A stretch of DNA of 64,000 nucleotides from a virus: IMG/VR virus record IMGVR_UViG_3300020463_000009, positions 32,001 through 96,000 of that record, one strand, 5' to 3'. This document shows, piece after piece, positions 1 to 64,000 of the stretch. Positions within the stretch are counted from its first letter, which is position 1, and every line of letters starts with the position of its first letter. Below the pieces are notes generated by a model. The model ran no database searches. It was given only the letters and a program-made list of their open reading frames with translations, and was not told where the DNA came from. Made by a program: the position numbers and the translations under genes.

Positions 1-201
1 GACGAAGCGAAATTTAGTCCTGAATTACAAAATTACCTTGTGGTAAGACAAGAAATTCAGGTTAATGCTACAAGACACAGACTTGAGCTTGAAAAAATAG
101 AAGTTTTGACGAATCATTATAACGCTAAAATAGTAGAATTAATTAAAAAAGAAGCACCAGAGACAGAAATTAAAGAAGTCAAAGAAACAGAGAAAAAATA
201 G
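1..201 (+). CDS. Partial hypothetical protein (C-terminal end)
   Basis: Open frame 1 from the window start (DEAKFSPELQNYLVVRQEIQ...) to TAG at 199-201, abutting the ATG at 202. Confidence 0.7.
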   Translation, partial: DEAKFSPELQNYLVVRQEIQVNATRHRLELEKIEVLTNHYNAKIVELIKKEAPETEIKEVKETEKK

Positions 202-534
202 ATGGCCGCTATAGCTAATTTAACCATAGACCAAGGCGCAACTTTTACCTCGGATGTGACCGTAAAAGACGCAAATGGTAATGCTTTTGACCTGACAGGT
301 TATACTGCTAGGGCAAAATTAGCGAAAGGCTATCAATCCACAAAAACAAGGCAAGATTTCACTGCCACAATTGCTAATGCAACAGGAGGCGTAGTTACCT
401 TATCGTTAACAGCGACACAAACTACTGCTCTTGATGATACAAGATACGTATATGATTTAGAGATTGTTACCGGTGATGTAGTGACCAGAGTAATTGAGGG
501 ATTAATCTCTGTACGTCCACAGGTTACTACTTAA
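202..534 (+). CDS. Small virion structural protein (baseplate or fibre-associated, Ig/BppU-like)
   Basis: MAAIANLTIDQGATF...RYVYDLEI...TRVIEG..V.P.VT pattern typical of marine T4-like virion proteins. Confidence 0.65.
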   Translation: MAAIANLTIDQGATFTSDVTVKDANGNAFDLTGYTARAKLAKGYQSTKTRQDFTATIANATGGVVTLSLTATQTTALDDTRYVYDLEIVTGDVVTRVIEGLISVRPQVTT

Positions 535-551
535 TTCTAGCGTCTTTTTGT

Positions 552-559
552 TATAAATA
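552..559 (+). promoter_or_regulatory. T4-type late promoter
   Basis: Exact TATAAATA in the intergenic gap upstream of 580. Confidence 0.8.
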
Positions 560-579
560 TACAAAAGAGAGGGAGTTTA

Positions 580-828
580 ATGCCTGATATAACAGCAAAA
601 ATTAATGTAAATACAAGTGCCGGTCCACAAAAAGTTTCTGTACAACTTCCCTCAGCTCAGGCAGCTGGGAACGCCACTTTACAATTAAAACTTTTAGGTG
701 ATGTTGATACAACTGAATTAAATGATGGTGCATTATTACAATATAGAGCTTCAGACGGTAAGTTTGTAACCAGAACGGAGATAGTAACCACAACCGGAAC
801 GCTCTTATTTAATTGTGGTAACTTTTAA
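580..828 (+). CDS. Small tail-fibre-associated protein
   Basis: L..LGDVD...L.DGALL.Y......F fibre repeat; C-terminal GNF end resembles the DGGSF end of the next gene. Confidence 0.55.
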   Translation: MPDITAKINVNTSAGPQKVSVQLPSAQAAGNATLQLKLLGDVDTTELNDGALLQYRASDGKFVTRTEIVTTTGTLLFNCGNF

Positions 829-837
829 GGATAAAAA

Positions 838-2547
838 ATGGCAACTATAATTCAGATAAAAAGAAGTAATGCAGCTTCAGCACCTAGTACACTAAAACAA
901 GGTGAAATGGGTCTTACGTTTGGGGCAGGTACTCAAGCAAATTTAGGTGATAGACTTTTCATAGGAACAGGTTCAGTAGATTCAAATGGTGACGCAACTA
1001 GTATTGACGTTATCGGCGGTAAATATTTTGCAGATTTAAATGACCACGCTCACGGTACATTAACTGCTAACTCAACAATAATTGTTGACTCAAACAAATC
1101 AATAGATGAATTAATTGTAGGTAACTCTGCTACAGCAGGTGGTACAATTAAATTTAATGAAGGCACAAATAACGGCTCTAACTTTGTTGCCTTAAAAGCA
1201 CCTAATAATACGGCTGCTTCAACAACATTTACATTACCAGATGGTGATGGTACAGCAGGTCAGTTTATGAAAACTGACGGTGGTGGAAATCTATCTTTCG
1301 AAACAATCTTTTCAAACATAGATATGGCCGGTGATACTGGTACAGACACTTACAATACTAATGAGACTTTGACTTTTGCCGGTGGTGCTGGTATGCAAGC
1401 TGTGGTTACAGATAATACGGTAACTATTAATGCAACAGGTTTAACTAATTCAAATTTATCTGGTTCAGCTGCTATTGCAAATGCAAACTTAGCTAATCCA
1501 ACAATAACTTTAGGTTCATCTACATTAACATTAGGTGCAACAACGCAAGATATTGCCGGATTAACTTCTTTAGTAGTTGATGATATTACAATTAATGGCC
1601 AAACACTTTCAACAGGAAGTGCAAACAAAGATATTAATATAAATCCACACGGCACAGGTACGGTAAAAGTTCCTAGTGGTTATGAAGATAGAAGTGGTTT
1701 TGATAATCAATCATTAGCAAACAAAGCTTACGTTGACCAAGTTGCTCAAGGTTTAGATACTAAACCATCTTGTAGAGCGGCTACAACTGCTGACTTATCA
1801 GCAACATATAATAACGGAAGTTCAGGTGTTGGTGCAACATTAACAGCAGGTTCAAATGGCGCAATTGTTATTGATGGTGTATCTGCTAGTGTAAACGATA
1901 GAATTTTAGTTAAAAATCAATCAACAGCTTCTGAAAACGGTATATATGTTGTTTCAACGCAAGGTGATGGTTCAACTGCTTTTGTATTAACAAGAGCAAC
2001 TCCTGAAGACCAACCATCAGAATTATCAGGTGGTGCTTTCGTATTCGTAGAAGAAGGTACGGCTGGTTCTAATAACGGTTATGTATTTACACACACAGGT
2101 GCTCCAACTTTTGGAACAACTGCTTTAGATGTTGTACAATTCTCTGGTGCAGGTTCAGTAATTGCAGGTGCAGCTTTAACTAAATCAGGTAATACTTTAG
2201 ATGTTGCAGTAGATGATAGTTCAATTGAAGTTGCTACAGATTCATTAAGAGTTAAATCATTAGGTATTACAAATGCTATGTTAGCAGGTAGTATTGCAAG
2301 TTCAAAACTAGCAGACCCTATTTTCTTTACAGACGAATCATCAACGCAAGGTCAAGTATCAGTTGGTGGTACTTTAGAATTTATAACAGGCGAAGGTATT
2401 AATACAACTGCCAGCGGAAATAAATTAACTATCGCAGGTGAGTTAGCAAGTACAACAAATATCGGTGTCGCAAAATTTAACGCAACCAATTTTAACGTAA
2501 CCTCTGGTGATGTTGAAATTGATACTATTGACGGAGGAAGTTTCTAG
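838..2547 (+). CDS. Tail fibre protein
   Basis: N-terminal IQIKRS...P.L..GE motif, Gly/Thr/Ala-rich body, ANKAYVD fibre motif, DGGSF C-terminus. Confidence 0.75.
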   Translation: MATIIQIKRSNAASAPSTLKQGEMGLTFGAGTQANLGDRLFIGTGSVDSNGDATSIDVIGGKYFADLNDHAHGTLTANSTIIVDSNKSIDELIVGNSATAGGTIKFNEGTNNGSNFVALKAPNNTAASTTFTLPDGDGTAGQFMKTDGGGNLSFETIFSNIDMAGDTGTDTYNTNETLTFAGGAGMQAVVTDNTVTINATGLTNSNLSGSAAIANANLANPTITLGSSTLTLGATTQDIAGLTSLVVDDITINGQTLSTGSANKDININPHGTGTVKVPSGYEDRSGFDNQSLANKAYVDQVAQGLDTKPSCRAATTADLSATYNNGSSGVGATLTAGSNGAIVIDGVSASVNDRILVKNQSTASENGIYVVSTQGDGSTAFVLTRATPEDQPSELSGGAFVFVEEGTAGSNNGYVFTHTGAPTFGTTALDVVQFSGAGSVIAGAALTKSGNTLDVAVDDSSIEVATDSLRVKSLGITNAMLAGSIASSKLADPIFFTDESSTQGQVSVGGTLEFITGEGINTTASGNKLTIAGELASTTNIGVAKFNATNFNVTSGDVEIDTIDGGSF

Positions 2548-2786
2548 TGTTTACTATTATCAAAAAATGGTTTGATGGTGTTTTAAAATCTTATGAGAAA
2601 AAACCAGTAAATTATTTATCAGGTAAAAAAAAATCAGCAACAATTAGAGTTGGTGATTTAGAATACAAAACAAAAAAAGAATTAGAAACTATCGGTAGAA
2701 AAATCGGTATAGAATTAGATAGAAGATTAACTAAAACAAAATTAATTAATAAAATTAAATATAAAGTAAAGAATAGAAATAGATAA
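2547..2786 (+). CDS. Small basic protein with a Rho-N/HeH-like motif
   Basis: GTG start; KTKKELETIGRKIGIELDRRLTKTKLINKI resembles a Rho N-terminal-like helical motif. Confidence 0.5.
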   Translation: MFTIIKKWFDGVLKSYEKKPVNYLSGKKKSATIRVGDLEYKTKKELETIGRKIGIELDRRLTKTKLINKIKYKVKNRNR

Positions 2787-2788
2787 TT

Positions 2789-3220
2789 ATGGCTGTTGTA
2801 ATTAAACCAAAACGTTCAGAAACTTCATTACAAATACCATCAGCTGCTGCTTTGCAAGTTGGTGAGTTAGCTATGAATGCTACAGACGGAAAGTTTTTTA
2901 CTAAACTTTCTAATGGTACCGTAAGAGAGCTAGGTGGTGCAGGTTCAGTTATTCTACAAGACGTTACCACTAACGGTAATATTACTACAAACGATTTAAT
3001 TTTAAACGGTTCAAACCTAATATTTGAAGGTCTATTAGAAAACGCCTTTGAAACTACTTTAAAAGTTGTAGAGCCAACTGGTGATAGAATTATCAGATTA
3101 CCAAATGTATCTGGTGATGTTATCACAACTGGTAATTTAACTAAAGACGGTACTGCTACTGGTGACCCATTAGCTGCCGAGGGAGACGCCGTTGCTTTTG
3201 CTATAGCATTAGGGGGTTAA
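2789..3220 (+). CDS. Short tail-fibre-like protein
   Basis: IKPKRS...P....L.VGELA.N..DGK.F N-terminus, shared with 838..2547; AVAFAIALGG C-terminus typical of marine phage fibre proteins. Confidence 0.65.
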   Translation: MAVVIKPKRSETSLQIPSAAALQVGELAMNATDGKFFTKLSNGTVRELGGAGSVILQDVTTNGNITTNDLILNGSNLIFEGLLENAFETTLKVVEPTGDRIIRLPNVSGDVITTGNLTKDGTATGDPLAAEGDAVAFAIALGG

Positions 3221-3226
3221 TAGATT

Positions 3227-3556
3227 ATGGCTAGTTCATTTATAAATGCAGGCGCTCAATTAACAATAACAGACGCTACTGGTGCTAATATATACACTTG
3301 TCCGGCGGGTACAAAAGCAGTTATTCACGCTTGTATGGTATCAAATTTAAACAATTCTGGTACTTCAAAAGGCACAATTAAGATTACAACTGACGGTGGT
3401 TCTACGTTTAGAACGGTTTTAAAAGACGCAGAGATACCACCCAACGATACTTTACAGATGGATAAGCCTCTGAATCTAGAGGCAAATGATATAATAAGAA
3501 TATATGGTACAAGCACTAATATGGAATGTTTTTTATCTATATTAGAATTAACGTAA
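3227..3556 (+). CDS. Small virion or tail-associated protein
   Basis: IYTCPAGT...L.LEA.D.I....S.LE.T pattern, commonly found after AIALG-ending genes. Confidence 0.55.
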   Translation: MASSFINAGAQLTITDATGANIYTCPAGTKAVIHACMVSNLNNSGTSKGTIKITTDGGSTFRTVLKDAEIPPNDTLQMDKPLNLEANDIIRIYGTSTNMECFLSILELT

Positions 3557-3564
3557 TAAAGTTT

Positions 3565-3572
3565 TATAAATA
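3565..3572 (+). promoter_or_regulatory. T4-type late promoter
   Basis: TATAAATA followed by a GGAG RBS before 3601. Confidence 0.8.
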
Positions 3573-3600
3573 TAGATAGAATTTAAGTTAGGAGATATTA

Positions 3601-4047
3601 ATGGCACTAGTAGTAAATAAAGTTTACAACGCTAAAGACGCAAATGGTAAAACGATTACTAGTGAATATAGTTTCCACGGATTAAGTCGTGATGGAGATG
3701 GTCTTTTAACATATACTAAAAGTAATTGGTATAGTGGTGATTCAATTAATATGGACAATGGTGAAGGAACAGCTTACAATTCAGTAGGTGAGTTTCAAAA
3801 AAATGAGTTAACGTATGCTAGTGGTTCTTATTCAGTAGGACATAATATTAATGATATACCTATTGATTATAGTTCAACAACTGACCCTAGACAAGCGAAT
3901 ACTATAAACAGAAAATATGAGCAACACGTATTTGATGAAAACAAAGCGACTTACTTTATTAATGCTGACGGTTATTTGGTATTGAGAATTGGAAATGAAT
4001 ATACATACGGTGCTCAAGATGGTGCAACAGGTAACTGGACCACTTAA
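3601..4047 (+). CDS. Hypothetical virion protein
   Basis: ORF with late promoter and RBS; Y.IN.DGYLV.R C-terminal motif. Confidence 0.55.
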   Translation: MALVVNKVYNAKDANGKTITSEYSFHGLSRDGDGLLTYTKSNWYSGDSINMDNGEGTAYNSVGEFQKNELTYASGSYSVGHNINDIPIDYSSTTDPRQANTINRKYEQHVFDENKATYFINADGYLVLRIGNEYTYGAQDGATGNWTT

Positions 4048-4069
4048 TAAGGAAATATAGGAAAAAACA

Positions 4070-7000
4070 ATGGCAGATTTTGTACTAGGTAGATTAAAGT
4101 TTCACTTCAAAGGTGCTTGGACTACTGGAACGGCTTATATAAAAGATGACGTACTTACTTATGGTGGTAATGCGTTTGTATGTAAAGTAAACCATACAGC
4201 AAATGCAGATTTTTATGTAGATTTAAACCACGGTACGCCAAAATGGGCAAAGATGGCCGGCGGTTTCGAATACAAAGGAAATTGGGCAGCTACAACTCTT
4301 TACAAAATTGATGATATCGTAACCTACGGTGGTTCGACTTATAGATGTTTAACAGGTCATACTTCACAAGCAGACTTATATGATGACACGGCAAAATGGC
4401 AAACATTTGCCGCTGGTTTAGCTTGGAGAGGTGATTGGGCAACATCAACTGGTTACAGAAATGATGACATTGTAAAATACGGTGCAAACACATATCTATG
4501 TACAACTCAACACACATCTTCAGGTACAACATTAGACGAAAGTAAATTTACTTTATTCGTATCAGGACTAGAATTTGAAAATTCTTGGTCATCTTCAACT
4601 TTATACCAATTAGGTGATATTGTTACCTACGGTGGTTATAACTACGTTGCTGAAAGAGCAAACAATAATGTTATACCTTACAACAATGCTTCAGATTGGA
4701 AATTATTTACAACAGGATTTACCAACACAGGTACTTGGTCAAACTCAACAGCATATAAAACTGGTGATACCGTAAACCACGGTGGTCATTATTATGTGGC
4801 TAAAATTGACGGAACAAACCAAGAGCCAACAGGTACAACTAACTCATATTGGGATTTAGTTGTAGAAGGATTATATTGGAGAAACAATTGGGCAACTGCT
4901 ACTGCTTACAAAATTGGTGACGCAGTTTCTTATGGAGCTTCTTCTTACAGAGCAAAAACAAATCATACTTCATCAGCTTCTAATAGACCAGATGTTTCAG
5001 GTCAAACAGATTGGGACTTACTTGCAGAAGGAGATTCAAACGCAACTCTAACTACAAGAGGTGATATATTAACTAGAGACGCAACTCAACGAGTTAGATT
5101 ACCAATCGGTGCAGCTGGTACTTTCTTAAAATCAGATGGTACAGATGTTGTATGGGCATTACCAAATGTAGCAAACAAAGTTTATTATGTATCTACTTCA
5201 GGTACAGACAATACAGATACAGGTAGAGGTACTTCTCCTGAATTACCTTGGAGAACAATTAAATATGCTTGTTCACAAGTAGCTTCAGACACAACAAATT
5301 TCAAAACAATTAAAGTTGCAACAGGAACATATACTGAACAATTACCAATTACGGTTGCAAGAAAAACTGCTATAATAGGTGATAACTTACGAAGTGTTAC
5401 CGTTTCGCCAGATACTACAACTGACAATGGTGCAGGTGCAGGTATATCAAGTGATGGTTCAACACCAAATAACAGACAGACTATGTTTAGATTAAATGAC
5501 TCTGTTACCTTATCTGGTATGACATTTAGTGGAATGACAGGTCAATTAGCTGGTTCAGCAAGTGCTGACGGTTTAACAAGACCAACAACTGCTACAGGTG
5601 CAACAGCAACAGGTGTTGTTTGTGCTCTTGACCCAGGTTCAGGTCCTACTGATACTTCAGTTCACATTGTTGCAAGGTCACCTTTTGTACAAAACTGCTC
5701 ATCTATTGGTACTAGAGCTGTTGGTATTAAAATTGATGGTTCTTTACACAATGCAGGTAATAAATCAATACTTGCAAATGACTTTACACAGGTCATTGAT
5801 AACGGTTTCGGTGTATGGATATTAAATGGTGCAAAATCAGAATTAGTATCTGTATTTACTTATTACTGCTACGTTGGTTATCTTGCCGACTCAGGTGGTG
5901 TAATGCGTTCACTAAACTCTAACAACTCATATGGTGAAAGAGGTTCAGTTGCTTCAGGTGTTGACCCTAACGAAACACCGGTTACAGCAACGGTAAATAA
6001 TAGAGACAATGAGGCAATCATTGGTAGAGCATTAGTATCAAACGCTGGTGTTTACAGATTAGAACAAGAATACGCAGGTGAAACTTATACATCTGCTTCA
6101 GAAACAATTACAGGTTCAGGCGCAAATGCTAACTTCACGGCAGACATAGTTGATGGTGCAGTTAAACATATTGATACAACAACAAATGGTGCAGGTCACT
6201 TTACAACCATTGGTGTTGCTCAAGGCGGTTCAACAACAACTATCAGATTAGCGGCTGCCGATACACAAGCGGATGATTTCTATAACGGTATGAGAATTAC
6301 GGTTACAACTGGTACTGGTTCAGGTCAAACTGCTTACATTGGTGATTATGCAACAGCAACAAAAACTGCTACCGTTTTCAAAGAAGATGGTTCAGCAGGT
6401 TTTGATGTATTTGGTCCAACTTCAGTTGCAGTTGCTCCAGACGCAACAACAAATTATGAAATTGAGCCAAGAGTTACCATCACAGGCGGTGGTTCTCCTA
6501 CAAGAAACGCATTAGCAAGAGTTATAATTGAAAATCAAATAATTAAAAAATTCTTAATCATTGATGGTGGTGCAGGTTATTCAACTGCTCCTTCAATTTC
6601 GGTAACAGACCCTAACGCAACAACCGTTGGTACTGGTACTGCTACAATTGGTGACGGAGTAATTTCAAGATGGACATATGTAGCTGCAGGTTCAGGTTAT
6701 AAACAAGAAAACACGGCAGGTACCGTATCTGGTGATGGTTATGCTGAAATCTTACCAGTTGGTGCAACGGTAAAAACTTCAGGTTTAGCTTCTCAACCAA
6801 AAGCAGGTTCAAGTATTGTATTTTCAAATGCTTCAAGTGTAAGTTATATTATAGTAAGTGTTCTTGCACACGCAAATGGCGGTATAACAAGTATGGAAGT
6901 ATCACCAAATATTTCAAAAACAAATGCTCCTACTCAAGGGGTTACTGCTACGGTTAGACAAAATTATTCAAACATAAGATTAACAGGTCACGACTTCCTA

Positions 7001-7771
7001 GATATTGGTACAGGTGGTATATCAACTACAAATTATCCTGACTTAAATGGTTATACACAAGCGCCAGACCAATCAGACGAAGTTTACGATTTAGATAGAG
7101 GTAGAGTATTCTATACTTCAACCGACCAAGATGGTAACTTTAGAGTTGGTGAATTGTTTAGAGTAGAACAATCAACAGGTAAGGCAACATTGAACGCAGA
7201 AGCTTTTGACCTTTCTGGATTAAGACAATTATCTCTAGGTTCAGTTGCATTAGGAAATTTTGGTGCAACAATTTCAGAATTTAGTACAGATGGTACTTTA
7301 GGCGATAACTCTGATAACGCTCTCGTAACCGAGAAAGCAATTAGAACATTCGTTGAAAACCAATTAGGTGGTGGTCAAAACAACTTGACCGTTAACTCTG
7401 CTCAAATTGGTGATATAACAATTTCAGGAAGTAATATCTCTGCTTCAACTGGAAATACAACAACATTTACAACAATTCCACAAACAAGTGTCTCACCAAC
7501 TAGTGCAAATCACTTGACTAACAAAGCATACGTAGATGAAAATGTAACCCCTAATTTACAAACTCTATCTTTTGATAAAGACACAGGTCAATTGAATAGA
7601 CAAGTGGTAACAAATTTTAATACGGTAACTCAAAACGTAGATACTTTAATTAATTCAGCTGAAGAAAATTTAGGTTTCGAAGTTATAAATGGTTCAATGA
7701 GAATTGAGTTAGACAAAGGTGGTAATTTAGTTTATAGAACAATAGCTGATGAATCAAAAGCTGAGGCATAA
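4070..7771 (+). CDS. Large tail-fibre or receptor-binding scaffold protein with N-terminal W-x3-T-x-Y-x3-D-x-V-x-YGG repeats
   Basis: About six tandem ~50-aa CBM5/12-like repeats, then a YYVSTSGTD...PW.TI..A beta-helix-like region; C-terminal HDFLDIGTG...GRVFYTSTDQDGNFRVG motif of marine T4-like virion proteins. Confidence 0.7.
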   Translation: MADFVLGRLKFHFKGAWTTGTAYIKDDVLTYGGNAFVCKVNHTANADFYVDLNHGTPKWAKMAGGFEYKGNWAATTLYKIDDIVTYGGSTYRCLTGHTSQADLYDDTAKWQTFAAGLAWRGDWATSTGYRNDDIVKYGANTYLCTTQHTSSGTTLDESKFTLFVSGLEFENSWSSSTLYQLGDIVTYGGYNYVAERANNNVIPYNNASDWKLFTTGFTNTGTWSNSTAYKTGDTVNHGGHYYVAKIDGTNQEPTGTTNSYWDLVVEGLYWRNNWATATAYKIGDAVSYGASSYRAKTNHTSSASNRPDVSGQTDWDLLAEGDSNATLTTRGDILTRDATQRVRLPIGAAGTFLKSDGTDVVWALPNVANKVYYVSTSGTDNTDTGRGTSPELPWRTIKYACSQVASDTTNFKTIKVATGTYTEQLPITVARKTAIIGDNLRSVTVSPDTTTDNGAGAGISSDGSTPNNRQTMFRLNDSVTLSGMTFSGMTGQLAGSASADGLTRPTTATGATATGVVCALDPGSGPTDTSVHIVARSPFVQNCSSIGTRAVGIKIDGSLHNAGNKSILANDFTQVIDNGFGVWILNGAKSELVSVFTYYCYVGYLADSGGVMRSLNSNNSYGERGSVASGVDPNETPVTATVNNRDNEAIIGRALVSNAGVYRLEQEYAGETYTSASETITGSGANANFTADIVDGAVKHIDTTTNGAGHFTTIGVAQGGSTTTIRLAAADTQADDFYNGMRITVTTGTGSGQTAYIGDYATATKTATVFKEDGSAGFDVFGPTSVAVAPDATTNYEIEPRVTITGGGSPTRNALARVIIENQIIKKFLIIDGGAGYSTAPSISVTDPNATTVGTGTATIGDGVISRWTYVAAGSGYKQENTAGTVSGDGYAEILPVGATVKTSGLASQPKAGSSIVFSNASSVSYIIVSVLAHANGGITSMEVSPNISKTNAPTQGVTATVRQNYSNIRLTGHDFLDIGTGGISTTNYPDLNGYTQAPDQSDEVYDLDRGRVFYTSTDQDGNFRVGELFRVEQSTGKATLNAEAFDLSGLRQLSLGSVALGNFGATISEFSTDGTLGDNSDNALVTEKAIRTFVENQLGGGQNNLTVNSAQIGDITISGSNISASTGNTTTFTTIPQTSVSPTSANHLTNKAYVDENVTPNLQTLSFDKDTGQLNRQVVTNFNTVTQNVDTLINSAEENLGFEVINGSMRIELDKGGNLVYRTIADESKAEA

Positions 7772-7774
7772 GAG

Positions 7775-7782
7775 TATAAATA
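7775..7782 (+). promoter_or_regulatory. T4-type late promoter
   Basis: TATAAATA immediately upstream of 7792. Confidence 0.8.
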
Positions 7783-7791
7783 GGATAGAAA

Positions 7792-10700
7792 ATGGCAATT
7801 ACTAAAACAAATATTGGAAACTTGTGGTTTAATTATCGTGGTGATTACGATAATACTGCTAGTTATAACAAAGATGATGTTGTAATCTGGAACAATACAG
7901 ATTATTTGAATGTCAGAGAATCAGCAACAACAGGAAAAAGACCTGAACAAAATACTCAATATTATTACAATGTTGAAGTTGCAAACGACCCATTAGACTC
8001 AACAAACAAATTTAAAGTTGACGCAGACGTAACCTCTACAATAGAATATGCGCCTACTCTTTATGTAAGAAAAGGTGATAAGATTGTTTTTTATCAAAAC
8101 AATAATAATAATGACGATAATCCTCTTGCAATGTCAACTTCAGCTACGTCTCAATCTTCAAACTATTTAACTGAAGGTGTTTCGTTTTATCATAATGAAG
8201 AGCCAGTTTCAAGAACAGATTATATTAATACTTCAAAATTTAATACAAAGACAGCTAGAAAAGTAGTTGTAGAATTTACAAAAGATACACCAAGTGAAGT
8301 TTATTATTTCTCAACAGGTAACGCAAGTTATGGTGCTAAAATAGTTGTTGCAGAATGGGACACTTGGAGACCTTTAAGAAACTCATTTAAATGGAGAGGT
8401 TTACACGTAAACACTTCAGGACAAATTTATTACGAAAATGATGTTGTACAAATTAGAGTTGGTATTAACAATGACAGAGGTACAGATTATGAGCCTTATC
8501 AAGTTAAAGAAACATTAACAACTTACATATGTTTAAGACAACATACAACAGATGGAACAGACAGATTTTTACCTTATAACAGAAATGTAGATACTAATGC
8601 TAATATGTATTGGTTGAAAATGGGTACAGAATATGAAGCAGACGACCAACAATGGGAAGACAATGGTGTTATTTCAAGTGTAAATAATATTTCAGCTGCT
8701 GACGCAAACAGATTACACGGTACTTATAGATTTGTAAGTGCTAAATCATCTTCAAGAAGTGGTGCATATCCAGGTATGTTCAAAATTGAAATGCAAGGTA
8801 ATGGAAATATTCTTGCAGTTGATAACTTTGCGGCTGCAAATTCTTCAAGAACAGCAGGAACATATACAAATTTATCTCAAAGTGCAACAACAGGTGTTGG
8901 TACAGGTGCAACTTTTAATATTACAATTGATAGTACAGGTGCAGCTTCAAAAGTAGAAATTATAAAACAAAGAAATAAAACATCTACTCCAACGGGTGGT
9001 TCAGGTTATGTTAATGACGAAACGGTAACAATTGCTGATGGTTCATTAGGTGGCGGTGGTGCTCCCGACTTTACGGTTCAAGTAAATGGTGTTGGTGTTG
9101 CAGGTGCGGCTACGGTAACCGTAGAAGATACAAGATACGATTCAAGAAGAGAGAGAAGATATTTTAACGACACAGGTCAATTAGCAGGTGGTGAAGATAA
9201 CCAAGTTGGTGATACAATTACAATTGATGGTGATGTATTCATTAAATCTGGTGGCACAGCTGCTACTGATTTAACTTTCCAAGTTGCTACCGTTGAAAAA
9301 CAATTAAGAGGTAGTTCAGATTTATTTACAGGTAACCCACACGAATGTATATCATTAGCAAACAGAGGTCCTGTATTTACAGATAATAGATATGAAAGAT
9401 TAGGACCTGAAAGAACATTTAGAAATTCATATAATAATCCAGGATTTATTGGTGGTACAGGTAACGTTTGGATATGGGGTACTACTTCAAATGGTAGTAA
9501 TGCATTTAACCACGACTTAATGACAGGAAGACAAATAACTTTCCACCACTATGATTGGTGGAGAAGTACAGACAATGGCGGAACAGGTGTTCACACAACT
9601 CCTGACGGAGAAATTCCTAAAATAATTCAATTAGAAATGGGTTTTGAGTGTGGTATGGCACTTATGAATTCTGGTGAATTATATCATTGGGGTTATGGTG
9701 GTCACGGTCAAAATGGTGACGCCTCAACTTCTAACAGAGACCACCCGGTAAGAGTTGGTGGTTCTAACCAAAACGTTTACTTAGCAGCTAATAGTTCAAC
9801 GCACATATTTAAAGATGTAAGAATTAAAAGATGTTGGATTTCAAACGTTATGGACGGACAAAATACAAATACACACTCTTGTTATGCTTTAGATGAAAAC
9901 GGAAATTTATATTCTTGGGGTTATAACGGATATGGTCAATTAGGTACTAACAATACAACTAACTATAACACACCTCAATTAATTCCAAAAGCAACTTACT
10001 TTAACGGTAATGAAATTGAGCATATGTGGTGTTCAGGTGGTAACTATGTATTTGTTCACGCAGTTGACACAGCAGGAAATTTATATGCTTGGGGTAGAAA
10101 CAATGATGGTCAATTAGGTGTAGGTAATACATCCGACCAAAATACACCTCAACAAATTTCTTCACCGGCATTTACAGACGCAGGTGTTGGTAGAATTAAA
10201 AGATTACTACAAGATACAGATTCAGACGACCAAAGAGCTGCAATCTTGACAGAAAGAGGAAATATTTACTTTACAGGTTACAATGGTCACGGTGGTTTTG
10301 GTAATGGTAATACTACTTCTTTAAACACATTTACAATTGCTTCTAATGGTTGTGGTAATGCAGCTAATTCAGACGCACACAATATGTGGTTTACAGGTAG
10401 TTCTAACTATGATATGACTTGGATAGAAGATAGTATGGGTAATATTCAATGTGCTGGTTACAATAACTACTATCAATTAGGTATTGGTAATAACTCAACT
10501 CAAAATAGTTGGCAAACACCAAAAGTACAAGTTGGTTCTAACACACAAAAAGATATTCACAACGTAAAACAAATTTCAAGTTATTCACATTATAACGATA
10601 CCTCTGTAAGAATATTAACTTGGGACGGAATAATGTATTCAGCAGGTAGAAATACTTATGGTATGGCTGCTGTAGGTTTTAGTACAGGTAATTGTAATAC

Positions 10701-10959
10701 AGATAGAGACGCAGAGAATGGTAAAGACCACTTTAATGATGGTTACTTTATACAAAATAAATTACCACCATCTATGATTGGAAACGTTGAAGATGTAAAC
10801 GGTTGTGGTTATGGTGATAACTCTGACTCAAACTATGGTTTCTTTGAATATAAAACATTTGATAACAGATATTACTTAAACGGATACGGTGGCGGTTATA
10901 TGCAAGGACAATGGGACGGACAATATAATTGTATTCCTCATCCACCTATTTTAGGATAA
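7792..10959 (+). CDS. RCC1/BLIP-II repeat virion protein 1 (putative receptor-binding)
   Basis: Repeated G.LYSWGYNGYGQLG, GNLYAWGRNNDGQLGVG motifs in the C-terminal half. Confidence 0.75.
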   Translation: MAITKTNIGNLWFNYRGDYDNTASYNKDDVVIWNNTDYLNVRESATTGKRPEQNTQYYYNVEVANDPLDSTNKFKVDADVTSTIEYAPTLYVRKGDKIVFYQNNNNNDDNPLAMSTSATSQSSNYLTEGVSFYHNEEPVSRTDYINTSKFNTKTARKVVVEFTKDTPSEVYYFSTGNASYGAKIVVAEWDTWRPLRNSFKWRGLHVNTSGQIYYENDVVQIRVGINNDRGTDYEPYQVKETLTTYICLRQHTTDGTDRFLPYNRNVDTNANMYWLKMGTEYEADDQQWEDNGVISSVNNISAADANRLHGTYRFVSAKSSSRSGAYPGMFKIEMQGNGNILAVDNFAAANSSRTAGTYTNLSQSATTGVGTGATFNITIDSTGAASKVEIIKQRNKTSTPTGGSGYVNDETVTIADGSLGGGGAPDFTVQVNGVGVAGAATVTVEDTRYDSRRERRYFNDTGQLAGGEDNQVGDTITIDGDVFIKSGGTAATDLTFQVATVEKQLRGSSDLFTGNPHECISLANRGPVFTDNRYERLGPERTFRNSYNNPGFIGGTGNVWIWGTTSNGSNAFNHDLMTGRQITFHHYDWWRSTDNGGTGVHTTPDGEIPKIIQLEMGFECGMALMNSGELYHWGYGGHGQNGDASTSNRDHPVRVGGSNQNVYLAANSSTHIFKDVRIKRCWISNVMDGQNTNTHSCYALDENGNLYSWGYNGYGQLGTNNTTNYNTPQLIPKATYFNGNEIEHMWCSGGNYVFVHAVDTAGNLYAWGRNNDGQLGVGNTSDQNTPQQISSPAFTDAGVGRIKRLLQDTDSDDQRAAILTERGNIYFTGYNGHGGFGNGNTTSLNTFTIASNGCGNAANSDAHNMWFTGSSNYDMTWIEDSMGNIQCAGYNNYYQLGIGNNSTQNSWQTPKVQVGSNTQKDIHNVKQISSYSHYNDTSVRILTWDGIMYSAGRNTYGMAAVGFSTGNCNTDRDAENGKDHFNDGYFIQNKLPPSMIGNVEDVNGCGYGDNSDSNYGFFEYKTFDNRYYLNGYGGGYMQGQWDGQYNCIPHPPILG

Positions 10960-10977
10960 ATATAAAGAGAGATAAAA

Positions 10978-13900
10978 ATGGCAAAAGTAAATTTAGGACG
11001 TATAAAATTCAGTTTCCAAGGCGATTGGAATAAAAATACAAACTACTCTAAAGATGATGTAGTTTGGTTTGCAAACTCATTGTGGATTTGTAAAAATCCT
11101 TATCTCTCAACTGGTTATGAAGAGTGTGCTCCTGGTGATAAACAATCAGGTTATAAATGGACTAGAACATTATCTAATGACCCCGATTTTAGAAGTGGTT
11201 ATCATACCGTTAGAGATTACGACCAAAGAAATGACGCTACAGGTAGAAGAATTGTAAACACATCAAGATATGGTAATGATGAAAATACACAAAACTCTAC
11301 AAGAACGCCTTTCGAACAATCTAATTATAGTAATGTTTCAAATGGTATGTTCTTGGATTATCAATATCATTTACTACACGAAAAAGAAGATTACGCTCAA
11401 GGTGATAGAAGTAATTTCTATGGCTATGGCGAATTAAATACAGAAAAAAATGCTTTCTATCAATCTTACACACCAGTTCATAATAACTTTTATGTAGAAG
11501 CGGTAACTTCTCCTTCAAATCAATTTAAATTTGATAATAGATTACCAAGTGTAGATTTAGGCCAAGAACAAGATGGCGACAGAAACTTTACTCACTTTAG
11601 AGAAGGTGAAAAATATAGATTTCATCAAAGAGACGAATCAAATAAAACTTTTCCATTAGCGTTTTCAACAACCGTTGATGGTACTCACGGTTCAGGTACT
11701 TCACTTTCAGCTGACAATGATGGTCCTTACTATGTTGTAGGTACTAATTCAAATGGTCAATCAGGTGTATTCTATCCATTGTATCTATCAAGTACAGGTG
11801 CAAATGCTGAAGACACTAGAATGGGTGGAGCAGGTGCTTCAACTAGTTTTACATTTTCAGAAATAATAAGAGGTCCAAATAACGAAACGGTATCTAACGA
11901 TAGTACAACTTTCCATTTACCAAATATGATAGATGGTACTGCTGTTGACGAAAGAATTTTTGAAGTTGCAGTAGTTTCAGGTAACCCTAGTGACCACCCT
12001 TATTACAATACAGGTTCTACAAACAAATATTCAATAGACGGTGTAACCGCTACGGCTAATGTTGCATTAAATTTAACAGAGGGTAAAACTTATAGATTCG
12101 ACCAATCAGATAGTTCAAATGCAAATCACCCTTTAAAATTATCAACAACTGCTAATGGTTCACACGCTTCAGGTTCAGCATACACAACTGGCGTAACCGT
12201 TGTTGGTACACCAGGTAAAAAAGGTGCATATACAGAAATTAAAGTAAGAGCAAGTACACCAAAACTTTATTACTATTGTACATCACATTCAGGTATGGGT
12301 TGGTCAGCAGAGACAAATGCTCCACAAACAAGAGCAAGGTCTTATGTTCCAACAAACATTCCAATGTGGAGAGGTGCAGGTAAAAATGGTTACGTAAGAT
12401 ACTTCTTAAATAACAGACAGGTTACAGAAGCACAATACATCAATTCATTAAATGATACTTTTGCAAATAGTGGTGGTAATTATACTGGTGATATGCCGTC
12501 ATACACTACTGAAGATGGTTCTACAAGAGGTGGTAGTGAATTTTCTTTTGAAAAAAACCAAGATAGAGTTGTAGAAATTTATATACCTATCGGTTACAGA
12601 AATTCATATACAAAAATTTATCCTTATTGTTCAGCAACAGGTAAAACTGCTATGTATGGTAATAACGCAAGCATAGGTTTTGATATAGAACAATCTTGGA
12701 GAGGACATAAACATTGGGACAGACTACAAACAGGTATTAAATTTAGAGGTGAATATAATCCTTATACTCATTATTCTTATAATGATGTTGTAATTTATAG
12801 ACCACAAAAAAGAAGAAGTGATGGTGAAATAATTTACAAAGGTCCTACAGGTATGTACAGAGCTTTAAGAGATACGCAAGGTAGATATCCTCATTTTGGT
12901 CCTCAAGAAAGAACAAGGTCTCCTTTGATGGCAAAATCTACAACAACAAGTGGTAGATTAATTAAAGAAGATTACGAAGATTATCCAGCACATATTCAAT
13001 CATACTTTAATGATTGGCAATCTTTTGGTAGAATGGTTAACCAAGAAGAAAATGCTGCCGCTTTCTTTGGTCCAGAACCAATGCATTGGCCATACAAATA
13101 TCACAATAACGTTTCTATAAGTGTTGATAATGCTAATAGATACATTGATAAAAACGGTGTTCTATGGGGTATGGGATATCCTAGAACAGGATTCCAAGAT
13201 TCACAATCTCATTACTCATCATACTTTGGTGAAATGAATATGAGATTTTGGGAATACAGACGTTCAGAGGATATGAACGCAGGTGGTTACCAAGAAATGA
13301 GAGGTCATCACACAAATCCTAGAAGACAAGAATTTACAACACCAAGAGTTATACAATTACACGAAGAAAGAGATAGTTGTATGCTTCTTATGGAAAATGG
13401 AGAATTATACAGAAACGGTGAACAATCAAATGGTGAAATGGGACACGGTAATACTCAATCAGACAGAAATGGTTTTTACAGAGTTCACGGTTTAGAAGAT
13501 ACAAGAGTTATTAAATCTTGTTGTTATCCTTGGAACAACACTAAACAAGTTATGTGTTTAGATGAATTAGGTCACGTTTGGGTTTGGGGTTATAATGACC
13601 AAGGTCAAGTAGGTGATGGTAGAACACAAAACAAAACAGCACCTTACAGAATACCAGCAAAATATTTTGATAACGAAAAAATTATTGATATCGGTTCAAC
13701 AGGTAATAGTTCGTATGCTAGAACAGCAAGCGACCAAATATATGCTTGGGGTAATAACGGTATCGGACAATTAGGTGATGGTACTACAACTGACAAATAC
13801 AGACCTGTAAAAATGACAGGTTGGGATCCAGTTGCTAACAATGGTATCGCTGTGTTTATGTGTGAAGGACAAGGTGATGATACTTGGGTTGTTATATTAG

Positions 13901-14559
13901 ATGGTAATGGTTACACACACTGGTGTGGTGAAAACAACTACGGTAACTTTGGTAATGGTACTACAACAAACACAACTACTTTTACTAAAAACGAAACAAC
14001 ACCTAACGGAGATATTGTTGACATTTGGATTCATTATTACAATGGTTACAAATCAGGTTACTTTAGAACAAAAGATGGTACAACTTACGGATATGGCCAC
14101 GCAGGTACATATTACGCATTAGGAACAGGTAATACAGGTAACGTTACCACTCCAGCAGTTGTACAAAAGGTTACAAATTTAAAAGAAGTTAAAACTTCTT
14201 GCAACTATTCAGACCAAGCTAGAACATTCTGGATAACAGATAGTGGTGAATCATTCTGTTATGGTTATGACTCAAGAAATTCTATGTTGCACCCACAGGC
14301 AGGTACAAACTGGACTGGTGAAGATGGTAACTATCATCCTTTCCACTGGTATATGCCTAACTCAAAACCGGTTACAATGAGAATTACAACAGATGACCAA
14401 GGCTCTGCTGAATATGCAGGTACTTATCACTTTATTGATGAGTTCGGAAAAGTATATTATTGGGGTCGTTCAAACTGGTTGTCTTCAACACATAACTGGT
14501 GGGGACATAGTTGGACATCACCTAATGGCCAACCAACATCAACAGGTCAAGGAAGATAA
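10978..14559 (+). CDS. RCC1/BLIP-II repeat virion protein 2 with cupredoxin-like inserts
   Basis: GHVWVWGYNDQGQVGDG and IYAWGNNGIGQLGDG repeats; NHPL...YYYCTSHSGMG module. Confidence 0.75.
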   Translation: MAKVNLGRIKFSFQGDWNKNTNYSKDDVVWFANSLWICKNPYLSTGYEECAPGDKQSGYKWTRTLSNDPDFRSGYHTVRDYDQRNDATGRRIVNTSRYGNDENTQNSTRTPFEQSNYSNVSNGMFLDYQYHLLHEKEDYAQGDRSNFYGYGELNTEKNAFYQSYTPVHNNFYVEAVTSPSNQFKFDNRLPSVDLGQEQDGDRNFTHFREGEKYRFHQRDESNKTFPLAFSTTVDGTHGSGTSLSADNDGPYYVVGTNSNGQSGVFYPLYLSSTGANAEDTRMGGAGASTSFTFSEIIRGPNNETVSNDSTTFHLPNMIDGTAVDERIFEVAVVSGNPSDHPYYNTGSTNKYSIDGVTATANVALNLTEGKTYRFDQSDSSNANHPLKLSTTANGSHASGSAYTTGVTVVGTPGKKGAYTEIKVRASTPKLYYYCTSHSGMGWSAETNAPQTRARSYVPTNIPMWRGAGKNGYVRYFLNNRQVTEAQYINSLNDTFANSGGNYTGDMPSYTTEDGSTRGGSEFSFEKNQDRVVEIYIPIGYRNSYTKIYPYCSATGKTAMYGNNASIGFDIEQSWRGHKHWDRLQTGIKFRGEYNPYTHYSYNDVVIYRPQKRRSDGEIIYKGPTGMYRALRDTQGRYPHFGPQERTRSPLMAKSTTTSGRLIKEDYEDYPAHIQSYFNDWQSFGRMVNQEENAAAFFGPEPMHWPYKYHNNVSISVDNANRYIDKNGVLWGMGYPRTGFQDSQSHYSSYFGEMNMRFWEYRRSEDMNAGGYQEMRGHHTNPRRQEFTTPRVIQLHEERDSCMLLMENGELYRNGEQSNGEMGHGNTQSDRNGFYRVHGLEDTRVIKSCCYPWNNTKQVMCLDELGHVWVWGYNDQGQVGDGRTQNKTAPYRIPAKYFDNEKIIDIGSTGNSSYARTASDQIYAWGNNGIGQLGDGTTTDKYRPVKMTGWDPVANNGIAVFMCEGQGDDTWVVILDGNGYTHWCGENNYGNFGNGTTTNTTTFTKNETTPNGDIVDIWIHYYNGYKSGYFRTKDGTTYGYGHAGTYYALGTGNTGNVTTPAVVQKVTNLKEVKTSCNYSDQARTFWITDSGESFCYGYDSRNSMLHPQAGTNWTGEDGNYHPFHWYMPNSKPVTMRITTDDQGSAEYAGTYHFIDEFGKVYYWGRSNWLSSTHNWWGHSWTSPNGQPTSTGQGR

Positions 14560-14568
14560 AAAAATTAT

Positions 14569-14576
14569 TATAAATA
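14569..14576 (+). promoter_or_regulatory. T4-type late promoter
   Basis: TATAAATA plus AAGGAG RBS upstream of 14604. Confidence 0.8.
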
Positions 14577-14603
14577 GTAATAATACTAAAGGAGAAAACT
14601 AAA

Positions 14604-15020
14604 ATGGCACAGAAAATTTATGGTGTAAATGATATTGCTCAAGAAGACGATTTTGTCGCTCCTGTGGTAACTGAAGATAAGACGCCAGATTACATTGATA
14701 ACATTGACGGAAAAGCTTACTTTTCTTATGATGACTCAAAGGTAACGGTTGACGCTTCAGGTACAAATGCTTCAAAATACGGTGTTGCTGTATTAGACGC
14801 TTCAGACGCAGACGACTTGGTAATATTAAATAAACTTAAAACTACAAACAAAATACAGGTTGCAGTTGCAGAAATTCAATCTACTTTTGATGTAGCAAAT
14901 CCTAGGCATTTACAACTTGAAGGTCTTGTAGCTAATGAATCAGGTTTAGCAACTAAAATTGCAACTTTAAAATCTGACATTAACGCAATATATTCAGGTT
15001 ACGGTCTGCCAACAGATTAA
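14604..15020 (+). CDS. Hypothetical late protein (possible fibre chaperone or adaptor)
   Basis: Own late promoter and strong RBS; lies between RCC1 genes. Confidence 0.5.
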   Translation: MAQKIYGVNDIAQEDDFVAPVVTEDKTPDYIDNIDGKAYFSYDDSKVTVDASGTNASKYGVAVLDASDADDLVILNKLKTTNKIQVAVAEIQSTFDVANPRHLQLEGLVANESGLATKIATLKSDINAIYSGYGLPTD

Positions 15021-15044
15021 TAGGAATTAATAAGGAAAAATAAT

Positions 15045-17282
15045 ATGTCTTTTGATTTAAAAGATTTTAAACTAAAGTGGCAAGGACCTTGGAAAGATAG
15101 GACTGCTTATTCTAAAAACGATATCGTTTCTTGGAAAGGTAAGTCTTATAGATGTATTCAAGATTGTCCTATTGCATATTCAATATCAATAGATGGTTTA
15201 GTTAACACTAACAACTATTCTTTTGACCCACCAAGGTTGGTTCAAAAATCTTTTAGACCAGACAATGCAAAATATTGGCAACTATTTTTACGTTCAACAG
15301 ATGATATTGGCGAATGGGAAATGTGGAGACAATACGAGCCAGGTGAAATGACTACGGTTGGTAGAAGAATTTACCAATGTATAAAAAGAACAAGAAAATA
15401 TAATACTTGGGTTGTAGAACACGACGGAAGAGATTCAGAATATTGGGTGATGATTTATGAATCACCTTTTGCATATCCAGATAGAAACAAAGTTGTATCA
15501 TACACTAACAGAGCTCCTTTAGGGTGGAAATACAATATGGGTAGAAACTCATACGAGAGACAAGCCAACTATACAATGGGTGTAATTGAAGCAAATGGTG
15601 ATTTCGTAGGTCACGGTGGTAATAACACAACTGGTCAAATGGGATTTGGTGATGGTCAAGACGGAAATTCAAGAATGGGTAGAAGTCGTTATACTGGATT
15701 TACTATGGTTGACTGGATGACTTCTACTGACAATAAAAATTTAACACAAACTGAACATACAGGTAGAATGGTAACACCTGATGGTAAGGCACCAAAAGTA
15801 ATTCAACACGTATCAAGCACAAACTCTAGTTTCTGGTTAATGAATAACGGAGAAGTTTATTCTGCTGGTGATAACTCAACATACGATTTAGGTCATCACA
15901 TAGCGGTAACAAATACTTCAGATAGACCTTATGCAAATAGAGTATCAGCAGATGATACGGTAGATTGGTTAGGTGAAACTATACGTTCATTTAACAATAC
16001 AAAAATTGTAAAAATAGGTTCTTCAGGTCAAGGTCAAAACTCTGAAGGTAATCAACAATTTGCATTAGGCGAAGACGGTTCAGTATGGACTTGGGGTAGA
16101 AACAACCAAGCACAATTTGGTGGTGGTAACCCAGGAATAAACAACTCAACTGACTTTAATGGTGGTTCGCCTTACTCATTTTCATTTTACTCAACAAACG
16201 TAAAAAGACCAATTAAAATTCCTCAAGAATTTTTTAACAACAAAAGAATCGTTGATATGTGGGCAGAGGGCTGTACTGAGCCATCATTTCACGCATTAGA
16301 CGAAGATGGTTGGTTATGGTTCTGGGGTCAATCAGTTCACGGTGGTGCTGGTGTAGGTTCTAACTCACACACTTCCGAAGGAACATATTACTATTATATT
16401 CCTAGAAGAGTTGAAGTAGATTGGAACAAATACGGTGGTATGAAAATGCTACAACATTGGGGATATTCAACTCAATCACACGTAGGTACTTGGGTACTTG
16501 ATGGCGAAGGCTACTTATGGTACACAGGTTACTATACAAGTGGACAGGCACCAGGTTTCTATGGTATAGGTGATAACTCAACTAGATATCAGTCTATGTT
16601 TAAAAGAGGAGACTTTCATTTAAACGGAGATATTGATGAATTCTGGTTAGGTGGTGATGAACATAAATGGATGTACATAAGACAAAAATCAACAGGTATG
16701 TTATGGATTTCTGATGGTAACTATGGTACTTATGGTACAAGAGGTTCACGTTCACAAAACGGATATTGGTATAATTCAGGTGGTATTCACGGAATGTTCT
16801 CACACGTAAGAGGACCAGCATATACTAAATGGGTTACAGGTCAAAACGAAGGAAGAGGTGATGGTTCATACATTTATGACTCACCAATTATATTAGATGA
16901 AGACGGTAGTTTCTGGTACGGTAATTCTTATAACTATTCATTTACGGCTTCAGGTTATAATGATTCACCTAGTGATGGCTCTGATGGATATTGGCATATG
17001 CCTTCTCAAGGTTTTGAAGATAACTCTACAAACAGACATAGAAAAAGAAGAGGTGTACAACCAATGAATAGTAGATTAACAGATTTACACTGCTATGGTT
17101 ACCCTACAGCTCAAAACTATGCATACAGAAATTGGGACGGTAAAATATTCCTATCAGGTTATTCACCAAATAACCAAACTTACCTATATGACGGTATGCC
17201 TTATAGATATCAGTCAGCAACTGGTTCATCTTGGGGTAGTAATAACTATCGTTCTCATATGAAATCTCCTCCAGGAGATTAA
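15045..17282 (+). CDS. RCC1/BLIP-II repeat virion protein 3
   Basis: GSVWTWGRNNQAQFG and DGWLWFWG repeats; shares the DW..STDN....TPDG..PK.IQ motif with 7792..10959. Confidence 0.7.
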   Translation: MSFDLKDFKLKWQGPWKDRTAYSKNDIVSWKGKSYRCIQDCPIAYSISIDGLVNTNNYSFDPPRLVQKSFRPDNAKYWQLFLRSTDDIGEWEMWRQYEPGEMTTVGRRIYQCIKRTRKYNTWVVEHDGRDSEYWVMIYESPFAYPDRNKVVSYTNRAPLGWKYNMGRNSYERQANYTMGVIEANGDFVGHGGNNTTGQMGFGDGQDGNSRMGRSRYTGFTMVDWMTSTDNKNLTQTEHTGRMVTPDGKAPKVIQHVSSTNSSFWLMNNGEVYSAGDNSTYDLGHHIAVTNTSDRPYANRVSADDTVDWLGETIRSFNNTKIVKIGSSGQGQNSEGNQQFALGEDGSVWTWGRNNQAQFGGGNPGINNSTDFNGGSPYSFSFYSTNVKRPIKIPQEFFNNKRIVDMWAEGCTEPSFHALDEDGWLWFWGQSVHGGAGVGSNSHTSEGTYYYYIPRRVEVDWNKYGGMKMLQHWGYSTQSHVGTWVLDGEGYLWYTGYYTSGQAPGFYGIGDNSTRYQSMFKRGDFHLNGDIDEFWLGGDEHKWMYIRQKSTGMLWISDGNYGTYGTRGSRSQNGYWYNSGGIHGMFSHVRGPAYTKWVTGQNEGRGDGSYIYDSPIILDEDGSFWYGNSYNYSFTASGYNDSPSDGSDGYWHMPSQGFEDNSTNRHRKRRGVQPMNSRLTDLHCYGYPTAQNYAYRNWDGKIFLSGYSPNNQTYLYDGMPYRYQSATGSSWGSNNYRSHMKSPPGD

Positions 17283-17324
17283 TAAATACTTTATAGTATA
17301 TTATTATTAACAAAGTGAGTTGAA

Positions 17325-17981
17325 ATGTATAAAACAAGTTTAAATCTAAAAAATTTTAAGAATCATAAAGTCTTTTCTGACTTTTCAGATACTTCAATCT
17401 ATCCCATAGAACAACAAGCACAATATTGGTGGAACGTTTGGACTTATATTGATAGACTTGAAGGTATGATGACAGAGATTGAATTTGAACATTTAAATCA
17501 AGGTCCTAAATTATTTAAAATGTGGAAAGATAAATGGCCTTTTGATTTAACACCTGAAATAGGTGGTGCTCCAGCTCACGCAACTTTACCAACACAATTA
17601 GATGGTTTTTCATATGTTGGTGAACAATTTAATTTTTATGGTATTAGACAACATAGAGTAGATATACCAAAAGATTGGTTTGATTTACAAGTTGTTTATA
17701 TTACAATGCTATCTATGTATTCACAATTGTTAAATGTTGATGAAGATATAAAAGCATTTACATTACCATTATTTAAATACAATCCTAAAAAATTTAAAAG
17801 AGTACAAATAAAAGTTGTTAGTGCAATTGTTAATGTATCTGATTTTGTTATTGCAACACCAGATGTATTTAAAGAAACTAAAGAAATGGGCGAATGGCGA
17901 TTAAAAGAAGCTGATAAACAAATTGGTGCTTGGAAAGAAGGATATCAAATAAACGAAGATGGTACAAGAGAAGAAATATAG
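17325..17981 (+). CDS. Hypothetical protein, possible degenerate heme-oxygenase-fold paralogue
   Basis: By eye, KNFKNHKVFSDF..I.....AQYWWN......LE aligns with KNAERQAFVSQL..I.....ATYLYN......LE of the downstream heme oxygenase; no proximal His. Confidence 0.4.
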   Translation: MYKTSLNLKNFKNHKVFSDFSDTSIYPIEQQAQYWWNVWTYIDRLEGMMTEIEFEHLNQGPKLFKMWKDKWPFDLTPEIGGAPAHATLPTQLDGFSYVGEQFNFYGIRQHRVDIPKDWFDLQVVYITMLSMYSQLLNVDEDIKAFTLPLFKYNPKKFKRVQIKVVSAIVNVSDFVIATPDVFKETKEMGEWRLKEADKQIGAWKEGYQINEDGTREEI

Positions 17982-18561
17982 AATTACCGAGTTAACTTGG
18001 GAATATCATAAAAATGCAGAGCGTCAAGCTTTTGTAAGTCAATTATTATCAGGTAATATTGATGAAAAACTATATGCAACTTATTTGTATAATCAATTAA
18101 AATGTTATTCTAAACTAGAACAATATTGTTTAGAAAGCTCTTTGTTTATAGATACAAGAAATTTACCAAGAGCTGAACATATATTTTATGATTATAAATC
18201 TTTATGGGTAGATATTGGTAGTCCACCAATAGAAACTGAAAGTACAAAAGCATATGTTGAACATTTAGATACAATAAGAGGTGAAAATGAAAAATTATAT
18301 GCTCACGTATATGTTAGGCATTTAGGCGATTTATCAGGTGGTCAAATGATTAAAAGAAAAACACCTGGACCTAATAGATATTATATTTTTAAACACAATG
18401 AAGCTAAAGAATATAAAAGAATTGTAAAAGAAAGAATTGAAAGTTATTTAAATGTATATGAAATAAACGTGTTGCCTGAAGCAATATTTTGTTTTGAAAG
18501 TGCAACAAAACTATTTAAGGAAATGTATGATTTGGGAAAGACTAATCAAGTGGCAGAATGA
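17959..18561 (+). CDS. hemO: Heme oxygenase (biliverdin-forming)
   Basis: T.E.H..AE proximal-His motif and YVRHLGDLSGGQMI distal helix. Confidence 0.93.
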   Translation: MVQEKKYRITELTWEYHKNAERQAFVSQLLSGNIDEKLYATYLYNQLKCYSKLEQYCLESSLFIDTRNLPRAEHIFYDYKSLWVDIGSPPIETESTKAYVEHLDTIRGENEKLYAHVYVRHLGDLSGGQMIKRKTPGPNRYYIFKHNEAKEYKRIVKERIESYLNVYEINVLPEAIFCFESATKLFKEMYDLGKTNQVAE

Positions 18562-19234
18562 GACTATTGAAGTCTTAAATAAAAATCTGGTTGAATATAA
18601 CGAACCAGGTATGGAAAGATTCAATGATGAGAAGTTAGGTTGGGTTAATAGAACCTGGAATAACAGATACATTAGACGAGCTCATTTAGATGTTGTTGAT
18701 GTAAGAGAAACTAAAGGATTATGGATGGCTCATCTATGTCTTTTTCCTATGTTAACAAACGGTGGACCAATTTATGGTTTTGATATTATTGCAGGTCAAA
18801 AAAAGGTAACAGGTGCCTTTCACGATTTTAGTCCATTATTACAAAAAGACCACCCATTAACAAAGTGGTTTATAGAAGAAAATAAATGGTACAAACCTAG
18901 CAAAGAGAGAGAGTTGCCAGATTGGGCGAAGGCTATCTTTAGTGGGGGAATGATAGCCGCTGGCAATGTACGAGAAGAAGACGAATTAAATAAAATTTGT
19001 AATATGGCTGTTTCTAATTTAAATAATTATATAGATAAAATTAGAAATCACGAAGGCGAAGCACAAATGTTAGACGTAATTAAAGCACAAAATTACTATT
19101 CTGAACACCAACAAAAAAATCCTCATACACCTAGAGTTATGCAATCTCTTGGTTTACCAGACGAAGACATCAAATTATTCTGTTCCGACAACTTATTTCC
19201 GATAGTATCAGAAAATCAACCCTATCTGAAATAA
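18527..19234 (+). CDS. pcyX: Ferredoxin-dependent bilin reductase of the PcyX type
   Basis: FDBR motifs RAHLD, MAHLC, PIYGFD, DFSP, LP.W..IFS, KNPHT. From the ATG at 18527 (AAGGA RBS) the residues are D55, M67, H69, C71, D86, N198, H200, matching phage PcyX as I recall it; Asp replaces the PcyA Glu76. Confidence 0.85.
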   Translation: MIWERLIKWQNETIEVLNKNLVEYNEPGMERFNDEKLGWVNRTWNNRYIRRAHLDVVDVRETKGLWMAHLCLFPMLTNGGPIYGFDIIAGQKKVTGAFHDFSPLLQKDHPLTKWFIEENKWYKPSKERELPDWAKAIFSGGMIAAGNVREEDELNKICNMAVSNLNNYIDKIRNHEGEAQMLDVIKAQNYYSEHQQKNPHTPRVMQSLGLPDEDIKLFCSDNLFPIVSENQPYLK

Positions 19235-19238
19235 TTAT

Positions 19239-19246
19239 TATAAATA
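19239..19246 (+). promoter_or_regulatory. T4-type late promoter
   Basis: TATAAATA upstream of gp13. Confidence 0.8.
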
Positions 19247-19267
19247 TACCAGAAAAGGGTATAACAA

Positions 19268-20074
19268 ATGGCAGAACCAGCAAGTAGAGAGAATTTAAAA
19301 CAATATGCTTTAAGAGCATTAGGTAAACCTGTAATTGAAATCAATGTTGATGATGACCAACTTGAAGATAGAATTGATGAGGCATTACAATATTTTGCTC
19401 AATACCATTATGATGGTGTAAAAAGAACATATTTAAAATATCAATATACATCAGCAGATAAGACTAGAATGACCGGTGATTCTACTGAATCAGCGACTCA
19501 AGGTTCTGTTACCACAAGCTGGAAAGAGGGTAATAATTTTTTAATAATACCAAATTCAATTGTTTCAATAATCAATATATTTCCATTCTCAAACAAAGGT
19601 AATCTAAATTTATTTGATGTTAGATATCAATTAAGATTAAATGACTTATATGATTTTTCATCTACTTCAATAATAAACTATGATGTAGTTTTAAGACATT
19701 TAGATTTTTTAGACCACGTTTTAGTTGGTGAAAAACCAATGAGATTTAATCAACACGAAAACAAATTATATGTTGATATGGATTGGAAAAATGATTTACA
19801 AGTTGGTGAATATCTGGTAATTGAAGCATATAGAAAATTAGACCCAGCAAACAATACAGACGTTTTTAATGATATATTTTTGAAAAGATATGTAACCGCT
19901 TTATTTAAAAAACAATGGGGCGCTAACTTATCTAAATTTGGTGGTGTTCAAATGATAGGTGGAGTAACCTTGAACGGACAACAAATATTTTCAGAAGCAA
20001 TGCAAGATGTTGATAAATTAGAAACAGAGATTAGAAGCACATATGAATTAAATCCAGCTATAATGATAGGGTAG
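19268..20074 (+). CDS. gp13: Neck protein gp13
   Basis: LRALGKPVIEINVDDDQLEDRIDEALQYF...YHYDG; KQWGANLSKF.GV...GGVTLNG. Confidence 0.95.
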   Translation: MAEPASRENLKQYALRALGKPVIEINVDDDQLEDRIDEALQYFAQYHYDGVKRTYLKYQYTSADKTRMTGDSTESATQGSVTTSWKEGNNFLIIPNSIVSIINIFPFSNKGNLNLFDVRYQLRLNDLYDFSSTSIINYDVVLRHLDFLDHVLVGEKPMRFNQHENKLYVDMDWKNDLQVGEYLVIEAYRKLDPANNTDVFNDIFLKRYVTALFKKQWGANLSKFGGVQMIGGVTLNGQQIFSEAMQDVDKLETEIRSTYELNPAIMIG

Positions 20075-20079
20075 TAATT

Positions 20080-20901
20080 ATGGCAATTAACCATTACTTT
20101 CAAGGTGGCAGAGGCATTGGTAATAATGCTGAAAAAAGATTACACGAAGACCTTATTATAGAGGGATTAAAAATATACGGTCAAGACGTATATTATCTTC
20201 CAAGAACACTAGTAAACAGAGACCTTGTAATGGGTGAGGATACGTCAAGTCGTTTTGACGATTCTTATATGATTGAAATGTATTTTGAAACGCAAGAAGG
20301 CTTTGCTGGTGAACAAGAATTAATTAACAAATTTGGTTTAGAAATAAGAGAAGATACAACACTTGTTGTTTCTAAAAGAAGATTTGAGGAACACGTTGCA
20401 AGTAAAGCTAATTTAATTGCAACTGGAAGACCTAATGAGGGTGATGTAATTTATTTACCTTTAATGAATTCATTTTTTGAAATACAATTTGTTGAAGACC
20501 AAGAGCCATTCTTTCAATTAGGTAACTTGCCTGTTTACAAATTAAGGGTAACTAGATTTGAATATGCAAATGAAGAGATTAATACTGGTAATGAAATACT
20601 TGACCAAGCTGAAGATAAGTATTCATTAAACGAATTAAACCACAAAATGTCATTAGAGAGTGGCCAAGTTGCATTAACAGGTGATGGTTCAATTGAATTA
20701 GAAGATACTTTTGATTATTCAACAGGTCAAAAAGCATTATTAATGTTAGAGACATTTACTGGTTCTAAAACAATACAAGTACAATCTCCTTATGCAAGTA
20801 ACCTAGATATGAATACAGCGGCTGGTTATGATACGGTTGGTACAGCTGATGATATATTAGACTTTACAGAAAGAAACCCTTTCGGAGAGGTAGATGAATA
20901 A
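20080..20901 (+). CDS. gp14: Neck protein gp14
   Basis: YGQDVYYLPR, KFGLEIRE, RPNEGD.IY.P, PFFQLG; follows gp13. Confidence 0.95.
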   Translation: MAINHYFQGGRGIGNNAEKRLHEDLIIEGLKIYGQDVYYLPRTLVNRDLVMGEDTSSRFDDSYMIEMYFETQEGFAGEQELINKFGLEIREDTTLVVSKRRFEEHVASKANLIATGRPNEGDVIYLPLMNSFFEIQFVEDQEPFFQLGNLPVYKLRVTRFEYANEEINTGNEILDQAEDKYSLNELNHKMSLESGQVALTGDGSIELEDTFDYSTGQKALLMLETFTGSKTIQVQSPYASNLDMNTAAGYDTVGTADDILDFTERNPFGEVDE

Positions 20902-21707
20902 TGTTTGGAACACATTTTTATAACGAAGGTATTAGAAGATTAACAATTGCTTTTGGTCAATTGTTTAATAATGTTATTGTACAAAATAAATCTTCAACTG
21001 GTGCAGTAACCAAAAGATATAGAGTGCCTTTAGCATATGCACCTAAAGAAAAATTTTTAGTAAGATTAGATGAACAAGCTAATTTAGAAAGTAGAGAATT
21101 TGCAGTAACCTTACCTAGAATGGGATTTGAAATGACAGGTCTAACTTATGACCCTACTAGGAAGTTAAATAAAATGCAAAAATTCAGGCAGGTTAAAACT
21201 GGAGAAAATGGTAAAGTTTTAAACTTTAATTATACACCTGTGCCGTACAATGTAAGTTATACCCTAAATATTTTCACAGCAACGGCAGAGAATGGATTAA
21301 TTATTGTTGAACAAATTTTACCATTTTTCCAACCTGAATATACGGTAACAATTAATATGGTGCCTGATTTAGGTATTAAAAGAGACGTACCAATTATTTT
21401 AAATAATGTAAATTATCAAGATAGTTATGATGGTAATTTTACAACAAGAAGAGCTGTAATATATACATTAGATTTTACAGCAAAAACATATTTATTTGGA
21501 CCTATGACTAATCAAAAAGTTATTAAAAAGGTACAAGATGATTTATATACTGACACACAGAAACCACCAGCGACAAGAGAGGAACGAATTATAGTTGTGC
21601 CTAATCCTACAACGGCTGACGCAGATGATGATTTTGGTTTTACAACAACAATATCAAATTTTGCAGACGGTAAAAATTATAATCCGGTAACAGATACAGA
21701 TGAGTAA
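20901..21707 (+). CDS. gp15: Tail sheath stabiliser and completion protein gp15
   Basis: FYN..IRR..IAFG.LFN, VPLAYAPKEKF, LPRMGFE, EQILPFFQP. Confidence 0.95.
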   Translation: MFGTHFYNEGIRRLTIAFGQLFNNVIVQNKSSTGAVTKRYRVPLAYAPKEKFLVRLDEQANLESREFAVTLPRMGFEMTGLTYDPTRKLNKMQKFRQVKTGENGKVLNFNYTPVPYNVSYTLNIFTATAENGLIIVEQILPFFQPEYTVTINMVPDLGIKRDVPIILNNVNYQDSYDGNFTTRRAVIYTLDFTAKTYLFGPMTNQKVIKKVQDDLYTDTQKPPATREERIIVVPNPTTADADDDFGFTTTISNFADGKNYNPVTDTDE

Positions 21708-22176
21708 ACTTGAAGATAACGTAAATGATATTTTAGGTATTGAAAAGAAAACTGAAGTTGCAGTAAAAGACTTTGAGCAACCAGCACCAGTACCTAGAGT
21801 AGTTGATGAAAATAAAGATGATGTTGATAATGATTATACACATAGTAGAGATAATTATTACAATCTAATTGATAAAGGTAATGAAGCAATTGATGGTATA
21901 TTAGAAATTGCAAAAGAAGGTCAACACCCTAGAGCATATGAAGTTGCAGGACAATTAATAAATCAAGTTGCAACTACCGTTGACAAACTACAAGACTTAC
22001 AAAAAAAATTAAAAGATTTAAAAGAAGTACCTAACAAAACAAGTGCTAATATTAAAAACGCATTATTTGTAGGTTCAACAGCAGAATTACAAAAAATGTT
22101 AAATCGGAAAAACGAAGATGAAATTATTGAAGGCGAAGCAAGTAAACCCAAAGAAGATAATACTGGAGATAAGTAA
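21700..22176 (+). CDS. gp16: Terminase small subunit gp16
   Basis: DY..SR.NYY.LI.KG.EA..G, HPRAYEV, NALFVGSTAELQK. Confidence 0.92.
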   Translation: MSKLEDNVNDILGIEKKTEVAVKDFEQPAPVPRVVDENKDDVDNDYTHSRDNYYNLIDKGNEAIDGILEIAKEGQHPRAYEVAGQLINQVATTVDKLQDLQKKLKDLKEVPNKTSANIKNALFVGSTAELQKMLNRKNEDEIIEGEASKPKEDNTGDK

Positions 22177-22450
22177 AATTCAGTATATTAAATCTATGAC
22201 ACCTTTACCAGAATTATTAGCTGGTGAAGAGTTGCAGTTTCCAATAGAAGTTAGAAAACATATAATTAGTAATACACCTAGAAAAGGTGTTGGTGGTGTT
22301 GAATATATAGAGAAAGAGTATAGTGTTTTTAGAGGTAGTCAAAGAGTACAGGCTGCTTTAAAATTAGGATACACACATATAGAGGGTGTTGTTTTAAATG
22401 AGCAAACAGAAAGTCAAAGATTACAAGAAGAATTAGAGCCAATAATATGA
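22118..22450 (+). CDS. Small ParB/Srx-like protein
   Basis: PIEV...YSVFRGSQRVQAALKLGYTHIEGVV resembles the ParB/sulfiredoxin G.HR..A...LG motif. Confidence 0.45.
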   Translation: MKLLKAKQVNPKKIILEISKIQYIKSMTPLPELLAGEELQFPIEVRKHIISNTPRKGVGGVEYIEKEYSVFRGSQRVQAALKLGYTHIEGVVLNEQTESQRLQEELEPII

Positions 22451-24078
22451 GTACAGACGCATATCTAGGAAATCCAAATCTAAAAAAAGTAAATACACCT
22501 GTTGAATTTACTAAAGAACAGATTATAGAATATCAAAAATGTGGTAAAGACCCTATTTACTTTATGAAAAATTATATAAGGATAGTTTCTCTTGATGAAG
22601 GACTTATTCCTTTTAAGATGTATAAGTTTCAAGAACACATTGTTAATACAATTCACGATAATAGATTTACCATATGTAAATTACCTAGACAATCAGGTAA
22701 ATCAACAACGGTTGTATCTTACTTATTACATTATGCATTATTTAATCCTAATTCTAACATTGCAATATTGGCCAATAAATCTACAACTGCTAGAGATATA
22801 TTAAGTAGAGTACAATTAGCATATGAAAATTTACCGAAATGGTTACAACAAGGTGTAATTAACTGGAACAAAGGTAATATAGAATTAGAAAATAAATCAA
22901 CTATTGTGGCGGCTGCAACTTCTTCAAGTGCAATTCGAGGTGGTTCTTATAATATTATTTTTCTTGATGAGTTTGCTTTCGTACCTGCTAATATTGCCGA
23001 AATGTTTTTTAGCTCTGTTTATCCTACAATATCTTCTGGTACAAAAACAAAACTAGTTATAGTATCTACACCTTATGGTATGAATCAATTTTATAAGTTA
23101 TGGTCAGACGCAGAAAATGGTAGAAACGATTATATACCTATTGACGTGCATTGGTCAGAGGTACCAGGTCGTGATGAAAAGTGGAAAGAAGATACAATTA
23201 GAAACACCTCACCTGAGCAGTTTCAACAAGAGTTTGAATGTGAATTTTTAGGTTCAGTAAACACATTAATTAGTCCTGCTAAAATTAAAAATATAGTATT
23301 TAAAACACCTATAAAATCAAATGCAGGTATAGATGTTTATGAAGACCCTATAAAAGATAGAACATATGTTTGTTGTGTTGACGTAGCTAGAGGTGTTAAT
23401 AAAGATTACTCTGCTTTTGTTATAATAGATGTATCTCAAATGCCTTATAAGGTAGTTTGTAAATATAGAAGTAATGATGTAAAACCTATTTTATTTCCTC
23501 ACACAATTGATAGAGTATGTAAGGCATATAATCACGCACACATTTTAGTAGAAACAAATGACCTTGGCCAACAAATAGCAGAAGCATTACAATTTGAATT
23601 AGAATACGATAATTTATTAATGACAACACAAAGAGGTCGTGCTGGTCAAATACTAGGTGCCGGATTTAGTGGCAGAGGTTCTGGTTTTGGTGTAAGAATG
23701 ACTAAACAAATTAAAAAAATAGGTTGTTCTAACATTAAAACATTAATAGAAAGTGATAAGATTTTAGTAAACGATTTTAACATTATAGAAGAAATGTCAA
23801 CCTTTATTAAAAAAGGTCAGAGTTGGATGGCCGAAGAAGGCTGTACAGACGATTTAATGATGTGTCTAGTAGTCTTTGGTTGGTTATCTAATCAACCATT
23901 TTTTAAAGAAATGACCGATACTAATGCTAGGCAACAACTATATGAAGAACAACAAAATTTAATTGAGCAAGATATGTCGCCTTTTGGTTTCGTAGATGAT
24001 GGCTTTCCAGACCACGAAAAACCTGAAGTTGACGAATATGGTACGGTTTGGCACCCGGTAGTACGCAAAGGTCAGTAG
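22447..24078 (+). CDS. gp17: Terminase large subunit gp17
   Basis: YLGNPNLK, PRQSGKST Walker A, IFLDEFAFV Walker B, VDVARG nuclease motif, DDL.M. Confidence 0.98.
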   Translation: MSTDAYLGNPNLKKVNTPVEFTKEQIIEYQKCGKDPIYFMKNYIRIVSLDEGLIPFKMYKFQEHIVNTIHDNRFTICKLPRQSGKSTTVVSYLLHYALFNPNSNIAILANKSTTARDILSRVQLAYENLPKWLQQGVINWNKGNIELENKSTIVAAATSSSAIRGGSYNIIFLDEFAFVPANIAEMFFSSVYPTISSGTKTKLVIVSTPYGMNQFYKLWSDAENGRNDYIPIDVHWSEVPGRDEKWKEDTIRNTSPEQFQQEFECEFLGSVNTLISPAKIKNIVFKTPIKSNAGIDVYEDPIKDRTYVCCVDVARGVNKDYSAFVIIDVSQMPYKVVCKYRSNDVKPILFPHTIDRVCKAYNHAHILVETNDLGQQIAEALQFELEYDNLLMTTQRGRAGQILGAGFSGRGSGFGVRMTKQIKKIGCSNIKTLIESDKILVNDFNIIEEMSTFIKKGQSWMAEEGCTDDLMMCLVVFGWLSNQPFFKEMTDTNARQQLYEEQQNLIEQDMSPFGFVDDGFPDHEKPEVDEYGTVWHPVVRKGQ

Positions 24079-24091
24079 AAACCTAGCTTAT

Positions 24092-24099
24092 TATAAATA
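24092..24099 (+). promoter_or_regulatory. T4-type late promoter
   Basis: TATAAATA about 100 nt upstream of gp18. Confidence 0.8.
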
Positions 24100-24202
24100 T
24101 CAGTAGAGTATGAAATTTGACTATGGGCGTATGAATAATACGACTTTTGAAAGATATGAGTAAAAATAATTTGCAAATTAAGATAAAAAAGGAGAAACCC
24201 TA

Positions 24203-26122
24203 ATGGCATTTCAAGTATCACCAGGTGTTCTCGTACAGGAAAAAGACTTAACAAGAATCATACCTGCTGTTTCGACTTCAATCGGAGCCTTCGCTGGAAC
24301 TTTCAGAAAAGGACCATTGGATGAAGTAGTAAGTATTTCTAGTGAGCAAGAACTTGTAGCAACTTTTGGTAAACCGGATAACGATAATTTCGAAGACTTT
24401 TTTTCGGCTGCTAACTTTCTACAATATTCTAATGCTTTAAGAGTTGTACGTGTACAGAATTCATCTGTCTCAAACGCTACTGAATCAGGTTCAGCGTTTG
24501 TAATAAAAAATACTACTGATTATACTAATAGCTATGCCGCTGGTCAAGCTTCTGTTGGAATGTGGGCTGCTAGAACAGCTGGCGCATTTGGAAATTCTTT
24601 ACAGATTTCCTCTTGTCCATCTGCTACTGCCTATGAAGAAGTTAACAAAACTACCGTTGCTGACGCCGCTATGGCTGTTGGTGACACGGTTGTTACCGTT
24701 ACCTCATCCTCAGGAATTACAGCAGGCGATATAGTTAATTTTGGTGACAATTTTGAATACAGAGTAATTAGCGTTGCTACTAACGATTTAAATATTGTTA
24801 GAAAAGAGGAACCTATGTACTTTGGAACGTCTGATTCTTCAGGTTTACACGAAGCACCAACAAACGGTGCTCAAGTAAGACGAAGATGGAAATATTACGA
24901 CCAATTTGATAGAGCGCCAGGAACTTCACCATATGCACAAGCAAAAGGTGGAACTAATGACGAACTTCACATAATCGTGATTGACGAAGATGGTGAAATT
25001 ACAGGAACTAAAGGCGAAATTTTAGAAAAATTTGAAGCAACTTCAAAAGCTTCAGACGCTAAAACAGCTCAAGGTTCTGTAAATTACTATCCAGATGTTT
25101 TATACAAATCTTCAAACTACGTTTACTGGATGGACCACAATCCATCAGGTTCTAACTGGGGCTCTGCTGCTTCAGGAACAACGTTTACAGATGTAACCTC
25201 TGTATCTAATGTATCACTACAAAGTGGTTCAAACGGAACAGCGGCAACAACTGGCCAAACAAAAACAGCATATGAAAAATTTGCTGATGGCGAAACGGTT
25301 GATGTAGGATTAATCATAGCAGGTAAAGGTGACGCTACACATATCGGTAACCTAATCACGATTGCAGAAAACAGAAAAGACTCTGTTGTATTTGCAAGTC
25401 CTGAAAGGTCTGATGTTGTAGGTATCGCTGACGCAAATACACAAAAGACTAATGTTGTATCATTCTTTAATACGATACAATCATCTTCTTACATTGTATT
25501 TGATAGCGGTTACAAATACGGTTACGACAGATATAATGACGTATATCGTTTTGTTCCTTTAAACGGAGATATCGCAGGTTTGGCAGCAAGAACTGACCTT
25601 ATCGCAGACGCTTGGTTCTCACCAGCAGGTCTGAATAGAGGTATAGTTAGAGGCGCAGTTAAACTAGCATTTAATCCAACTAAAGCTCAAAGAGACGAAT
25701 TGTACAGAGCAAGAGTAAATCCTGTGGCAACTTTCCCAGGACAAGGTACGGTTCTTTTCGGTGACAAAACTGGATTAACAGCTCCGAGTGCTTTTGATAG
25801 AATCAACGTAAGACGATTGTTTATCACTTTAGAGAAGGCGATAGCAACTGCTTCTAAATTCCAACTTTTTGAATTCAATGATGAATTTACAAGAGCTAAC
25901 TTTAGAAACATTGTAGAACCTTTTTTAAGAGAAGTACAAGGTAGACGAGGTATCACAGACTTTTTAGTTGTTTGTGATGAAACTAATAACACAGGCGAAG
26001 TAATTGATAGAAATGAATTTATAGCAGAAATCTTTGTGAAACCTGCTAGAAGTATCAACTTTATCACATTACAATTTATCGCTACTAGAACTGGCGTCTC
26101 ATTTGACGAAGTTGCTGGTTAA
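24203..26122 (+). CDS. gp18: Tail sheath protein gp18
   Basis: SPGV..QEKDLT, WFSPAGLNRG, FDRINVRRLF, FEFNDEFTR, KPARSINFI. Confidence 0.98.
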   Translation: MAFQVSPGVLVQEKDLTRIIPAVSTSIGAFAGTFRKGPLDEVVSISSEQELVATFGKPDNDNFEDFFSAANFLQYSNALRVVRVQNSSVSNATESGSAFVIKNTTDYTNSYAAGQASVGMWAARTAGAFGNSLQISSCPSATAYEEVNKTTVADAAMAVGDTVVTVTSSSGITAGDIVNFGDNFEYRVISVATNDLNIVRKEEPMYFGTSDSSGLHEAPTNGAQVRRRWKYYDQFDRAPGTSPYAQAKGGTNDELHIIVIDEDGEITGTKGEILEKFEATSKASDAKTAQGSVNYYPDVLYKSSNYVYWMDHNPSGSNWGSAASGTTFTDVTSVSNVSLQSGSNGTAATTGQTKTAYEKFADGETVDVGLIIAGKGDATHIGNLITIAENRKDSVVFASPERSDVVGIADANTQKTNVVSFFNTIQSSSYIVFDSGYKYGYDRYNDVYRFVPLNGDIAGLAARTDLIADAWFSPAGLNRGIVRGAVKLAFNPTKAQRDELYRARVNPVATFPGQGTVLFGDKTGLTAPSAFDRINVRRLFITLEKAIATASKFQLFEFNDEFTRANFRNIVEPFLREVQGRRGITDFLVVCDETNNTGEVIDRNEFIAEIFVKPARSINFITLQFIATRTGVSFDEVAG

Positions 26123-26144
26123 GAAAGGCTAAGGAGAAAATAAA

Positions 26145-26672
26145 ATGGCAAACATAAATGACTTCAAAGCTAAACTTGCAGGCGGCGGCGCAAGAGCCAA
26201 TCAGTTTAAGGTTACAATGCCTTTTCCTGGTTACGCACAGGTTGGTGGCGAAATAGAGGAACTAGCATTCTTATGTAAGGGCACTCAACTTCCGGCAATG
26301 ACAATACCGTCATTTACGGTTCCGTTCAGAGGCAGACAAATTAAGATTGCTGGTGATAGAACATACGCTGATTGGACAATCACGGTACTAAACGATACAA
26401 ACTTCAAATTAAGAAACGCATTTGAAAGATGGTCGAATGGTATTAACAATGCAACAGATGGTGAAGGATTAACAAATCCTGCTGACTATCAAGTTGACGC
26501 ATTTGTTGACCAATTGGATAGAAACGGTGCAACTATTAAGTCGTACACTTTACGAGGTGCTTTCCCGACTGAAATAGCTGCAATTGACTTGGCATACGAC
26601 ACCAATGACGCTGTTGAAGAGTTTGGTGTTACCTTTGCTTATCAATATTTTGAAAGTAATACTACTACATAA
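26145..26672 (+). CDS. gp19: Tail tube protein gp19
   Basis: GGGARANQF.V, FRGRQ.KIAGDRT..DW.IT, FP..I..I.L..D, EEF.VTF.Y. Confidence 0.96.
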   Translation: MANINDFKAKLAGGGARANQFKVTMPFPGYAQVGGEIEELAFLCKGTQLPAMTIPSFTVPFRGRQIKIAGDRTYADWTITVLNDTNFKLRNAFERWSNGINNATDGEGLTNPADYQVDAFVDQLDRNGATIKSYTLRGAFPTEIAAIDLAYDTNDAVEEFGVTFAYQYFESNTTT

Positions 26673-26679
26673 TAAGTAG

Positions 26680-26687
26680 TATAAATA
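26680..26687 (+). promoter_or_regulatory. T4-type late promoter
   Basis: TATAAATA upstream of the portal gene. Confidence 0.8.
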
Positions 26688-26715
26688 TTAGTAATATAAA
26701 AAGTAAGGATATATA

Positions 26716-28239
26716 ATGGCACAATTATTTGGATTTTCTATCACTAGGGTTAAACAACCCCAGGATCCAAAACAAAGCTTTACTACACCACAAGCGGAAG
26801 ACGGTACACAAACCGTCGCCGCTGGTGGTTATTTTGGCCAGTACCTTGATATGGAAGGTACTGCTAAAAATGAGCAGGAACTTATTAGAAGATATAGAGA
26901 GATTGCATTACACCCCGAGTGTGATATGGCAATTGAAGATATTGTTAACGAGGCTATCGTTGCTAATGAGTTGAAAGACGCAGTTAAGCTTGACTTGGAT
27001 AATGTAGAATATGGAAAAGAAATCAAAGGCAAAATAGATAACGAATTTAAAGAAATATTGAGGTTGATGAACTTCAATACTAGAGGTCACGATTTATTTA
27101 GAAGATGGTATGTTGATGGCAGAATCTATTATCATAAAATTATAGATAGAGATTCACCAGTAAAAGGTATAACTGAATTAAGATATATCGACCCTAGAAA
27201 AATTAAAAAAATTAGAGAAATTAGAAAGAAAAGACCTGATGGTGCTACACCATATGGTCTTACGGTTGTTGATGAGTTTGAAGAATACTTTATCTACAAC
27301 GAGAAAGGTGTATCTAATACTACTTCAGGTGGTATTAAGATTGCTCCAGACGCAATATCATTTTGTCCGTCTGGTATAATTGACCAAAATAAAAATTTGG
27401 TTTTATCTTATTTACATAAGGCAATTAAACCTGTAAATCAGTTGCGTATGATTGAAGACGCTTCTGTTATTTACAGAATAGCAAGAGCACCTGAAAGAAG
27501 AATATTTAAAATTGATGTTGGTAATTTACCTAAAGTAAAAGCTGAACAATATCTACGTGATGTTATGGCAAGATATAGAAATAAACTTGTCTATGACGCA
27601 AGCACAGGTGAAATCAAAGACGATAGAAACTATATGTCTATGTTGGAAGATTTCTGGTTGCCAAGTAGAGAAGGTGGTAGAGGTACACAAATTGATACTT
27701 TACCAGGTGGTGCTAATTTAGGAGAAATTGCAGACATAGAATATTTTAGAGCGAAGTTATATCGTTCTTTAAATGTTCCTGTAAGTAGATTAGAGTCTTC
27801 TTCAGGATTTAATTTAGGTCGTTCTACTGAAATAACAAGAGACGAATTGAAATTTACTAAATTTGTTCAAAGATTAAGAAAGAAATTTACTGAACTCTTT
27901 AACGATTTATTAAGAACACAATTAGTCTTAAAAGGTGTTATTGCTGAAGAAGAATGGCATAATTTAAGAGATAGAATTCAATATAGTTTTTTACAAGATG
28001 GACACTTTGCAGAATTGAAAGAGTCAGAAATGTTAATGGAAAGATTGAGATTGGCAGATTCAATGAGAGACTATGTTGGTAAATACTATTCTGTTGAATT
28101 TATCAGAAAACAAGTATTAAGACAAACTGATAAAGAAATACAGGATATTGACAAACAAATTAGAACAGAAATTGATGACGGTATAATATCAGTACCAACA
28201 GGCTTTGGTGGTGATGACTTTACTAGAGAAATCAAATAA
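26716..28239 (+). CDS. gp20: Portal protein gp20
   Basis: SYLHKAIKPVNQLRMIED, IYRIARAPERRIF.IDVGNLPK, EDFWLP.REGGRGT. Confidence 0.98.
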   Translation: MAQLFGFSITRVKQPQDPKQSFTTPQAEDGTQTVAAGGYFGQYLDMEGTAKNEQELIRRYREIALHPECDMAIEDIVNEAIVANELKDAVKLDLDNVEYGKEIKGKIDNEFKEILRLMNFNTRGHDLFRRWYVDGRIYYHKIIDRDSPVKGITELRYIDPRKIKKIREIRKKRPDGATPYGLTVVDEFEEYFIYNEKGVSNTTSGGIKIAPDAISFCPSGIIDQNKNLVLSYLHKAIKPVNQLRMIEDASVIYRIARAPERRIFKIDVGNLPKVKAEQYLRDVMARYRNKLVYDASTGEIKDDRNYMSMLEDFWLPSREGGRGTQIDTLPGGANLGEIADIEYFRAKLYRSLNVPVSRLESSSGFNLGRSTEITRDELKFTKFVQRLRKKFTELFNDLLRTQLVLKGVIAEEEWHNLRDRIQYSFLQDGHFAELKESEMLMERLRLADSMRDYVGKYYSVEFIRKQVLRQTDKEIQDIDKQIRTEIDDGIISVPTGFGGDDFTREIK

Positions 28240-28251
28240 CGGAGATAAATT

Positions 28252-28569
28252 ATGACGGAAAAAATTAAAGATTTTGTGGACAAATTATCCACAGGAGATA
28301 ATGCTGGCGCAGGCGAAGCTTTTAAAAATGCTTTAAGAGATAAGGTTGCTTCTAGTTTAGATAGTCAAAGGCAAGACATTGCAAGTAGAATATTTGCAGA
28401 TGTTCAACCTGAAGCACATAGCGACCCTAAACCGGCGGTTACTGAACCTAGCGAAAAAACTGACCAAATTATTGACACTAGTGGACAAGAAATAAAGTTT
28501 ACGCCAAATACAGAGGCGCCAACGGCAGAGGCACCAGCGACAAATGATGAGAGTCAGCCAAGCAATTAA
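28252..28569 (+). CDS. Prohead core protein-like (gp67 position)
   Basis: Small acidic protein directly after the portal gene; A..AF..AL..KV...L helix. Confidence 0.5.
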   Translation: MTEKIKDFVDKLSTGDNAGAGEAFKNALRDKVASSLDSQRQDIASRIFADVQPEAHSDPKPAVTEPSEKTDQIIDTSGQEIKFTPNTEAPTAEAPATNDESQPSN

Positions 28570-28774
28570 ACAAGACATTGTTGACTCTTCAACATTTAAA
28601 GAATTGCCACCTTTACACAAAGATGTGGTAACAGATTTTTATAATACGGTTGATTATGATAATGATGATATTGTTAAAGAAGTAGAAACTACAATAGACA
28701 AGGTTTCAGTTAAGTATAATGTAAATACAGATGTAATGTATAATTACATAGATAAGGAAATAGGACTAGAATAA
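28544..28774 (+). CDS. Hypothetical head-module protein
   Basis: Coupled ORF in the head module. Confidence 0.5.
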   Translation: MMRVSQAIKQDIVDSSTFKELPPLHKDVVTDFYNTVDYDNDDIVKEVETTIDKVSVKYNVNTDVMYNYIDKEIGLE

Positions 28775-29583
28775 TGGCATATGTAGTAGTACCAGGTTCA
28801 AACGATACGTTAGAATACGATAACGCAGCCACAGCTTCGTTATATACTGATTCTGCCGTAGGTGCTAACTCGGTTATTTCTAGTGGTATAAGAACATATA
28901 CTAAACCAGGAACTAGTGATACGGTACAAACATATATTAGAACTAGAATGAAAGGTGCAATAAACCTTCAAACTCGTTCAGACGATTTTAATAGTTGGTC
29001 AAATAAAGGTCAAATTACTTTAACAACTGGACAAGAAGACCCTAATGGTAATACAACTGCTACAAATATAAAAGATGATGGTGATGGTAATGAAAACAAT
29101 AGACTTGTTTGGGAAAATGGAATACTACCAACTGGTTCTACAACTTACACACAATCTTGTTATGTAAAAAGTAATCAAAATAATTTATTTCAATTATCTT
29201 TTAGAGGTGCTTCAACTAACGTATCCTCAGCAGTTTTTAATTTAGATACTGGCGTTGTAGCACACACATATAATTCAGGTAATAATACACTAGGCCAAAC
29301 ATCAATACACGCTTTAGACAATGGTTGGTTTAGATGTAGATTAACTGCTACTTTAGGAACTTTAGGTGATGGAAGAGTTTCATTTGGACCTATTGATGAA
29401 ACTGGTAATTTATCAAATTTTGGTTATGCAAGATATGTAGGAAATGGAAATACAGGTTGTGATATATGGGGTTATATGGTAAGTGAGGGTGCAAATTTAA
29501 GAAAATATATTAGAACAACTGCTTCAGCTTCATCAACAATTGAAACTGGTGAGTTGTCAAAAACTTATTATGATGGTCAATAA
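28774..29583 (+). CDS. Head-associated protein with a carbohydrate-binding or head-spike-like domain
   Basis: INLQTRSDDFNSW...YTQSCYVK...FNL.TG...NGWFRC...IWG....EG.....YI.TT pattern. Confidence 0.55.
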   Translation: MAYVVVPGSNDTLEYDNAATASLYTDSAVGANSVISSGIRTYTKPGTSDTVQTYIRTRMKGAINLQTRSDDFNSWSNKGQITLTTGQEDPNGNTTATNIKDDGDGNENNRLVWENGILPTGSTTYTQSCYVKSNQNNLFQLSFRGASTNVSSAVFNLDTGVVAHTYNSGNNTLGQTSIHALDNGWFRCRLTATLGTLGDGRVSFGPIDETGNLSNFGYARYVGNGNTGCDIWGYMVSEGANLRKYIRTTASASSTIETGELSKTYYDGQ

Positions 29584-29972
29584 TGACAATACTTTGGTTT
29601 GATAATACTGATACTGAATCAAAGTCAATTGTTCATAAGGTTGACGATAACTTTAAAGTTATAACAAACATTAAAGGTATTCAATCTGATGGTGGTATGG
29701 TAGTTGATGTTTCTAAATTAACAAACGCAACTAGTGAACCTAAAATTAGTATTGCAAATGTTAATTATGAAATATTTGGAACAGGTAACGTTAAACTGAC
29801 ACTAGGTAAACAAGAATTGAATATTAGTGGTAGAGGTAATTATGGATTAAAACCAACTGAAGCAAAGTTGGTTGATGAGGCAGAGCAGAGTGTACAAATA
29901 TTAGCAGACTCTACGGTGCCAAAATTTAATATAAGTTTAGAGTGTCATAAAGAATCAGGATTTGAGGTATAA
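29583..29972 (+). CDS. Hypothetical head protein, paralogue of 29976..30368
   Basis: Shares (V/I)D.S.(L/V)....K(I/L)....Y.I and G.G.(Y/W).L motifs with the next gene. Confidence 0.5.
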   Translation: MTILWFDNTDTESKSIVHKVDDNFKVITNIKGIQSDGGMVVDVSKLTNATSEPKISIANVNYEIFGTGNVKLTLGKQELNISGRGNYGLKPTEAKLVDEAEQSVQILADSTVPKFNISLECHKESGFEV

Positions 29973-29975
29973 CAA

Positions 29976-30368
29976 ATGGCAGATACGGTAACAACACAAA
30001 CAATAGCAGATACAACAGGCGTAAAGTTTGTTGTTAAGATGACTAATTTTTCAGATGGCACAGGCGAGAATTTAGTAAATAAAATAGACGCTTCAGAGGT
30101 TACATTTATGACCGAAGACGCAAATAGAAAACTAGCTAAGATTTGGTACTCAATAAATTCAGCTAACCCTAAATCAGCAGTAGAGTTGATATGGGCAGGT
30201 GGTACTAATGCAACTATGGTTATATTAGGTGGTAATGGGTATTGGGATTTAAGAACAGCTGGAAACGAAGTAATTAACACTGCTACAACACCAACAGGTG
30301 ATGTACTATTATCTACAAAAAATTTTGCTTTAGGCGATAATTACACAATAATTGCAGAATTCAGGTAA
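29976..30368 (+). CDS. Hypothetical head or virion protein
   Basis: MADTVTTQTI.D...K.TN.SDGTGE..V.K.D.S...TGD....T...YTII.E motif seen in marine phage virion proteins. Confidence 0.55.
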   Translation: MADTVTTQTIADTTGVKFVVKMTNFSDGTGENLVNKIDASEVTFMTEDANRKLAKIWYSINSANPKSAVELIWAGGTNATMVILGGNGYWDLRTAGNEVINTATTPTGDVLLSTKNFALGDNYTIIAEFR

Positions 30369-30375
30369 TAATTGT

Positions 30376-30383
30376 TATAAATA
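30376..30383 (+). promoter_or_regulatory. T4-type late promoter
   Basis: TATAAATA upstream of gp21. Confidence 0.8.
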
Positions 30384-30402
30384 TAGGTAGAGAGAGACAA
30401 AA

Positions 30403-31047
30403 ATGAAACTAATATCGGAAGAAATTTCACAAGCAGAATATATTGTGGAAGAAAAGAATGGTAAGAAAGACTACAAGATACGTGGTGTTTTCTTACAATC
30501 AGATATAAAAAACAGAAACGGAAGAATATATGAGAATGATATTCTTGCGAAAGAAGTAAACCGATATAACAGAGAATTTATCCAAAAAAATCGTGCATTT
30601 GGTGAACTTGGCCATCCTGATGGTCCAGTTGTTAATTTAGAGAGAGTATCACATATGGTAACCGCTCTAACACCTGATGGTAAAAATTTTATGGGTGAAG
30701 CCAAGATTATGAACACACCATACGGTAAGATTGTAAAAAATCTTATAGATGAAGGCGCTCAATTAGGAGTATCTTCAAGAGGTATGGGTTCCTTGGTTCA
30801 AAAGAACGGTAGTAATTACGTAGGAAAAGATTTCTATTTAGCTACAGCCGCTGACATTGTTGCAGACCCAAGCGCTCCAGACGCTTTCGTAGAAGGTATT
30901 ATGGAAAATAAAGAGTGGGTATGGGACAATGGTGTAATAAAACAAAGAGATATTGAAGAATATAAAGAGCATATACAGAAAGCAAAGGCAATCAAATTAG
31001 CAGAGGCTAAGGCGGAAGTCTTTAAATCCTTTCTTAAAAAGCTCTAA
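30403..31047 (+). CDS. gp21: Prohead protease gp21
   Basis: NRNGR.Y, GELGHP, NLERVSH, GVSSRGMGSL, DIVADPSAPDA. Confidence 0.97.
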   Translation: MKLISEEISQAEYIVEEKNGKKDYKIRGVFLQSDIKNRNGRIYENDILAKEVNRYNREFIQKNRAFGELGHPDGPVVNLERVSHMVTALTPDGKNFMGEAKIMNTPYGKIVKNLIDEGAQLGVSSRGMGSLVQKNGSNYVGKDFYLATAADIVADPSAPDAFVEGIMENKEWVWDNGVIKQRDIEEYKEHIQKAKAIKLAEAKAEVFKSFLKKL

Positions 31048-31050
31048 TAT

Positions 31051-31058
31051 TATAAATA
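31051..31058 (+). promoter_or_regulatory. T4-type late promoter
   Basis: TATAAATA upstream of gp22. Confidence 0.8.
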
Positions 31059-31106
31059 TCAATAGAAAAGAAAATAAACGTTTATTTTTAATAAGGAGAT
31101 TTCTAA

Positions 31107-32291
31107 ATGGCCGAGACAGACAATAAAGTAGAGGCTTTGGAAAAAGAAGCGGTAGTAGAAGCTAGTGCTAACCCACAAGCTGACGCTCCGAAGAAGAATG
31201 CTGTACCGGCTGAACCTTCAAAAATGTCCAACGAGGCAGAAGATTTAGGTCCAGCGGTTGTAAAACCTACAGATTCTAATCCAGACGCTACGAAAAAAAC
31301 TAAACAAGTTTCTGGCGATGCTCAACAAAAATCTGCTGGTCCTGCTGACGCAATGCCAAAGATTAAAGAAGAGTCGGAAGAAACTAACGAAGGTTCGGAA
31401 GAAATCAAAGAAGGCGAAATGCCAAAAGCAGCTCTTGACGCTCTTAAAAAACATAATGATAAGAAAGAAGACAAGTCCGAGAAATCAGAATCAGATGAGA
31501 AAAAATCTGAAAAAGAAGGATACGGAATGAAGTCAGCTTCTTACAAAATGAAAAAAGAGGAAGTTGATGAGCATATGGACGCATTAGTAGCTGGACAAGA
31601 TGATTTATCCGAAGAATTTAAAACAAAAGCTGCAACCGTTTTTGAATCAGCAGTCAATTCTAAAGTAAAAGAAATTGCTGAAACAATGGATGCAGATTAC
31701 AACACGAAATTAGAGCAAGAAAGTGGAAAAGCAAAAGAAGAGTTAACTGAAAAAGTTGATTCTTACTTGTCTTACGTTGTTGAAGAGTGGATGAAAGAAA
31801 ACGAAATCGCTCTTGAACGAGGAATTAAAGGCGAGATTGCTGAAGACTTTATTACAGGTCTTAAAAAACTTTTCTCTGAACATTATATTGATGTTCCAGA
31901 TGAGAAGTATGACGTTTTAGAAGCGCAAGCAGCTAAAATTGAAGAACTGAATAAAAAGTTAAACGAGCAAATTGAATCGAATGTTGAACTAAACAAAGAC
32001 AACGCAGAGAAAACTAAAAACGAAGTTTTAGCTGATGTTGCTAATGATTTAGCAGACACTCAAAAAGAAAAATTTGCTAAACTTGCTGAAGAAATTGAAT
32101 ACTCAAACGCAGAAGACTTTAAGAAAAAGTGTGAGACTATTAAAGAATCATATTTTGGACAAAAGAAAGAAGCGACTGAGTCTTTAGATGATGTGGCGGC
32201 TGATGGTGAACTTTCAAACGAAGATTTATCAAAAGCAATGGCTGCTTACACTGCCGCTATAAGCAAAACAAAAGATATTAAAATATCTTAA
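31107..32291 (+). CDS. gp22: Prohead scaffolding protein gp22
   Basis: LSEEFK.KA.TVFE.AV, VD.YL.YVVEEW..EN..A...G, YIDVP; acidic coiled coil before the major capsid gene. Confidence 0.93.
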   Translation: MAETDNKVEALEKEAVVEASANPQADAPKKNAVPAEPSKMSNEAEDLGPAVVKPTDSNPDATKKTKQVSGDAQQKSAGPADAMPKIKEESEETNEGSEEIKEGEMPKAALDALKKHNDKKEDKSEKSESDEKKSEKEGYGMKSASYKMKKEEVDEHMDALVAGQDDLSEEFKTKAATVFESAVNSKVKEIAETMDADYNTKLEQESGKAKEELTEKVDSYLSYVVEEWMKENEIALERGIKGEIAEDFITGLKKLFSEHYIDVPDEKYDVLEAQAAKIEELNKKLNEQIESNVELNKDNAEKTKNEVLADVANDLADTQKEKFAKLAEEIEYSNAEDFKKKCETIKESYFGQKKEATESLDDVAADGELSNEDLSKAMAAYTAAISKTKDIKIS

Positions 32292-32317
32292 TTCAAGGGA
32301 AAAGGGAGAAAAATACA

Positions 32318-33658
32318 ATGTACTTATCCGAAACTCACGAAAAAAAATGGCAGCCAGTCCTAGAGCATCCTGATTTACCAAAAATCGGTGATTCTTACAG
32401 ACGTGCCGTCACCTCTGTTATCTTGGAAAACCAAGAAAGAGCTTCTAAAGAAGACGCTGCTTTCTTATCAGAAGCTGCACCTACTAACGCAACTGGTTCA
32501 GCAATCTCTAACTGGGATCCAATCCTAATTAGTTTGGTAAGAAGAGCAATGCCTAATTTAATTGCTTACGATATCGCAGGTGTTCAACCTATGACCGGTC
32601 CAACTGGTCTTATATTTGCTATGAGAAGCAGATACACTTCACAAACTGGCGCAGAAGCTATGTTTGACGAAGCTGATACTGATTTCTCTGGTAGAAATGC
32701 CGCTGGTTCAAGTGTAGATGGTTATTCATCTACTGCTCAGGCAGGAACTAACCCAGCAGTATTAAACGACTCTTCACCAGGTACTTTCACAAAAGGTACT
32801 GCTATGACTACAGCTGCGGCTGAAGCATTAGGTGACGCAAGTGGCAACGCTTTTGCTGAAATGGCTTTCTCAATCGAGAAATCTACGGTAACTGCTAAGT
32901 CAAGAGCTCTTAAAGCAGAATACACTATGGAACTTGCTCAAGACTTAAAAGCAATCCACGGTTTAGACGCTGAGACTGAACTTGCGAACATTTTATCTGC
33001 TGAGATTCTTGCAGAAATCAACAGAGAAGTTGTAAGAACAATTTACATCAACTCTGAAAAAGGTGCTCAAGCAAATACGACAACTGCTGGTATCTTTGAT
33101 TTAGACACAGACTCAAATGGTAGATGGTCAGTTGAGAGATTCAAAGGTCTTATGTTCCAATTGGAAAGAGACGCAAACAGAATCGCTCAGAGAACAAGAA
33201 GAGGTAAAGGTAATATGATAATCTGTTCTTCAGATGTTGCCTCTGCTCTTCAAATGGCAGGTGTATTAGACTATACTCCAGCTCTTAACAATAACCTAAA
33301 TGTTGATGACACAGGTAATACTTTTGCAGGTGTTCTTAACGGTAGATATAAAGTATATATTGACCCATATTCAGCAAACTCACCAGCAACAAAACAATTC
33401 TACGTTGTTGGTTACAAAGGTACTTCACCTTATGACGCTGGTATGTTCTATTGTCCATATGTACCTCTACAAATGGTTAGAGCTGTTGGTCAAGATACGT
33501 TCCAACCAAAAATCGGTTTCAAGACTAGATATGGCTTAGTTGCTAATCCATTCGCTGAAACTGGTGCGATTTCAGGTGCTGCTACAGCAGTAAATGACGC
33601 TGGTTCTGCTAACTCTAACAGATACTACCAAAAAGTACAAGTTGCAAACTTAATGTAA
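32318..33658 (+). CDS. gp23: Major capsid protein gp23
   Basis: PILISLVRRAMPNLIAYD..GVQPM.GPTGLIFAMR, KSRALKAEYT.ELAQDLKAIHGLDAE, FYCPYVPL, FQPKIGFKTRY. Confidence 0.99.
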   Translation: MYLSETHEKKWQPVLEHPDLPKIGDSYRRAVTSVILENQERASKEDAAFLSEAAPTNATGSAISNWDPILISLVRRAMPNLIAYDIAGVQPMTGPTGLIFAMRSRYTSQTGAEAMFDEADTDFSGRNAAGSSVDGYSSTAQAGTNPAVLNDSSPGTFTKGTAMTTAAAEALGDASGNAFAEMAFSIEKSTVTAKSRALKAEYTMELAQDLKAIHGLDAETELANILSAEILAEINREVVRTIYINSEKGAQANTTTAGIFDLDTDSNGRWSVERFKGLMFQLERDANRIAQRTRRGKGNMIICSSDVASALQMAGVLDYTPALNNNLNVDDTGNTFAGVLNGRYKVYIDPYSANSPATKQFYVVGYKGTSPYDAGMFYCPYVPLQMVRAVGQDTFQPKIGFKTRYGLVANPFAETGAISGAATAVNDAGSANSNRYYQKVQVANLM

Positions 33659-33685
33659 TTTTACTTTACGAAGTACAAACTTCAG

Positions 33686-33716
33686 AAAAGGGCGGCTTTA
33701 TGTCGCCCTTTTTTTT
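33686..33716 (+). terminator. Rho-independent terminator after gp23
   Basis: AAAAGGGCGGC-TTTAT-GTCGCCCTTTT followed by a T run. Confidence 0.9.
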
Positions 33717-33743
33717 GGCCTTCCTAAACGCCTAAATAGTAGT

Positions 33744-34370
33744 ATGACAACTACAAACGCATTATCAAGGCAACCGACTAAATTAGATTTAGCCTCACCA
33801 ACGCAGTTTAAGTTTCAGATATTGAAACTACCTAAAGTAGAATACTTTTGTACTGCTGTTAATTTACCTGGTTTAAGCCTCAATACGGTAACTCAACCAA
33901 CACCTTTAGCAGATATACCATTACCAGGAGAGAAGTTATCTTTTGGTGACCTAGAAATGACATTTTTAGTAGATGAAAATTTAGAAAACTATCAAGAGAT
34001 AAGTGGATGGCTGTTTGGATTAGGCTTTCCTAAATCTCGTACACAATTCGCAAACTTGGTAGAAGCCGCTAAAGACCGCTTTCCAACGAACGGAAAAGAC
34101 AGCCAGACGACAGACGCAGGTAAAGTTAAGTACGGTGCTCAACCTATAGGTCCTGTATTCTCGGATGCTACTTTGAATATATTGTCTAGTAAGAATAGGG
34201 CAAATATAGAAGTTAGATTTAACAATGTATTTCCAATAGGTTTAAGTGCTTTACAATTTACGCAACAAGCAACAGATGTTGATTACTTATCAGCAACGGT
34301 TACCTTTCAATATAAACTATACGAATTCGCAACAAAAAACGCTTCAAGTACAACAACAATCGTATCCTAA
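33744..34370 (+). CDS. gp3: Tail completion or tube terminator protein (gp3-like)
   Basis: SPT.F.F....P.VEYFC...NLPG, PG.K..F..L...FLVDE.LENY, FP..LS...F; position after gp23; CCTAAATA late-promoter variant at 33731. Confidence 0.75.
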   Translation: MTTTNALSRQPTKLDLASPTQFKFQILKLPKVEYFCTAVNLPGLSLNTVTQPTPLADIPLPGEKLSFGDLEMTFLVDENLENYQEISGWLFGLGFPKSRTQFANLVEAAKDRFPTNGKDSQTTDAGKVKYGAQPIGPVFSDATLNILSSKNRANIEVRFNNVFPIGLSALQFTQQATDVDYLSATVTFQYKLYEFATKNASSTTTIVS

Positions 34371-34372
34371 AC

Positions 34373-34401
34373 TTTACATTTTAGTGTGAATATGATACAT
34401 T
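34373..34401 (+). promoter_or_regulatory. sigma70-type promoter
   Basis: TTTACA-17 nt-TACATT with extended TG, upstream of uvsY. Confidence 0.55.
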
Positions 34402-34410
34402 ATATACATT

Positions 34411-34839
34411 ATGGATTTAGAAAAACTACAAGAACAGGTTGATAAAGATTTAAAGCTCAACGAGACGGAACTTGACCTTGAATCTTTGAAAACACCTCAA
34501 TTACACAACAAATATATGAAACACTTTACAACATTTAAATTAATGTTGAGTAAGGCAGAATCAGAATTGCATACAATTAAAAGGGAAAAATGGGAGTATT
34601 ATACAGGTAAGGCTGACGCCTCTGTATATGCAGAAAAACCATTTAATTTAAAAATATTAAAACAAGACGTTGACAAATATCTGGATTCAGATGTAGATAT
34701 TCAACGTGCAAAACATAAAGTAGATTACTTACAAACTACAACCGATTTTTTAGATAGAACTATTAGACAAATTTCAAATAGAACCTTCACAATAAAAAAT
34801 GCGATTGAATGGCGTAAGTTTACTAGCGGCGCTATTTAA
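34411..34839 (+). CDS. uvsY: Recombination mediator UvsY
   Basis: LD.ESLK.P.LH.KY, YY.GKA, R.F.IKNAIEW.KF..G. Confidence 0.93.
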   Translation: MDLEKLQEQVDKDLKLNETELDLESLKTPQLHNKYMKHFTTFKLMLSKAESELHTIKREKWEYYTGKADASVYAEKPFNLKILKQDVDKYLDSDVDIQRAKHKVDYLQTTTDFLDRTIRQISNRTFTIKNAIEWRKFTSGAI

Positions 34840-34841
34840 TA

Positions 34842-36323
34842 ATGAGCAATTTAAGATATCTTGTTATAGACAAGAAAGATGACGTATATTTAAAGATAGA
34901 CGCAGACGAGAGTATTCGTAGAGACCTCGGTGAATTCTTTACCTTTGAAGTACCTGGTTTTAAGTTTATGCCACAATTTAGAAATAGAGTGTGGGATGGA
35001 AAGATAAGATTGTTTTCTTATCAAACAGGACAAATATATGTTGGTCTATATCCTTATATCTTAAAATGGTGTGCTGATAATGAAGTTGAAGTAGTTGATG
35101 GTACAAAAATACAAGAAACAAAAGTTGAAGAAAAAAAAGTTGACGCCTTTATCAATGCATTAAAAATACCACTAGAAGTTAGAGATTATCAAAAAGAAGC
35201 ATTTATATATGCAACTCAAAAAAATAGGTGTTTACTATTATCACCAACAGCCTCTGGTAAATCTCTTATTACATATCTATTAGTAAGATTTAATTTATTA
35301 AGACTAAAGAAAAAGATATTAATTATTGTACCAACAACTTCATTAGTTGAACAATTATATAAAGATTTTAAAGACTATGGTTGGTCGCCTGAAAAGAATG
35401 TACATAAAATATATCAAGGTCACGGTAAAGAAACAAATAAAAGAGTTGTAATATCTACTTGGCAATCAATATACAATATGCCTAAAAAATGGTTTACACA
35501 ATACGAAATGATAATAGGTGATGAGGCACATTTATTTAAAGCAGTATCACTTACTAAAATCTTGACAAAACTGGTAAAATGCCCATATAAAATAGGTATG
35601 ACAGGTACATTAGACGGTTCAAAAACACACAAACTTGTATTAGAAGGCCTATTTGGTGCTGTAAATAAAGTAGTAACCACAACGGAACTTATGGAGAAAG
35701 GAAAACTAGCTGACCTCAAAATATTCTGTTTGGTTTTACAACACGGTAAAATAGAAAGAGAATTTTTAAAAGATAAAAATTATCAAGAAGAAATGGATTT
35801 TATTGTTTCTAGTGATAAAAGAAACAAGTATATTAGAAATTTGGCCGCTGGCCTACAAGGCAATACACTATGTTTATTTCAATATGTAGAAAAACACGGA
35901 AAGAACCTTTATGAATCGATACAAACTAAAGCAAAAGATAAACAAGTCTTTTATGTATATGGCGGAGTTGAAGCCGAACAAAGAGAACGTATTAGAGAAC
36001 TTACGGAAAAGTCAGACAATTCTATTATCGTGGCTTCGTACGGAACCTTCTCGACTGGAATTAATATTAGGAACTTGCATAATATTATTTTCGCTAGCCC
36101 TAGCAAGTCTCGTATAAGAAATTTACAATCTATTGGTCGTGGTTTAAGACTAAAAGATAATAACTCACACGCAACTTTATATGATGTCGCAGATGACTTA
36201 TCGTATAATAACAAAGAGAACTATACTCTGGCTCACTTCAGAGAACGGATAAATATTTACAGCGGTGAAGACTTTGATTATGAAATTCACAACATAGAGT
36301 TAAACAATGCACCAAAAGATTAA
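34842..36323 (+). CDS. uvsW: DNA helicase UvsW
   Basis: WDGKIRLF, SPTASGKS, GDEAH, G.TGT, FSTGINI, QSIGRGLR. Confidence 0.96.
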   Translation: MSNLRYLVIDKKDDVYLKIDADESIRRDLGEFFTFEVPGFKFMPQFRNRVWDGKIRLFSYQTGQIYVGLYPYILKWCADNEVEVVDGTKIQETKVEEKKVDAFINALKIPLEVRDYQKEAFIYATQKNRCLLLSPTASGKSLITYLLVRFNLLRLKKKILIIVPTTSLVEQLYKDFKDYGWSPEKNVHKIYQGHGKETNKRVVISTWQSIYNMPKKWFTQYEMIIGDEAHLFKAVSLTKILTKLVKCPYKIGMTGTLDGSKTHKLVLEGLFGAVNKVVTTTELMEKGKLADLKIFCLVLQHGKIEREFLKDKNYQEEMDFIVSSDKRNKYIRNLAAGLQGNTLCLFQYVEKHGKNLYESIQTKAKDKQVFYVYGGVEAEQRERIRELTEKSDNSIIVASYGTFSTGINIRNLHNIIFASPSKSRIRNLQSIGRGLRLKDNNSHATLYDVADDLSYNNKENYTLAHFRERINIYSGEDFDYEIHNIELNNAPKD

Positions 36324-36762
36324 AGAACAAGTAAACGTAAAAATTATTAAGCTTATCAATGGTGAAGATATTGTATGTCATTTACCACAAAAAGATAAGC
36401 AGTTACCAGACGACTCGGCTTTATTGAGATTGCATAGACCTTTACAGGTTAAGTATGTACCTCAAATAACACCTGGTGGTTTTAAAGATTATATTGCCTT
36501 GATTCGTTGGGTCAATTTTACACCTGACAATATTATAACTATCCCAAAAGATAAAATAATGACAATTGCTGGCGCAAGTAAAGAAATGGTAAAATCATAT
36601 TCATTAATTGAAAAAGATTATCATACTCTAAAGACGCCAGACAAAGACCAATCTGTGTATAAACAAAAGAAATTCACAGACGAAGAAAGTAAGAGAATAA
36701 GAGAAATATTTGAAGATATTGAATATGATGAAGATGATGAAGGAAACAAAACTATCCACTAG
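36307..36762 (+). CDS. Conserved T4-like hypothetical protein (Sm-like fold)
   Basis: IIKLINGEDI.. N-terminus; conserved position between uvsW and gp55. Confidence 0.55.
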   Translation: MHQKIKEQVNVKIIKLINGEDIVCHLPQKDKQLPDDSALLRLHRPLQVKYVPQITPGGFKDYIALIRWVNFTPDNIITIPKDKIMTIAGASKEMVKSYSLIEKDYHTLKTPDKDQSVYKQKKFTDEESKRIREIFEDIEYDEDDEGNKTIH

Positions 36763-36834
36763 ACTCTGTTTCTTGAAGACGCTACACCGCTCATTATACA
36801 CCGATTTTTTCAATTGTCAAGTGTGAAACGAGCA

Positions 36835-36863
36835 TTGACTTTTTTTTAATTTTGATATAATAT
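36835..36863 (+). promoter_or_regulatory. sigma70-type promoter of gp55
   Basis: TTGACT followed by TG-A-TATAAT. Confidence 0.6.
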
Positions 36864-36872
36864 GAGGACATA

Positions 36873-37391
36873 ATGACCAGAACAAAAGCAAAACCAGAAC
36901 ACTACGTTAATAACAAAGAATTCTTAGCCGCTATGGTTGAGTATAGAAAGTCTGTTAACAAGGCAAAGAGAAAAAAATTATCTAAGCCTCCTGTTACCGA
37001 TTATATTGGTAGTTGTTTCTTAAAGATAGCGAATCACCTATCGTATAGACCAAATTTTATTAATTATACTTACAGAGACGATATGATTTCTGATGGTATA
37101 GAAAATTGTTTACAATACCTAGATAATTTTAATCCAGAAAAATCAAACAATCCGTTTGCATATTTCACACAAATAATTTATTATGCATTTATACGTAGAA
37201 TTCAAAAAGAAAAGAAACAAACAACAATCAAACAAAAGATGATTGCTGAATCTAATTATGATGATATGACTTTACAACCAGGTGATGACAGAGATTTCAA
37301 GAATCAATTTACTGAATTTTTAAAAGCAAATTTACCTAAAGAAGATAACTCCGAGCCAGCACCTAAAAAAAAGAAAACTAAAAAGAAGTAA
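36873..37391 (+). CDS. gp55: Late-transcription sigma factor gp55
   Basis: HYVNNKEF, IG.CFLKIA.HLS.RPNF.NY...DMI.DGIENC, NPFAYFTQI...AF.RRI.KEK.Q. Confidence 0.96.
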   Translation: MTRTKAKPEHYVNNKEFLAAMVEYRKSVNKAKRKKLSKPPVTDYIGSCFLKIANHLSYRPNFINYTYRDDMISDGIENCLQYLDNFNPEKSNNPFAYFTQIIYYAFIRRIQKEKKQTTIKQKMIAESNYDDMTLQPGDDRDFKNQFTEFLKANLPKEDNSEPAPKKKKTKKK

Positions 37392-38437
37392 TGAAGATAG
37401 CGTTGTTAAATGATACTCACTTCGGTGTGAGAAACGATAGTCCAGCCTTTTTAAAATATCAAAATAGGTTTTATAATGAACTATTTTTTCCTTATATTAT
37501 AGAGAATAAGATAGATACATTAATACACCTAGGTGATGTGGTTGATAGAAGAAAGTTTATAAACCATAATACAGCACACAATTTTAAAAAAGTATTTTGG
37601 GACAAATTAGATGAATTAAACATTGATACACATATTATAATAGGTAACCACGATACTTATTATAAGAACACAAACGAAGTAAATGCCTTACAAAATTTAG
37701 AAATTAGTAAAAATACCAAAGTATATACAGAGGCAACTGAATTAGAATTTGATGGTCTTAATATACTATTCATACCTTGGATTTGTGATGATAACGAAAC
37801 AAGGTCAGTAGAAACAATTAAAAATAGTACATCACCTCTTGCAATGGGTCATTTAGAGATAAAAGGATTTGAAATGCACAATGGCCATTTTAATGACCAC
37901 GGCCAAGAAAAGGCGATGTTTAAAAGATTTGAAAAAGTTTTGTCTGGTCACTTTCATAAAAAGTCAGATGACGGACAAATATATTATCTTGGTACACAAT
38001 ACGAAATGACTTGGTCAGATTATATGTGTCCTAAAGGATTTCATATTTTTGATACTCAAACAAGAGAGATAACAAGAGTACCTAATCCTATCAGAATGTT
38101 CAAGAAGATAATGTACAACGATAAAGAAACTAACTATGATACATTTAGTTTAGATGAATATGATAATTGTTATGTAAAATTATTTATTTCAATTAAATCT
38201 GATAATGATATGTATAACAGACTTATGGATAGAATATACAGCTCTATTAATGTTCACGCCATAGATGTTATAGAAGATATGTCAGATGTAAATGTAACCG
38301 TTAGAGACGATTTACTTGAACAAGGAGAAGATACATTAACATTTTTAGGTAACTATATTGAACAAGTTAATACAGACCTAGATAAACAAAAGTTAAAGAC
38401 TTTTGCAAAAGAACTATACAGCGAGGCAAGTGAATGA
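37391..38437 (+). CDS. gp47: Recombination endonuclease subunit gp47 (SbcD/Mre11-like)
   Basis: DTHFG, HLGD..DRRK, GNHD, SGHFH phosphoesterase motifs. Confidence 0.96.
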   Translation: MKIALLNDTHFGVRNDSPAFLKYQNRFYNELFFPYIIENKIDTLIHLGDVVDRRKFINHNTAHNFKKVFWDKLDELNIDTHIIIGNHDTYYKNTNEVNALQNLEISKNTKVYTEATELEFDGLNILFIPWICDDNETRSVETIKNSTSPLAMGHLEIKGFEMHNGHFNDHGQEKAMFKRFEKVLSGHFHKKSDDGQIYYLGTQYEMTWSDYMCPKGFHIFDTQTREITRVPNPIRMFKKIMYNDKETNYDTFSLDEYDNCYVKLFISIKSDNDMYNRLMDRIYSSINVHAIDVIEDMSDVNVTVRDDLLEQGEDTLTFLGNYIEQVNTDLDKQKLKTFAKELYSEASE

Positions 38438-39126
38438 AACCAGAGATATTAGGAAATATAAAGTTTGGACCATATGTGGCATTGATGAAAGTACATCAAC
38501 CATTAATTGATGGTCTATTAAAAAGAGCAGAAAAAAAAGAAGAAGGTTCAGGAAATTCTGAACTAGCAAGTTTAATGTCAGACCAAAGAGGCTATAATAT
38601 GGAAGATAAAGGTTGGTTTGTTAAAGAATTTCAACCATACATAGACTCTTATGTAGATGGTAATTGTGAATTTTTAGGTACAACTTATAAAGAACCAGAA
38701 TGGTCTAACAAATTTAATCTAATGAGTTTATGGATTAATTATATGAAAGAAAATGAATATAATCCATCACATACACATAGCGGAATGTTATCTTGGGTTA
38801 TGTATTTAAAAACACACGACCTAGAAAAAGAAAGAAAAGAATATACAGGTAGAAGTGCTGGACCAGGTGCAACTATATTTCATTATGGTGAACACTCTTT
38901 CCCACAATGGGCAACTCATACACAATCATATTTACCTGAAGAAGGATATGTATGGATTTTTCCTGCTTTGTTGAGACACGAAGTTATACCTTTTAAAACA
39001 CCAGGTACCAGAATAAGTGTATCAGGCAATTTATACTTTAAACATCCAGGTCAAGAATCAGCAGCAGAACCGGCACCTATGGATCCGGACTTTAAAAGAC
39101 CACCAAACGGTACAATGATTAGATAA
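38434..39126 (+). CDS. Putative 2OG-Fe(II) oxygenase
   Basis: W.N......YNP.H.H.G.LS.V.YL ... IFPA.L.H.V.P......RIS.SGN. Confidence 0.8.
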   Translation: MKPEILGNIKFGPYVALMKVHQPLIDGLLKRAEKKEEGSGNSELASLMSDQRGYNMEDKGWFVKEFQPYIDSYVDGNCEFLGTTYKEPEWSNKFNLMSLWINYMKENEYNPSHTHSGMLSWVMYLKTHDLEKERKEYTGRSAGPGATIFHYGEHSFPQWATHTQSYLPEEGYVWIFPALLRHEVIPFKTPGTRISVSGNLYFKHPGQESAAEPAPMDPDFKRPPNGTMIR

Positions 39127-39133
39127 TTACTAA

Positions 39134-40849
39134 ATGATATTATTTAAAAGACTAAATTATAAAAACTTCTTATCAAGTGGCAACCAACCAATTATTATTG
39201 ATTTAGATAAGTCTCAAATGACTTTGATTGTCGGTACAAATGGTAGTGGTAAATCCACTTTGTTAGACGCTTTATGTTTTGTTTTATTTAATAGGCCATT
39301 TAGAATAATTAAAAAAGAACAAATGGTCAATACTATTAACAATGGTGATTGTATAGTAGAAGTTGACTTTGACGTTGGTACCAAATCGTATAAAGTAAGA
39401 AGAGGTATTAAGCCAAATTTATTTGAGATATTTTGTGATGGTAAAAAACTAAATCAAGACGCCAATAACATTGATTATCAAAAGTATCTTGAACAAAATA
39501 TAATGAAACTTAATTACAGGTCTTTTATACAAGTTGTTTTATTAGGTTCTTCCTCGTATGAGCCATTTATGAAAATGAAACCAAGATATAGAAGAGAAGT
39601 TGTTGAAGAGATACTTGATATTAGAGTTTTTGGCCTTATGGACTTAATATTACGTTCCCAACAGAGCGACCTTCAAAAAAAGTTGACGGAGGTGAGGCAC
39701 CAATGCGAGTTAATAAAGACCAAGTATGAAACTGAAGCAAAGTATCTAAAAACTCTGGAGGCGAAAGGAACAGACAACCAGACGGTAACGCTAAAAAAAC
39801 TAGAGGAAAATAAACAAAATAAGTTAATATATGATAGAAAACTACAATCTATAAATGAGGCTATAGCCGTAAGTCAAAGAGAGTTAATTGGTAAAGAATC
39901 TACTGAAACTAAACTAAAAGAACTAACAAAACTTGAAACAAAGATAGAACAAAACCTAGACACTCATAAAAAGTCATTAACATTTTTTAATGAAAATGAT
40001 AATTGTCCTGTATGTACACAAAAGATAGACGACCAGTTTAAGGCAACCAAATGCGAACACGAAAAAAATACAATCACAAAACTAGAAAAAGGTCTAGTCC
40101 AGCTTGTAGAAGAAATATCAAAACAAGAACAAAAAGTATCTGCTTTTACCAAGGTTTCAGACAAGATATCGGATATGAAATTACAGATAGCAAAGGTTTC
40201 ATCCTCATTAGAAAGCTTGAAAACACAAAGCGACCAGATACAACAAGATATTACTAGAGTAAATGAAAAAGATACAGACATTGAATCAATAGAACTTGAA
40301 CTAGAAAAAATGAGAGTTGATTTAAAAGCAGCTGAAGTTGATTTAGATAAGGTACAAGAAGAAAAAGGTTACGTAGATATATTAAGAGAAATACTTAACG
40401 ACAAAGGTGCTAAAGCACAAATCATACGTAAGTATGTACCTATTATGAATAGTCTTATTAATAAATATTTACAGGCAATGGACTTCTATATTTCATTTAA
40501 CCTAGATGAAGAGTTTAATGAAACCGTTAAATCAAGATTTAGAGATACCTTTAACTATAATAACTTTAGTGAGGGTGAGAAAATGAGAATAGACCTTGCT
40601 TTACTATTTACTTGGCGAGACATTGCAAGAATGAAGAATAGTACAAATACTAATCTATTAATACTAGATGAAATATTTGATTCATCATTAGACGGCCAAG
40701 GTACAGATGACTTCTTTAAAATTATTAAAACTTTAGAGAAAGAAAATATCTTTATTATATCACATAAAGGCGATATACTATTTGATAAATTTACAAACAT
40801 TATTAAATATGAGAAAGTACAAAACTTTACACAATTAGGAACAATATGA
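39134..40849 (+). CDS. gp46: Recombination ATPase subunit gp46 (SbcC/Rad50-like)
   Basis: GTNGSGKST, CPVC zinc hook, FSEGEKMRIDLALL, LILDEIFDSSLD. Confidence 0.97.
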   Translation: MILFKRLNYKNFLSSGNQPIIIDLDKSQMTLIVGTNGSGKSTLLDALCFVLFNRPFRIIKKEQMVNTINNGDCIVEVDFDVGTKSYKVRRGIKPNLFEIFCDGKKLNQDANNIDYQKYLEQNIMKLNYRSFIQVVLLGSSSYEPFMKMKPRYRREVVEEILDIRVFGLMDLILRSQQSDLQKKLTEVRHQCELIKTKYETEAKYLKTLEAKGTDNQTVTLKKLEENKQNKLIYDRKLQSINEAIAVSQRELIGKESTETKLKELTKLETKIEQNLDTHKKSLTFFNENDNCPVCTQKIDDQFKATKCEHEKNTITKLEKGLVQLVEEISKQEQKVSAFTKVSDKISDMKLQIAKVSSSLESLKTQSDQIQQDITRVNEKDTDIESIELELEKMRVDLKAAEVDLDKVQEEKGYVDILREILNDKGAKAQIIRKYVPIMNSLINKYLQAMDFYISFNLDEEFNETVKSRFRDTFNYNNFSEGEKMRIDLALLFTWRDIARMKNSTNTNLLILDEIFDSSLDGQGTDDFFKIIKTLEKENIFIISHKGDILFDKFTNIIKYEKVQNFTQLGTI

Positions 40850-41433
40850 CAGATAAAAAGATAAAAGAATTACAATTAATACCAGCTGATGACTCTAGAA
40901 TACTATCAGCAATAGCACCTTTTACAGATGATATGTTAAAAGAATCAAGTATTGATTTTAAGACAAGAGCTGAAGTTTCTAAATCTATGTTTATGGCAAT
41001 GAAGAAATATGGTGGTATAGGGTTAACTGCCAATCAAGTAGGTTTACCTTTTAGAATGTTTGTAATGGGTAATCATTTATCATTAGAGAATGGTGAAAAA
41101 TATGCTTGTTGGAATCCAAAGATTAAATCTGTATCAAAAGAACACCTTTTATTACAAGAAGGTTGTTTAACCTTTCCTTATTTGTTTTTGAAAATTAGTA
41201 GACCTAGTAAATGCATTGTAGAGTTTGAAGATGATGATGGTAAGAAAGTAGAGAAAGAATTTGGTGGTATGTTCTCACGAATCTATCAACACGAATTTGA
41301 CCATACACTAGGTATAACCTTTGTTGAAAAAGTCTCAAAATTAAAGTTTGATTTAGCTAAGAAAAAGGCAGAGAAAATGTACAAAAGAGATTTAAAACTA
41401 GCAGAGATTGAAAAATCACGAAAACAAGCTTGA
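40846..41433 (+). CDS. def: Peptide deformylase
   Basis: GIGLTANQVG, EGCLT and QHEFDH catalytic motifs. Confidence 0.94.
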   Translation: MTDKKIKELQLIPADDSRILSAIAPFTDDMLKESSIDFKTRAEVSKSMFMAMKKYGGIGLTANQVGLPFRMFVMGNHLSLENGEKYACWNPKIKSVSKEHLLLQEGCLTFPYLFLKISRPSKCIVEFEDDDGKKVEKEFGGMFSRIYQHEFDHTLGITFVEKVSKLKFDLAKKKAEKMYKRDLKLAEIEKSRKQA

Positions 41434-41458
41434 CAATCATTTAATATTAGTGTAGGTT
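41430..41458 (+). promoter_or_regulatory. sigma70-type promoter
   Basis: TTGACA-17 nt-TAGGTT upstream of 41465. Confidence 0.6.
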
Positions 41459-41464
41459 ACATAT

Positions 41465-42763
41465 ATGACTTATTCGTGGAAGAAAGGTATGTCTATTGAC
41501 GACCAATGGCAAAGTTGGCAAGATAACAATCCAATAGATAAATTACCTGATATAGATACAGATACTTTAAAAGAGGCAGTAATAAAAGATTTATCTTATG
41601 TGTCTGCTATGGATGTAAAAGAATATACACTATATCAAAAATGGTGTGAAGTACACGACAAATATCCTACTGAAGAAGTCAATAGTTTCTTTGACGATAA
41701 ACCAGCATTAAAAAATCCTGACCAAGGGGCGCTCCTTGCTGAAATCAAAAACAACTTTTGGTTACCAGAAAACCAAGAAGAATACCTTGATTTAGAACCT
41801 GAATTATTATGGACAGATGGTGATGATATTAAATCTATAACAGGTAGTAAAATGCCTGCTATATGGAATGGTATGAGAACGTTCTTATCTACTATGAAAA
41901 ACAATAGTAATATTGGTAGAAATTTAAACTTTTTAATCAGAGATAAAAAATCAAAAAAATTACTTGGTGTTACCTGTATGTCTAGTGATTTCCTAGACCT
42001 TACACCTAGAGATAATTATATTGGTTGGGAAAGAGTTGCAAAAACTCAAAGAATGATTAATCATACTTGTATCGGGTCTACCATTGTACCAATTCAGCCT
42101 TTAGGGTATAACCTGGTAGGTGGCAAACTATTGGCACTTTTATGCCTATCTGATACGGTTGAGAAGACCTGGGAATACCAATACAAGGATAAACTAGTAG
42201 GGGTAACCACAACAAGTCTATATGGAAAAACCAAAGAAATACCATTATCACAATACGATAGATTAAAATACTGGAAGAAAATGGGTTGGACTGCTGGTAG
42301 TGTATCTTATGAGCCATTATTACCAACTAGAAAAATGATACAACAATGGTTAATGAAGAATCACACATACAAATACTTTGAATGGTATGTAGCAAAGAAA
42401 GACACAGGACAACCACATAAAAGAGACCATAGAAATAGAAGTCATACCTTTACATACAATCAATTAGGTATAGATAAGAAACTAATTAAGTCTGAACACG
42501 CTAGAGGTATCTATTTTGGTGAATTATATAACAATACTAAAGAATTTTTAAGAGAAGAAATCAAGGCAGACCAATTAGAAAGAAAATTTGATAATTCAGT
42601 AGAGGCCTTGACAGATATATGGAAGAACAAGTATGCTAAAAAGCGATTAGCCAGTTTAACTAAACAGAATAGAATATCTAAAGAAACCCATTTTTATGAT
42701 GACATTATCTATATGAATTGGGAAGATACTAAAAGTAAATATTTACCACAAGTAGGGAGATAA
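41465..42763 (+). CDS. DUF4338/DruA-like protein, paralogue 1
   Basis: GR.L.F...D......LG....S....L..RD.YIGW, P..P...L.GGKLLALL..S, TTTSLYG, SQY.RL, G.T.G motifs recalled from DUF4338 (DruA) proteins. Confidence 0.7.
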   Translation: MTYSWKKGMSIDDQWQSWQDNNPIDKLPDIDTDTLKEAVIKDLSYVSAMDVKEYTLYQKWCEVHDKYPTEEVNSFFDDKPALKNPDQGALLAEIKNNFWLPENQEEYLDLEPELLWTDGDDIKSITGSKMPAIWNGMRTFLSTMKNNSNIGRNLNFLIRDKKSKKLLGVTCMSSDFLDLTPRDNYIGWERVAKTQRMINHTCIGSTIVPIQPLGYNLVGGKLLALLCLSDTVEKTWEYQYKDKLVGVTTTSLYGKTKEIPLSQYDRLKYWKKMGWTAGSVSYEPLLPTRKMIQQWLMKNHTYKYFEWYVAKKDTGQPHKRDHRNRSHTFTYNQLGIDKKLIKSEHARGIYFGELYNNTKEFLREEIKADQLERKFDNSVEALTDIWKNKYAKKRLASLTKQNRISKETHFYDDIIYMNWEDTKSKYLPQVGR

Positions 42764-42766
42764 CCA

Positions 42767-43159
42767 ATGGTAGGACAACTAGAAAAAGAATTTGGCACTC
42801 AAACTAATGAAAGTCATAAATACAAAAGAGTAAGCGACCTTGATATGTACCAACAGGTCGCAAAACAAACGGCAATATATCCGAGAGAACAGGCCATTAT
42901 CTATCCAACATTAGGATTGACCGGTGAAGCAGGTGAAGTAGCCAACAAGGTCAAGAAAATAATAAGAGATGGAACAGATAAGACTAGTGAGGATAATGTT
43001 CAAAAGATATCCGCTGAAATTGGCGATTGCCTTTGGTATATCGCTGTATTGGCTGATGATATTGGCGTTAAGCTTTCCGACATTGCTAACAATAATTTAG
43101 ATAAACTCTATGATAGAGCGAATCGTGGGAAACTCTCGGGTTCCGGCGACAATCGGTAG
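42767..43159 (+). CDS. mazG: MazG-like NTP pyrophosphohydrolase
   Basis: YQ..A..TA.YP, LGL.GEAGEVA.KVKK, EIGD.LWY, N..KL..R..RG...GSGD.R. Confidence 0.88.
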   Translation: MVGQLEKEFGTQTNESHKYKRVSDLDMYQQVAKQTAIYPREQAIIYPTLGLTGEAGEVANKVKKIIRDGTDKTSEDNVQKISAEIGDCLWYIAVLADDIGVKLSDIANNNLDKLYDRANRGKLSGSGDNR

Positions 43160-43236
43160 CGAGAATCTATCAAAAAAGAACAATACCAGAACAAGATACA
43201 AGCGGAAAGCGTTATGGACCGTAGAAAAAATAACGC

Positions 43237-43265
43237 TTGACTTTTATGGAAAAGGCCTGTAGGAT
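43237..43265 (+). promoter_or_regulatory. sigma70-type early promoter
   Basis: TTGACT-17 nt-TAGGAT. Confidence 0.65.
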
Positions 43266-43276
43266 GGATCCATAAA

Positions 43277-45553
43277 ATGAAAAAGGACACTAACACTATG
43301 ATTAATCTTGATGTCAAAGGCTACCTTGCCAAACTGATTGCTTCAGAAAATATTATTATCCAACACAACAAAGTTTCAACGGCGTCCTTTGATGTCAAGA
43401 ATCGTGTATTAACATTACCTATATTTAAAGAACAAAAAGGTGATGTATATGATATGTTGATTGCTCACGAATGTGCTCACGCTTTGTTTACTCCTTATAA
43501 ACAATGGGAAGAAATTGCCTCTGATAATGAGTTAAGAGCATATGTTAATGTTCTTGAAGATACTAGAATTGATAAATTGATACAGAAAAAGTATCCTGGT
43601 GTAGTTAGAAACTATGAGAATGGTTTTGATATACTAGATAAAAAGAATTTCTTTGGTCTTGTTGGTAAAGATATCAATAAAGACTTAATGTTAATTGATA
43701 AAATTAATATTAGAAGTAAATCATTAAATAGATTACCATTCATATTTGCTCCTGATGATAAAAAATGGTTGGCTAAAGTTGACAGCATTGTTACCTTTGA
43801 TGACGCTGTTGCTTTGGCCAAAGAATTATTAGATTGGCAGAAAAAACAAATTGAGCAAATGAAAAAATTACCTGACTTTGATGAGTTATCTATTTCTAAA
43901 GTTTATGATTTATCAGATGAAGATGATGACTTTGAAGATGAATCAGATTCTTCAGGTTCAGATGTTGAACAAAATGATGATGACTCTGACGAAAAAAATG
44001 ATTTCAATAATTTTGGTGATGAAGAAGCAGATGATGAAAAAGACGCTACTGGTTCTCCTGATAAATCTGAAGAAACAGATGATAAAAAAGATGATGGTAA
44101 AGAAGCTACACATTACGGACCAGGTGCTGGTGGTGATTTTGACAATGGCAAATTACTTAAAGCGGTTACACAGGAAAGTTTTGATAAGAGAACAGATGAA
44201 TTATTAGATGATGAAGTAAAAGGTTTTACTTATGGTAATATGCCTGAACCTAATTTTAAAGACGCTTTAACTGACTATAAAAAATTCTTGACTACTTTTG
44301 AAAGTACAAAAGTTGAATCTAGAAAGTATGGTACAGATGTTGCCGCTTATGACAAATGGTTACATACTGAATATAAAAAGTTTCTTAAAGAGAATAAGAA
44401 AACGGTATCATATCTTGTAAAAGAATTTGAAATGAAAAAAGCTGCTACTGCTTATAAGAGAGCAAGTACAGATAAAACTGGTATTATTGACCCATTAAAA
44501 TTACCTTCTTATAAATTTTCAGATGACATATTTAAAAGATTGACTATTATACCTGATGGTAAAAACCACGGTATGATGATGTTGCTTGATTGGTCTGGTT
44601 CTATGAGTGATGTATTGAATCAAACCGTACATCAATTAATTAACTTGGTAGAATTTGTTAGAAGAGTTAATATACCTTTTGAGGTTTACTTCTTTACAAG
44701 TGAAAGAAAATATTTAAATCAAGACTCTGGTTATGATAAATCTTTTACTTATAAAACTAATGATTGGAAATTTGAAGACTTTAATTTAGTTAATGTTGCT
44801 AGCCATAAGATGACTAAAAAACAATTAGATTTATCTATGATGTATATGTTTCATATGGGTGATTATTATGATAGTAATTATGGTAGAAGCTATAGAGACT
44901 TTGATTATAACAAACCTAATGGTTATGGTATACCTAGAGAATTTTCACTTGGTAATACACCATTAAACGAAGCTTTAATATTTGTAAACAAATTGTTACC
45001 AATGTTTAAAAAGAAATATGGTATTGAAAAAATGACCTTGATTACACTTACAGATGGTGGTGCTAATGGTATGAGAGGTAAAATCCACGGTAGTGAAAGA
45101 GACTATGATTGGGGTACTAAAAAAGTTTTCAATATGAAAAAGAATAAAAGATTGATGAGCTCAGACTATGGTCAAGATTTAACTGGTATGTTATTAGATT
45201 ATATTTCAAAAGAATATGATACTAACGTTATTGGTTTCTATCTACTTAAAAGAGTTAGAAGATATGACCTAGAAAGATATGCTGATGGTAAAGATTACTA
45301 TGCTCGTGAAAAAGATTATGCTAGGCTTAGAAAGCAAATGACTAAAGAAAAAGCAGTTGATGTTGATAAGTTTGGTTATAGCAAATATTTCTTAATCAAT
45401 GGTAAAACTATGAAAGTTGAGAACTTTAGTTTACAAGAAGCTACGGTTAAGAAAGGAACTACTGGTGAATTAAAAAGATTATTTGCTGGTTCTATGAAAG
45501 AGCGAATCACTTCAAGAGTAGTTTTAAACAAATTCATACAGGAGGTTGCTTAA
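43277..45553 (+). CDS. Zincin-like plus vWA protein (CobT-like partner of the MoxR AAA+)
   Basis: AHECAHAL (HExxH), NVLED.RI, acidic linker, DWSGSM MIDAS, TPLN, LTDG. Confidence 0.85.
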   Translation: MKKDTNTMINLDVKGYLAKLIASENIIIQHNKVSTASFDVKNRVLTLPIFKEQKGDVYDMLIAHECAHALFTPYKQWEEIASDNELRAYVNVLEDTRIDKLIQKKYPGVVRNYENGFDILDKKNFFGLVGKDINKDLMLIDKINIRSKSLNRLPFIFAPDDKKWLAKVDSIVTFDDAVALAKELLDWQKKQIEQMKKLPDFDELSISKVYDLSDEDDDFEDESDSSGSDVEQNDDDSDEKNDFNNFGDEEADDEKDATGSPDKSEETDDKKDDGKEATHYGPGAGGDFDNGKLLKAVTQESFDKRTDELLDDEVKGFTYGNMPEPNFKDALTDYKKFLTTFESTKVESRKYGTDVAAYDKWLHTEYKKFLKENKKTVSYLVKEFEMKKAATAYKRASTDKTGIIDPLKLPSYKFSDDIFKRLTIIPDGKNHGMMMLLDWSGSMSDVLNQTVHQLINLVEFVRRVNIPFEVYFFTSERKYLNQDSGYDKSFTYKTNDWKFEDFNLVNVASHKMTKKQLDLSMMYMFHMGDYYDSNYGRSYRDFDYNKPNGYGIPREFSLGNTPLNEALIFVNKLLPMFKKKYGIEKMTLITLTDGGANGMRGKIHGSERDYDWGTKKVFNMKKNKRLMSSDYGQDLTGMLLDYISKEYDTNVIGFYLLKRVRRYDLERYADGKDYYAREKDYARLRKQMTKEKAVDVDKFGYSKYFLINGKTMKVENFSLQEATVKKGTTGELKRLFAGSMKERITSRVVLNKFIQEVA

Positions 45554-45594
45554 TGGGTTCCACAACCCTTACCTGGTCTCATATATTTTATGGG

Positions 45595-45623
45595 TTGCCA
45601 AAAGCGAATCAGTATGATAGGAT
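45595..45623 (+). promoter_or_regulatory. sigma70-type early promoter
   Basis: TTGCCA-17 nt-TAGGAT with extended TG. Confidence 0.65.
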
Positions 45624-45639
45624 ATACGTATAATTAATA

Positions 45640-46860
45640 ATGAAAGTGAAAGGACAATACACTATGTTAAACACTAAACAACAAGAGTTTGTAGACCACG
45701 CTGTTAAAAAGTTTGGTACAAACGAATTGACCGTTTCGCAACTTAAAGAAGCCAACAAAAAGTTTGGTTGTAAGTATGCGCCACAATGGTTGATTAAGAA
45801 TACTGACTATAAAGTCGGTAAATCTTTATTTAAATTACCTACTGAAAATGATTCAGTTGTTGAAAAAACTGGCGAGGCTGAAAAAGTTTTACCAGTACAG
45901 ACAACTAATACTGAAGCCGCTTTTGTGGTTTCATCTTTAGTCGGCAACATTGTTCCTCAAAAGGATCCTGTTTTCGTATCATTTGGTAATTATCCAGATT
46001 TAAAATCAATTGTAAAATCTAATATGTTTTATCCTGTTTTTATTACAGGTCTATCTGGTAACGGTAAAACTATGGGTGTAACCCAAGCTTGTGCCGAAGC
46101 TAGAAAAGAACTTATAAGAGTTAACATTACAATTGAAACAGATGAAGATGACCTTTTAGGTGGTTACAGACTTAAAGATGGTCAGACCGTTTGGCAAAAT
46201 GGTCCTGTTATTGAAGCGATGGAGAGAGGTGCATTATTACTTCTTGACGAAATTGACCTTGCTTCTAACAAGATTATGTGTTTACAACCGATACTTGAAG
46301 GTTCAGGTATCTATGTTAAGAAAATTAACAAGTTTGTAAAACCTGCTAATGGCTTCAATGTTGTTGCTACTGCCAATACTAAAGGTCAAGGTAGTGATGA
46401 CGGTAAGTTTATCGGTACTAATGTTCTTAACGAGGCGTTTTTGGAAAGATTTCCAATTACCTTTGAACAGAAATATCCTACTGCTAAGATTGAAGAAAAA
46501 ATCTTGGTTGGTACTCTTGCTAAGTCAGGTAAAAAAGACCAAGACTTTTGTAAGAAATTGGTAACTTGGGCTGATGTAATCAGAAAAACCTACTTTGATG
46601 GTGGTGTTGATGAGATTATATCAACTAGAAGATTGGTACATATCATACAAGCCTTTACAATCTTTAATAACAAAATTAAAGCAATTGAAGTTTGTACTAA
46701 CAGGTTTGATGATGATACAAAGAATTCGTTTATGGAGTTATACACCAAAGTTGACGCTGGTGCCTCTGCTGACCAAATAGCAGAACAGCAAAGACAAGCG
46801 GAAGTATCTTCTCAAACGAATGAGGAGGATGAATCCTCGGATGACGAAGACGTTATCTAA
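45640..46860 (+). CDS. MoxR/CobS-like AAA+ ATPase
   Basis: GLSGNGKT, ETDEDDLLGG, LLLDEID, ATANTKG.G, NEAFLERF, STRRL. Confidence 0.92.
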   Translation: MKVKGQYTMLNTKQQEFVDHAVKKFGTNELTVSQLKEANKKFGCKYAPQWLIKNTDYKVGKSLFKLPTENDSVVEKTGEAEKVLPVQTTNTEAAFVVSSLVGNIVPQKDPVFVSFGNYPDLKSIVKSNMFYPVFITGLSGNGKTMGVTQACAEARKELIRVNITIETDEDDLLGGYRLKDGQTVWQNGPVIEAMERGALLLLDEIDLASNKIMCLQPILEGSGIYVKKINKFVKPANGFNVVATANTKGQGSDDGKFIGTNVLNEAFLERFPITFEQKYPTAKIEEKILVGTLAKSGKKDQDFCKKLVTWADVIRKTYFDGGVDEIISTRRLVHIIQAFTIFNNKIKAIEVCTNRFDDDTKNSFMELYTKVDAGASADQIAEQQRQAEVSSQTNEEDESSDDEDVI

Positions 46861-46882
46861 ACTTTATCATAGTGTAAGTCCT

Positions 46883-46915
46883 TGGAGGCAGGTGTAGTGG
46901 CCTGCCTCCACTTTT
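46883..46915 (+). terminator. Hairpin terminator after the AAA+ gene
   Basis: TGGAGGCAGG-8 nt-CCTGCCTCCA perfect 10-bp stem followed by CTTTT. Confidence 0.75.
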
Positions 46916-46931
46916 ACACAGGAAAGAATTT

Positions 46932-47057
46932 ATGTTTGATATAGAACACGCTATTTTATTTTTGTTTATTTCAATACCATTTAGTGTATTGATAATGTAT
47001 ATAATATTAAGATGTATTAATGCAACAGATAAAGACAGATTGAAGGGAGGTAAATAG
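46932..47057 (+). CDS. Small single-pass membrane protein (41 aa)
   Basis: MFDIEHAILFLFISIPFSVLIMYIILRCINATDKDRLKGGK; AGGA RBS; stop abuts the rpsU start. Not in the ORF track. Confidence 0.55.
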   Translation: MFDIEHAILFLFISIPFSVLIMYIILRCINATDKDRLKGGK

Positions 47058-47267
47058 ATGACAATTACGGTTGAAGTAAGAAAAGGTAATTTAGAAAAAG
47101 CTATGCGAGTAATGAAGAAAAAACTTGCTAAAGAAGGCTTACTAAAGACTCTAAAACAGAAACAATACTATGAAAAACCTTCAGAAATTAAGCGTAGGAA
47201 GAAAAAAGAAGGTATCAAGAACTTCAAAAAGAAGATGAAAAAACTTGAACTTACAAGAGGTTACTAA
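47058..47267 (+). CDS. rpsU: Ribosomal protein bS21
   Basis: V.V...N.EKA.R..KKK...EG....LK...YYEKPSE..R..K; GGAGG RBS. Confidence 0.93.
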   Translation: MTITVEVRKGNLEKAMRVMKKKLAKEGLLKTLKQKQYYEKPSEIKRRKKKEGIKNFKKKMKKLELTRGY

Positions 47268-47304
47268 TTTCCCCGCCTGTGCCTAGATGATGATAAATAT
47301 AGAT

Positions 47305-47556
47305 GAGCGGGCTATTCGTAAGACCTGCTGGCGTGGAGAGGCGACCAGAGCCTGTTAAATGGATTAACGAACTGGTAGAGTTTGGTGGTTCTCTTCAAAA
47401 ACCACCAACGAATTATGAGATTAAGGTGTAGCGAGAGTGAACCTTAATGGTGGATTGTTTTAGCATTTGCGCTTAGTTTCGCACCACCTGTAAAAAAACA
47501 AACTAAAGCTGCTGTGCGATTTTGGTAGTTTACGCCACAAATATTAAAACTACCAC
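47305..47556 (+). ncRNA. Putative structured non-coding RNA with multiple hairpins and pseudoknots
   Basis: GC-enriched intergenic tract with perfect helices TTGGTGGTT/AACCACCAA, ATTAAGGT/ACCTTAAT, GGTGG/CCACC and TGGTAGTTT/AAACTACCA; GATAAATA late-like promoter at 47292. Confidence 0.65.
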
Positions 47557-47580
47557 TTGAAATATAGGAAATAATAACTA

Positions 47581-47615
47581 TATAAATAACTATGATACGC
47601 TCATAAGAGGTATCA
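47581..47615 (+). promoter_or_regulatory. Late promoter and 5' leader hairpin of hsp20
   Basis: TATAAATA at 47581-47588, then TGATAC-g-CTC-ataa-GAG-GTATCA hairpin; AAGGAGG RBS. Confidence 0.65.
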
Positions 47616-47648
47616 AATATTAACTTTGCTTAAAATAAGGAGGTTCTA

Positions 47649-48089
47649 ATGACCAATCACAAAGCAATTCATTCAATTTTTACTGGATTAAGACCGTTCA
47701 CGGTGGGGTTTGACGATATGTTCGACCATTTTGATGAGCTAACTACTCACTTACCAAATATGACGGCTAACAACTATCCACCATATAACATAGTAAAGAC
47801 TGGTTCTTTAACATATGATATAGAAGTGGCACTAGCAGGTTACGGTAAAAAAGACGTATCAGTTAATTACGAGGATAATGTCCTTAAAATTGATTCTGTA
47901 AAAGCTAAAGAAGAGAATAAAGTAGGTGTAATACATAAAGGTATTGCTAAAAGAAGTTTCTCTAAACACTTTACAATAGCAGATGATGTTGAAGTAAAAG
48001 GTGCTGAACTAAAAGATGGTCTTTTAAAAGTGTCTCTGGAAAAAATTATACCAGACCACAAAAAGGCTAAAACAATTACTATCAAGTAA
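47649..48089 (+). CDS. hsp20: Small heat-shock protein Hsp20 (IbpA-like)
   Basis: VGFD..F, NYPPYNI, IEVALAG, HKGIA.R.F...F..A..VEV..A.L.DGLL...L. Confidence 0.96.
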   Translation: MTNHKAIHSIFTGLRPFTVGFDDMFDHFDELTTHLPNMTANNYPPYNIVKTGSLTYDIEVALAGYGKKDVSVNYEDNVLKIDSVKAKEENKVGVIHKGIAKRSFSKHFTIADDVEVKGAELKDGLLKVSLEKIIPDHKKAKTITIK

Positions 48090-48100
48090 TAATTTAAGAG

Positions 48101-48144
48101 AGGCGTCCCAGCATTGACAAAGGGACGCCTTTCGTGTATAAATA
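48101..48144 (+). terminator. Hairpin terminator after hsp20, overlapping a promoter
   Basis: AGGCGTCCC/GGGACGCCT stem with TTGACA in the loop; TATAAATA at 48137-48144. Confidence 0.7.
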
Positions 48145-48225
48145 GGATTATATAAACTAAAACAAAAAATTTTGTTGTTTGTATAAAAGAAATTGTAAGG
48201 CGACAAAGGTCGCAGAAAGTAAATT

Positions 48226-49443
48226 ATGACATTAAATATGCCACAAAACACACAAAGGCTAGACACAGCTTTTGATATTCAACCAACTTTAAAAACTATT
48301 AACGACAATTCAATTATTGTAAATGTAAGTAATACAGATAGATTTACAGACGAGAATTTAAAAACACAGGATAGACTTATTGTCAAAGAAGCATATCCTG
48401 AATTATATGATAGAGAAGATAAGGGATTATTTTTTCAAAGATTTGAGATTAGAGATATAGATACATTATTTGACAATCTAAAAAACAAATACGGTAAGCA
48501 AAAAGGTAGAGCTACAACTAACCAAAAGATGGTTGGTATTAGAAACGATATTTTAGAAAATGGTTTTAAACTAAAATATAACCCTATAGCAATAGCTGAA
48601 TATGCAGATGGTTCAATTAAATTTTTAACAGGTAGAACTAGGGTGGAAATCCTAAAAAAGACTTGCGATTTTAAAAATGCTATTGTAGCCGTTTATTCAG
48701 TAAAAGATAATAAAACTTTAGCAACAAATAACTTAAAGTTTAATCTAATTGATTCTCCAGTAGGTGTTGCTACAACTGGTGATGTTATTGCAGTAGGTCA
48801 AGAACTAATTGATGACGGAGATATAACAAAAAATTTAGATGAGATAAATGCTTGGGTAAATGAAGTTACCGAAGGCAGTCATTTTACAGACAATACTAAA
48901 AACATTATTGCTCAATCACTTTTAAATAACAATTCTTCAAGACCTTATATCAACTCTTGGACACCTGAAAGGGTACACGATTGGATGATAGAACAAGGTT
49001 ATAAGAAAGCTGGTGACCAATATCCTAGTAGTGGTTTATCTTCTAAAGAATCAGTTTACGTACAAACTAAACAAGGTCAAGAACATTTAAATCAATACTT
49101 ATATGTGATAGGTGCTTCTTCATCTTGGAGTAAAAATCTATCCAGAGTATCAGCAATAGCAAACAATACACATTTTGCTGGTAAATCTATTAGAGTTATT
49201 TTACATACTTCAACATTAGATACATTAAATACTATTCAAAAGTTAGAAGAACAATATAACGATAAGATTGAAAAACACAATTTAAATTATAATCAAGAGT
49301 TATTAAATATTGGTAACTCTTACTATACTAGAGAAATTAACGGTGAGGTTGTACTACCTATTATTAATACAAAAGTGGTATTATATGCAACGTTACCAGT
49401 TATAGGCAAGGTACATAAACAAAATGAACTTGTCGTATTATAA
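48226..49443 (+). CDS. Hypothetical protein with a possible ParB-like domain
   Basis: I...I..NGF.....PI.......G....L.GRTR...L resembles a ParB N-terminal core. Confidence 0.45.
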   Translation: MTLNMPQNTQRLDTAFDIQPTLKTINDNSIIVNVSNTDRFTDENLKTQDRLIVKEAYPELYDREDKGLFFQRFEIRDIDTLFDNLKNKYGKQKGRATTNQKMVGIRNDILENGFKLKYNPIAIAEYADGSIKFLTGRTRVEILKKTCDFKNAIVAVYSVKDNKTLATNNLKFNLIDSPVGVATTGDVIAVGQELIDDGDITKNLDEINAWVNEVTEGSHFTDNTKNIIAQSLLNNNSSRPYINSWTPERVHDWMIEQGYKKAGDQYPSSGLSSKESVYVQTKQGQEHLNQYLYVIGASSSWSKNLSRVSAIANNTHFAGKSIRVILHTSTLDTLNTIQKLEEQYNDKIEKHNLNYNQELLNIGNSYYTREINGEVVLPIINTKVVLYATLPVIGKVHKQNELVVL

Positions 49444-49450
49444 TCCACCA

Positions 49451-49479
49451 TTGACAATTATGGTAAGATTTGATATATT
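49451..49479 (+). promoter_or_regulatory. sigma70-type promoter of the tRNA-gp45 operon
   Basis: TTGACA-17 nt-TATATT with extended TG, 7 nt before the tRNA. Confidence 0.75.
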
Positions 49480-49486
49480 AAGAAAT

Positions 49487-49560
49487 GCGGCTATCGTATA
49501 AAAGTATTACGGCGGGTTACCAACTCGCAGACGTAGGAGCGTTACCTACTAGCCGCTCCA
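49487..49560 (+). tRNA. Non-canonical tRNA-Gly, anticodon ACC
   Basis: Acceptor GCGGCTA/TAGCCGC with T73 and encoded CCA; anticodon arm GCGGG-TTACCAA-CTCGC; T arm GTAGG-AGCGTTA-CCTAC; D arm GTAT-AAAAGT-ATTAC. Confidence 0.88.
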
Positions 49561-49584
49561 TTAAATTATGAGGAGAACTATATA

Positions 49585-50247
49585 ATGCAATTAACAAGTG
49601 ATACCCTTGCTATACTAAAAAACTTTTCTGATATAAACCAGAATATTTTAGTTAAGCCAGGCAATACAATACAAACTATCTCTACATTGAAAAACATATT
49701 AGCACAGGCTGATATTAAAGAGAAGTTTGAAAGCGAATTTGCCATCTATAATCTACCTGAATTTTTGAGAGCATATGATTTATTTGATAAGTCAGAGTTA
49801 AAATTTAACGGCGCTCAAAATATGGTAATTAAAGACGCTAACGGCAGACAATCAATTAAATATTATTTTGCAGATAAATCGGTTGTTGTTTCACCAACAA
49901 AGACGATTACTATGCCAGACAAATATGTAACCTTTACGCTTAAGAAAGAGAACTTTAATAAACTTATGCGAGGTGTTACCACTCTGAATTTACCAGACAT
50001 TGCTGTAAAAGGTGATGGTAAAGAAATTAGTATAGTTGCAATTGATAAGAAAACACCATCAAACGACTACTCAATAGTTGTTGGCGAATCAGATAAGAAG
50101 TTTACTGCTTACTTTAAAACAGAAAACTTTAAAATGATTGAAGACGATTATGATGTAGCTATTTCAAAGGCGAAAATAAGTCATTTCATAAACAAGAGTA
50201 AACCAATTCAATATTGGATTGCTATTGAACCTGATTCTGAATTTTAA
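49585..50247 (+). CDS. gp45: Sliding clamp gp45
   Basis: T..ILKNFS.IN..I, F.IY.L.EFL, YWIA.E.DS. Confidence 0.95.
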   Translation: MQLTSDTLAILKNFSDINQNILVKPGNTIQTISTLKNILAQADIKEKFESEFAIYNLPEFLRAYDLFDKSELKFNGAQNMVIKDANGRQSIKYYFADKSVVVSPTKTITMPDKYVTFTLKKENFNKLMRGVTTLNLPDIAVKGDGKEISIVAIDKKTPSNDYSIVVGESDKKFTAYFKTENFKMIEDDYDVAISKAKISHFINKSKPIQYWIAIEPDSEF

Positions 50248-50261
50248 ATCAGAGGTATATT

Positions 50262-51206
50262 ATGAGTGATTATTTGTGGGTTGAAAAATACCGTCCTAAA
50301 AAAATACGTGATTGTATCTTACCTGAAGATACTAAAAAAACTTTTACAGAGTTTTTAAAAACAAAAGAAATACCTAATTTATTACTATCAGGCACAGCTG
50401 GTACTGGTAAAACTACCGTTGCTCGTGCTTTATGTGAAGAGTTAGGTACAGACTACATTATTATCAATGGTTCAGATGAAGGCCGACAGATTGATACGTT
50501 AAGACATAAGATTAAAAACTTTGCTTCTACCGTATCATTAACTGAACACTCGGCACATAAAGTTGTAATAGTAGATGAGGCAGATTATATGAACGCCGAA
50601 TCTGTACAACCTGCTTTAAGAAACTTCATTGAGACTTTTCATAGTAATTGTAGATTCATTTTTACTTGCAACTATAAGAGCAAGATTTTACCAGCATTAC
50701 ATAGTCGTTGTACCGTTATTGATTTTGCAATCAGAAATGGTCAAAAAGTAAAGACAGCACAGGCATTACTTAAACGACTAGGTAAAATACTAGAACAAGA
50801 AGAAGTCAAGTACGATAACAAGGTACTTGCCGAACTAATCCAAAAGCATTATCCAGACTTTAGACGTACTATCAATGAGCTTCAAAGATACTCCGTCAGA
50901 GGTGAGATTGATAGTGGTATATTGTTTAGTCTATCTGAAGCCAACACAAAAGAGTTGATTAAGATATTAAAAGAAAAAAGATTTAACGATATGCGAAAAT
51001 GGGTGATAAATAATCTTGATAAAGAACCATCTTCTTTATTTTCAACAATATATAACTTATTGTACTCGAATTTAGAGGGTAATTCTGTACCACAAGCGGT
51101 GTTAATTATCGCTGGGTATCAATATAAATCAGCCTTTGTTGCTGACCAAGAGATTAATATGGTCGCTTGTTTGACAGAGATAATGGCAAATTGTAAGTTT
51201 AAGTAA
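50262..51206 (+). CDS. gp44: Clamp loader large subunit gp44
   Basis: LWVEKYRP, G.AGTGKTT.A.ALC, INGSDE, DEADY, SRC, PDFRR.INELQRY. Confidence 0.97.
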   Translation: MSDYLWVEKYRPKKIRDCILPEDTKKTFTEFLKTKEIPNLLLSGTAGTGKTTVARALCEELGTDYIIINGSDEGRQIDTLRHKIKNFASTVSLTEHSAHKVVIVDEADYMNAESVQPALRNFIETFHSNCRFIFTCNYKSKILPALHSRCTVIDFAIRNGQKVKTAQALLKRLGKILEQEEVKYDNKVLAELIQKHYPDFRRTINELQRYSVRGEIDSGILFSLSEANTKELIKILKEKRFNDMRKWVINNLDKEPSSLFSTIYNLLYSNLEGNSVPQAVLIIAGYQYKSAFVADQEINMVACLTEIMANCKFK

Positions 51207-51207
51207 A

Positions 51208-51360
51208 ATGATATTAGCATTAAGAAAAGTAATTGTAAAGATAAGAATGGCTTATGCAGATATAAGAGGTCACCACGGTAAGAGGTGGAACTATGAGCCA
51301 GGTGATTATTATATGGGCAGAGCGAATGTACGAACTAAAAGATTATCTAAAAGCGATTAA
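51208..51360 (+). CDS. Small basic hypothetical protein (50 aa)
   Basis: MILALRKVIVKIRMAYADIRGHHGKRWNYEPGDYYMGRANVRTKRLSKSD; fills the gp44-gp62 gap. Not in the ORF track. Confidence 0.55.
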   Translation: MILALRKVIVKIRMAYADIRGHHGKRWNYEPGDYYMGRANVRTKRLSKSD

Positions 51361-51721
51361 CGAATCCAAAACTCCACTATTAGATAGTGATGATAAAACG
51401 TGGGAAAAGAAGTACCCACCGTTTGTAATCAATCGTTGTCTATCTATGTTCTATGATACCATAATGCATAGCAATGAAATGAATGGATTACACTTCCTAC
51501 CAAAACGTATGCAATTTCACTATTTAATAAATAGTATCCGAAAGAAGAAGCGATTTGGTGGTAAGTGGCTTTCACAAAAGAAAGTCAAAGACCTTGAGGT
51601 AATCAAAGAGTATTATGGCTATAGTAATCAAAAGGCAAAAGAAGCTCTTAACCTACTTTCAGATGACCAAATTGAAAATATAAAATTAGGCCTGAAAAAA
51701 GGTGGGAGAAATAAAAAATGA
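51326..51721 (+). CDS. gp62: Clamp loader small subunit gp62
   Basis: L.DYL..IN..K, Y.PF..NRCLS...DT....NEMN, RK.KRF..W, YYGYS..KA..AL..L; probable start MYELKDYL at 51326. Confidence 0.93.
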   Translation: MYELKDYLKAINESKTPLLDSDDKTWEKKYPPFVINRCLSMFYDTIMHSNEMNGLHFLPKRMQFHYLINSIRKKKRFGGKWLSQKKVKDLEVIKEYYGYSNQKAKEALNLLSDDQIENIKLGLKKGGRNKK

Positions 51722-52164
51722 GTGAAGATACTATTAGTTGGTCACCAGAGCAAATGCTTGAGGTCACCATAAAACAACCAGATGACTTCTTAAAAGTCAG
51801 AGAAACCCTTACAAGAATTGGTGTAGCAAGTAGAAAAGATAAAACTCTTTTTCAATCTTGTCATATACTACACAAACAAGGGAAATATTACATAACACAC
51901 TTCAAAGAACTATTTGCTTTAGATGGTAAAAAATCAACATTGGTTGAAAACGATATACAGAGAAGAAACACAATTGCTTTATTACTACAAGACTGGAATT
52001 TAATTGATATTGTTGATAAATCTAAAGTAGAAAATAAAGCGCCATTATCACAGATTAAAGTTTTACCTTATAAAGAAAAAAAAGAGTGGACATTAAATGC
52101 TAAATATAATATAGGTAAAAAACCCGAAACAAAAGATGGCGAAAATGCAGGTCAGCAAGTTTAA
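51718..52164 (+). CDS. regA: Translational repressor RegA
   Basis: PDDFLKVRETLTRIGVAS, QSCHILHKQG.Y.I.HFKELFALDG, RRN.I..LL..W.L. Confidence 0.97.
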   Translation: MSEDTISWSPEQMLEVTIKQPDDFLKVRETLTRIGVASRKDKTLFQSCHILHKQGKYYITHFKELFALDGKKSTLVENDIQRRNTIALLLQDWNLIDIVDKSKVENKAPLSQIKVLPYKEKKEWTLNAKYNIGKKPETKDGENAGQQV

Positions 52165-53530
52165 AGATTACATAACGGAAGAAAAAGAAGGTAAACCCTT
52201 TTTAAGGTTACTCATTATTACAGATGAACCTGAAGAGGCAAAAACTTTTCATACTGCCGATAGATTACAGGAAGAATGTGATAAGTTAGGCTATCCACAT
52301 TATCTATTTAAACTTACTGGTGGTTATACAAGTTATGAGAATGGTATTCGTAAGTTTCATAACAAAGATGATAAAAAAGGTTTTGAAGTAGGCGCAATGA
52401 CCGTTGCTATTGTTCGTGGTAGTATTACACGAAAAGATAGTTGGATGGACTTTGTATCTATATTAGAAAGAGCAAACGCAACTCTCGTAAATCCTAGAAC
52501 TACAATTAATATGTGTGCTGATAAGTATAGAACAGCATTAAGACTTGCAGATTATGGTTTGACGCAACCTATGACCAAGTTAATAAATGACCCCGAAAAA
52601 TCAAATGAAATAGTTGACGAGGCAAAAATTAAGTTTCCTTTAATTATGAAAACATTAAGAGGTAGTAAAGGTGTTGGTGTATTGTTTATTGATAGTCCAA
52701 AAGGATTAGATTCTATTGTTCAATTAATACACAAACAAGATGAAGATACAGATTTATTAATACAAGAATATATTAAAACAGAATATGATGTAAGAGTACA
52801 TATTTTAGGTGGTAAATTTTTAGCGGCTATGAAACGACCTGTAATCGAAGGAGATTTTAGGTCAAATGTTTCTCAAGGTTCTAAACCAGAAAATATTAAA
52901 TTAACAGAATTAGAAATAGAACATTGTTTATTGGCTTCAAAAGCAGTTGGTGGTTATTGGACTGCTGTTGATTTTATACCTAGTAAGAATAGAGAAAAAG
53001 AACCACCTTATTTTCTTGAAGTAAACTCTTCACCTGGTACAGAGGGTATTGAAGACGCTACTAAAAAGAACATTGCAAAAGAAGTTATACAACATTTTGC
53101 CAATGGAGAGAACAGATATTCTGTCCCGACAGAATGTGGTTTTAAGGAGATTTTAACCATAAAACCGTTTGGCGAATTAATTTCAAAATTTGATACGGGT
53201 AATTCAGGAATGCCAGTTATTCATTCAGATAAAATGAAAGTTGATGGTAAAAAAATTACTTGGTCATTATTAGGTAAAACAATCACTAGTGATATTGTAC
53301 GTAAAGAAGAAATATCAGTTGGTGGTTTAAGAGACTATGACGAAGATAGATATGTGGTAAAATTAGATGTTGAATTTGCAGGTGGCCATTATAAAGATGT
53401 AGAATTTACCATAGATAATAGAGAAGATAGAACTCCTATCTTACTGGACCGTGCATTTATGAAGAGATTAAACGTTATGGTCAATCCACAAAGAAAATAC
53501 GTTATAACAACCAAATACAGCATTGACTAA
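52136..53530 (+). CDS. RimK-family ATP-grasp ligase fused to a retropepsin-like (RimB-type) protease
   Basis: ADK, FP.I.K...GS.G.GV, LIQEYI...DVRV, FRSN...G, VD, EVNSSPG; C-terminal KFDTGN ... ILL.R.FM......VNP. Confidence 0.85.
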   Translation: MAKMQVSKFKDYITEEKEGKPFLRLLIITDEPEEAKTFHTADRLQEECDKLGYPHYLFKLTGGYTSYENGIRKFHNKDDKKGFEVGAMTVAIVRGSITRKDSWMDFVSILERANATLVNPRTTINMCADKYRTALRLADYGLTQPMTKLINDPEKSNEIVDEAKIKFPLIMKTLRGSKGVGVLFIDSPKGLDSIVQLIHKQDEDTDLLIQEYIKTEYDVRVHILGGKFLAAMKRPVIEGDFRSNVSQGSKPENIKLTELEIEHCLLASKAVGGYWTAVDFIPSKNREKEPPYFLEVNSSPGTEGIEDATKKNIAKEVIQHFANGENRYSVPTECGFKEILTIKPFGELISKFDTGNSGMPVIHSDKMKVDGKKITWSLLGKTITSDIVRKEEISVGGLRDYDEDRYVVKLDVEFAGGHYKDVEFTIDNREDRTPILLDRAFMKRLNVMVNPQRKYVITTKYSID

Positions 53531-53551
53531 TTGAAGTCTTTGTGATAGGAT
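53523..53551 (+). promoter_or_regulatory. sigma70-type promoter
   Basis: TTGACT-17 nt-TAGGAT with extended TG. Confidence 0.65.
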
Positions 53552-53557
53552 TATAGA

Positions 53558-53872
53558 ATGAAAAATATTAAAATAATGAGATTAGTTACCGGTGAAGATA
53601 TTATAGGCAATATATCTGAATCTCAAGGTTTAATAACAATCAAAAAAGCTTTTGTAATAATTCCAATGCAGGCAACTCCAGGAAAACCTGTTCAGTTGGT
53701 ATTATCACCTTGGCAACCTTATACAGATGATAAGGAGATTACAATTGATGATAGTAAAGTTATCACAATTACTAGTCCAAAAGATGATATTATTAAATCT
53801 TATGAAAGTCATACAAGCGAGATAATAACTCCATCAGGATTAATTACAGAAACTAAACTACCTAAACTTTAA
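53558..53872 (+). CDS. Conserved T4-like hypothetical protein (Sm-like)
   Basis: IK..RL.TGEDII... PW.PY pattern, similar to 36307..36762. Confidence 0.55.
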   Translation: MKNIKIMRLVTGEDIIGNISESQGLITIKKAFVIIPMQATPGKPVQLVLSPWQPYTDDKEITIDDSKVITITSPKDDIIKSYESHTSEIITPSGLITETKLPKL

Positions 53873-53873
53873 A

Positions 53874-54203
53874 GTGGTAACCGTATATTTTATTAGGGCT
53901 GATAATGAAAAAGTCCGAGTAGAAGTATCAGAGGGTACTACCTTAATGCAGGCTGCTAAAGAGGCAAACATAAGAGAAATACCTGCTGATTGTGGTGGTA
54001 GTTGTGCTTGTGCTACGTGTCATATATATTTAAGTAATGCTTGGACACATATTCTACCTATTAAACAAAATAGTTTAGAACAATCATTATTAGAATATGA
54101 ACGTGGTTATAAAGAAGGTGTGAGTAGATTAAGTTGTCAGATACAATTGACAAAAGAATTAAATAATTTGACGGTGAGGTTAAGAGATAATGAACTTTTA
54201 TAA
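53874..54203 (+). CDS. fdx: [2Fe-2S] ferredoxin (adrenodoxin/ISC type)
   Basis: CGGSCACATCH ... SRLSCQI. Confidence 0.93.
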   Translation: MVTVYFIRADNEKVRVEVSEGTTLMQAAKEANIREIPADCGGSCACATCHIYLSNAWTHILPIKQNSLEQSLLEYERGYKEGVSRLSCQIQLTKELNNLTVRLRDNELL

Positions 54204-56673
54204 GAATGTAATTGAACACAAAGGCAAACTTCTTATTCGTGGTGTATTAAACGGAAAAGATTACAAAGATAAAATAGATTTTGGTCCTACTCTCTACGCC
54301 TTATCACAGGAAAAATCAGAATTTAAAAATCTACAAGGTCAGTATTTAAAACCTATAACATTTAAAGATATTAGGTCTACTCGTCAATTCAAAAAAGATT
54401 ATGGAGCACAATCACCATTATTTGGTTTAGAACGTTATCATTATCAATACATTGGCAAAAATTATCCAGAGGCCATACAATGGTCAAAAGAACATATCAA
54501 AATATTCACATTAGATATAGAAACAACCTGTGAAAATGGTTTTCCAGATGTAGAAAATCCTATTGAAGAGTTGTTATGTATCACGGTAAAAAATCAATCT
54601 AATAAACAAATATTAACTTGGGGTGTTGGCGACTTTCATACAGATAGAACAGACGTTACCTATGTCAGATGTAGAGACGAAAAACAATTAATGTTTGAGT
54701 TTATGAAATTCTGGTTGAAAAATTATCCTGATGTTATCACAGGCTGGAATACAAAATTCTTTGACTTACCTTATTTAATGAATAGAATTAAATTGATTGC
54801 AGGTGATAAAGTTGCAAACAGAATGTCGCCTTGGAACTTAATCAATCGTGATGAGATTGTTGTAAGAGGCAGACCACAAACCGTTTATCAACTATTTGGT
54901 ATTGTAATGTTAGACTATCTTGATTTGTACAAATGGTTTATACCAACAAGACAAGAGAGTTATAGATTAGATTTTATTGGCGAACTAGAACTAGGCCAAA
55001 AGAAACACGAAAACCCTTTTGAAACATTTAAAGATTTCTATACTAAAGACTTTCAAAAGTTTGTAGATTACAATATTCAAGATGTAGAAATTGTTGATTC
55101 ATTAGAAGATAAGTTAGGTCTTATTGACTTATCATTAACCGTAGCATATGAATCTAAAGTAAACTATGATGATATATTTTCGCAAGTAAGAGTATGGGAC
55201 ACATTGATTGCAAACCATTTAATGAAAAAGAATATATGTGTACCACCAAGAGAAGAACATAGTAAAGAAACAAAATACGAAGGTGCTTACGTAAAAGAAC
55301 CTCAACTAGGCGGCCATAATTGGATTGTGTCGTTTGATATAAACTCACTATATCCACATATTATTATTCAATATAATATTTCACCGGAAAAAATTATCGG
55401 TTCGTCTAGTAAAGGTGTATCTGTAAATAAAATGTTATCACATACACCACTTGACTTTTTAAAAACAGAGGGTGCTTGTTTAACACCTAATGGTGCAATG
55501 TTTAAAAATGATAGTCAAGGGTTTCTACCTGAAATGATGGAAACAATGTACAATGAACGTGTAATTTACAAGAAAAGAATGTTAAAGGCTAAAAAAGAAT
55601 ATCAAAAAACAAAAGACCCTAAACTTGTAAAAGAAATTTCACGTTGTCATAATATTCAATGGGCAAGAAAGATTGCCTTAAACTCAGCTTATGGTGCAGT
55701 AGGTAATCAATACTTTAGATACTATGATGTAAGACAGGCAAGTGGTATTACAACTGCTGGTCAATTTATTATTCGTTTCATTGAAGAAAAAATGAATACA
55801 TATCTAAATCAAATATTACAAACTAAAGATAAGGTTGATTATATTGTGGCGTCTGATACAGATTCAATTTATGTTTGTTTAGATAAATTGGTAGAGAAGA
55901 CTTGTAAAGATAAAACAAATGACCAGATTACAGATTTTATTGGTAAAGTTTGTGATAATAAATTAGAACCATATATTGAAAAATGTTTTGAAGAACTAGC
56001 TGACTATTCAAATGCTTTTAAAAATGCAATGGTAATGAAACGAGAAGTTATTGCCAATAAAGGTATTTGGGTTGCAAAGAAAAGATATATGTTAAATGTT
56101 ATTGATGAAGAAGGCATTAGACTTGCTGACCCTAAACTTAAACTTATGGGTATTGAGGCAGTTAAATCATCAACACCACAGGTTTGTAGAGGTAAAATTA
56201 AAGACGCAATCAAAATCATTATGGGTAAAAGTGAAAATGAACTACACGATTTTGTTGCAAACTTTAAAAAAGAATTTAAAGAATTGCCACCAGAGGCAAT
56301 TGCTTTTCCTAGAAGTTGTAATAACTTGAGGAAGTACCGTGATAACAATAGTATTTTTATCAAAGGTACTCCAATTCACGTCAAAGGTGCGTTGATATAT
56401 AATCATCAAATAAAAGAGTTTGGTTTACAAAATAAGTTTCCTTACATACAAGAAGGCGACAAGATTAAGTTTATCAAATTAATAGAGGCAAATCCTTTTA
56501 AGTTTGATGTTATAAGTTATATAACTAGTTTGCCTACGGAGTTTAAATTAAAACAATACGTAGATTATGAAACACAATTTGAGAAGACCTTTTTAGACCC
56601 TATGAGATTTATTCTTCAGGCTATAGGTTGGGAACACGAACCAAAGGCAACGTTGGAGGCATTTTTTGGATGA
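54190..56673 (+). CDS. gp43: Family B DNA polymerase gp43
   Basis: DIET exonuclease I, TGWN..FFD.PY, SFDINSLYP, K..LNSAYG, SDTDS, KKRY. Confidence 0.98.
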   Translation: MNFYKNVIEHKGKLLIRGVLNGKDYKDKIDFGPTLYALSQEKSEFKNLQGQYLKPITFKDIRSTRQFKKDYGAQSPLFGLERYHYQYIGKNYPEAIQWSKEHIKIFTLDIETTCENGFPDVENPIEELLCITVKNQSNKQILTWGVGDFHTDRTDVTYVRCRDEKQLMFEFMKFWLKNYPDVITGWNTKFFDLPYLMNRIKLIAGDKVANRMSPWNLINRDEIVVRGRPQTVYQLFGIVMLDYLDLYKWFIPTRQESYRLDFIGELELGQKKHENPFETFKDFYTKDFQKFVDYNIQDVEIVDSLEDKLGLIDLSLTVAYESKVNYDDIFSQVRVWDTLIANHLMKKNICVPPREEHSKETKYEGAYVKEPQLGGHNWIVSFDINSLYPHIIIQYNISPEKIIGSSSKGVSVNKMLSHTPLDFLKTEGACLTPNGAMFKNDSQGFLPEMMETMYNERVIYKKRMLKAKKEYQKTKDPKLVKEISRCHNIQWARKIALNSAYGAVGNQYFRYYDVRQASGITTAGQFIIRFIEEKMNTYLNQILQTKDKVDYIVASDTDSIYVCLDKLVEKTCKDKTNDQITDFIGKVCDNKLEPYIEKCFEELADYSNAFKNAMVMKREVIANKGIWVAKKRYMLNVIDEEGIRLADPKLKLMGIEAVKSSTPQVCRGKIKDAIKIIMGKSENELHDFVANFKKEFKELPPEAIAFPRSCNNLRKYRDNNSIFIKGTPIHVKGALIYNHQIKEFGLQNKFPYIQEGDKIKFIKLIEANPFKFDVISYITSLPTEFKLKQYVDYETQFEKTFLDPMRFILQAIGWEHEPKATLEAFFG

Positions 56674-57155
56674 AAAAATTTAAGAATAATATAGAAGACT
56701 TTTTTAAATGGGTAAAAGGTACAGAGTTAGTTGAACTTGATGACATTGATGTATCTGAAGACCCGGTAAGACCTGAATTAACATTAGGTTTTAGAATTAC
56801 TAACGGCAGAAAAATATTTGGTCTAAAATATAATGATGAGATAGAGGCAATAGTTTGTGTTGCATTATGTCCTGAAGTACCACACACGGTAAGAGAAATG
56901 GATTATATGTCTCAAGCGGCCAATCAAGAAGACCAAAGAGGCGAAATAGTTGTTGCATACACCGTATGGTCAAGAAAAAGAGGTGCAGGCAAAGAGATAA
57001 TTAATAAGTTGGCTGAATGGGCAAAACAAAATAATTTTCAAAGAGTAGTTACCTTATCACCATTAACACCAATGGCTACACATTTTCATATAAAGAATGG
57101 TGCAAAACAAATTAAAGTAAGTGAAGATACTCAAAATTTTGAATATAAACTATGA
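56670..57155 (+). CDS. GNAT-fold (malonyl-CoA decarboxylase-like) protein
   Basis: VAYTVWSRKRGAGKEII (motif A-like), VTLSP, FHIKNGA; likely ATG at 56670 overlapping the gp43 stop. Confidence 0.55.
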   Translation: MKKFKNNIEDFFKWVKGTELVELDDIDVSEDPVRPELTLGFRITNGRKIFGLKYNDEIEAIVCVALCPEVPHTVREMDYMSQAANQEDQRGEIVVAYTVWSRKRGAGKEIINKLAEWAKQNNFQRVVTLSPLTPMATHFHIKNGAKQIKVSEDTQNFEYKL

Positions 57156-57301
57156 CAACATACGACATAATAATATTTTATCTAGTTTTATTTTGGTCTT
57201 TTAAGATAGGTACATTTTTTGCCTATTCAAATATAAAAATATGGCAGTTTTTATTCTTATGTTTTTTACTTAAAATGGTAGGTATGGCTTATGTTTCCTA
57301 A
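57152..57301 (+). CDS. Small hydrophobic membrane protein (49 aa)
   Basis: MTTYDIIIFYLVLFWSFKIG...; coupled to both neighbours. Not in the ORF track. Confidence 0.5.
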   Translation: MTTYDIIIFYLVLFWSFKIGTFFAYSNIKIWQFLFLCFLLKMVGMAYVS

Positions 57302-57821
57302 TAAAAAATATGGTGTGATATATGCAGACCCACCTTGGTATTTTAAATCAAGGTCAAAGAAAGGTGAGGGTAGAAATCCTAATCAACACTATAATTGTAT
57401 GGAGTTATTAGATATTTGTAATCTACCTGTAAAAAATATATCTGCTGACAATTCAGTTTTATTAATGTGGGTTATAGACCCTATGTTAGACCTTGCATTT
57501 GATGTAATAGAAGCCTGGGGTTTTCAATACAAGACCGTAGGTTTTACTTGGGCGAAAACAAATAAAACTAATATGGGTATGTTTACCGGTTTAGGTTACT
57601 GGACTAGAGGCAATCCAGAAATGTGTTTACTTGCAACAAAAGGTAAACCAAAAAGAATTAACAAAGATGTAAAACAATTAATAGTTTCACAAAGAGAAGA
57701 ACACTCAAAGAAACCTTTATTACATAAAGAAATAGAAAGACTTGTACCTGGCCCCTACATTGAATTGTTTGCAAGAAAAAAACCTTATGATAATTGGGAT
57801 TATTGGGGTAATGAAGTATGA
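57291..57821 (+). CDS. MT-A70 family adenine methyltransferase
   Basis: IYADPPW, HY..M, L.MW, WGF.YKT..F.W.K, G.G.WTR.N.E.CL, EHSKKP, ELFAR, WGNE. Confidence 0.93.
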   Translation: MFPNKKYGVIYADPPWYFKSRSKKGEGRNPNQHYNCMELLDICNLPVKNISADNSVLLMWVIDPMLDLAFDVIEAWGFQYKTVGFTWAKTNKTNMGMFTGLGYWTRGNPEMCLLATKGKPKRINKDVKQLIVSQREEHSKKPLLHKEIERLVPGPYIELFARKKPYDNWDYWGNEV

Positions 57822-58063
57822 AAATTAGATATTATAAAAGAATAGATGGCTGGCGATGGCTAGGTTTTCTATTAGCAATGATAGGTGCTTTTATATTATC
57901 TAATGCAGATGTTCAAACACAATGGATGGGGTGGGCAATTGCCACAATGTCTTGTAGTATTTGGATTTATATGGGAATAAAAGATAAAGATATACCAAGA
58001 GCGCTAATGGAACTTATGTATTTACTATTAGCATTAAGGGCTATATATAATTGGGTTATATGA
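57818..58063 (+). CDS. Small multi-pass membrane protein
   Basis: Three hydrophobic segments (WLGFLLAMIGAFIL, WMGWAIATMSCSIWIY, LMELMYLLLALRAIYNW). Confidence 0.6.
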   Translation: MKIRYYKRIDGWRWLGFLLAMIGAFILSNADVQTQWMGWAIATMSCSIWIYMGIKDKDIPRALMELMYLLLALRAIYNWVI

Positions 58064-58158
58064 TTATAGATTTATTACTGGTTGCCTTATTCATAAAAAT
58101 GTGTTATATTTTACCCTTATTTTTATTATGGAAATGGAATAATGAAGACCCTAACTAA
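58060..58158 (+). CDS. Tiny hydrophobic protein (32 aa)
   Basis: MIIDLLLVALFIKMCYILPLFLLWKWNNEDPN; ATGA overlap with the upstream stop. Confidence 0.35.
   Translation: MIIDLLLVALFIKMCYILPLFLLWKWNNEDPN
58082..58110 (+). promoter_or_regulatory. sigma70-type promoter
   Basis: TTGCCT-17 nt-TATATT with extended TG, upstream of 58142. Confidence 0.55.
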
Positions 58159-59239
58159 AGAAGAAGCACTACATTGTGCTAACGTATTTACAAATTATTT
58201 TGGCCAGTTTAGTCGTATAGACCAGTATATGCGAGACCAAAAAATGGCACAGATTGAAACTATACCAGCACCTCTTCCTGGTATGGGTTTAGATTCAGAT
58301 ATGTTTGATGAATTTGATATGTCACCAGAGGTTATGGATTTAGAAGTTGTTGAATTAGATAATGATACTTGGGACACTTGTATTAATATGATATCAAGTC
58401 ATAGTAATATGGTTTCTATACCAGGTAAAACATTAAAACTGGCAGTAAAAGAAAAAAATACAGGTAAGTTTGTAGGTTTTATGAGATTTGGTTCACCTGT
58501 AATTAATATGAAACCTAGAAATACTTTATTAGGTAATGTACCTGAACTTACATCATTTAATAAAACTTCTATTATGGGTTTTGTTATAGTGCCTACACAA
58601 CCATTTGGTTTTAATTATCTAGGTGGTAAATTGTTAGCCGCCTTATGTTGTTCTCACGAAGTCAGAGAAAAACTAAACAAAAAATATAATATGAATTTAG
58701 TAATGTTTGAGACTACTAGTTTATATGGCAATTCAAAGTCAGCAAGTCAATATGATGGTATGAAACCTATGTTAAGATATAAAGGCTTAACTGATAGTGA
58801 TTTTATACCTATGATACACGGCAAACCATTTAAAGATTTACAAAATTATGTTGAAAGTAGAACTGGTCATTTAGTACCAGAAAATGCCTCTAGTAGAAAA
58901 CTTAAATTAACAAATGCAATTATTGGTTTAATTAAAAGGTCAATAGATGGTGATGATTTAAAAACTTTTAATACTACAATACTTAATGCTAAAAAATTAA
59001 CTGAACAAAAAAGATATTATGTATCTAATTATGGTATCGAAAATTATATTGATATAGTAAATGGTAAAACAGATAAGATTGTTAGAGCACCTAACTATGA
59101 AAGATTCTACGATAACGAACTTATAGAATGGTGGCGTAAACTTGCTACTAAAAGATTTTATAAATTAAAAGAAGATGGTCGTTTAAGAAATAATTTAGAG
59201 ATATGGACAAGAGACAGCGAGATAGACATAATAAGATAG
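58142..59239 (+). CDS. DUF4338/DruA-like protein, paralogue 2
   Basis: PGKTLKLAV....GK.VGF..FGSP.....PRN, IVPTQPFGFNYLGGKLLA..CCS, FETTSLYG, SQYDG.K, G.T; clearly homologous to 41465..42763. Confidence 0.7.
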   Translation: MKTLTKEEALHCANVFTNYFGQFSRIDQYMRDQKMAQIETIPAPLPGMGLDSDMFDEFDMSPEVMDLEVVELDNDTWDTCINMISSHSNMVSIPGKTLKLAVKEKNTGKFVGFMRFGSPVINMKPRNTLLGNVPELTSFNKTSIMGFVIVPTQPFGFNYLGGKLLAALCCSHEVREKLNKKYNMNLVMFETTSLYGNSKSASQYDGMKPMLRYKGLTDSDFIPMIHGKPFKDLQNYVESRTGHLVPENASSRKLKLTNAIIGLIKRSIDGDDLKTFNTTILNAKKLTEQKRYYVSNYGIENYIDIVNGKTDKIVRAPNYERFYDNELIEWWRKLATKRFYKLKEDGRLRNNLEIWTRDSEIDIIR

Positions 59240-59436
59240 ATGATTTTACAAAAGAGGAAAAGTTATCAGGTGGTGCCGTATTTGAGATTGGTGTAAGACA
59301 ATCTAAAGAACATAAGGCAATTAGAAGAATAGCAGAACCATTGATGGCAAAACATTGGAAAGATAAGGTTACTAATTTACATAGAATATATAAGGTTGCA
59401 GAGTACCTACATAAGAGAAGTAAAAGAGCAAAATGA
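59203..59436 (+). CDS. Hypothetical basic protein
   Basis: ORF in the operon; start uncertain. Confidence 0.5.
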   Translation: MDKRQRDRHNKIDDFTKEEKLSGGAVFEIGVRQSKEHKAIRRIAEPLMAKHWKDKVTNLHRIYKVAEYLHKRSKRAK

Positions 59437-59439
59437 TTA

Positions 59440-59613
59440 ATGAGAATAACAATATACAAGAGATACAATGACTATATTAGCCACGACTTTCCTCCCCAGG
59501 AGCTTGACAATATTAAGGAAGTATTGTATAGTCTAAATATAAAATGGTATACAATAAGTTATACAGAAAAGGAAATGATAGAATATGAGCGATTTTTTAA
59601 AAGACATAATTAA
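59440..59613 (+). CDS. Small hypothetical protein (57 aa)
   Basis: [41 protein letters not shown]...; fills the gap to uvsX. Not in the ORF track. Confidence 0.5.
59504..59532 (+). promoter_or_regulatory. sigma70-type promoter of uvsX
   Basis: TTGACA-17 nt-TATAGT. Confidence 0.6.
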
Positions 59614-60607
59614 AGAAACAGGTAATGAGTATGCTACACTAGCAAAAGACGGTGTTGCCGGAGGTGATATAGATAGTTTTATTGATACTGGTTCTTATTC
59701 TTTTAATGCTCTTCTTTCAGGTTCAATTTATGGTGGTATGCCTAGTAATAGAATTACAGCAATTGCAGGTGAAGCTGCTACAGGTAAAACTTTCTTTGCA
59801 TTAGGTGTTGTTAAATCATTTTTAGATAATGATAAAGACGCAGGTGTAATATACTTTGAATCAGAAAATGCAATATCAAAAGATATGGTTGAAGGTAGAG
59901 GTGTTGATAGTACAAGATTATTAGTAATGCCAGTTGCAACGGTGCAAGAATTTAGAACACAATCAATTAAAATTATAGACAAATATTTGGAACAACCAGA
60001 GGCAAGTAGAAAACCAATGATGTTTGTATTAGATAGTTTAGGTATGTTATCTACTACAAAAGAAATGACAGATACAGCCGAGGGTAAAGAGACAAGAGAT
60101 ATGACAAGGTCTCAAATTGTTAAGTCTGCTTTCAGAGTATTAACTTTGAAATTAGGACAAGCAAATGTTCCTATGATAATGACCAATCATACTTATGATG
60201 TGATTGGCAGTATGTTTCCCCAAAAAGAAATGGGTGGCGGTTCAGGTTTGAAATACGCTGCCTCTTCAATCATCTATCTTGGTAAACGAAAAGAAAAAGA
60301 CGGTACCGAGGTTGTTGGTAATATTATTCATTGTAAAAATTATAAATCAAGAATTACAAAAGAGAATGCTCAAATAGATGTTAGATTAACTTATAAAACA
60401 GGTCTTGACCGATACTATGGTCTTTTAGAAATGGCTGAAGACGCAGGTGTTTTTAAGAAAGTATCTACAAGATATGAAACACCAGCAGGTAAAGCCTTTG
60501 GTAAATCTATCTATTCAGAGCCTGAAAAGTTTTTTACAAAAGAGGTACTAACAAAGATTGATGAATACACAAAACAAAAATTCACCTACGGACAAGACGA
60601 AGCCTAA
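59585..60607 (+). CDS. uvsX: RecA-like recombinase UvsX
   Basis: DTGSY..NAL.SGS..GG, AGE..TGKTFF, DSLGML, DMTR, NHTY, MGGGSG..YA. Confidence 0.96.
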
Positions 60608-60890
60608 AAGATATGCTTTCGCTCACAAAGAGGGCGATGAATACTCCTGTATAAAATTAACAGAGGGTAAATTCAAAGGCATTATATATCATTATGGTAA
60701 AGTTTCTTTTGCACCTGAATCAGAAATGAAAGAGGGTAAATTACCTATGAAGTTTGATTACACCGTAGCATTAAATCCTACTGAACAAGTATTATATGAT
60801 AATCAAGAGTTTATTGATTACATTGGTGATATATTAATAGAATTATTAGATGAACAATTGAAACAAGGTAATATAAAAAATGCAAAGTGA
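60558..60890 (+). CDS. Hypothetical protein, possible gp40 head-vertex assembly chaperone
   Basis: T4 synteny uvsX-40-41; IY.YG.V......(L/M).FDY motif. Confidence 0.45.
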
Positions 60891-62250
60891 TAGAATAGAA
60901 CATACTATATTAAGTAATCTGTTTTACAAAGAAGAGTTTGCTAGAAAAGCATTACCTTTTATCAAAGAAGAATACTTTACAAATAGAATAGAACAAATAG
61001 TATTCACAACCACATTTAACTTTATTCAAAAGTATAATAATGTTCCTACAAAAGACGCAGTATATATTGAGATTAATTCAAGAAAAGATATTAACGATAC
61101 TGAACATACACAAATAAAAGATTACATAACAAGTATTACAGATTTAGAAACAGATGAACAATGGTTATTAGATACTACTGAAAAGTGGTGTAAAGATAGA
61201 GCCGTGCATAATGCAGTATTAAGTGGTATCAAAATACTTGATAATAAAGATAAGACTAGAACACCAGAGGCAATACCTGGTATTTTATCAGACGCATTAG
61301 CAGTAAGTTTTGATAATCATATTGGTCACGATTATATAGATGACGCTGAAAATAGATATGAATGGTATCATACAAAAGAAAAAAGATATCAATTTGATTT
61401 AGATTATATGAATAGAATTACTAAAGGTGGTATACCAGCAAAGACATTGAATATTGCATTAGCAGGTACCGGCGTTGGTAAATCTTTGTTTATGTGTCAT
61501 TGTGCTAGTACATTTTTAACGCAAGGTTTAAATGTATTGTATATTACTTTAGAAATGGCTGAAGAACGTATAGCAGAAAGAATAGACGCAAACTTATTAG
61601 ACGTTTCTATGGATGACCTACACGTAATGCCAAAAGACTTATACGATAATAAACTTAAAAAGATATCAGATAAGACATATGGTAAATTAATTATCAAAGA
61701 ATATCCAACGGCGTCTGCTCATAGTGGTCATTTTAAGGCATTGTTTAATGAACTAGCTTTAAAGAAATCATTTAGACCAGATGTAGTGTTTATTGATTAC
61801 TTAAACATATGTGCTTCAAGTAGATTTAAAGGTGGTAATATTGGTTCTTATTTTTATATTAAGGCAATTGCTGAAGAGTTAAGAGGCCTTGCAGTAGAAT
61901 TTAATGTACCAATCTTTAGTGCAACTCAAACAACAAGAACTGGTTATACAGCAACAGATATTGGGCTAGAAGACACGTCTGAATCTTTTGGTTTACCAGC
62001 AACAGCAGATTTTATGTTTGCTTTAATTTCTACTGAAGAGTTAGAAGCTCTAGGTCAGATGAAAATTAAACAACTTAAAAATAGATACAATGACCCAAGC
62101 GTTAACAGGTCATTTATAGTAGGTGTTGACCGTGCAAAAATGAGACTATATGATGTAGGTCAAACTGCTCAAACAATTGTTAACAGCAACCAAAAAGAAG
62201 TAGAACAAAAAGAAGTTGCATACGATAAATTCAGCGACTTCAAAATATAA
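60880..62250 (+). CDS. gp41: Replicative DNA helicase gp41
   Basis: LAGTGVGKSLFMC, YITLEMAEE.IAERIDANL, IKEYPT, IDYLNIC, IAEELRGLA, SATQT.R. Confidence 0.97.
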   Translation: MQSDRIEHTILSNLFYKEEFARKALPFIKEEYFTNRIEQIVFTTTFNFIQKYNNVPTKDAVYIEINSRKDINDTEHTQIKDYITSITDLETDEQWLLDTTEKWCKDRAVHNAVLSGIKILDNKDKTRTPEAIPGILSDALAVSFDNHIGHDYIDDAENRYEWYHTKEKRYQFDLDYMNRITKGGIPAKTLNIALAGTGVGKSLFMCHCASTFLTQGLNVLYITLEMAEERIAERIDANLLDVSMDDLHVMPKDLYDNKLKKISDKTYGKLIIKEYPTASAHSGHFKALFNELALKKSFRPDVVFIDYLNICASSRFKGGNIGSYFYIKAIAEELRGLAVEFNVPIFSATQTTRTGYTATDIGLEDTSESFGLPATADFMFALISTEELEALGQMKIKQLKNRYNDPSVNRSFIVGVDRAKMRLYDVGQTAQTIVNSNQKEVEQKEVAYDKFSDFKI

Positions 62251-62525
62251 TGCCAAAAAGAAAAATACAAAAAGTTAGATTCCATAAAGGTGATAAAAAA
62301 CCAGGAGGTAGAGAAGTGAAAGACTTATCATATTCTACTAAACTAATTAAAAGAGGTAGAAAAATGGTTTGGCAATTGATAGAGAAGCCAACTAATTCTA
62401 TTATCAATGAATATTTTTTTGAAGAGGACGCTCAAAAAATAGCAGACTTCCAGAATAAAAACAAGGTTTGGAAAGTTAATGGTGGTGTACCTCCTTTTCT
62501 TTGTCTAAAATACAATCCGAAATAA
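62250..62525 (+). CDS. Hypothetical basic protein
   Basis: Coupled ORF after gp41. Confidence 0.55.
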   Translation: MPKRKIQKVRFHKGDKKPGGREVKDLSYSTKLIKRGRKMVWQLIEKPTNSIINEYFFEEDAQKIADFQNKNKVWKVNGGVPPFLCLKYNPK

Positions 62526-62564
62526 ACTTGCCAAACACTCCTAAATAGTATAAAAGAGGGATAT

Positions 62565-64000
62565 ATGGGAACTTTAGCACCAGGAAGATTTACAACCAAG
62601 TACAAAGCCAGTAGTGGTCTTTACAAAGGTAAAGATTATGAAGATATTGCTTATTGTAAAATCAAAGATAAGAGAGAATTTATTATAGGCAGTAATAAAA
62701 ATGGTCAAAAAGTTTATGGTTTAAAATTACTTAAAGATAAGAGCAACAAATACTTTTTATCTTATGCCAATAGTAAAACATCTACTAAAGAAACTGGTAG
62801 AGATTTAATTTCTAAATTTTTCAAAGACGAAGATTTTGGTGGCGGAAAAGGTTCAGGTGGTGGTTCAGATGATACAGCTGTAACCGAGTCATTGCAATGT
62901 TATTATCTATCAATACTTTTTAATTCAAGTGTTTCTAAATTAACTGGTAAAGAAAGTTTAAAACTATTAGATAATCAACAAAAATATTGTTTTACTTTTG
63001 ATAAGGCAACTAGATTTACTGCTAGTAAATTATTAGAAAGTTGTCCTGAAGATTGGTTAAAAAATAATGTATTTGTTAAGACAGCTAATGCAGTTTATAA
63101 TTCTCAATACGTAAAAGCTTTTAGAGGCAAACAAGTTTACTTTCATAGAGGTTCTAAATTTATGAAAGCTGTTTATGATAATAAAAAGAAGGCTCAAGAA
63201 TACGATAAGAAATTTAATAATCCACGTATAGCACCTGGTTCTTTTAATGATGATAAGTGGAATCCAGGAGATATATGGATGAGTACCAAACCACCTACTA
63301 CTACAACACCTTTTTCAAAAGATGAAAAAACTTTACCTGTTGAATGGACAGAATTAAGAGAAGCAGTTAGAGATAAAGTTGATGAACATACTTTAGGTGT
63401 ATCTTTAAAAAAAGTTGGTGGTACAAGTGCGATTATAACACCGTTTAATACTAGAAAAAGAACTCATAATGCAAATACAAAATTTGCTGGTTTTAAATTT
63501 GGTTCGACAGGTGATTTTTTTAATTCAGCTGATATATATTTACACTTTGATGATGGTGGCTTAATGCAATTAAGAGCTACTGCTACAACTAGATTATGGC
63601 AAGGTGAAATGAAAGGTAAATATGCAGCTGCTGGAAAAATAGGTGGTGGTGTCGTTAATCATTATGTAGAAAAGAATTTTAAAAGAACTATTGGCTCTCA
63701 AAGTATTACAACAAATTATAGAGAAACGTATTATCAAAATAGTGATTTAAATAAATTCTACAAATTATATACAAGATTCATTAATAAACAAAAAGCAGGT
63801 ACAACAAAACAAGAAGTGTTGTCTATTGAAGAGTTTAAAAAAAGAGCCGATGGATATTCTTATAGAGGTCAAAATGCAAGTCCAGCATTTTACTTTGGTA
63901 AGTATATGGGTTTACTTTTTTTAGAGTCAATCGAAGCAGATAAAAGAGGCAAAAATCTTGATGAATTATCAAGACAAATTGTTAGATATGCTATGTCTAA
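62565..64000 (+). CDS. Partial ORF, putative PD-(D/E)xK restriction-endonuclease-like protein
   Basis: ATG at 62565 after a GAGG RBS and a CCTAAATA late-like box; in frame at the window end; translation gives FGGG.GSGGG...T...ES.QC, DKWNPGDIW and GVSLKK. Confidence 0.55.
   Translation, partial: MGTLAPGRFTTKYKASSGLYKGKDYEDIAYCKIKDKREFIIGSNKNGQKVYGLKLLKDKSNKYFLSYANSKTSTKETGRDLISKFFKDEDFGGGKGSGGGSDDTAVTESLQCYYLSILFNSSVSKLTGKESLKLLDNQQKYCFTFDKATRFTASKLLESCPEDWLKNNVFVKTANAVYNSQYVKAFRGKQVYFHRGSKFMKAVYDNKKKAQEYDKKFNNPRIAPGSFNDDKWNPGDIWMSTKPPTTTTPFSKDEKTLPVEWTELREAVRDKVDEHTLGVSLKKVGGTSAIITPFNTRKRTHNANTKFAGFKFGSTGDFFNSADIYLHFDDGGLMQLRATATTRLWQGEMKGKYAAAGKIGGGVVNHYVEKNFKRTIGSQSITTNYRETYYQNSDLNKFYKLYTRFINKQKAGTTKQEVLSIEEFKKRADGYSYRGQNASPAFYFGKYMGLLFLESIEADKRGKNLDELSRQIVRYAMS

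What the first reader, a model, noticed from the sequence alone, without database searches (positions are those of the whole stretch)
41465..59239. Candidate tRNA-dependent DNA hypermodification system: two DUF4338/DruA-like paralogues, the odd tRNA-Gly, a GNAT and an MT-A70 methylase
Seen: 41465..42763 and 58142..59239 share G(R/K).L, PR, IVP.QP.G.N..GGKLLA.LC.S, TTSLYG, SQYD..K and G.T blocks. Each has its own sigma70 promoter. The second sits between gp43 and uvsX with a GNAT-like gene and a DPPW methylase; the first is followed by MazG. Established: DUF4338 is the DruA family of Druantia defence loci with unknown biochemistry, and phage Mu Mom is a GNAT-fold adenine hypermodifier. I recall reports that Mom uses glycyl-tRNA but cannot verify this here. 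Inference: the GG.LL loop is a GNAT motif-A equivalent, and these proteins are Mom-like DNA aminoacyl transferases fed by the dedicated tRNA-Gly, perhaps with two specificities or as a heterodimer. This would give DruA a self-marking role and define a new anti-restriction system.
Basis: partly seen in the sequence, partly recalled or inferred. Interest (0 to 1): 0.85.

Follow-up and report, generated by a model that had tools for sequence, protein, structure and literature searches.

The report
Two Mom-like DruA acyltransferases in pelagiphage
A T4-like phage of the ocean bacterium Pelagibacter carries two diverged copies of a DruA-family enzyme whose predicted fold is closest to phage Mu's DNA-modifying enzyme Mom, plus an oddly built glycine tRNA. 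This makes a tRNA-fed DNA modification plausible and testable, but nothing here proves it.

Summary
41465-42763 (432 aa) and 58142-59239 (365 aa) are true paralogues (31% identity over 162 aa, E 6e-21). Both exceed Pfam's DruA/DUF4338 cut-off. Both sit in the replication/recombination module of a T4-like pelagimyophage.

New here:
- A related DruA-like clade lies beside bona fide Mom genes in 33 of 80 uncultured phage loci.
- The window's tRNA-Gly(ACC) belongs to a covarying pelagiphage tRNA-Gly family. It has G55, no GG in the D-loop, intact GlyRS identity elements and a wobble base that varies (ACC/UCC/GCC) without tracking codon use. Staphylococcal cell-wall tRNA-Gly also carries G55.

Against:
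- No sequence similarity to Mom, and no Mom catalytic residues.
- A conserved glycine-rich loop that fits acyl-CoA binding.
- The paralogues occur singly elsewhere.
- The small GNAT and MT-A70 are not conserved partners.
- The tRNA lies 6.7-8.6 kb from either gene.

Verdict: real Mom-like GNAT enzymes, probably acting on DNA. The tRNA link is a live hypothesis (about 0.2).

The parts
41465..42763 (+). DruA1: 432-aa DruA/DUF4338 GNAT-fold protein. The core spans about residues 105-365, with an N-terminal helical region and a C-terminal basic helix.
58142..59239 (+). DruA2: 365-aa paralogue of the phrog_19197 type, lying between gp43 and uvsX.
49487..49560 (+). tRNA-Gly(ACC) with encoded CCA, D-loop AAAAGUA (no GG) and T-loop AGCGUUA (G55). 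It lies just upstream of gp45. Candidate glycine donor; the link is unproven.
   Evidence: Rfam tRNA 45.2 bits. The fold has z -3.2. Nine family members pair at 97.4% of cells, 15 of 21 pairs show compensatory changes, and 0 of 500 shuffles reach this.
57291..57821 (+). MT-A70 family DNA adenine methyltransferase (motif DPPW). A frequent but not universal upstream neighbour of DruA2.
   Evidence: Pfam MT-A70 4.1e-26 and phrog_359. It lies directly upstream of DruA2 in most related IMG/VR contigs. It is absent in the HTVC008M-like sublineage and in cyanophages.
56628..57155 (+). Small canonical GNAT. The probable ATG at 56670 overlaps the gp43 stop. It is an accessory gene, not a conserved member of any system.
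   Evidence: Acetyltransf_1 1.7e-4 with the motif RGAGK. It is found in only about 11 of 80 related loci.
42767..43159 (+). MazG-like pyrophosphatase downstream of DruA1. Context only.
   Evidence: Pfam MazG 8e-9 and phrog_229. Present in Mosig but absent at this position in HTVC008M.

Best explanation
Both genes encode intact enzymes of a virus-specific branch of the DruA (DUF4338) GNAT-fold family.

Each has a single GNAT core with three additions: a long beta3-beta4 loop, a three-helix insertion between beta6 and beta7, and a basic C-terminal helix. Among solved structures this architecture is most like phage Mu Mom.

I infer that they transfer an acyl or aminoacyl group onto phage DNA after replication, as a counter-restriction mark. 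I also infer that the two paralogues differ in target or context and do not form an obligate pair.

Shown: paralogy, family membership, GNAT fold, Mom as nearest structure, placement in the replication module, and the co-location of a related DruA-like clade with true Mom genes in other phages.

Inferred: DNA as the acceptor, catalytic activity, and the anti-restriction purpose.

Unresolved: the donor. I put acyl-CoA at about 0.45 and aminoacyl-tRNA at about 0.3.
For: - Fold: high-confidence models. Mom 8BV8 is the top of 48,161 PDB representatives for both paralogues independently, with the longest aligned stretch (165 and 173 of 202 residues).
- Foldseek against PDB returns only GNATs among its listed hits. 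BFVD lists a Salmonella phage Mom at rank 11.
- Literature: the 51%-identical orthologue in cyanophage S-SCSM2R was already called structurally Mom-like (PMC12801897).
- Genomic position: always inside the replication genes. In pelagiphages the sites are gp46...DruA1 and gp43-DruA2-uvsX. In three cyanophages the site is gp44-DruA-gp62.
- DNA link: ParB_N-DruA fusions exist, and DndF fusions are reported in PMC10853773.
- Co-location with Mom: 33 of 80 loci of a third DruA-like clade carry Pfam Mom genes (E 1e-43 to 1e-48) within 1.3-8 kb, in several different gene orders, often with a weakly GT4-like protein (E 3.6e-4, below Pfam's cut-off). The reverse search anchored on Mom found DruA-like genes in 33 of 80 loci.
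- Integrity: both paralogues keep all invariant family residues.
Against: - Mom leads ordinary acetyl-CoA GNATs by only 0.5-0.9 Z, which the tool treats as a tie.
- hhalign of the DruA profiles against Mu Mom or a 30-sequence Mom family profile finds nothing.
- The Pfam Mom model does not hit either protein or the genome.
- Mom's essential R111, S124, D149 and R151 have no evident counterparts.
- Phages that already have Mom also keep DruA-like genes, so the two are not simple equivalents.
- No DNA modification has been measured for any phage carrying these genes.
- Sitting in the replication module is also compatible with a protein target.
Confidence: 0.45

Rival explanations
1. The DruA-like enzymes take glycine from the phage's own elbow-remodelled tRNA-Gly. 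That tRNA is kept out of translation. The enzymes put the glycine on a DNA base, as Mom does.
For: - Precedent: Mom uses Gly-tRNA-Gly on dsDNA (PMC13219725).
- tRNA family: members occur in the window, Mosig, HTVC008M and seven IMG/VR contigs. All keep G1-C72, C2-G71, G3-C70, U73, C35 and C36 plus an encoded CCA. All have G55-C56 and no GG in the D-loop.
- Parallel: staphylococcal non-proteogenic tRNA-Gly has TGC/TGT instead of TTC at the same place and feeds GNAT-fold Fem transferases (PMC7826273).
- Wobble base: it varies (ACC/UCC/GCC), while contigs with the UCC form still use 77-78% GGT.
- Contrast: Mosig's other three tRNAs are canonical.
- Adjacency: in the unrelated contig L175 a tRNA-Gly(ACC) lies 50 nt upstream of a DruA-like gene.
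- Candidate consumer: DruA1 is the one DruA-type GNAT found in the window and in both tRNA-bearing isolates. The isolates' full gene sets were not screened for other GNATs.
Against: - The tRNA lies 6.7 and 8.6 kb from the two genes and heads the gp45 operon.
- GGT is 74% of glycine codons in the window, and ACC is its exact complement, so a translational role fits.
- The L175 tRNA has a normal elbow.
- Cyanophages with DruA2-type genes have only ordinary tRNA-Gly(UCC).
- Every pelagimyophage contig that reaches far enough has both features, so co-occurrence cannot be separated from ancestry.
- The conserved loop QP.G.N..GGK looks like a phosphate-binding motif A, which Mom lacks.
Confidence: 0.2
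2. The proteins are ordinary acyl-CoA-dependent acetyltransferases. Their target is a protein or small molecule, for example a replisome or host-takeover target. The tRNA-Gly is simply a translational or anti-defence tRNA.
For: - Most GNATs use acyl-CoA.
- The invariant glycine-rich beta4/alpha3 loop with a lysine (Q153-P-x-G156...G161-G162-K163) sits where CoA pyrophosphate binds.
- GGT codon dominance matches the ACC anticodon.
Against: - The ParB_N and DndF fusions, the Druantia membership and the co-location with Mom genes all point to nucleic acid.
- The beta6-beta7 helical insertion and the basic C-terminal helix are not features of small-molecule GNATs.
- G55 and the missing GG in the tRNA are hard to explain by codon supply.
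Confidence: 0.25
3. The enzymes act on tRNA rather than DNA. They would acetylate host Gly-tRNA as the TacT/AtaT toxins do, shutting off the host. The phage's remodelled tRNA-Gly would escape and keep GGT-rich phage genes translated.
For: - TacT is a GNAT that acetylates Gly-tRNA-Gly (cited in PMC13219725).
- The phage has its own structurally distinct tRNA-Gly and an extreme GGT bias.
Against: - There is no specific similarity to the toxin GNATs beyond the shared fold.
- It does not explain the ParB fusions or the co-location with Mom.
- The UCC and GCC variants argue against a codon-specific takeover.
Confidence: 0.06
4. The proteins are non-catalytic mimics of the defence protein DruA and serve to jam Druantia-type immunity.
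For: They are homologous to a defence-system component. Phages are known to carry decoys of host defence parts.
Against: - All invariant residues are kept in both paralogues across hundreds of diverged representatives.
- The genes sit in a conserved replication-module position.
- Two paralogues are maintained.
Confidence: 0.04

Closest known systems
DruA (DUF4338, PF14236) of Druantia type I defence loci
   Same: Significant Pfam and PADLOC matches over the GNAT core. The same conserved loop and beta5 motifs are present.
   Different: There is no DruB-E operon; the genes sit among phage replication genes. The N-terminal part of the Pfam profile is not matched. The phage proteins form virus-dominated clusters. 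DruA itself has no known biochemistry in the papers I could search.
Phage Mu Mom (PF25680; PDB 8BV8), a Gly-tRNA-dependent N6-adenine modifier
   Same: Best structural match for both paralogues. Both are single GNAT domains with a helical insertion late in the fold and a long beta3-beta4 loop. Both are phage-encoded. True Mom genes neighbour a related DruA-like clade.
   Different: No detectable sequence or profile similarity. R111, S124, D149 and R151 are not recognisable. DruA-likes are 120-190 residues longer and have a glycine-rich beta4/alpha3 loop. Neither donor nor acceptor is known.
Fem transferases with staphylococcal non-proteogenic tRNA-Gly
   Different: I recall Fem proteins as tandem GNAT domains with a coiled-coil that act on lipid II (not checked here). 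The phage proteins have one GNAT domain. No phage peptidoglycan role is suggested.
Cyanophage 'methylcarbamoylase mom' annotation (S-SCSM2R ORF152) and the Phold DruA-like proteins
   Same: These are orthologues of DruA2 (48-51% identity). They were already noted as Mom-like (PMC12801897) or DruA-like (bioRxiv 10.1101/2025.08.05.668817).
   Different: Those reports note a single gene, with no paralogue, no tRNA, no Mom co-location and no experiment. The Mom annotation overstates membership.

Membership tests
DruA / DUF4338 (PF14236) | Match to the family HMM above the curated cut-off | tested here: met
   74.4 and 39.6 bits against a cut-off of 27. PADLOC DruA models at 3.9e-19 and 3.8e-9.
Druantia type I system | DruA encoded together with DruB-DruE (a large helicase operon) | tested here: not met
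   The flanking genes are gp46, deformylase, MazG, peptidase, gp43, MT-A70 and UvsX. None is a Druantia component.
GNAT superfamily | Mixed alpha/beta GNAT fold (beta1-alpha1-alpha2-beta2-4-alpha3-beta5-alpha4-beta6-7) | tested here: met
GNAT superfamily | Motif A (Q/R-x-x-G-x-G/A) that binds acyl-CoA pyrophosphate | tested here: inconclusive
   An invariant Q-P-x-G-x-N...G-G-K loop lies at the beta4/alpha3 junction. The position is right but the spacing is not canonical. The neighbouring small GNAT has the canonical RGAGK.
Mom family (PF25680) | Match to the family HMM or profile | tested here: not met
   A Pfam scan at E <= 1 lists only DruA. No Mom match in the 109-kb genome record. hhalign probability is 0.1-0.2%.
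Mom family (PF25680) | Essential residues R111, S124, D149 and R151 | tested here: inconclusive
   No sequence alignment could be obtained. By secondary-structure position the DruA residues would be hydrophobic, G162/K163, S193 and Y195, which are different chemistry. No residue-level structural alignment was available.
Mom family (PF25680) | GNAT core with an essential helical (HTH-like) insertion near the C-terminal strands | tested here: inconclusive
   DruA2 has helices 227-284 between strands 212-216 and 291-295. The Mom alignment spans this region, with 165 of 202 residues aligned. Equivalence of the two insertions was not checked residue by residue.
Mom family (PF25680) | Uses Gly-tRNA-Gly to modify adenine in dsDNA | not testable with these tools
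   Biochemical. The precedent is in PMC13219725.
Fem / aminoacyl-tRNA transferases | Tandem GNAT domains | tested here: not met
   There is one GNAT core per protein. In the DruA2 model FemA (400 residues) aligns over 146 residues, consistent with a single domain. That Fem proteins are tandem GNATs is from my own knowledge, not checked here.
Non-proteogenic tRNA-Gly (staphylococcal type) | G at position 55 (TGC/TGT instead of TTC), so no pseudouridine 55 | tested here: met
   G55-C56 is invariant in nine pelagiphage tRNA-Gly sequences. The feature is defined in PMC7826273.
Non-proteogenic tRNA-Gly (staphylococcal type) | Weak binding to EF-Tu and the ribosome; preferred by a dedicated transferase | not testable with these tools
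   The 51:63 pair is always A:U or U:A, which from my own knowledge favours weak EF-Tu binding.

The most novel reading that the evidence does not exclude
Marine T4-like phages run a tRNA-dependent DNA hypermodification pathway. In it, DruA-family GNATs, which are distinct from Mom, draw glycine from a phage-encoded tRNA-Gly. That tRNA has a rebuilt elbow (G55, no G18-G19) which keeps it out of translation. This would be the first virus-encoded non-proteogenic tRNA. It would also give the DruA component of Druantia its first biochemical activity.
Probability: 0.2. Interest if true: 0.9.

Novelty: new variant of a known kind. Interest (0 to 1): 0.62.

Why it matters
- DruA/DUF4338 is a widespread family. 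This search found 726 representatives at 50% identity and thousands of marine variants. It has no known activity, either in Druantia defence or in phages.
- Pelagibacter and Synechococcus myophages are among the most abundant viruses in the sea. Their DNA chemistry is largely unmeasured.
- If these enzymes modify DNA, they define a second GNAT route to hypermodified phage DNA next to Mom, and they point to what DruA does in bacterial immunity.
- The tRNA-Gly family with G55 and a drifting wobble base is of interest in its own right. It is a candidate tRNA built for something other than decoding.
- Cultured phages exist that carry one or both paralogues (HTVC008M, Mosig, S-PRM1, S-SM2, S-CAM9), so the question can be tested directly.

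Tried and rejected
- Sequence searches of both proteins and of the family profile against PDB sequences gave nothing.
- hhalign of the DruA profiles against Mu Mom alone, and against a profile of Mu Mom plus 29 marine Mom homologues, gave no signal.
- IMG/VR relatives of Mu Mom itself were all at least 85% identical and useless for a profile.
- ARAGORN misses the window tRNA and four of its relatives. A purpose-built covariance model found them.
- blastn of the tRNA against phage genomes finds it only in Mosig and HTVC008M.
- Obligate heterodimer: rejected, because the paralogues occur singly. One contig (L162) does have two DruA-like genes in tandem.
- Small GNAT and MT-A70 as system members: rejected as conserved partners.
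- Codon supply as the full explanation of the tRNA: weakened, because contigs with the UCC variant still use 77-78% GGT.
- No cultured phage carries both the third DruA clade and the marine Mom type.
A viral-contig scan seeded with them returned only unfused DruA-like genes.
- The literature holds no biochemical study of DruA.


Full report
**What the window is.** The window is part of a 109-kb IMG/VR virus record. Its closest cultured relatives are Pelagibacter phage Mosig EXVC030M (81% nucleotide identity over the DruA1 region) and HTVC008M. Both are T4-like myophages.

**The observation.**
- ORFs 41465-42763 (P0001, DruA1, 432 aa) and 58142-59239 (P0002, DruA2, 365 aa) align at 31% identity over 162 residues, E 6e-21.
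- Both exceed Pfam's DruA (PF14236) cut-off and match the PADLOC DruA models. DruA2 is a full-length member of phrog_19197.
- Neighbours are as described. One set is gp46, peptide deformylase, DruA1, MazG, peptidase and a CobS-like ATPase. The other is gp43, a small canonical GNAT, MT-A70 (DPPW), an 81-aa ORF, DruA2 and UvsX.
- Promoter-like sites precede both genes, but at a rate no higher than in shuffled sequence.

**Distribution.**
- Both proteins are very abundant in marine metagenomes. More than 6,300 and 3,500 clusters at 90% identity pass E 1e-3. An exhaustive search finds 726 representatives at 50% identity. The nearest Atlas clusters are 91-98% viral.
- HTVC008M has both paralogues, Mosig has only DruA1, and 25 Synechococcus phage records have only the DruA2 type. 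An obligate heterodimer is therefore unlikely.
- The position is always inside the replication genes. In pelagiphages DruA2 lies between gp43 and uvsX. In S-SCSM2R, S-PRM1 and S-SM2 the gene lies between gp44 and gp62.
- MT-A70 lies directly upstream of DruA2 in most related IMG/VR contigs. It is absent from HTVC008M, from an HTVC008M-like sublineage and from the cyanophages. The small GNAT occurs in about 11 of 80 loci. Neither is a conserved partner.

**Fold.**
- AlphaFold2 with alignments of 46 and 41 diverse homologues gave mean pLDDT 92.2 and 91.3.
- Each model has one GNAT core. It carries a 25-residue beta3-beta4 insertion, a three-helix insertion between the last strands (DruA2 residues 227-284) and a long basic C-terminal helix.
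- Foldseek against PDB returned only GNATs among its listed hits, at E about 1e-3.
- The margin is below the 1-Z tie limit. Even so, Mom comes first for two proteins that share only 31% identity, and it has the longest aligned stretch in the DruA2 list.
- BFVD shows homologues in giant viruses (E 1e-8 to 1e-16) and a Salmonella phage Mom at rank 11.

**Literature.**
- PMC10853773 already classes DUF4338 as a GNAT domain and reports fusions to DndF.
- The Phold preprint notes DruA-like proteins in six Synechococcus phages.
- PMC12801897 annotates the S-SCSM2R orthologue as 'methylcarbamoylase mom' on structural grounds.
- PMC13219725 shows that Mom transfers glycine from Gly-tRNA-Gly to N6 of adenine in dsDNA. 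R111, S124, D149, R151 and an HTH-like insertion are essential.
- I found no biochemical study of DruA itself.

**Limits of the Mom resemblance.**
- The Pfam Mom model matches neither protein nor anything in the genome record.
- hhalign of the DruA profiles against Mu Mom, or against a profile of Mu Mom plus 29 marine homologues, gives probabilities of 0.1-0.2%.
- Marine Mom homologues keep the Mom signature residues H-Y-S, ELTR, N-x-E-S and SYAD...IYQATN. The DruA family instead conserves S118, P-R, Q153-P-x-G156, G161-G162-K163-L164, T-T-S193-L-Y-G196, S-Q-Y204, W331 and R338.
- By secondary-structure position, GGK opens helix alpha3, where Mom has S124 and ordinary GNATs bind CoA pyrophosphate. 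TTSLYG ends beta5, where Mom has D149 and R151. This is my reading, not a computed superposition.
- The glycine-rich loop leans towards an acyl-CoA donor. The fold neighbour leans towards aminoacyl-tRNA. I cannot decide between them.

**New context evidence.**
- Four representatives fuse a ParB_N domain to the DruA domain.
- A viral-contig scan seeded with these fusions returned 80 loci of a third DruA-like clade, about 35% identical to DruA1.
- I clustered their neighbours and annotated them. In 33 loci, bona fide Mom family genes (PF25680, E 1e-43 to 1e-48; BLASTP to Mu Mom E 1e-17) lie within 1.3-8 kb, often as a tandem pair.
- Gene orders include Mom-Mom-(GT4-like)-DNA polymerase-clamp-DruA-gp44, polymerase-Mom-clamp-DruA and DruA-Mom. 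The GT4-like assignment is weak (Glyco_transf_4, 21 bits against a cut-off of 28.5).
- A reverse scan anchored on these Mom genes found DruA-like genes in 33 of 80 loci, including the order Mom-Mom-DruA-polymerase. One Mom lineage (L307-L320) lacks DruA.
- So DruA-like genes keep company with proven DNA hypermodification genes among replisome genes. The same data show that DruA is not a simple substitute for Mom, because these phages keep both.

**The tRNA.**
- 49487-49560 folds as a cloverleaf and scores 45.2 bits with Rfam tRNA.
- It has anticodon ACC, an encoded CCA, D-loop AAAAGUA and T-loop AGCGUUA.
- Homologues occur in Mosig (annotated there as a protein) and in HTVC008M, where it is the only tRNA.
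- A covariance model built here found further members that ARAGORN had missed.
- Nine sequences pair at 97.4% of cells, with compensatory changes in 15 of 21 pairs. No shuffle out of 500 and no slid register comes near this.
- Invariant features are G1-C72, C2-G71, G3-C70, U73, C35, C36 and G55-C56, and none of the nine has GG in the D-loop. From my own knowledge, the first six are the bacterial GlyRS identity set.
- The wobble base varies: ACC in four, UCC in three, GCC in the two aligned here (a third GCC copy, in L075, is identical to L067).
- GGT is 74% of glycine codons in the window, which fits ACC. However, contigs with the UCC form use 77-78% GGT and only 8-9% GGA. The wobble base therefore does not track codon use.
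- Staphylococcal non-proteogenic tRNA-Gly, which feeds the GNAT-fold Fem transferases and binds EF-Tu and ribosomes poorly, has TGC/TGT instead of TTC at the same T-loop positions (PMC7826273).
- Mosig's other tRNAs are canonical.
- In the unrelated contig L175, a tRNA-Gly(ACC) with a normal elbow lies 50 nt upstream of a DruA-like gene.

**Weighing the tRNA link.**
- The tRNA heads the gp45 operon, 6.7 kb and 8.6 kb from the two genes.
- Cyanophages with DruA2-type genes carry only ordinary tRNA-Gly(UCC).
- Every pelagimyophage contig long enough to judge has both features, so co-occurrence cannot be separated from common descent.
- The parallel with staphylococci is striking but indirect.
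- I put the dedicated-tRNA model at about 0.2.

**Verdict.** The genes are real, intact, Mom-like members of the DruA GNAT family. They most likely act on DNA (0.45), with the donor unresolved. The family assignment and the Mom-like annotation are already in the literature.
- the second paralogue;
- the co-location with true Mom genes;
- the G55 tRNA-Gly family.

Noticed in passing
window 49487-49560; L085 16831-16903; L083 10998-11070; L061 1140-1212; L035 2294-2366; L040 789-861; L023 1480-1552; L046 1137-1211; L067 42-116; L075 204-276: A family of pelagimyophage tRNA-Gly genes with G55-C56, no GG in the D-loop, an encoded CCA and a wobble base that varies (ACC, UCC, GCC). ARAGORN misses five of them: the window copy and those in L061, L035, L040 and L023. 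In Mosig the gene is annotated as a 96-nt hypothetical protein (Mosig_000011).
   Followed up: yes
L226 699-2235 and 7953-9140; L201, L204, L178 and others: Uncultured marine T4-like phages carry tandem bona fide Mom genes, a weakly GT4-like protein (below Pfam's cut-off) and a DruA-like gene, all interleaved with DNA polymerase, clamp and clamp loader. This looks like a multi-enzyme DNA modification cluster inside the replisome operon.
   Followed up: partly
proteins P0334, P0349, P0353, P0363: Proteins of 588-628 aa fuse an N-terminal ParB_N domain to a DruA domain.
   Followed up: partly
L162 8025-10281: Two DruA-like genes lie in tandem (394 and 361 aa). This was the only such case among the 80 loci.
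   Followed up: no
window, all + strand ORFs of 120 aa or more: Glycine codons are 74% GGT. Other four-codon families split roughly evenly between NNT and NNA. The skew holds across related contigs whatever the tRNA-Gly anticodon.
   Followed up: partly
window 56670-56673: The probable ATG of the small GNAT overlaps the gp43 stop codon (ATGA), which suggests translational coupling of an accessory acetyltransferase to the DNA polymerase gene.
   Followed up: no
BFVD hits A0A3G4ZXG3, A0A5K0UAJ3, A0A3G4ZRA1: DruA-like folds occur in giant viruses (Faunusvirus, Yasminevirus, Dasosvirus), in two cases as part of proteins of about 1,150-1,260 aa.
   Followed up: no
L175 1901-1973 and 2023-3216: A structurally canonical tRNA-Gly with the rare ACC anticodon sits 50 nt upstream of a DruA-like gene, in a contig unrelated to the window's lineage.
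   Followed up: partly

Follow-up and report, generated by a model that had tools for sequence, protein, structure and literature searches.

Comparative sequence analysis strongly supports a real, strand-specific folded RNA of ~250 bases between the genes for ribosomal protein bS21 (rpsU) and Hsp20 of a T4-like pelagimyophage, and identifies it as one member of a well-supported, uncatalogued family of modular, mosaic, pseudoknot-rich RNAs that are encoded once per genome between bS21 and hsp20 of pelagimyophages. The window analysed, a stretch of 64,000 nucleotides spanning positions 32001-96000 of a 109-kb IMG/VR virus record, comes from a phage whose nearest named relatives are the Pelagibacter phages Mosig EXVC030M and HTVC008M. 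Upstream of the RNA lies the bS21 gene (47058..47267, plus strand; Pfam Ribosomal_S21, E 1.1e-15), and downstream lies hsp20 (47649-48089; Pfam HSP20, E 4e-15). The bS21 stop codon is followed by a conserved box, GCCTGTGC (47275..47282, plus strand), kept in 44 of 47 aligned RNA-bearing relatives, and then by a T4-type late-promoter-like box, GATAAATA (47292..47299, plus strand). The latter had been described as a late-like promoter at 47292 in an earlier note made on this DNA; it is indeed present, and its ATAAATA portion (47293-47299) is the same in 49/49 aligned relatives and in 96/97 copies aligned by covariance model (CM). Three further copies of GCCTGTGC occur elsewhere in the window, all on the minus strand and within coding sequence, and look like chance occurrences.

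The raised GC content and lack of a long open reading frame that the earlier note remarked upon are both borne out: GC is 0.43-0.46 in the RNA region versus ~0.30 in the flanks, and the only ORF, of 42 aa (47303-47431), lacks conservation among relatives. The existence of this ORF, together with two tiny ORFs called at the RNA locus in the Mosig annotation, might be taken to indicate a small protein-coding gene, or a region holding DNA-level signals only, rather than an RNA gene. This explanation is effectively refuted by the relatives, in which the region's longest ORFs fall in different frames, strands and places, by the 1-nt indels that distinguish close relatives, and by the presence of compensatory changes and G-U pairs in 10 helices.

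Single-sequence folding, in which pseudoknots were not modelled, gave z values of -1.6 for the plus strand, which is not significant, and -2.0 for the minus strand; such folding is uninformative here, so the structural case rests on comparison. As MAFFT columns were out of register at the pseudoknot stems, sequences were re-aligned with covariance models and parsed in a descriptor-style manner. For the 5' domain (covariance model R1; 97 re-aligned copies, HTVC008M included, with crossing helices counted as pseudoknots) 91.6% of cells were paired, compared with 71.8% in shuffled alignments (0/500) and 30-50% in slid controls; the covariation score was 0.504 versus 0.161, and 21 of 27 pairs showed changes on both sides. 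For the 3' domain (alignment A5), counted over the M3 hairpin, the apical stem of M4 and the TTAGTTT/AAACTAA pairing only, the corresponding values were 97.3% paired, 87.0% shuffled (0/500) and 14-58% for the slid controls. The shuffle control for the M4 outer helix (12.4 versus 11.7) was not discriminating, and this helix therefore rests on its variant list only, whilst the support for the terminal pseudoknot PK-D consists of allele lists outside both pair-count tests. The many conserved G-U pairs fix the structure to the plus strand. The comparison of rpsU-hsp20 intergenic regions that had been suggested earlier thus finds the element conserved and its helices covarying, and the combination of conservation, covariation with strand-fixing G-U pairs and lack of a conserved ORF upholds the original reading of the region as a folded phage ncRNA.

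The window's copy (47306-47555, plus strand) is well supported by these comparisons as comprising a hairpin at the 5' end, the four pseudoknots PK-A to PK-D and a hairpin tipped by a tetraloop, in the predicted order P1 - J1 - PK-A - PK-B - M3 - M4/PK-C - PK-D. P1 (47306..47329, plus strand), the AGCGGG/CCTGCT hairpin already proposed in the earlier note, closes a conserved loop CUAUUCGUAAGA; it is 99.6% paired in the alignment and covaries in relatives, two of its pairs changing on both sides (CG/GC/GU and CG/UA). It is followed by J1 (47330..47341, plus strand), a conserved purine-rich joiner GGCGUGGAGAGG that contains a Shine-Dalgarno (SD)-like GGAG, within which GGCGUGGA is nearly invariant and whose 3' end enters stem 1 of PK-A. 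No conserved pairing partner was found for J1, and J1-complementary targets within the window are fewer than expected by chance. The proposal that the segment TGGCGT-GGAGAG might pair with ACGCCA and CTCTTC in the loops of two pseudoknots did not survive comparison, this complementarity being lost in relatives with other alleles of those helices. Pairings considered by eye between the box GCCTGTGC and P1 or J1, and between AAUUC of the P1 loop and a conserved GAAUU before M3, showed no covariation and were dropped.

In PK-A (47339..47376, plus strand), stem 1 is AGGC/GCCT (47339-42/47350-53) and stem 2 is ACCAG/CTGGT (47344-48/47372-76), for which ~14 complementary variants were found and 4/4 pairs change on both sides; a further hairpin, GTTAA/TTAAC (47354-58/47364-68), is enclosed. 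Whereas the enclosing and enclosed helices of the earlier description both covary, AGGC/GCCT had been overlooked, and it is this pairing that makes the region also a pseudoknot. Helices 2-5, which make up the PK-A region in the 5'-domain pair count, are 76-91% paired. PK-B (47377..47408, plus strand) is an H-type pseudoknot, as previously put forward; its loop 3 is A-rich, and its covariation in relatives is extensive: 10 of 11 pairs change on both sides, with ~10 variants each of stem 1 (AGAG/CTCT, 47377-80/47391-94; helix 6, 91.6% paired) and stem 2 (TTGGTGGTT/AACCACCAA, 47382-90/47400-08; helix 7, 97.7% paired). Stem 1 alleles include AGUAG/CUACU, AGCAG/CUGCU, GGUAG/CUACC and CACAG/CUGUG, and stem 2 alleles include UUGAGGU/ACCUCAA, UGGUGGU/ACCACCA, UGGUCGUU/AACGACCA and UGGGCUU/AAGCCCA.

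The M3 hairpin (47420..47448, plus strand) pairs ATTAAGG with CCTTAAT, its full arms being ATTAAGGT/ACCTTAAT at 47420-27/47441-48, and contains an internal loop below a GC-GAGA-GU tip. Both the arms and the GAGA cap had been recognised in the earlier note; in relatives the hairpin reaches 93.8% pairing, with two-sided changes in 6/6 pairs, and the tip takes the form GC-GNNA-GU, in which one pair is always G-U and the other CG or GC. The adjoining module, M4 with PK-C (47449..47505, plus strand), consists of an outer helix GGTGG/CCACC (47449-53/47484-88), an apical AGC/GCT stem around AUUUGC (47462-73), and the pairing of TTAGTTT (47474-79) with AAACTAA (47500-05) across the outer helix that constitutes PK-C. 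Here the outer helix of the earlier description is retained on the basis of its variant list and the TTAGTTT/AAACTAA pairing covaries as suggested, but the inner TGCG/CGCA stem is confined to the window's type of sequence, relatives instead keeping RGC/GCY around the AUUUGC loop. Helices 3 and 4 of M4/PK-C are 100% and 98.8% paired (AU/GC and UA/CG/GC, respectively). The RNA ends in PK-D (47513..47555, plus strand), an H-type pseudoknot whose stem 1, TGTGCG/CGCCACA (47513-18/47533-39), has one bulge and whose stem 2 is TGGTAGTTT/AAACTACCA (47523-31/47547-55); the allele lists contain many complementary variants of both stems, in keeping with the second pseudoknot originally drawn here. Its likeness to PK-B, also pointed out earlier, amounts to 71% identity over 24 nt between the 5' halves of the two pseudoknots, which lie 140 nt apart.

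Relatives were collected by a bS21 protein search of IMG/VR, which gave 68 loci, and by the bS21-independent pattern TAAGWCCT-N2-3-GGCGTGGARGG, which gave 42 viral and >120 metagenomic loci; in 185,579 prokaryote species genomes the same core pattern produced 12 hits, all of them chance matches in unrelated bacteria and none confirmed by nhmmer. A 5'-domain profile recovered 213 pelagimyophage loci at E < 1e-8, representing 120 distinct sequences and 35 clusters at 85% identity. In 211/213 of these the RNA starts <=120 nt from the bS21 stop codon, the other two lying at contig ends. The distance to hsp20 is 274-493 nt in 139 loci and 1.2-1.9 kb in a further 31, where inserted genes with their own promoters precede hsp20 and the RNA stays beside bS21. 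Both of the cultured phages, Mosig and HTVC008M, carry the RNA, which is single-copy in the three genomes checked (these two and the window's own virus genome). A covariance model search behind the bS21 genes of Pelagibacter phage Kolga and Pseudomonas phage PA5oct found no such RNA. When viral contigs were scanned with 16-mers from M3 and M4, many of the hits were chance matches to coding regions of unrelated viruses; the scans also turned up a single M3-like hairpin standing by itself (L017) and further bS21-hsp20 loci of greater divergence.

Across lineages, HTVC008M included, only P1 and the terminal H-type pseudoknot are universal. A central multi-branch module of ~95 nt or more, M2 (TTCGGGCTCATTGG ... 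GAGGGTGAGACCTACCTC ... GCCC), whose covariation is clear by eye, is present in 67/119 copies. It is missing from the window's copy and present in the closest relatives, the flanks of which are 93-95% identical, and the window's copy is accordingly a short natural variant. One large clade is without M4; the bS21-hsp20 loci that diverge further combine P1 with a plain hairpin, M4 and PK-D and have neither PK-A nor PK-B. The HTVC008M copy is minimal: in this phage and its kin an ORF of 105-111 aa, of no known family, lies between bS21 and an RNA of ~100 nt that comprises P1, another hairpin carrying the same CUCGUAAAU loop, and a single H-type pseudoknot. PK-A and PK-D alleles combine mosaically, and the occurrence of the window's PK-D allele with four different PK-A alleles indicates that modules are exchanged by recombination.

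The position of the late-promoter-like box suggests that transcription most likely starts 6-7 nt downstream of it, at the foot of P1, and the predicted transcript most likely ends at or just past PK-D. Immediately past PK-D comes the -35 box of the following promoter, which is either that of hsp20 (CTTGAA ... TATAAATA) or, where genes have been inserted, a TTGACA-N17-TATAAT promoter. In the window, the hsp20 control region (47556..47654, plus strand) lies outside the RNA and stays with hsp20 when other genes are inserted; it holds an RpoH-like CTTGAA box (47556-61, plus strand), the TATAAATA element of the promoter block (47581-88, plus strand), and a leader hairpin with a ROSE-like SD-masking hairpin (47591-47654, plus strand), in the predicted fold of which AACUUUGCUU masks AAGGAGGUU. 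This leader aligns with the whole of the ROSE_3 model, scoring 23.4 bits (E 0.003) where the threshold is 43, and it alone (47591-47654) shows the arrangement expected of ROSE elements, in which a U(U/C)GCU strand of the final leader hairpin masks the SD. A promoter and a ROSE-like thermometer thus appear to belong to hsp20 itself, which makes it probable that the RNA forms a separate transcription unit.

A consensus scan of the window found no intrinsic terminator between bS21 and hsp20, and late transcripts may consequently read on into hsp20. The RNA might on this basis be a long structured 5' leader, acting in cis on late transcripts that enter hsp20 or whichever gene follows, and conferring 5' stability through a hairpin at +1 or controlling translation or processing of that mRNA. 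The want of a terminator from PK-D to hsp20 in the window, the proximity of hsp20 (274-493 nt) in 139 loci, and the location of P1 exactly where the 5' end is predicted, an arrangement shared with known 5' stabilisers, are all compatible with such a role. However, the complete hsp20 control region weakens the case for an hsp20 leader, its promoter block (CTTGAA ... TATAAATA) and ROSE_3-like leader travelling with hsp20; unrelated genes with their own sigma70-type promoters separate RNA and hsp20 in 31 loci where the RNA has not moved, and a leader serving unrelated downstream genes would be unusual. Furthermore, in some lineages a U-run directly follows the terminal pseudoknot: one comes after the pseudoknot assigned as terminal in 12/119 parsed elements, and in the HTVC008M-like locus L083 the sequence ...ACUGCCCC-UUUUUUU directly after the pseudoknot resembles an intrinsic terminator. 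We consider a cis-acting leader unlikely. Elsewhere in the neighbourhood, GC-rich hairpins that precede short T-runs can be seen by eye at ~46886-46916, upstream of the small ORF that precedes bS21, and at ~48104-48136, after hsp20; the consensus terminator scan flagged neither.

Ribosomal proteins often regulate their own mRNA via structured RNA, and the region could also be read as a 3' UTR element of the bS21 message that blocks 3'-to-5' exonucleases, sets the transcript end or its processing, or forms a downstream bS21 operator. Its location directly after the bS21 stop in 211/213 loci, the box GCCTGTGC between stop and RNA, and the lack of a terminator between bS21 and the RNA agree with this, yet the invariant late-promoter box immediately preceding P1 points to transcription starting at that site, HTVC008M-like phages have an ORF between bS21 and the RNA, and 250-400 nt with swappable modules far exceeds the needs of a 3' protector. 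Known r-protein operators, moreover, sit in 5' leaders; the element lies 3' of the bS21 stop and not in the bS21 5' leader, which disfavours an r-protein autoregulatory leader. A 3' UTR function is in our estimation rather improbable.

None of the 4227 models of Rfam 15 matched the window at gathering thresholds, a result that covers the manA, wcaG and tmRNA families named for checking in the earlier note; relaxing the search of 47200-47700 to E <= 10 yielded noise only, and a search of nine full-length relatives at E <= 1 yielded nothing except tRNAs. The RNA resembles manA and wcaG in that these are pseudoknotted, GC-raised motifs of marine phages and metagenomes. However, these are short 5' UTR elements of sugar-metabolism genes, in contrast to the larger, modular pelagimyophage RNA between bS21 and hsp20. 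A manA-like motif, one of the candidates first considered, is not supported, there being no match to the model (RF01745) and the flanking genes being bS21 and hsp20, not sugar or nucleotide-sugar genes; wcaG (RF01761) aligned with one hairpin only (model positions 58-84; 16.4 bits versus a threshold of 42). The H-type riboswitch aptamers preQ1-I and SAM-II/SAM-V gave no match at E <= 10, and in comparison with such aptamers stem 2 is here 6-9 bp long and covaries freely, with no metabolic gene downstream. The ROSE thermometer model (RF02523) is likewise not matched by the RNA itself (47306-47555); the ROSE-like element, of the type known from alphaproteobacterial small hsp genes, is a separate entity that adjoins it in the hsp20 leader, after the hsp20 promoter.

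With tmRNA, itself ribosome-linked, the RNA shares several H-type pseudoknots in series that are individually replaceable, but it has no tRNA-like domain, tag frame, ARAGORN prediction or covariance model match. ARAGORN found no tmRNA in the window or in 19 related loci, and there is no conserved frame ending in LAA-stop within the RNA. An alpha_tmRNA (RF01849) is encoded elsewhere in HTVC008M (145103-145414) and Mosig (111505-111808), though the model gave no hit in the window's own virus genome; the phage tag is ANFNEYALAA, and nothing similar occurs in the bS21-hsp20 RNA. This locus, distinct from that of the bS21-hsp20 RNA, is the two-piece tmRNA reported for pelagimyophages (PMC9004378). 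Mosig also has a glutamine riboswitch at 92197. As Du, Giedroc and Hoffman reportedly described in 1996, the autoregulatory gene 32 pseudoknot of T2/T4/T6 is a protein-binding nucleation site; the pseudoknots found here resemble it in their short stem 1, a first loop of 1-2 nt spanning a stem 2 of 6-9 bp, and a longer, A-rich last loop. The gene 32 knot, however, stands at the 5' end of its own target mRNA, whereas here knots occur in series with other modules in a gene-free unit. Our searches of the pelagimyophage and phage ribosomal-protein literature found no mention of an RNA between bS21 and hsp20. The family is hence new, in that it is absent from Rfam and, as far as found, from the literature, although orphan structured RNAs of marine phages are a familiar kind of object.

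Serial H-type pseudoknots with A-rich third loops are a common protein-binding form, found also in the T4 gene 32 operator. Our preferred reading, to which we assign a probability of roughly 30%, is that members of the family are discrete and stable RNAs, produced late, that bind protein in trans; bS21, of phage or host, or the 30S platform would be the likeliest partner. Transcription late in infection from the box directly before P1 would produce a discrete stable RNA; this would serve in trans as a protein-binding scaffold or sponge, and its binding to bS21 or the 30S subunit would adjust the selection of ribosomes or mRNAs in use at that stage. This reading is suggested by the fixed place beside bS21, the late promoter, the serial pseudoknots, the SD-anti-SD-like helix of one clade and the precedent of OLE RNA of Bacillota, an ncRNA to which bS21 binds at a helix mimicking the SD-anti-SD duplex (PMC12054373). 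Like OLE, the pelagimyophage RNA is a large, highly structured ncRNA that would be tied to bS21 outside the ribosome, and in one large clade stem 2 of PK-B is UGAGGU/ACCUCA, close to GGAGGU/ACCUCC. It differs from OLE in having no sequence or Rfam similarity to it, in being phage-encoded, modular and 100-400 nt in length, in its lack of OapA/B/C, and in that its tie to bS21 consists of gene order only; the OLE model matched neither the window nor its relatives, no oapA/B/C neighbours were seen, and OLE itself was rejected as an identification. The earlier suggestion of a ribosome-binding RNA acting with bS21 may hold, its grounds being conserved synteny and the published OLE precedent (PMC12054373).

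Several observations qualify the proposed link to bS21. The SD-anti-SD likeness of PK-B stem 2 is confined to the one clade, the stem covarying freely elsewhere, and, as every pelagimyophage has bS21 among its core genes and related phages share their gene order, being neighbours is in itself only a weak indication of a functional tie. The ORF of 105-111 aa that intervenes between bS21 and the RNA in HTVC008M-like phages counts against the tie, as do bS21-encoding phages of other groups (Kolga, PA5oct) that are without the RNA behind bS21. A more specific version of the preferred reading, which we regard as speculative and improbable, casts the RNA as a sponge for bS21, or its RNP partner, expressed late. 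The phage would first, early in infection, supply host ribosomes with bS21 of its own; later, RNA made from a gp55-type promoter, including in some clades an SD-anti-SD-like helix, would bind bS21 and strip it from, or withhold it from, the 30S subunit, so that translation would shift to phage late mRNAs.

The late promoter box and the serial pseudoknots with A-rich third loops would equally suit a trans-acting RNA unrelated to bS21, such as a decoy or sponge for a host nuclease, defence protein or RNA chaperone, or a late structural or catalytic RNA, for example in assembly. The mosaic swapping of modules among lineages would be in keeping with an arms race, and insertions on both sides of the RNA suggest the behaviour of an autonomous module. 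SAR11 genomes, on the other hand, carry few defence systems; no defence or toxin gene is linked to the RNA, the core pattern revealed no homolog of it in the 185,579 prokaryote genomes, and no invariants resembling a catalytic core were recognised. The decoy for type III toxins (ToxI-like) envisaged in the earlier note is disfavoured in particular, with no toxin gene nearby, neighbours that are bS21 and hsp20, and no tandem direct repeats of the ToxI type, which are ~34-36 nt long and adjoin a ToxN/AbiQ endoribonuclease gene, the only direct repeat being that of 24 nt (71%, 140 nt apart). A trans-acting role of this kind, divorced from bS21, we judge unlikely.

Pelagimyophages infect SAR11, the most abundant bacteria of the ocean, and nearly all of them, the cultured HTVC008M and Mosig among them, keep this RNA once per genome. 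Large structured RNAs are seldom newly discovered, and such discoveries have repeatedly opened up new biochemistry. The fixed place of this one beside a phage bS21 gene, together with the finding that OLE binds bS21, provides a testable idea, namely that phages may retune host ribosomes, and its function is directly testable in two cultured phage-host pairs. Were the bS21 sponge to prove correct, it would represent a virus-encoded RNA switch of ribosome composition and, after OLE, a second independent extraribosomal partnership between bS21 and an ncRNA. Should the RNA turn out to serve a humbler purpose, for instance in mRNA stability or processing, the family would still offer a clean natural data set for the evolution of pseudoknots and the gain and loss of RNA modules.

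The copy of the RNA in the window (47306-47555, + strand) lacks the central M2 module, about 95 nt long in its nearest relatives, and comparison with relatives that have it (loci L015 and L021) identifies the loss, at about 47409-47421, as a clean excision whose ends coincide with helix boundaries. The junctions read ...GAAUUAUGAG|UUUCGGGC...GAAUGUUGU|UAAGGUG in the relatives and ...GAAUUAUGAG-A-UUAAGGUG in the window copy, a natural deletion experiment from which M2 is seen to be dispensable. A solitary M3-type hairpin, GUAGGCGG-UGUAGCGAGAGUGAA-CCGCCUAC, lies directly 3' of a stop codon at about 7192-7207 of an AT-rich viral contig (L017, IMGVR_UViG_3300020470_004808). Because the 5' domain of the RNA is unmatched in the 8.6 kb of this locus, the M3-type motif may travel independently of the RNA. 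Pelagibacter phage HTVC008M (L002:1706-2136) and similar loci (L080-L085) carry a minimal version of about 100 nt, separated from bS21 by an ORF of 105-111 aa for which no Pfam family was found; in L083 a U7 tract directly 3' of the RNA pseudoknot resembles an intrinsic terminator.

Relatives have one or two tRNA genes a short way 3' of hsp20 (L078:3702-3851, L073:3699-3769, L063:3687-3757 and L030:3703-3773; Rfam tRNA, 43-56 bits), and HTVC008M has a tRNA-Gly(ACC) a little upstream of bS21 (L002:1413-1486). ARAGORN calls no tRNA across the whole 64-kb window, in contrast to the odd tRNA-Gly(ACC) marked in the earlier note at 49487-49560. Whilst HTVC008M and the second cultured pelagimyophage, Mosig, both contain tmRNA, and Mosig also a glutamine riboswitch, neither alpha_tmRNA nor the riboswitch was found in the 109-kb record, which is an estimated 76% complete, so that either may still be present in the phage.

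Upstream of bS21, a 41-aa hydrophobic ORF (MFDIEHAILFLFISIPFSVLIMYIILRC..., 46932-47057) ends in a TAG stop that abuts the bS21 ATG (TAGATG), an arrangement suggesting that the two may be translationally coupled; a small ORF is annotated at the equivalent position in Mosig. Pseudomonas phage PA5oct (L260, MK797984, 170955-172486), a jumbo phage unrelated to pelagimyophages, has bS21 followed by two small ORFs and then an annotated heat shock protein gene. The AAA+ gene preceding the locus is ClpX-like in PA5oct, but CobS/MoxR-like in pelagimyophages. Recurrence of the bS21-small hsp neighbourhood across such distant phages may not be due to chance.

The block at 47556-47654 is predicted to be hsp20's own, host-like heat-shock control region. 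It comprises a CTTGAA box directly 3' of the RNA, TATAAATA at 47581-88, and, 3' of the latter, a conserved leader hairpin, GAUAC-GCUCAUAAGAG-GUAUC, followed by a ROSE-like hairpin in which the SD AAGGAGG is masked by AACUUUGCUU. Against ROSE_3, the Rfam model of a ROSE RNA thermometer, the leader reaches 23.4 bits (E 0.003) and falls short of the 43-bit threshold. An RNA thermometer borne by a phage, at hsp20, would be of interest in its own right.

Follow-up and report, generated by a model that had tools for sequence, protein, structure and literature searches.

Non-proteinogenic (NP) tRNA-Gly species are known in staphylococci, where NP1-3 of S. aureus and Ia/Ib of S. epidermidis are the glycine donors of FemXAB for cell-wall bridges. 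These tRNAs are encoded by the Gram-positive cocci themselves, work with known Fem partners, have a UCC anticodon and keep the full glycyl-tRNA synthetase (GlyRS) identity. Their genes show TGC or TGT for TTC, i.e. G55 (PMC7826273), so no pseudouridine is found there. In phage Mu, which has no tRNA of its own, Mom is a GNAT that moves glycine from Gly-tRNAGly to N6 of adenine in double-stranded DNA (PMC13219725); a tRNA-dependent DNA modification was established only in 2026, with this enzyme. Mom accepts all host isoacceptors and requires no dedicated tRNA (PMC13219725).

Adenine at the wobble position of glycine tRNAs is rare. Cells almost entirely lack tRNA-Gly(ACC) (PMC4928997, PMC6720975), which has been called "banished from nearly all organisms" (PMC6720975), in agreement with what a first, sequence-only reading of the present locus had stated. 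According to the accounts of Boren 1993 given in PMC3711424 and PMC4928997, an E. coli tRNA-Gly with A34 reads all four GGN codons, GGA worst. Unmodified A34 is described in this E. coli tRNA-Gly C34A, in Mycoplasma capricolum tRNA-Thr(AGU) and in tRNA-Arg(ACG) of TadA-less Mollicutes. These tRNAs, in systems without TadA, read U-ending codons well and others less well, and the ones found in nature carry Thr or Arg and belong to reduced cellular genomes, whereas the gene studied here is a phage tRNA-Gly. To our knowledge, no natural, conserved tRNA-Gly(ACC) has been reported before.

The tRNA-Gly(ACC) gene of a SAR11 virus

SAR11 is the most abundant bacterium in the ocean. The window (the whole stretch of 64,000 nt analysed, part of a 109-kb phage record estimated to be 76% complete) comes from a SAR11 virus and contains a 74-nt cloverleaf, read from the window sequence, with ACC anticodon (Table 1). 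U8 is kept, the variable region has 4 nt and the T-loop is AGCGTTA (A54, G55, C56, G57, U58, U59, A60). The bacterial GlyRS identity set consists of G1-C72, C2-G71, G3-C70, U73, C35 and C36, and it is complete in the window gene. The canonical elbow set (G18, G19, U54, U55, C56 and A58) is replaced by A18, G19, A54, G55, C56 and U58, and only G19-C56 is retained of the canonical elbow contacts. The cloverleaf with encoded CCA, the ACC anticodon, the identity elements and A51-U63, all claimed by the sequence-only reading, were each found again when the window sequence was re-read.

Table 1. Location of the tRNA-Gly(ACC) gene, its parts and the neighboring features in the window.
Feature	Position	Strand	Characteristics
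Sigma-70-type early promoter	49451..49479	+	TTGACA 49451-49456, 17-nt spacer, TG-extended TATATT 49474-49479
tRNA-Gly(ACC) gene	49487..49560	+	G1 at 49487; discriminator U73 at 49557; encoded CCA 49558-49560
Acceptor stem	49487-49493 with 49550-49556	+	Perfect pairing
D arm	49496-49510	+	Three Watson-Crick pairs and U13.U22
D-loop AAAAGTA	49500..49506	+	A instead of G18; G19 retained
Anticodon arm	49512-49528	+	Loop TTACCAA 49517..49523; anticodon ACC 49519-49521
T arm	49533..49549	+	Stem GTAGG/CCTAC: G49-C65, U50-A64, A51-U63
Spacer, 24 nt	49561..49584	+	gp45 ribosome-binding site GAGGAG at 49570-49575
gp45 sliding clamp	49585-50247	+	Pfam PF09116
gp44 clamp loader	50262-51206	+	Pfam PF00004/PF21328
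gp62-like clamp-loader A subunit	51293-51721	+	Pfam PF16790
RegA translational regulator	51718-52164	+	Pfam PF01818
DruA/DUF4338 GNAT-fold protein 1	41465-42763		
DruA/DUF4338 GNAT-fold protein 2	58142-59239		Adjoins a GNAT and an MT-A70 adenine methylase

The minimum-energy fold of the gene is the cloverleaf (-27.3 kcal/mol, z = -3.2), a value equalled by none of 200 shuffles. ARAGORN did not detect the gene, as the low gene-finder score expected by the sequence-only reading had suggested, and an Rfam scan of the whole window with fast filters gave no match. With the full Rfam tRNA model (RF00005), 49400-49650 reached 45.2 bits (E = 8e-9), the gathering score being 29, in a full-length match covering model positions 1-71, and this is the sole Rfam tRNA match in the 109-kb record. 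The rewired elbow conceals the tRNA from gene finders.

The first 16 nt are identical to those of the annotated canonical tRNA-Gly(UCC) of the Erwinia phage IT22 (Tevenvirinae; L172:101-174), which likewise has 74 nt and an encoded CCA. Both genes share the D-stem architecture and the location of the A/T-rich D arm; however, IT22 shows a canonical D-loop AATGGTA (G18 G19) and T-loop TTCGATT (U54 U55 C56 A58), G51-C63 and UCC, in contrast to A18, G55, U58, A51-U63 and ACC in the window.

Promoter and transcript context

The promoter upstream of the tRNA matches the consensus at 11 of 12 positions and has a TG extension, with 7 nt between its -10 box and tRNA position 1. No terminator-like site was found within 49200-49800, and the gp45, gp44, gp62-like and RegA genes downstream (49585..52164) are apparently co-transcribed with the tRNA. 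The match to the consensus and the Pfam assignments of Table 1 bear out the earlier claim of an own TTGACA/TATATT promoter at the head of the gp45-44-62 genes. Because of the distance between the -10 box and G1, the tRNA probably carries little or no leader. Host RNA polymerase would transcribe it early from this promoter, probably starting at position 1 or one or two bases upstream, so that little or no trimming by RNase P would be needed. The tRNA would head the transcript of the clamp and clamp loader, and a cut at its encoded CCA end would release it. Such a near-leaderless promoter-tRNA module would be an unusual route of tRNA production for a bacterial virus.

A promoter of this kind precedes the ACC gene in 29 of 44 distinct upstream regions, 25 of these 29 with 7-8 nt between -10 box and G1. 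The genes 3' of the module vary by phage: in HTVC008M it is followed by the gene of ribosomal protein S21, elsewhere by different ORFs. In four metatranscriptome runs, only two short contigs of 90-95% relatives reach the tRNA; since both extend into the promoter spacer, they are possibly DNA carry-over or read-through and carry no information on expression or on inosine at position 34. No difference is listed at 49519.

The start near the transcription start, the gp45 ribosome-binding site within a short terminator-free spacer and the conserved promoter spacing are also what would be expected of a cis-acting tRNA-like element, a 5' processing or stability signal on the gp45-44-62 mRNA that is not a working tRNA. 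This explanation is very improbable, since the module sits before different genes across phages, and the conservation of GlyRS identity elements, anticodon loop and CCA end would be superfluous for a mere processing signal.

A family of marine phage tRNA-Gly genes

The homologues of the tRNA-Gly(ACC) constitute a large unannotated tRNA-Gly family in marine T4-like phages, including HTVC008M and Mosig, with more than 190 contigs and about 87 distinct variants. Covariation was analyzed in an alignment of 72 distinct family sequences (20 pairs, 1440 helix cells). In this alignment, 99.4% of the helix cells are paired and both-sided, compensatory changes are found at 12 of the 20 pairs, values that none of 500 shuffles attained; RNAalifold independently predicted the identical cloverleaf. 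The GlyRS identity elements are invariant or nearly so in the 72 relatives, as are U33, A37, G19, C56 and the D-loop with A18 and G19. These data indicate that the gene is a real, conserved glycine tRNA under selection. The sequence-only reading had taken it for a genuine tRNA-Gly free of decay and had proposed a covariance alignment across relatives as the check; the stems covary, and random, non-covarying decay is not seen. A decaying pseudogene or chance cloverleaf, for which the misses of ARAGORN and of the filtered Rfam scan could be invoked, has practically no probability left: the score with the full Rfam model speaks against it, and the number of variants, the near-complete pairing and the abundant compensatory change of the family refute it.

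A18 and G55 always co-occur in the family, and the A18/G19-C56/G55 elbow is also present on members with UCC and GCC anticodons. On comparison of the family sequences, the elbow, A18 with G55 and G19-C56 kept, is a trait of the family, and a coupling of the altered elbow to the ACC anticodon is not supported. The idea that the elbow changes compensate each other stands for the A18/G55 pair and the family-wide G19-C56, but not for the proposed A54-U58 reverse-Hoogsteen swap, which we rejected because relatives have G-G, U-U, U-A or C-A at positions 54/58. The 51-63 pair is never G-C among the 72 sequences. The elbow may represent an alternative tertiary solution fixed across the marine T4-like phage tRNA-Gly lineage, which would retain the outer G19-C56 platform on which ribosome and RNase P stack. 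It is a rare natural rewiring of one of the most highly conserved RNA tertiary contacts, selected in hundreds of phage contigs.

On the family tree, position 34 changes seven times, whereas positions 32, 33 and 35-38 change 0-1 times; the unconstrained positions 9, 26, 44, 45, 48, 54 and 58 show 5-11 changes each. The best tree requires six changes between ACC and other anticodons and well-supported branches alone force at least two; a unique A34 of single origin is not supported by the tree. In 97% of the contigs the anticodon loop retains its 7 nt, U33 and A37. Shortened loops occur in only 6 of 194 contigs; most are one-T deletions, possibly sequencing errors, and we discarded the shortened loops as an argument against decoding. 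Among genes with a normal 7-nt loop, C34 is absent and G34 is rare. Four contigs each hold a UCC and a GCC family gene, 2.8 kb apart.

T-stem strength and a possible role as glycyl donor

EF-Tu binding terms were calculated from the T-stem pairs with Table 3 of PMC3239215. The window T-stem gives -9.4 kcal/mol and the computable ACC relatives -9.2 to -9.7, compared with -9.5 for the staphylococcal species, -10.6 and -11.0 for the host tRNA-Gly pair and -10.6 for a canonical T4-type tRNA-Gly, that of IT22. With class means of -10.8 (UCC) and -11.0 (GCC) kcal/mol for tRNA-Gly (PMC3239215), the calculated value of the window gene lies in the non-proteinogenic range (more than 1.3 kcal/mol weaker than the class mean). 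The likeness to the staphylococcal species noticed in the sequence-only reading is therefore real and closer than was supposed there, with G55 and nearly the same calculated term. Both also share the altered D-loop GG, U50-A64 and A51-U63 (PMC7826273, PMC3239215), and full GlyRS identity; the window gene differs in its ACC anticodon, the retained G19-C56, the G-C pair at 49-65 and its location in a phage of a Gram-negative host.

This likeness raises the somewhat doubtful alternative that the GlyRS-charged tRNA is kept from EF-Tu by its weak T-stem and altered elbow, and that a phage enzyme uses the glycine. The candidate enzymes are two DruA/DUF4338 GNAT-fold proteins, DUF4338 being a GNAT domain (PMC10853773), which would act like Mom of phage Mu. 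In its full form, a phage-own non-proteinogenic tRNA-Gly that binds EF-Tu poorly and donates glycine for a Mom-like modification of DNA, or for another modification, by the DruA/DUF4338 GNATs, we consider it unlikely. Besides the G55, the G18 loss and the calculated T-stem, the donor model is in line with a wobble base as labile as the free positions beside constant GlyRS identity bases, with the Mom precedent of a GNAT modifying DNA with glycine from Gly-tRNAGly (PMC13219725) and with the putative co-transcription of the tRNA with DNA replication genes. If true, it would tie a virus-encoded tRNA to tRNA-dependent DNA modification, as the first such tRNA reserved for a task outside translation, and would assign a function to the DruA family.

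The predicted model of the 432-aa DruA-like protein (pLDDT 93) has Mom (8bv8_B) as top, though weak, structural match (Z 9.6, 170 residues aligned), which favors the donor; however, other GNATs lie within about one unit (8.0-8.8, approximately 145 aligned) and FemA reaches only 8.0. Foldseek against the PDB gave only weak GNAT matches at E >= 0.02, with none below that value, and a PDB sequence search with the DruA-like proteins returned nothing meaningful. No sequence link to Mom was found either: an hhalign comparison of Mu Mom with the DruA-like alignment gave a probability of 0.9%, the Mom family PF25680 had no match in the phage at E <= 10, and the PHROG families differ (phrog_19197, of unknown function, versus phrog_1384 for Mom), so the DruA-like proteins stand outside the Mom family by sequence. 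In the ESM Atlas, the nearest named cluster is "GNAT-phage-like" PF22559 (0.87), a lead only.

DruA-like genes are found twice in the window, twice in HTVC008M and once in Mosig, and overall in 9 of 14 long records with the tRNA family (HTVC008M and Mosig included), which favors the donor, but also in about 25 Synechococcus phages without it. Other points against are the broad isoacceptor use of Mom, the conserved length, U33 and A37 of the anticodon loop, and the UCC and GCC gene pair within one phage, which resembles a decoding set. A search of the 109-kb record for a FemXAB-family transferase (PF02388) found none at E <= 1; this absence is not final because the record is incomplete. We know of no modified base, and hence of no glycine-derived DNA modification, in phages of the HTVC008M/Mosig type that carry the tRNA-Gly family.

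Codon use, host tRNAs and decoding of GGU

Of the glycine codons of the window, GGT makes up 0.74 and GGA 0.14, versus 0.45 and 0.42 in Pelagibacter HTCC8051, whereas in the Ala, Val, Thr, Pro, Ser and Leu boxes the phage resembles the host. The fractions are 0.70 and 0.13 in 86 ACC loci and 0.57 and 0.24 in 80 UCC loci (Mann-Whitney p ~1e-12), with the other codon boxes about equal. This link between anticodon and codon use does not hold up under phylogenetic control, because close UCC-bearing relatives (L096, L079 and L094) share the GGT bias; with only one to five independent pairs on the tRNA tree, that control had no statistical power.

The host glycine set consists of one tRNA-Gly(GCC) and one tRNA-Gly(UCC), both canonical, and the 74-nt gene had no match in one SAR11 genome (HTCC8051) in a search run without a positive control. 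A TadA model gave weak matches at one place in each of three SAR11 genomes: in HTCC8051 it is RibD, and in the other two the matches are in 368-aa frames, the size of RibD. Searches of the SAR11 genomes with the TadA, PF14437 and PF00383 models found RibD matches only, and the deaminase PF00383 had no match in the phage. The SAR11 genomes use tRNA-Arg(ACG) together with UCG.

Our tentative preference, held at somewhat under an even chance, is that the tRNA-Gly(ACC) serves as an additional GGU decoder whose A34 is unmodified. The sequence-only reading had named a decoder of the dominant GGT codons as an alternative, and the codon data fit it at least as well as the glycyl-donor model. Host GlyRS would charge the tRNA, because every bacterial glycine identity element is invariant. 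A34 would remain unmodified in the host, because the three SAR11 genomes show no TadA in the search, and it would therefore form Watson-Crick pairs on the ribosome with GGU, the codon of 74% of the phage glycines. The remaining GGN codons would perhaps be read less well, as by the engineered tRNA-Gly(ACC). The tRNA would supplement the single host tRNA-Gly(GCC), which pairs with GGU by G:U wobble only.

The UCC and GCC gene pairs of relatives, the absence of C34 and rarity of G34, and the lack of matches to a Fem-type aminoacyl-tRNA transferase or Mom-family protein in the phage record were counted for the GGU decoder. Against it we counted the three staphylococcal hallmarks of ribosome avoidance (G55, G18 loss and a weak EF-Tu T-stem), a wobble base as changeable on the tree as unconstrained positions, and the codon use of the host, in which GGU is no rarity, so that the usual rationale, the supply of a scarce tRNA, carries little weight. 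The conservation of a tRNA-Gly(ACC) in nature runs counter to the exclusion of A34 from glycine tRNAs, and offers a natural system to test the reason for it.

Other tRNAs of the same phage contigs (Pro, Arg, Leu, Asp, Thr and Ala) are detected by ARAGORN. The confinement of the oddity to the glycine tRNA, as far as ARAGORN detection tells, and the conservation of the elbow over many phage lineages would suit the evasion of a defence, or a decoy: an elbow, T-stem and anticodon loop insensitive to a factor, from host or competitor, that cleaves or modifies host tRNA-Gly, so that glycine decoding continues while the phage infects. Such agents could be tRNA nucleases, or GNAT toxins that acetylate Gly-tRNAGly, as the TacT/AtaT2 kind does; Gly-tRNAGly-specific GNAT toxins exist, and the TacT-acetyl-Gly-tRNAGly structure 7f36 is among the fold matches of the DruA-like protein. 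We consider this improbable: we know of no tRNA-Gly-targeting system in SAR11, whose streamlined genomes yielded none, the window has no sign of such a conflict, and the weak EF-Tu T-stem would be left unexplained.

The tRNA-Gly family is plentiful in the ocean yet missing from annotations, which leaves both the censuses of phage tRNAs and the prediction of hosts for SAR11 phages incomplete. The published HTVC008M genome lists 0 tRNAs, and the Mosig gene is annotated as a 31-aa protein.

Identification of a tRNA-Gly(ACC) gene missed by routine annotation

The window certainly carries a real, selected tRNA-Gly gene. Its acceptor stem has seven perfect pairs out of seven, the D-loop is AAAAGTA, the variable region has four bases, and the T arm is GTAGG/AGCGTTA/CCTAC (stem/loop/stem), followed by discriminator U73 and an encoded CCA. 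The coordinates and all bases named in the sequence-only reading were correct on direct reading. The minimum-energy fold is the cloverleaf (-27.3 kcal/mol, z = -3.2). ARAGORN, from which a low score had been expected, reported no tRNA in the window, and Rfam with speed filters and the gathering threshold found nothing in all 64 kb. The Rfam tRNA model applied to a 251-base region gave 45.2 bits, against a gathering score of 29. According to a whole-record search, this is the sole tRNA in the 109-kb IMG/VR phage record (about 76% complete).

Features of the window related to the tRNA-Gly(ACC) gene
Feature	Position	Strand	Context	Basis
DruA/DUF4338 GNAT-fold paralogue 1	41465-42763		flanked by peptide deformylase and MazG	Pfam
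405-aa ORF	48226-49443		immediately 5' of the tRNA promoter	
Promoter, TTGACA, 17-nt spacer, TG-extended TATATT	49451-49479	+		11/12 consensus positions
tRNA-Gly(ACC), 74-nt complete cloverleaf	49487-49560	+		direct sequence reading
Anticodon ACC	49519-49521	+	within loop TTACCAA	sequence reading
464-aa RimK-like ATP-grasp protein, Zn-protease-like C-terminal part	52136-53530		immediately 3' of regA, beyond the tRNA and clamp genes	
Small GNAT and MT-A70 adenine methylase	56628-57155 and 57291-57821		adjoin DruA paralogue 2	
DruA/DUF4338 GNAT-fold paralogue 2	58142-59239		between gp43 and UvsX	Pfam

The closest cultured relatives of the phage are the T4-like Pelagibacter phages Mosig EXVC030M and HTVC008M. 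Mosig has a tRNA-Gly at the same place, annotated as a 31-aa hypothetical protein. The HTVC008M gene lies between cobS and a phage S21 gene and is unannotated in GenBank and RefSeq; ARAGORN calls it tRNA-Gly(acc), and a pelagimyophage survey with tRNAscan-SE gave zero tRNAs for this phage (PMC7029224). Fast filters and the odd T-loop hide the family from routine annotation. Published genomes do not annotate it, our literature search found no paper on it, and the literature regards tRNA-Gly(ACC) as missing or "banished from nearly all organisms" (PMC4928997, PMC6720975). Since ARAGORN detects the other tRNAs on the family contigs, unlike the window gene, the peculiarity appears specific to the glycine tRNA. 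One array (L130, IMGVR_UViG_3300037780_000085) includes tRNA-Thr(AGU), another A34 tRNA, and a CUA-anticodon tRNA called tRNA-Pyl by ARAGORN; in locus L104 a tmRNA-like gene lies beside the odd tRNA-Gly.

Conservation of the family and its altered elbow

Three pattern scans of IMG/VR yielded several hundred contigs, from which about 190 genes were parsed (about 87 distinct variants). Seventy-two distinct sequences align without gaps (alignment A1); in their 20 helix pairs, 99.4% of the cells are standard pairs, and 12 of the 20 pairs vary on both sides (295 cells). In 500 shuffles the observed values were never reached, sliding the partners lowers pairing to 34-51%, and RNAalifold predicts an identical cloverleaf for the family. 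Pairing and both-side changes across the 72 sequences exclude decay, as the sequence-only reading had held, and the chance that the gene is a pseudogene is negligible.

G1-C72, C2-G71, G3-C70, G4-C69, U73, U8, the D stem, A14, G19, C35, C36, A37, A38, G53-C61, G55, C56, U59 and A60 are invariant in the alignment, some of them fixed by the search patterns themselves, and U32 and U33 are nearly so. A scan by the D arm alone returned only NGCNNTA T-loops, or TGCGATT in four distant members, so G55 always accompanies A18. The nearest canonical gene, the annotated tRNA-Gly(UCC) of the T4-type Erwinia phage IT22, shares its first 16 nt with the window gene, but its loops (AATGGTA and TTCGATT) are unlike those of the family, which has A for G at position 18 and G for U at 55 in relation to canonical T4-type tRNA-Gly. 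The A54-U58 swap proposed from the sequence alone is not a family rule, since positions 54/58 vary among members (A/U, G/G, U/U, U/A, C/A).

The same elbow occurs with ACC (87 genes), UCC (84) and GCC (13) anticodons, and four contigs carry one UCC and one GCC family gene 2.8 kb apart. The distant members (L175, L186, L190, L212) combine G55 with canonical A58 in the T-loop TGCGATT, and show a G.A mismatch at 50-64 and C37 in the anticodon loop. Six related contigs (L108, L116, L152, L118, L124, L162) show 6-nt or 5-nt anticodon loops (such as TCCCAA, TACCAA and TCCAA) with stems otherwise intact. These may be genuine variants that do not decode, or artefacts of sequencing through runs of T.

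Promoter and genomic context

A promoter like that of the window was found in 29 of 44 distinct regions upstream of ACC genes, with a gap of 7-8 nt between the -10 box and G1 in 25 of the 29; in the window this gap is 7 bases. Because bacterial start sites mostly lie about 7 nt past the -10 box, we infer that the primary transcript should start at G1 or 1-2 bases earlier. The HTVC008M subgroup has a terminator-like hairpin directly upstream of the tRNA in place of such a promoter, and therefore its tRNA must be processed. No terminator was found downstream of the window tRNA, and the gp45 ribosome-binding site follows after 24 nt. In many relatives (L002, L029, L060, L109, L170 and others), though not in the window, the -35 box of the tRNA promoter sits inside an inverted repeat, GGCGTTCC ... 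GGGACGCC, upstream of the tRNA; this repeat may be a regulatory hairpin, or else a terminator of the preceding gene that overlaps the promoter.

The gene order in the window is Hsp20, the 405-aa ORF, tRNA, gp45 clamp, gp44, gp62-like clamp-loader subunit, RegA and RimK-like ATP-grasp. The 405-aa ORF has no match in Pfam or PHROG and adjoins the tRNA in only 12 of 179 related loci, and the RimK-like gene is near it in 46 of 86 ACC loci. The promoter-tRNA module is a gene in its own right, because it precedes different genes in different phages; this also speaks against a cis-acting RNA element, which we regard as very improbable.

Codon usage and possible GGU decoding

The sequence-only reading had favored a glycyl donor diverted from the ribosome and named decoding of GGT codons as an alternative. 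The alternative fits the glycine codon skew, and decoding of GGU, with which A34 would pair by Watson-Crick, is our tentative reading, ahead of the glycyl donor, whose partner enzymes are still candidates. Evasion of defence by this tRNA is improbable.

SAR11 genomes were reached with a 16S probe. Pelagibacter HTCC8051 shows 33 tRNA matches, including one tRNA-Gly(GCC) and one tRNA-Gly(UCC), both with canonical elbows and G51-C63. In long ORFs, the glycine codons of the host are GGT 0.45 and GGA 0.42, and those of the window GGT 0.74, GGA 0.14 and GGG 0.013; the Ala, Val, Thr, Pro, Ser and Leu boxes are similar in phage and host. The CGT share of the CGN box is 0.58-0.65 in the window and pooled phage loci versus 0.33 in 58 host codons, and so the phage is skewed toward U-ending codons in two boxes only, Gly and Arg, the same two for which infected cells have an A34 tRNA at hand. 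Pooled loci of ACC phages show GGT 0.70 and GGA 0.13, versus 0.57 and 0.24 in UCC phages (p ~1e-12), with other boxes about equal; the nearest UCC relatives share the GGT bias, and an independent-pairs test of the anticodon-codon link was without power.

An E. coli tRNA-Gly carrying A34 was active in elongation (PMC4928997) and could read every GGN codon, with GGA read least well (Boren 1993, as cited in PMC3711424). Inosine at A34 is unlikely. No deaminase-family match was found in the phage, and the RibD deaminase domain was the only match of the TadA, PF14437 and PF00383 models in three near-complete SAR11 genomes. The TadA model matches one place each in HTCC8051, HIMB4 and HIMB1412 (L252, L243, L280; L368:1348-2532), which is the RibD deaminase domain in HTCC8051 and a 368-aa frame of RibD size in the others. 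Yet HTCC8051, the genome examined for this, carries tRNA-Arg(ACG) together with UCG, so SAR11 may decode with unmodified A34, by analogy with TadA-less Mollicutes.

GGU decoding accounts for the anticodon and the glycine-specific codon skew, for the paired UCC and GCC genes, and for the retention of the anticodon-loop architecture and of G19-C56, but leaves the elbow and EF-Tu-binding pair changes unexplained.

T-stem, calculated EF-Tu binding and possible glycyl donation

Donation of glycine off the ribosome, with dual use possible, explains all three of the elbow and EF-Tu-binding pair changes at once, but not the codon skew, and we hold it as doubtful. In staphylococcal non-proteinogenic tRNA-Gly species the T loop carries TGC or TGT where TTC is usual, the D-loop is altered as well, and the T-stem (A49-U65, U50-A64, A51-U63) is weak (PMC7826273). 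EF-Tu terms calculated from Table 3 of PMC3239215 (exactly additive) are -9.4 kcal/mol for the window T-stem (G49-C65, U50-A64, A51-U63), -9.5 for the staphylococcal species, -9.6 for HTVC008M and -9.2 to -9.7 for all computable ACC relatives, in contrast to stronger values for the host tRNA-Gly pair (-10.6, -11.0) and IT22 (-10.6); tRNA-Gly class means are -10.8 and -11.0 (PMC3239215). Pair 51-63 is never G-C among the 72 sequences. The wobble base changes seven times on the family tree, like unconstrained positions (5-11), and positions 32, 33 and 35-38 change 0-1 times.

Glycyl donation also has a phage precedent: Mom was shown in 2026 to move glycine from Gly-tRNAGly onto the N6-adenine of dsDNA (PMC13219725). 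However, Mom itself accepts any host isoacceptor, and no Mom-family or Fem-family gene was found in the phage. DUF4338 is described as a GNAT domain (PMC10853773), and the predicted model of DruA paralogue 1 (pLDDT 93) has phage Mu Mom as its top structural match (Z 9.6, rmsd 4.0, 170 residues aligned), versus Z 8.0-8.8 for ordinary GNATs and 8.0 for FemA. Nevertheless, the DruA-like proteins show no profile similarity to Mom and belong to different PHROGs, Foldseek gave only weak matches for the model, and about 25 Synechococcus phages that lack the tRNA-Gly family have DruA-like genes too. The two DruA paralogues, with the GNAT and MT-A70 neighbors of the second, could possibly form a DNA-modification module.
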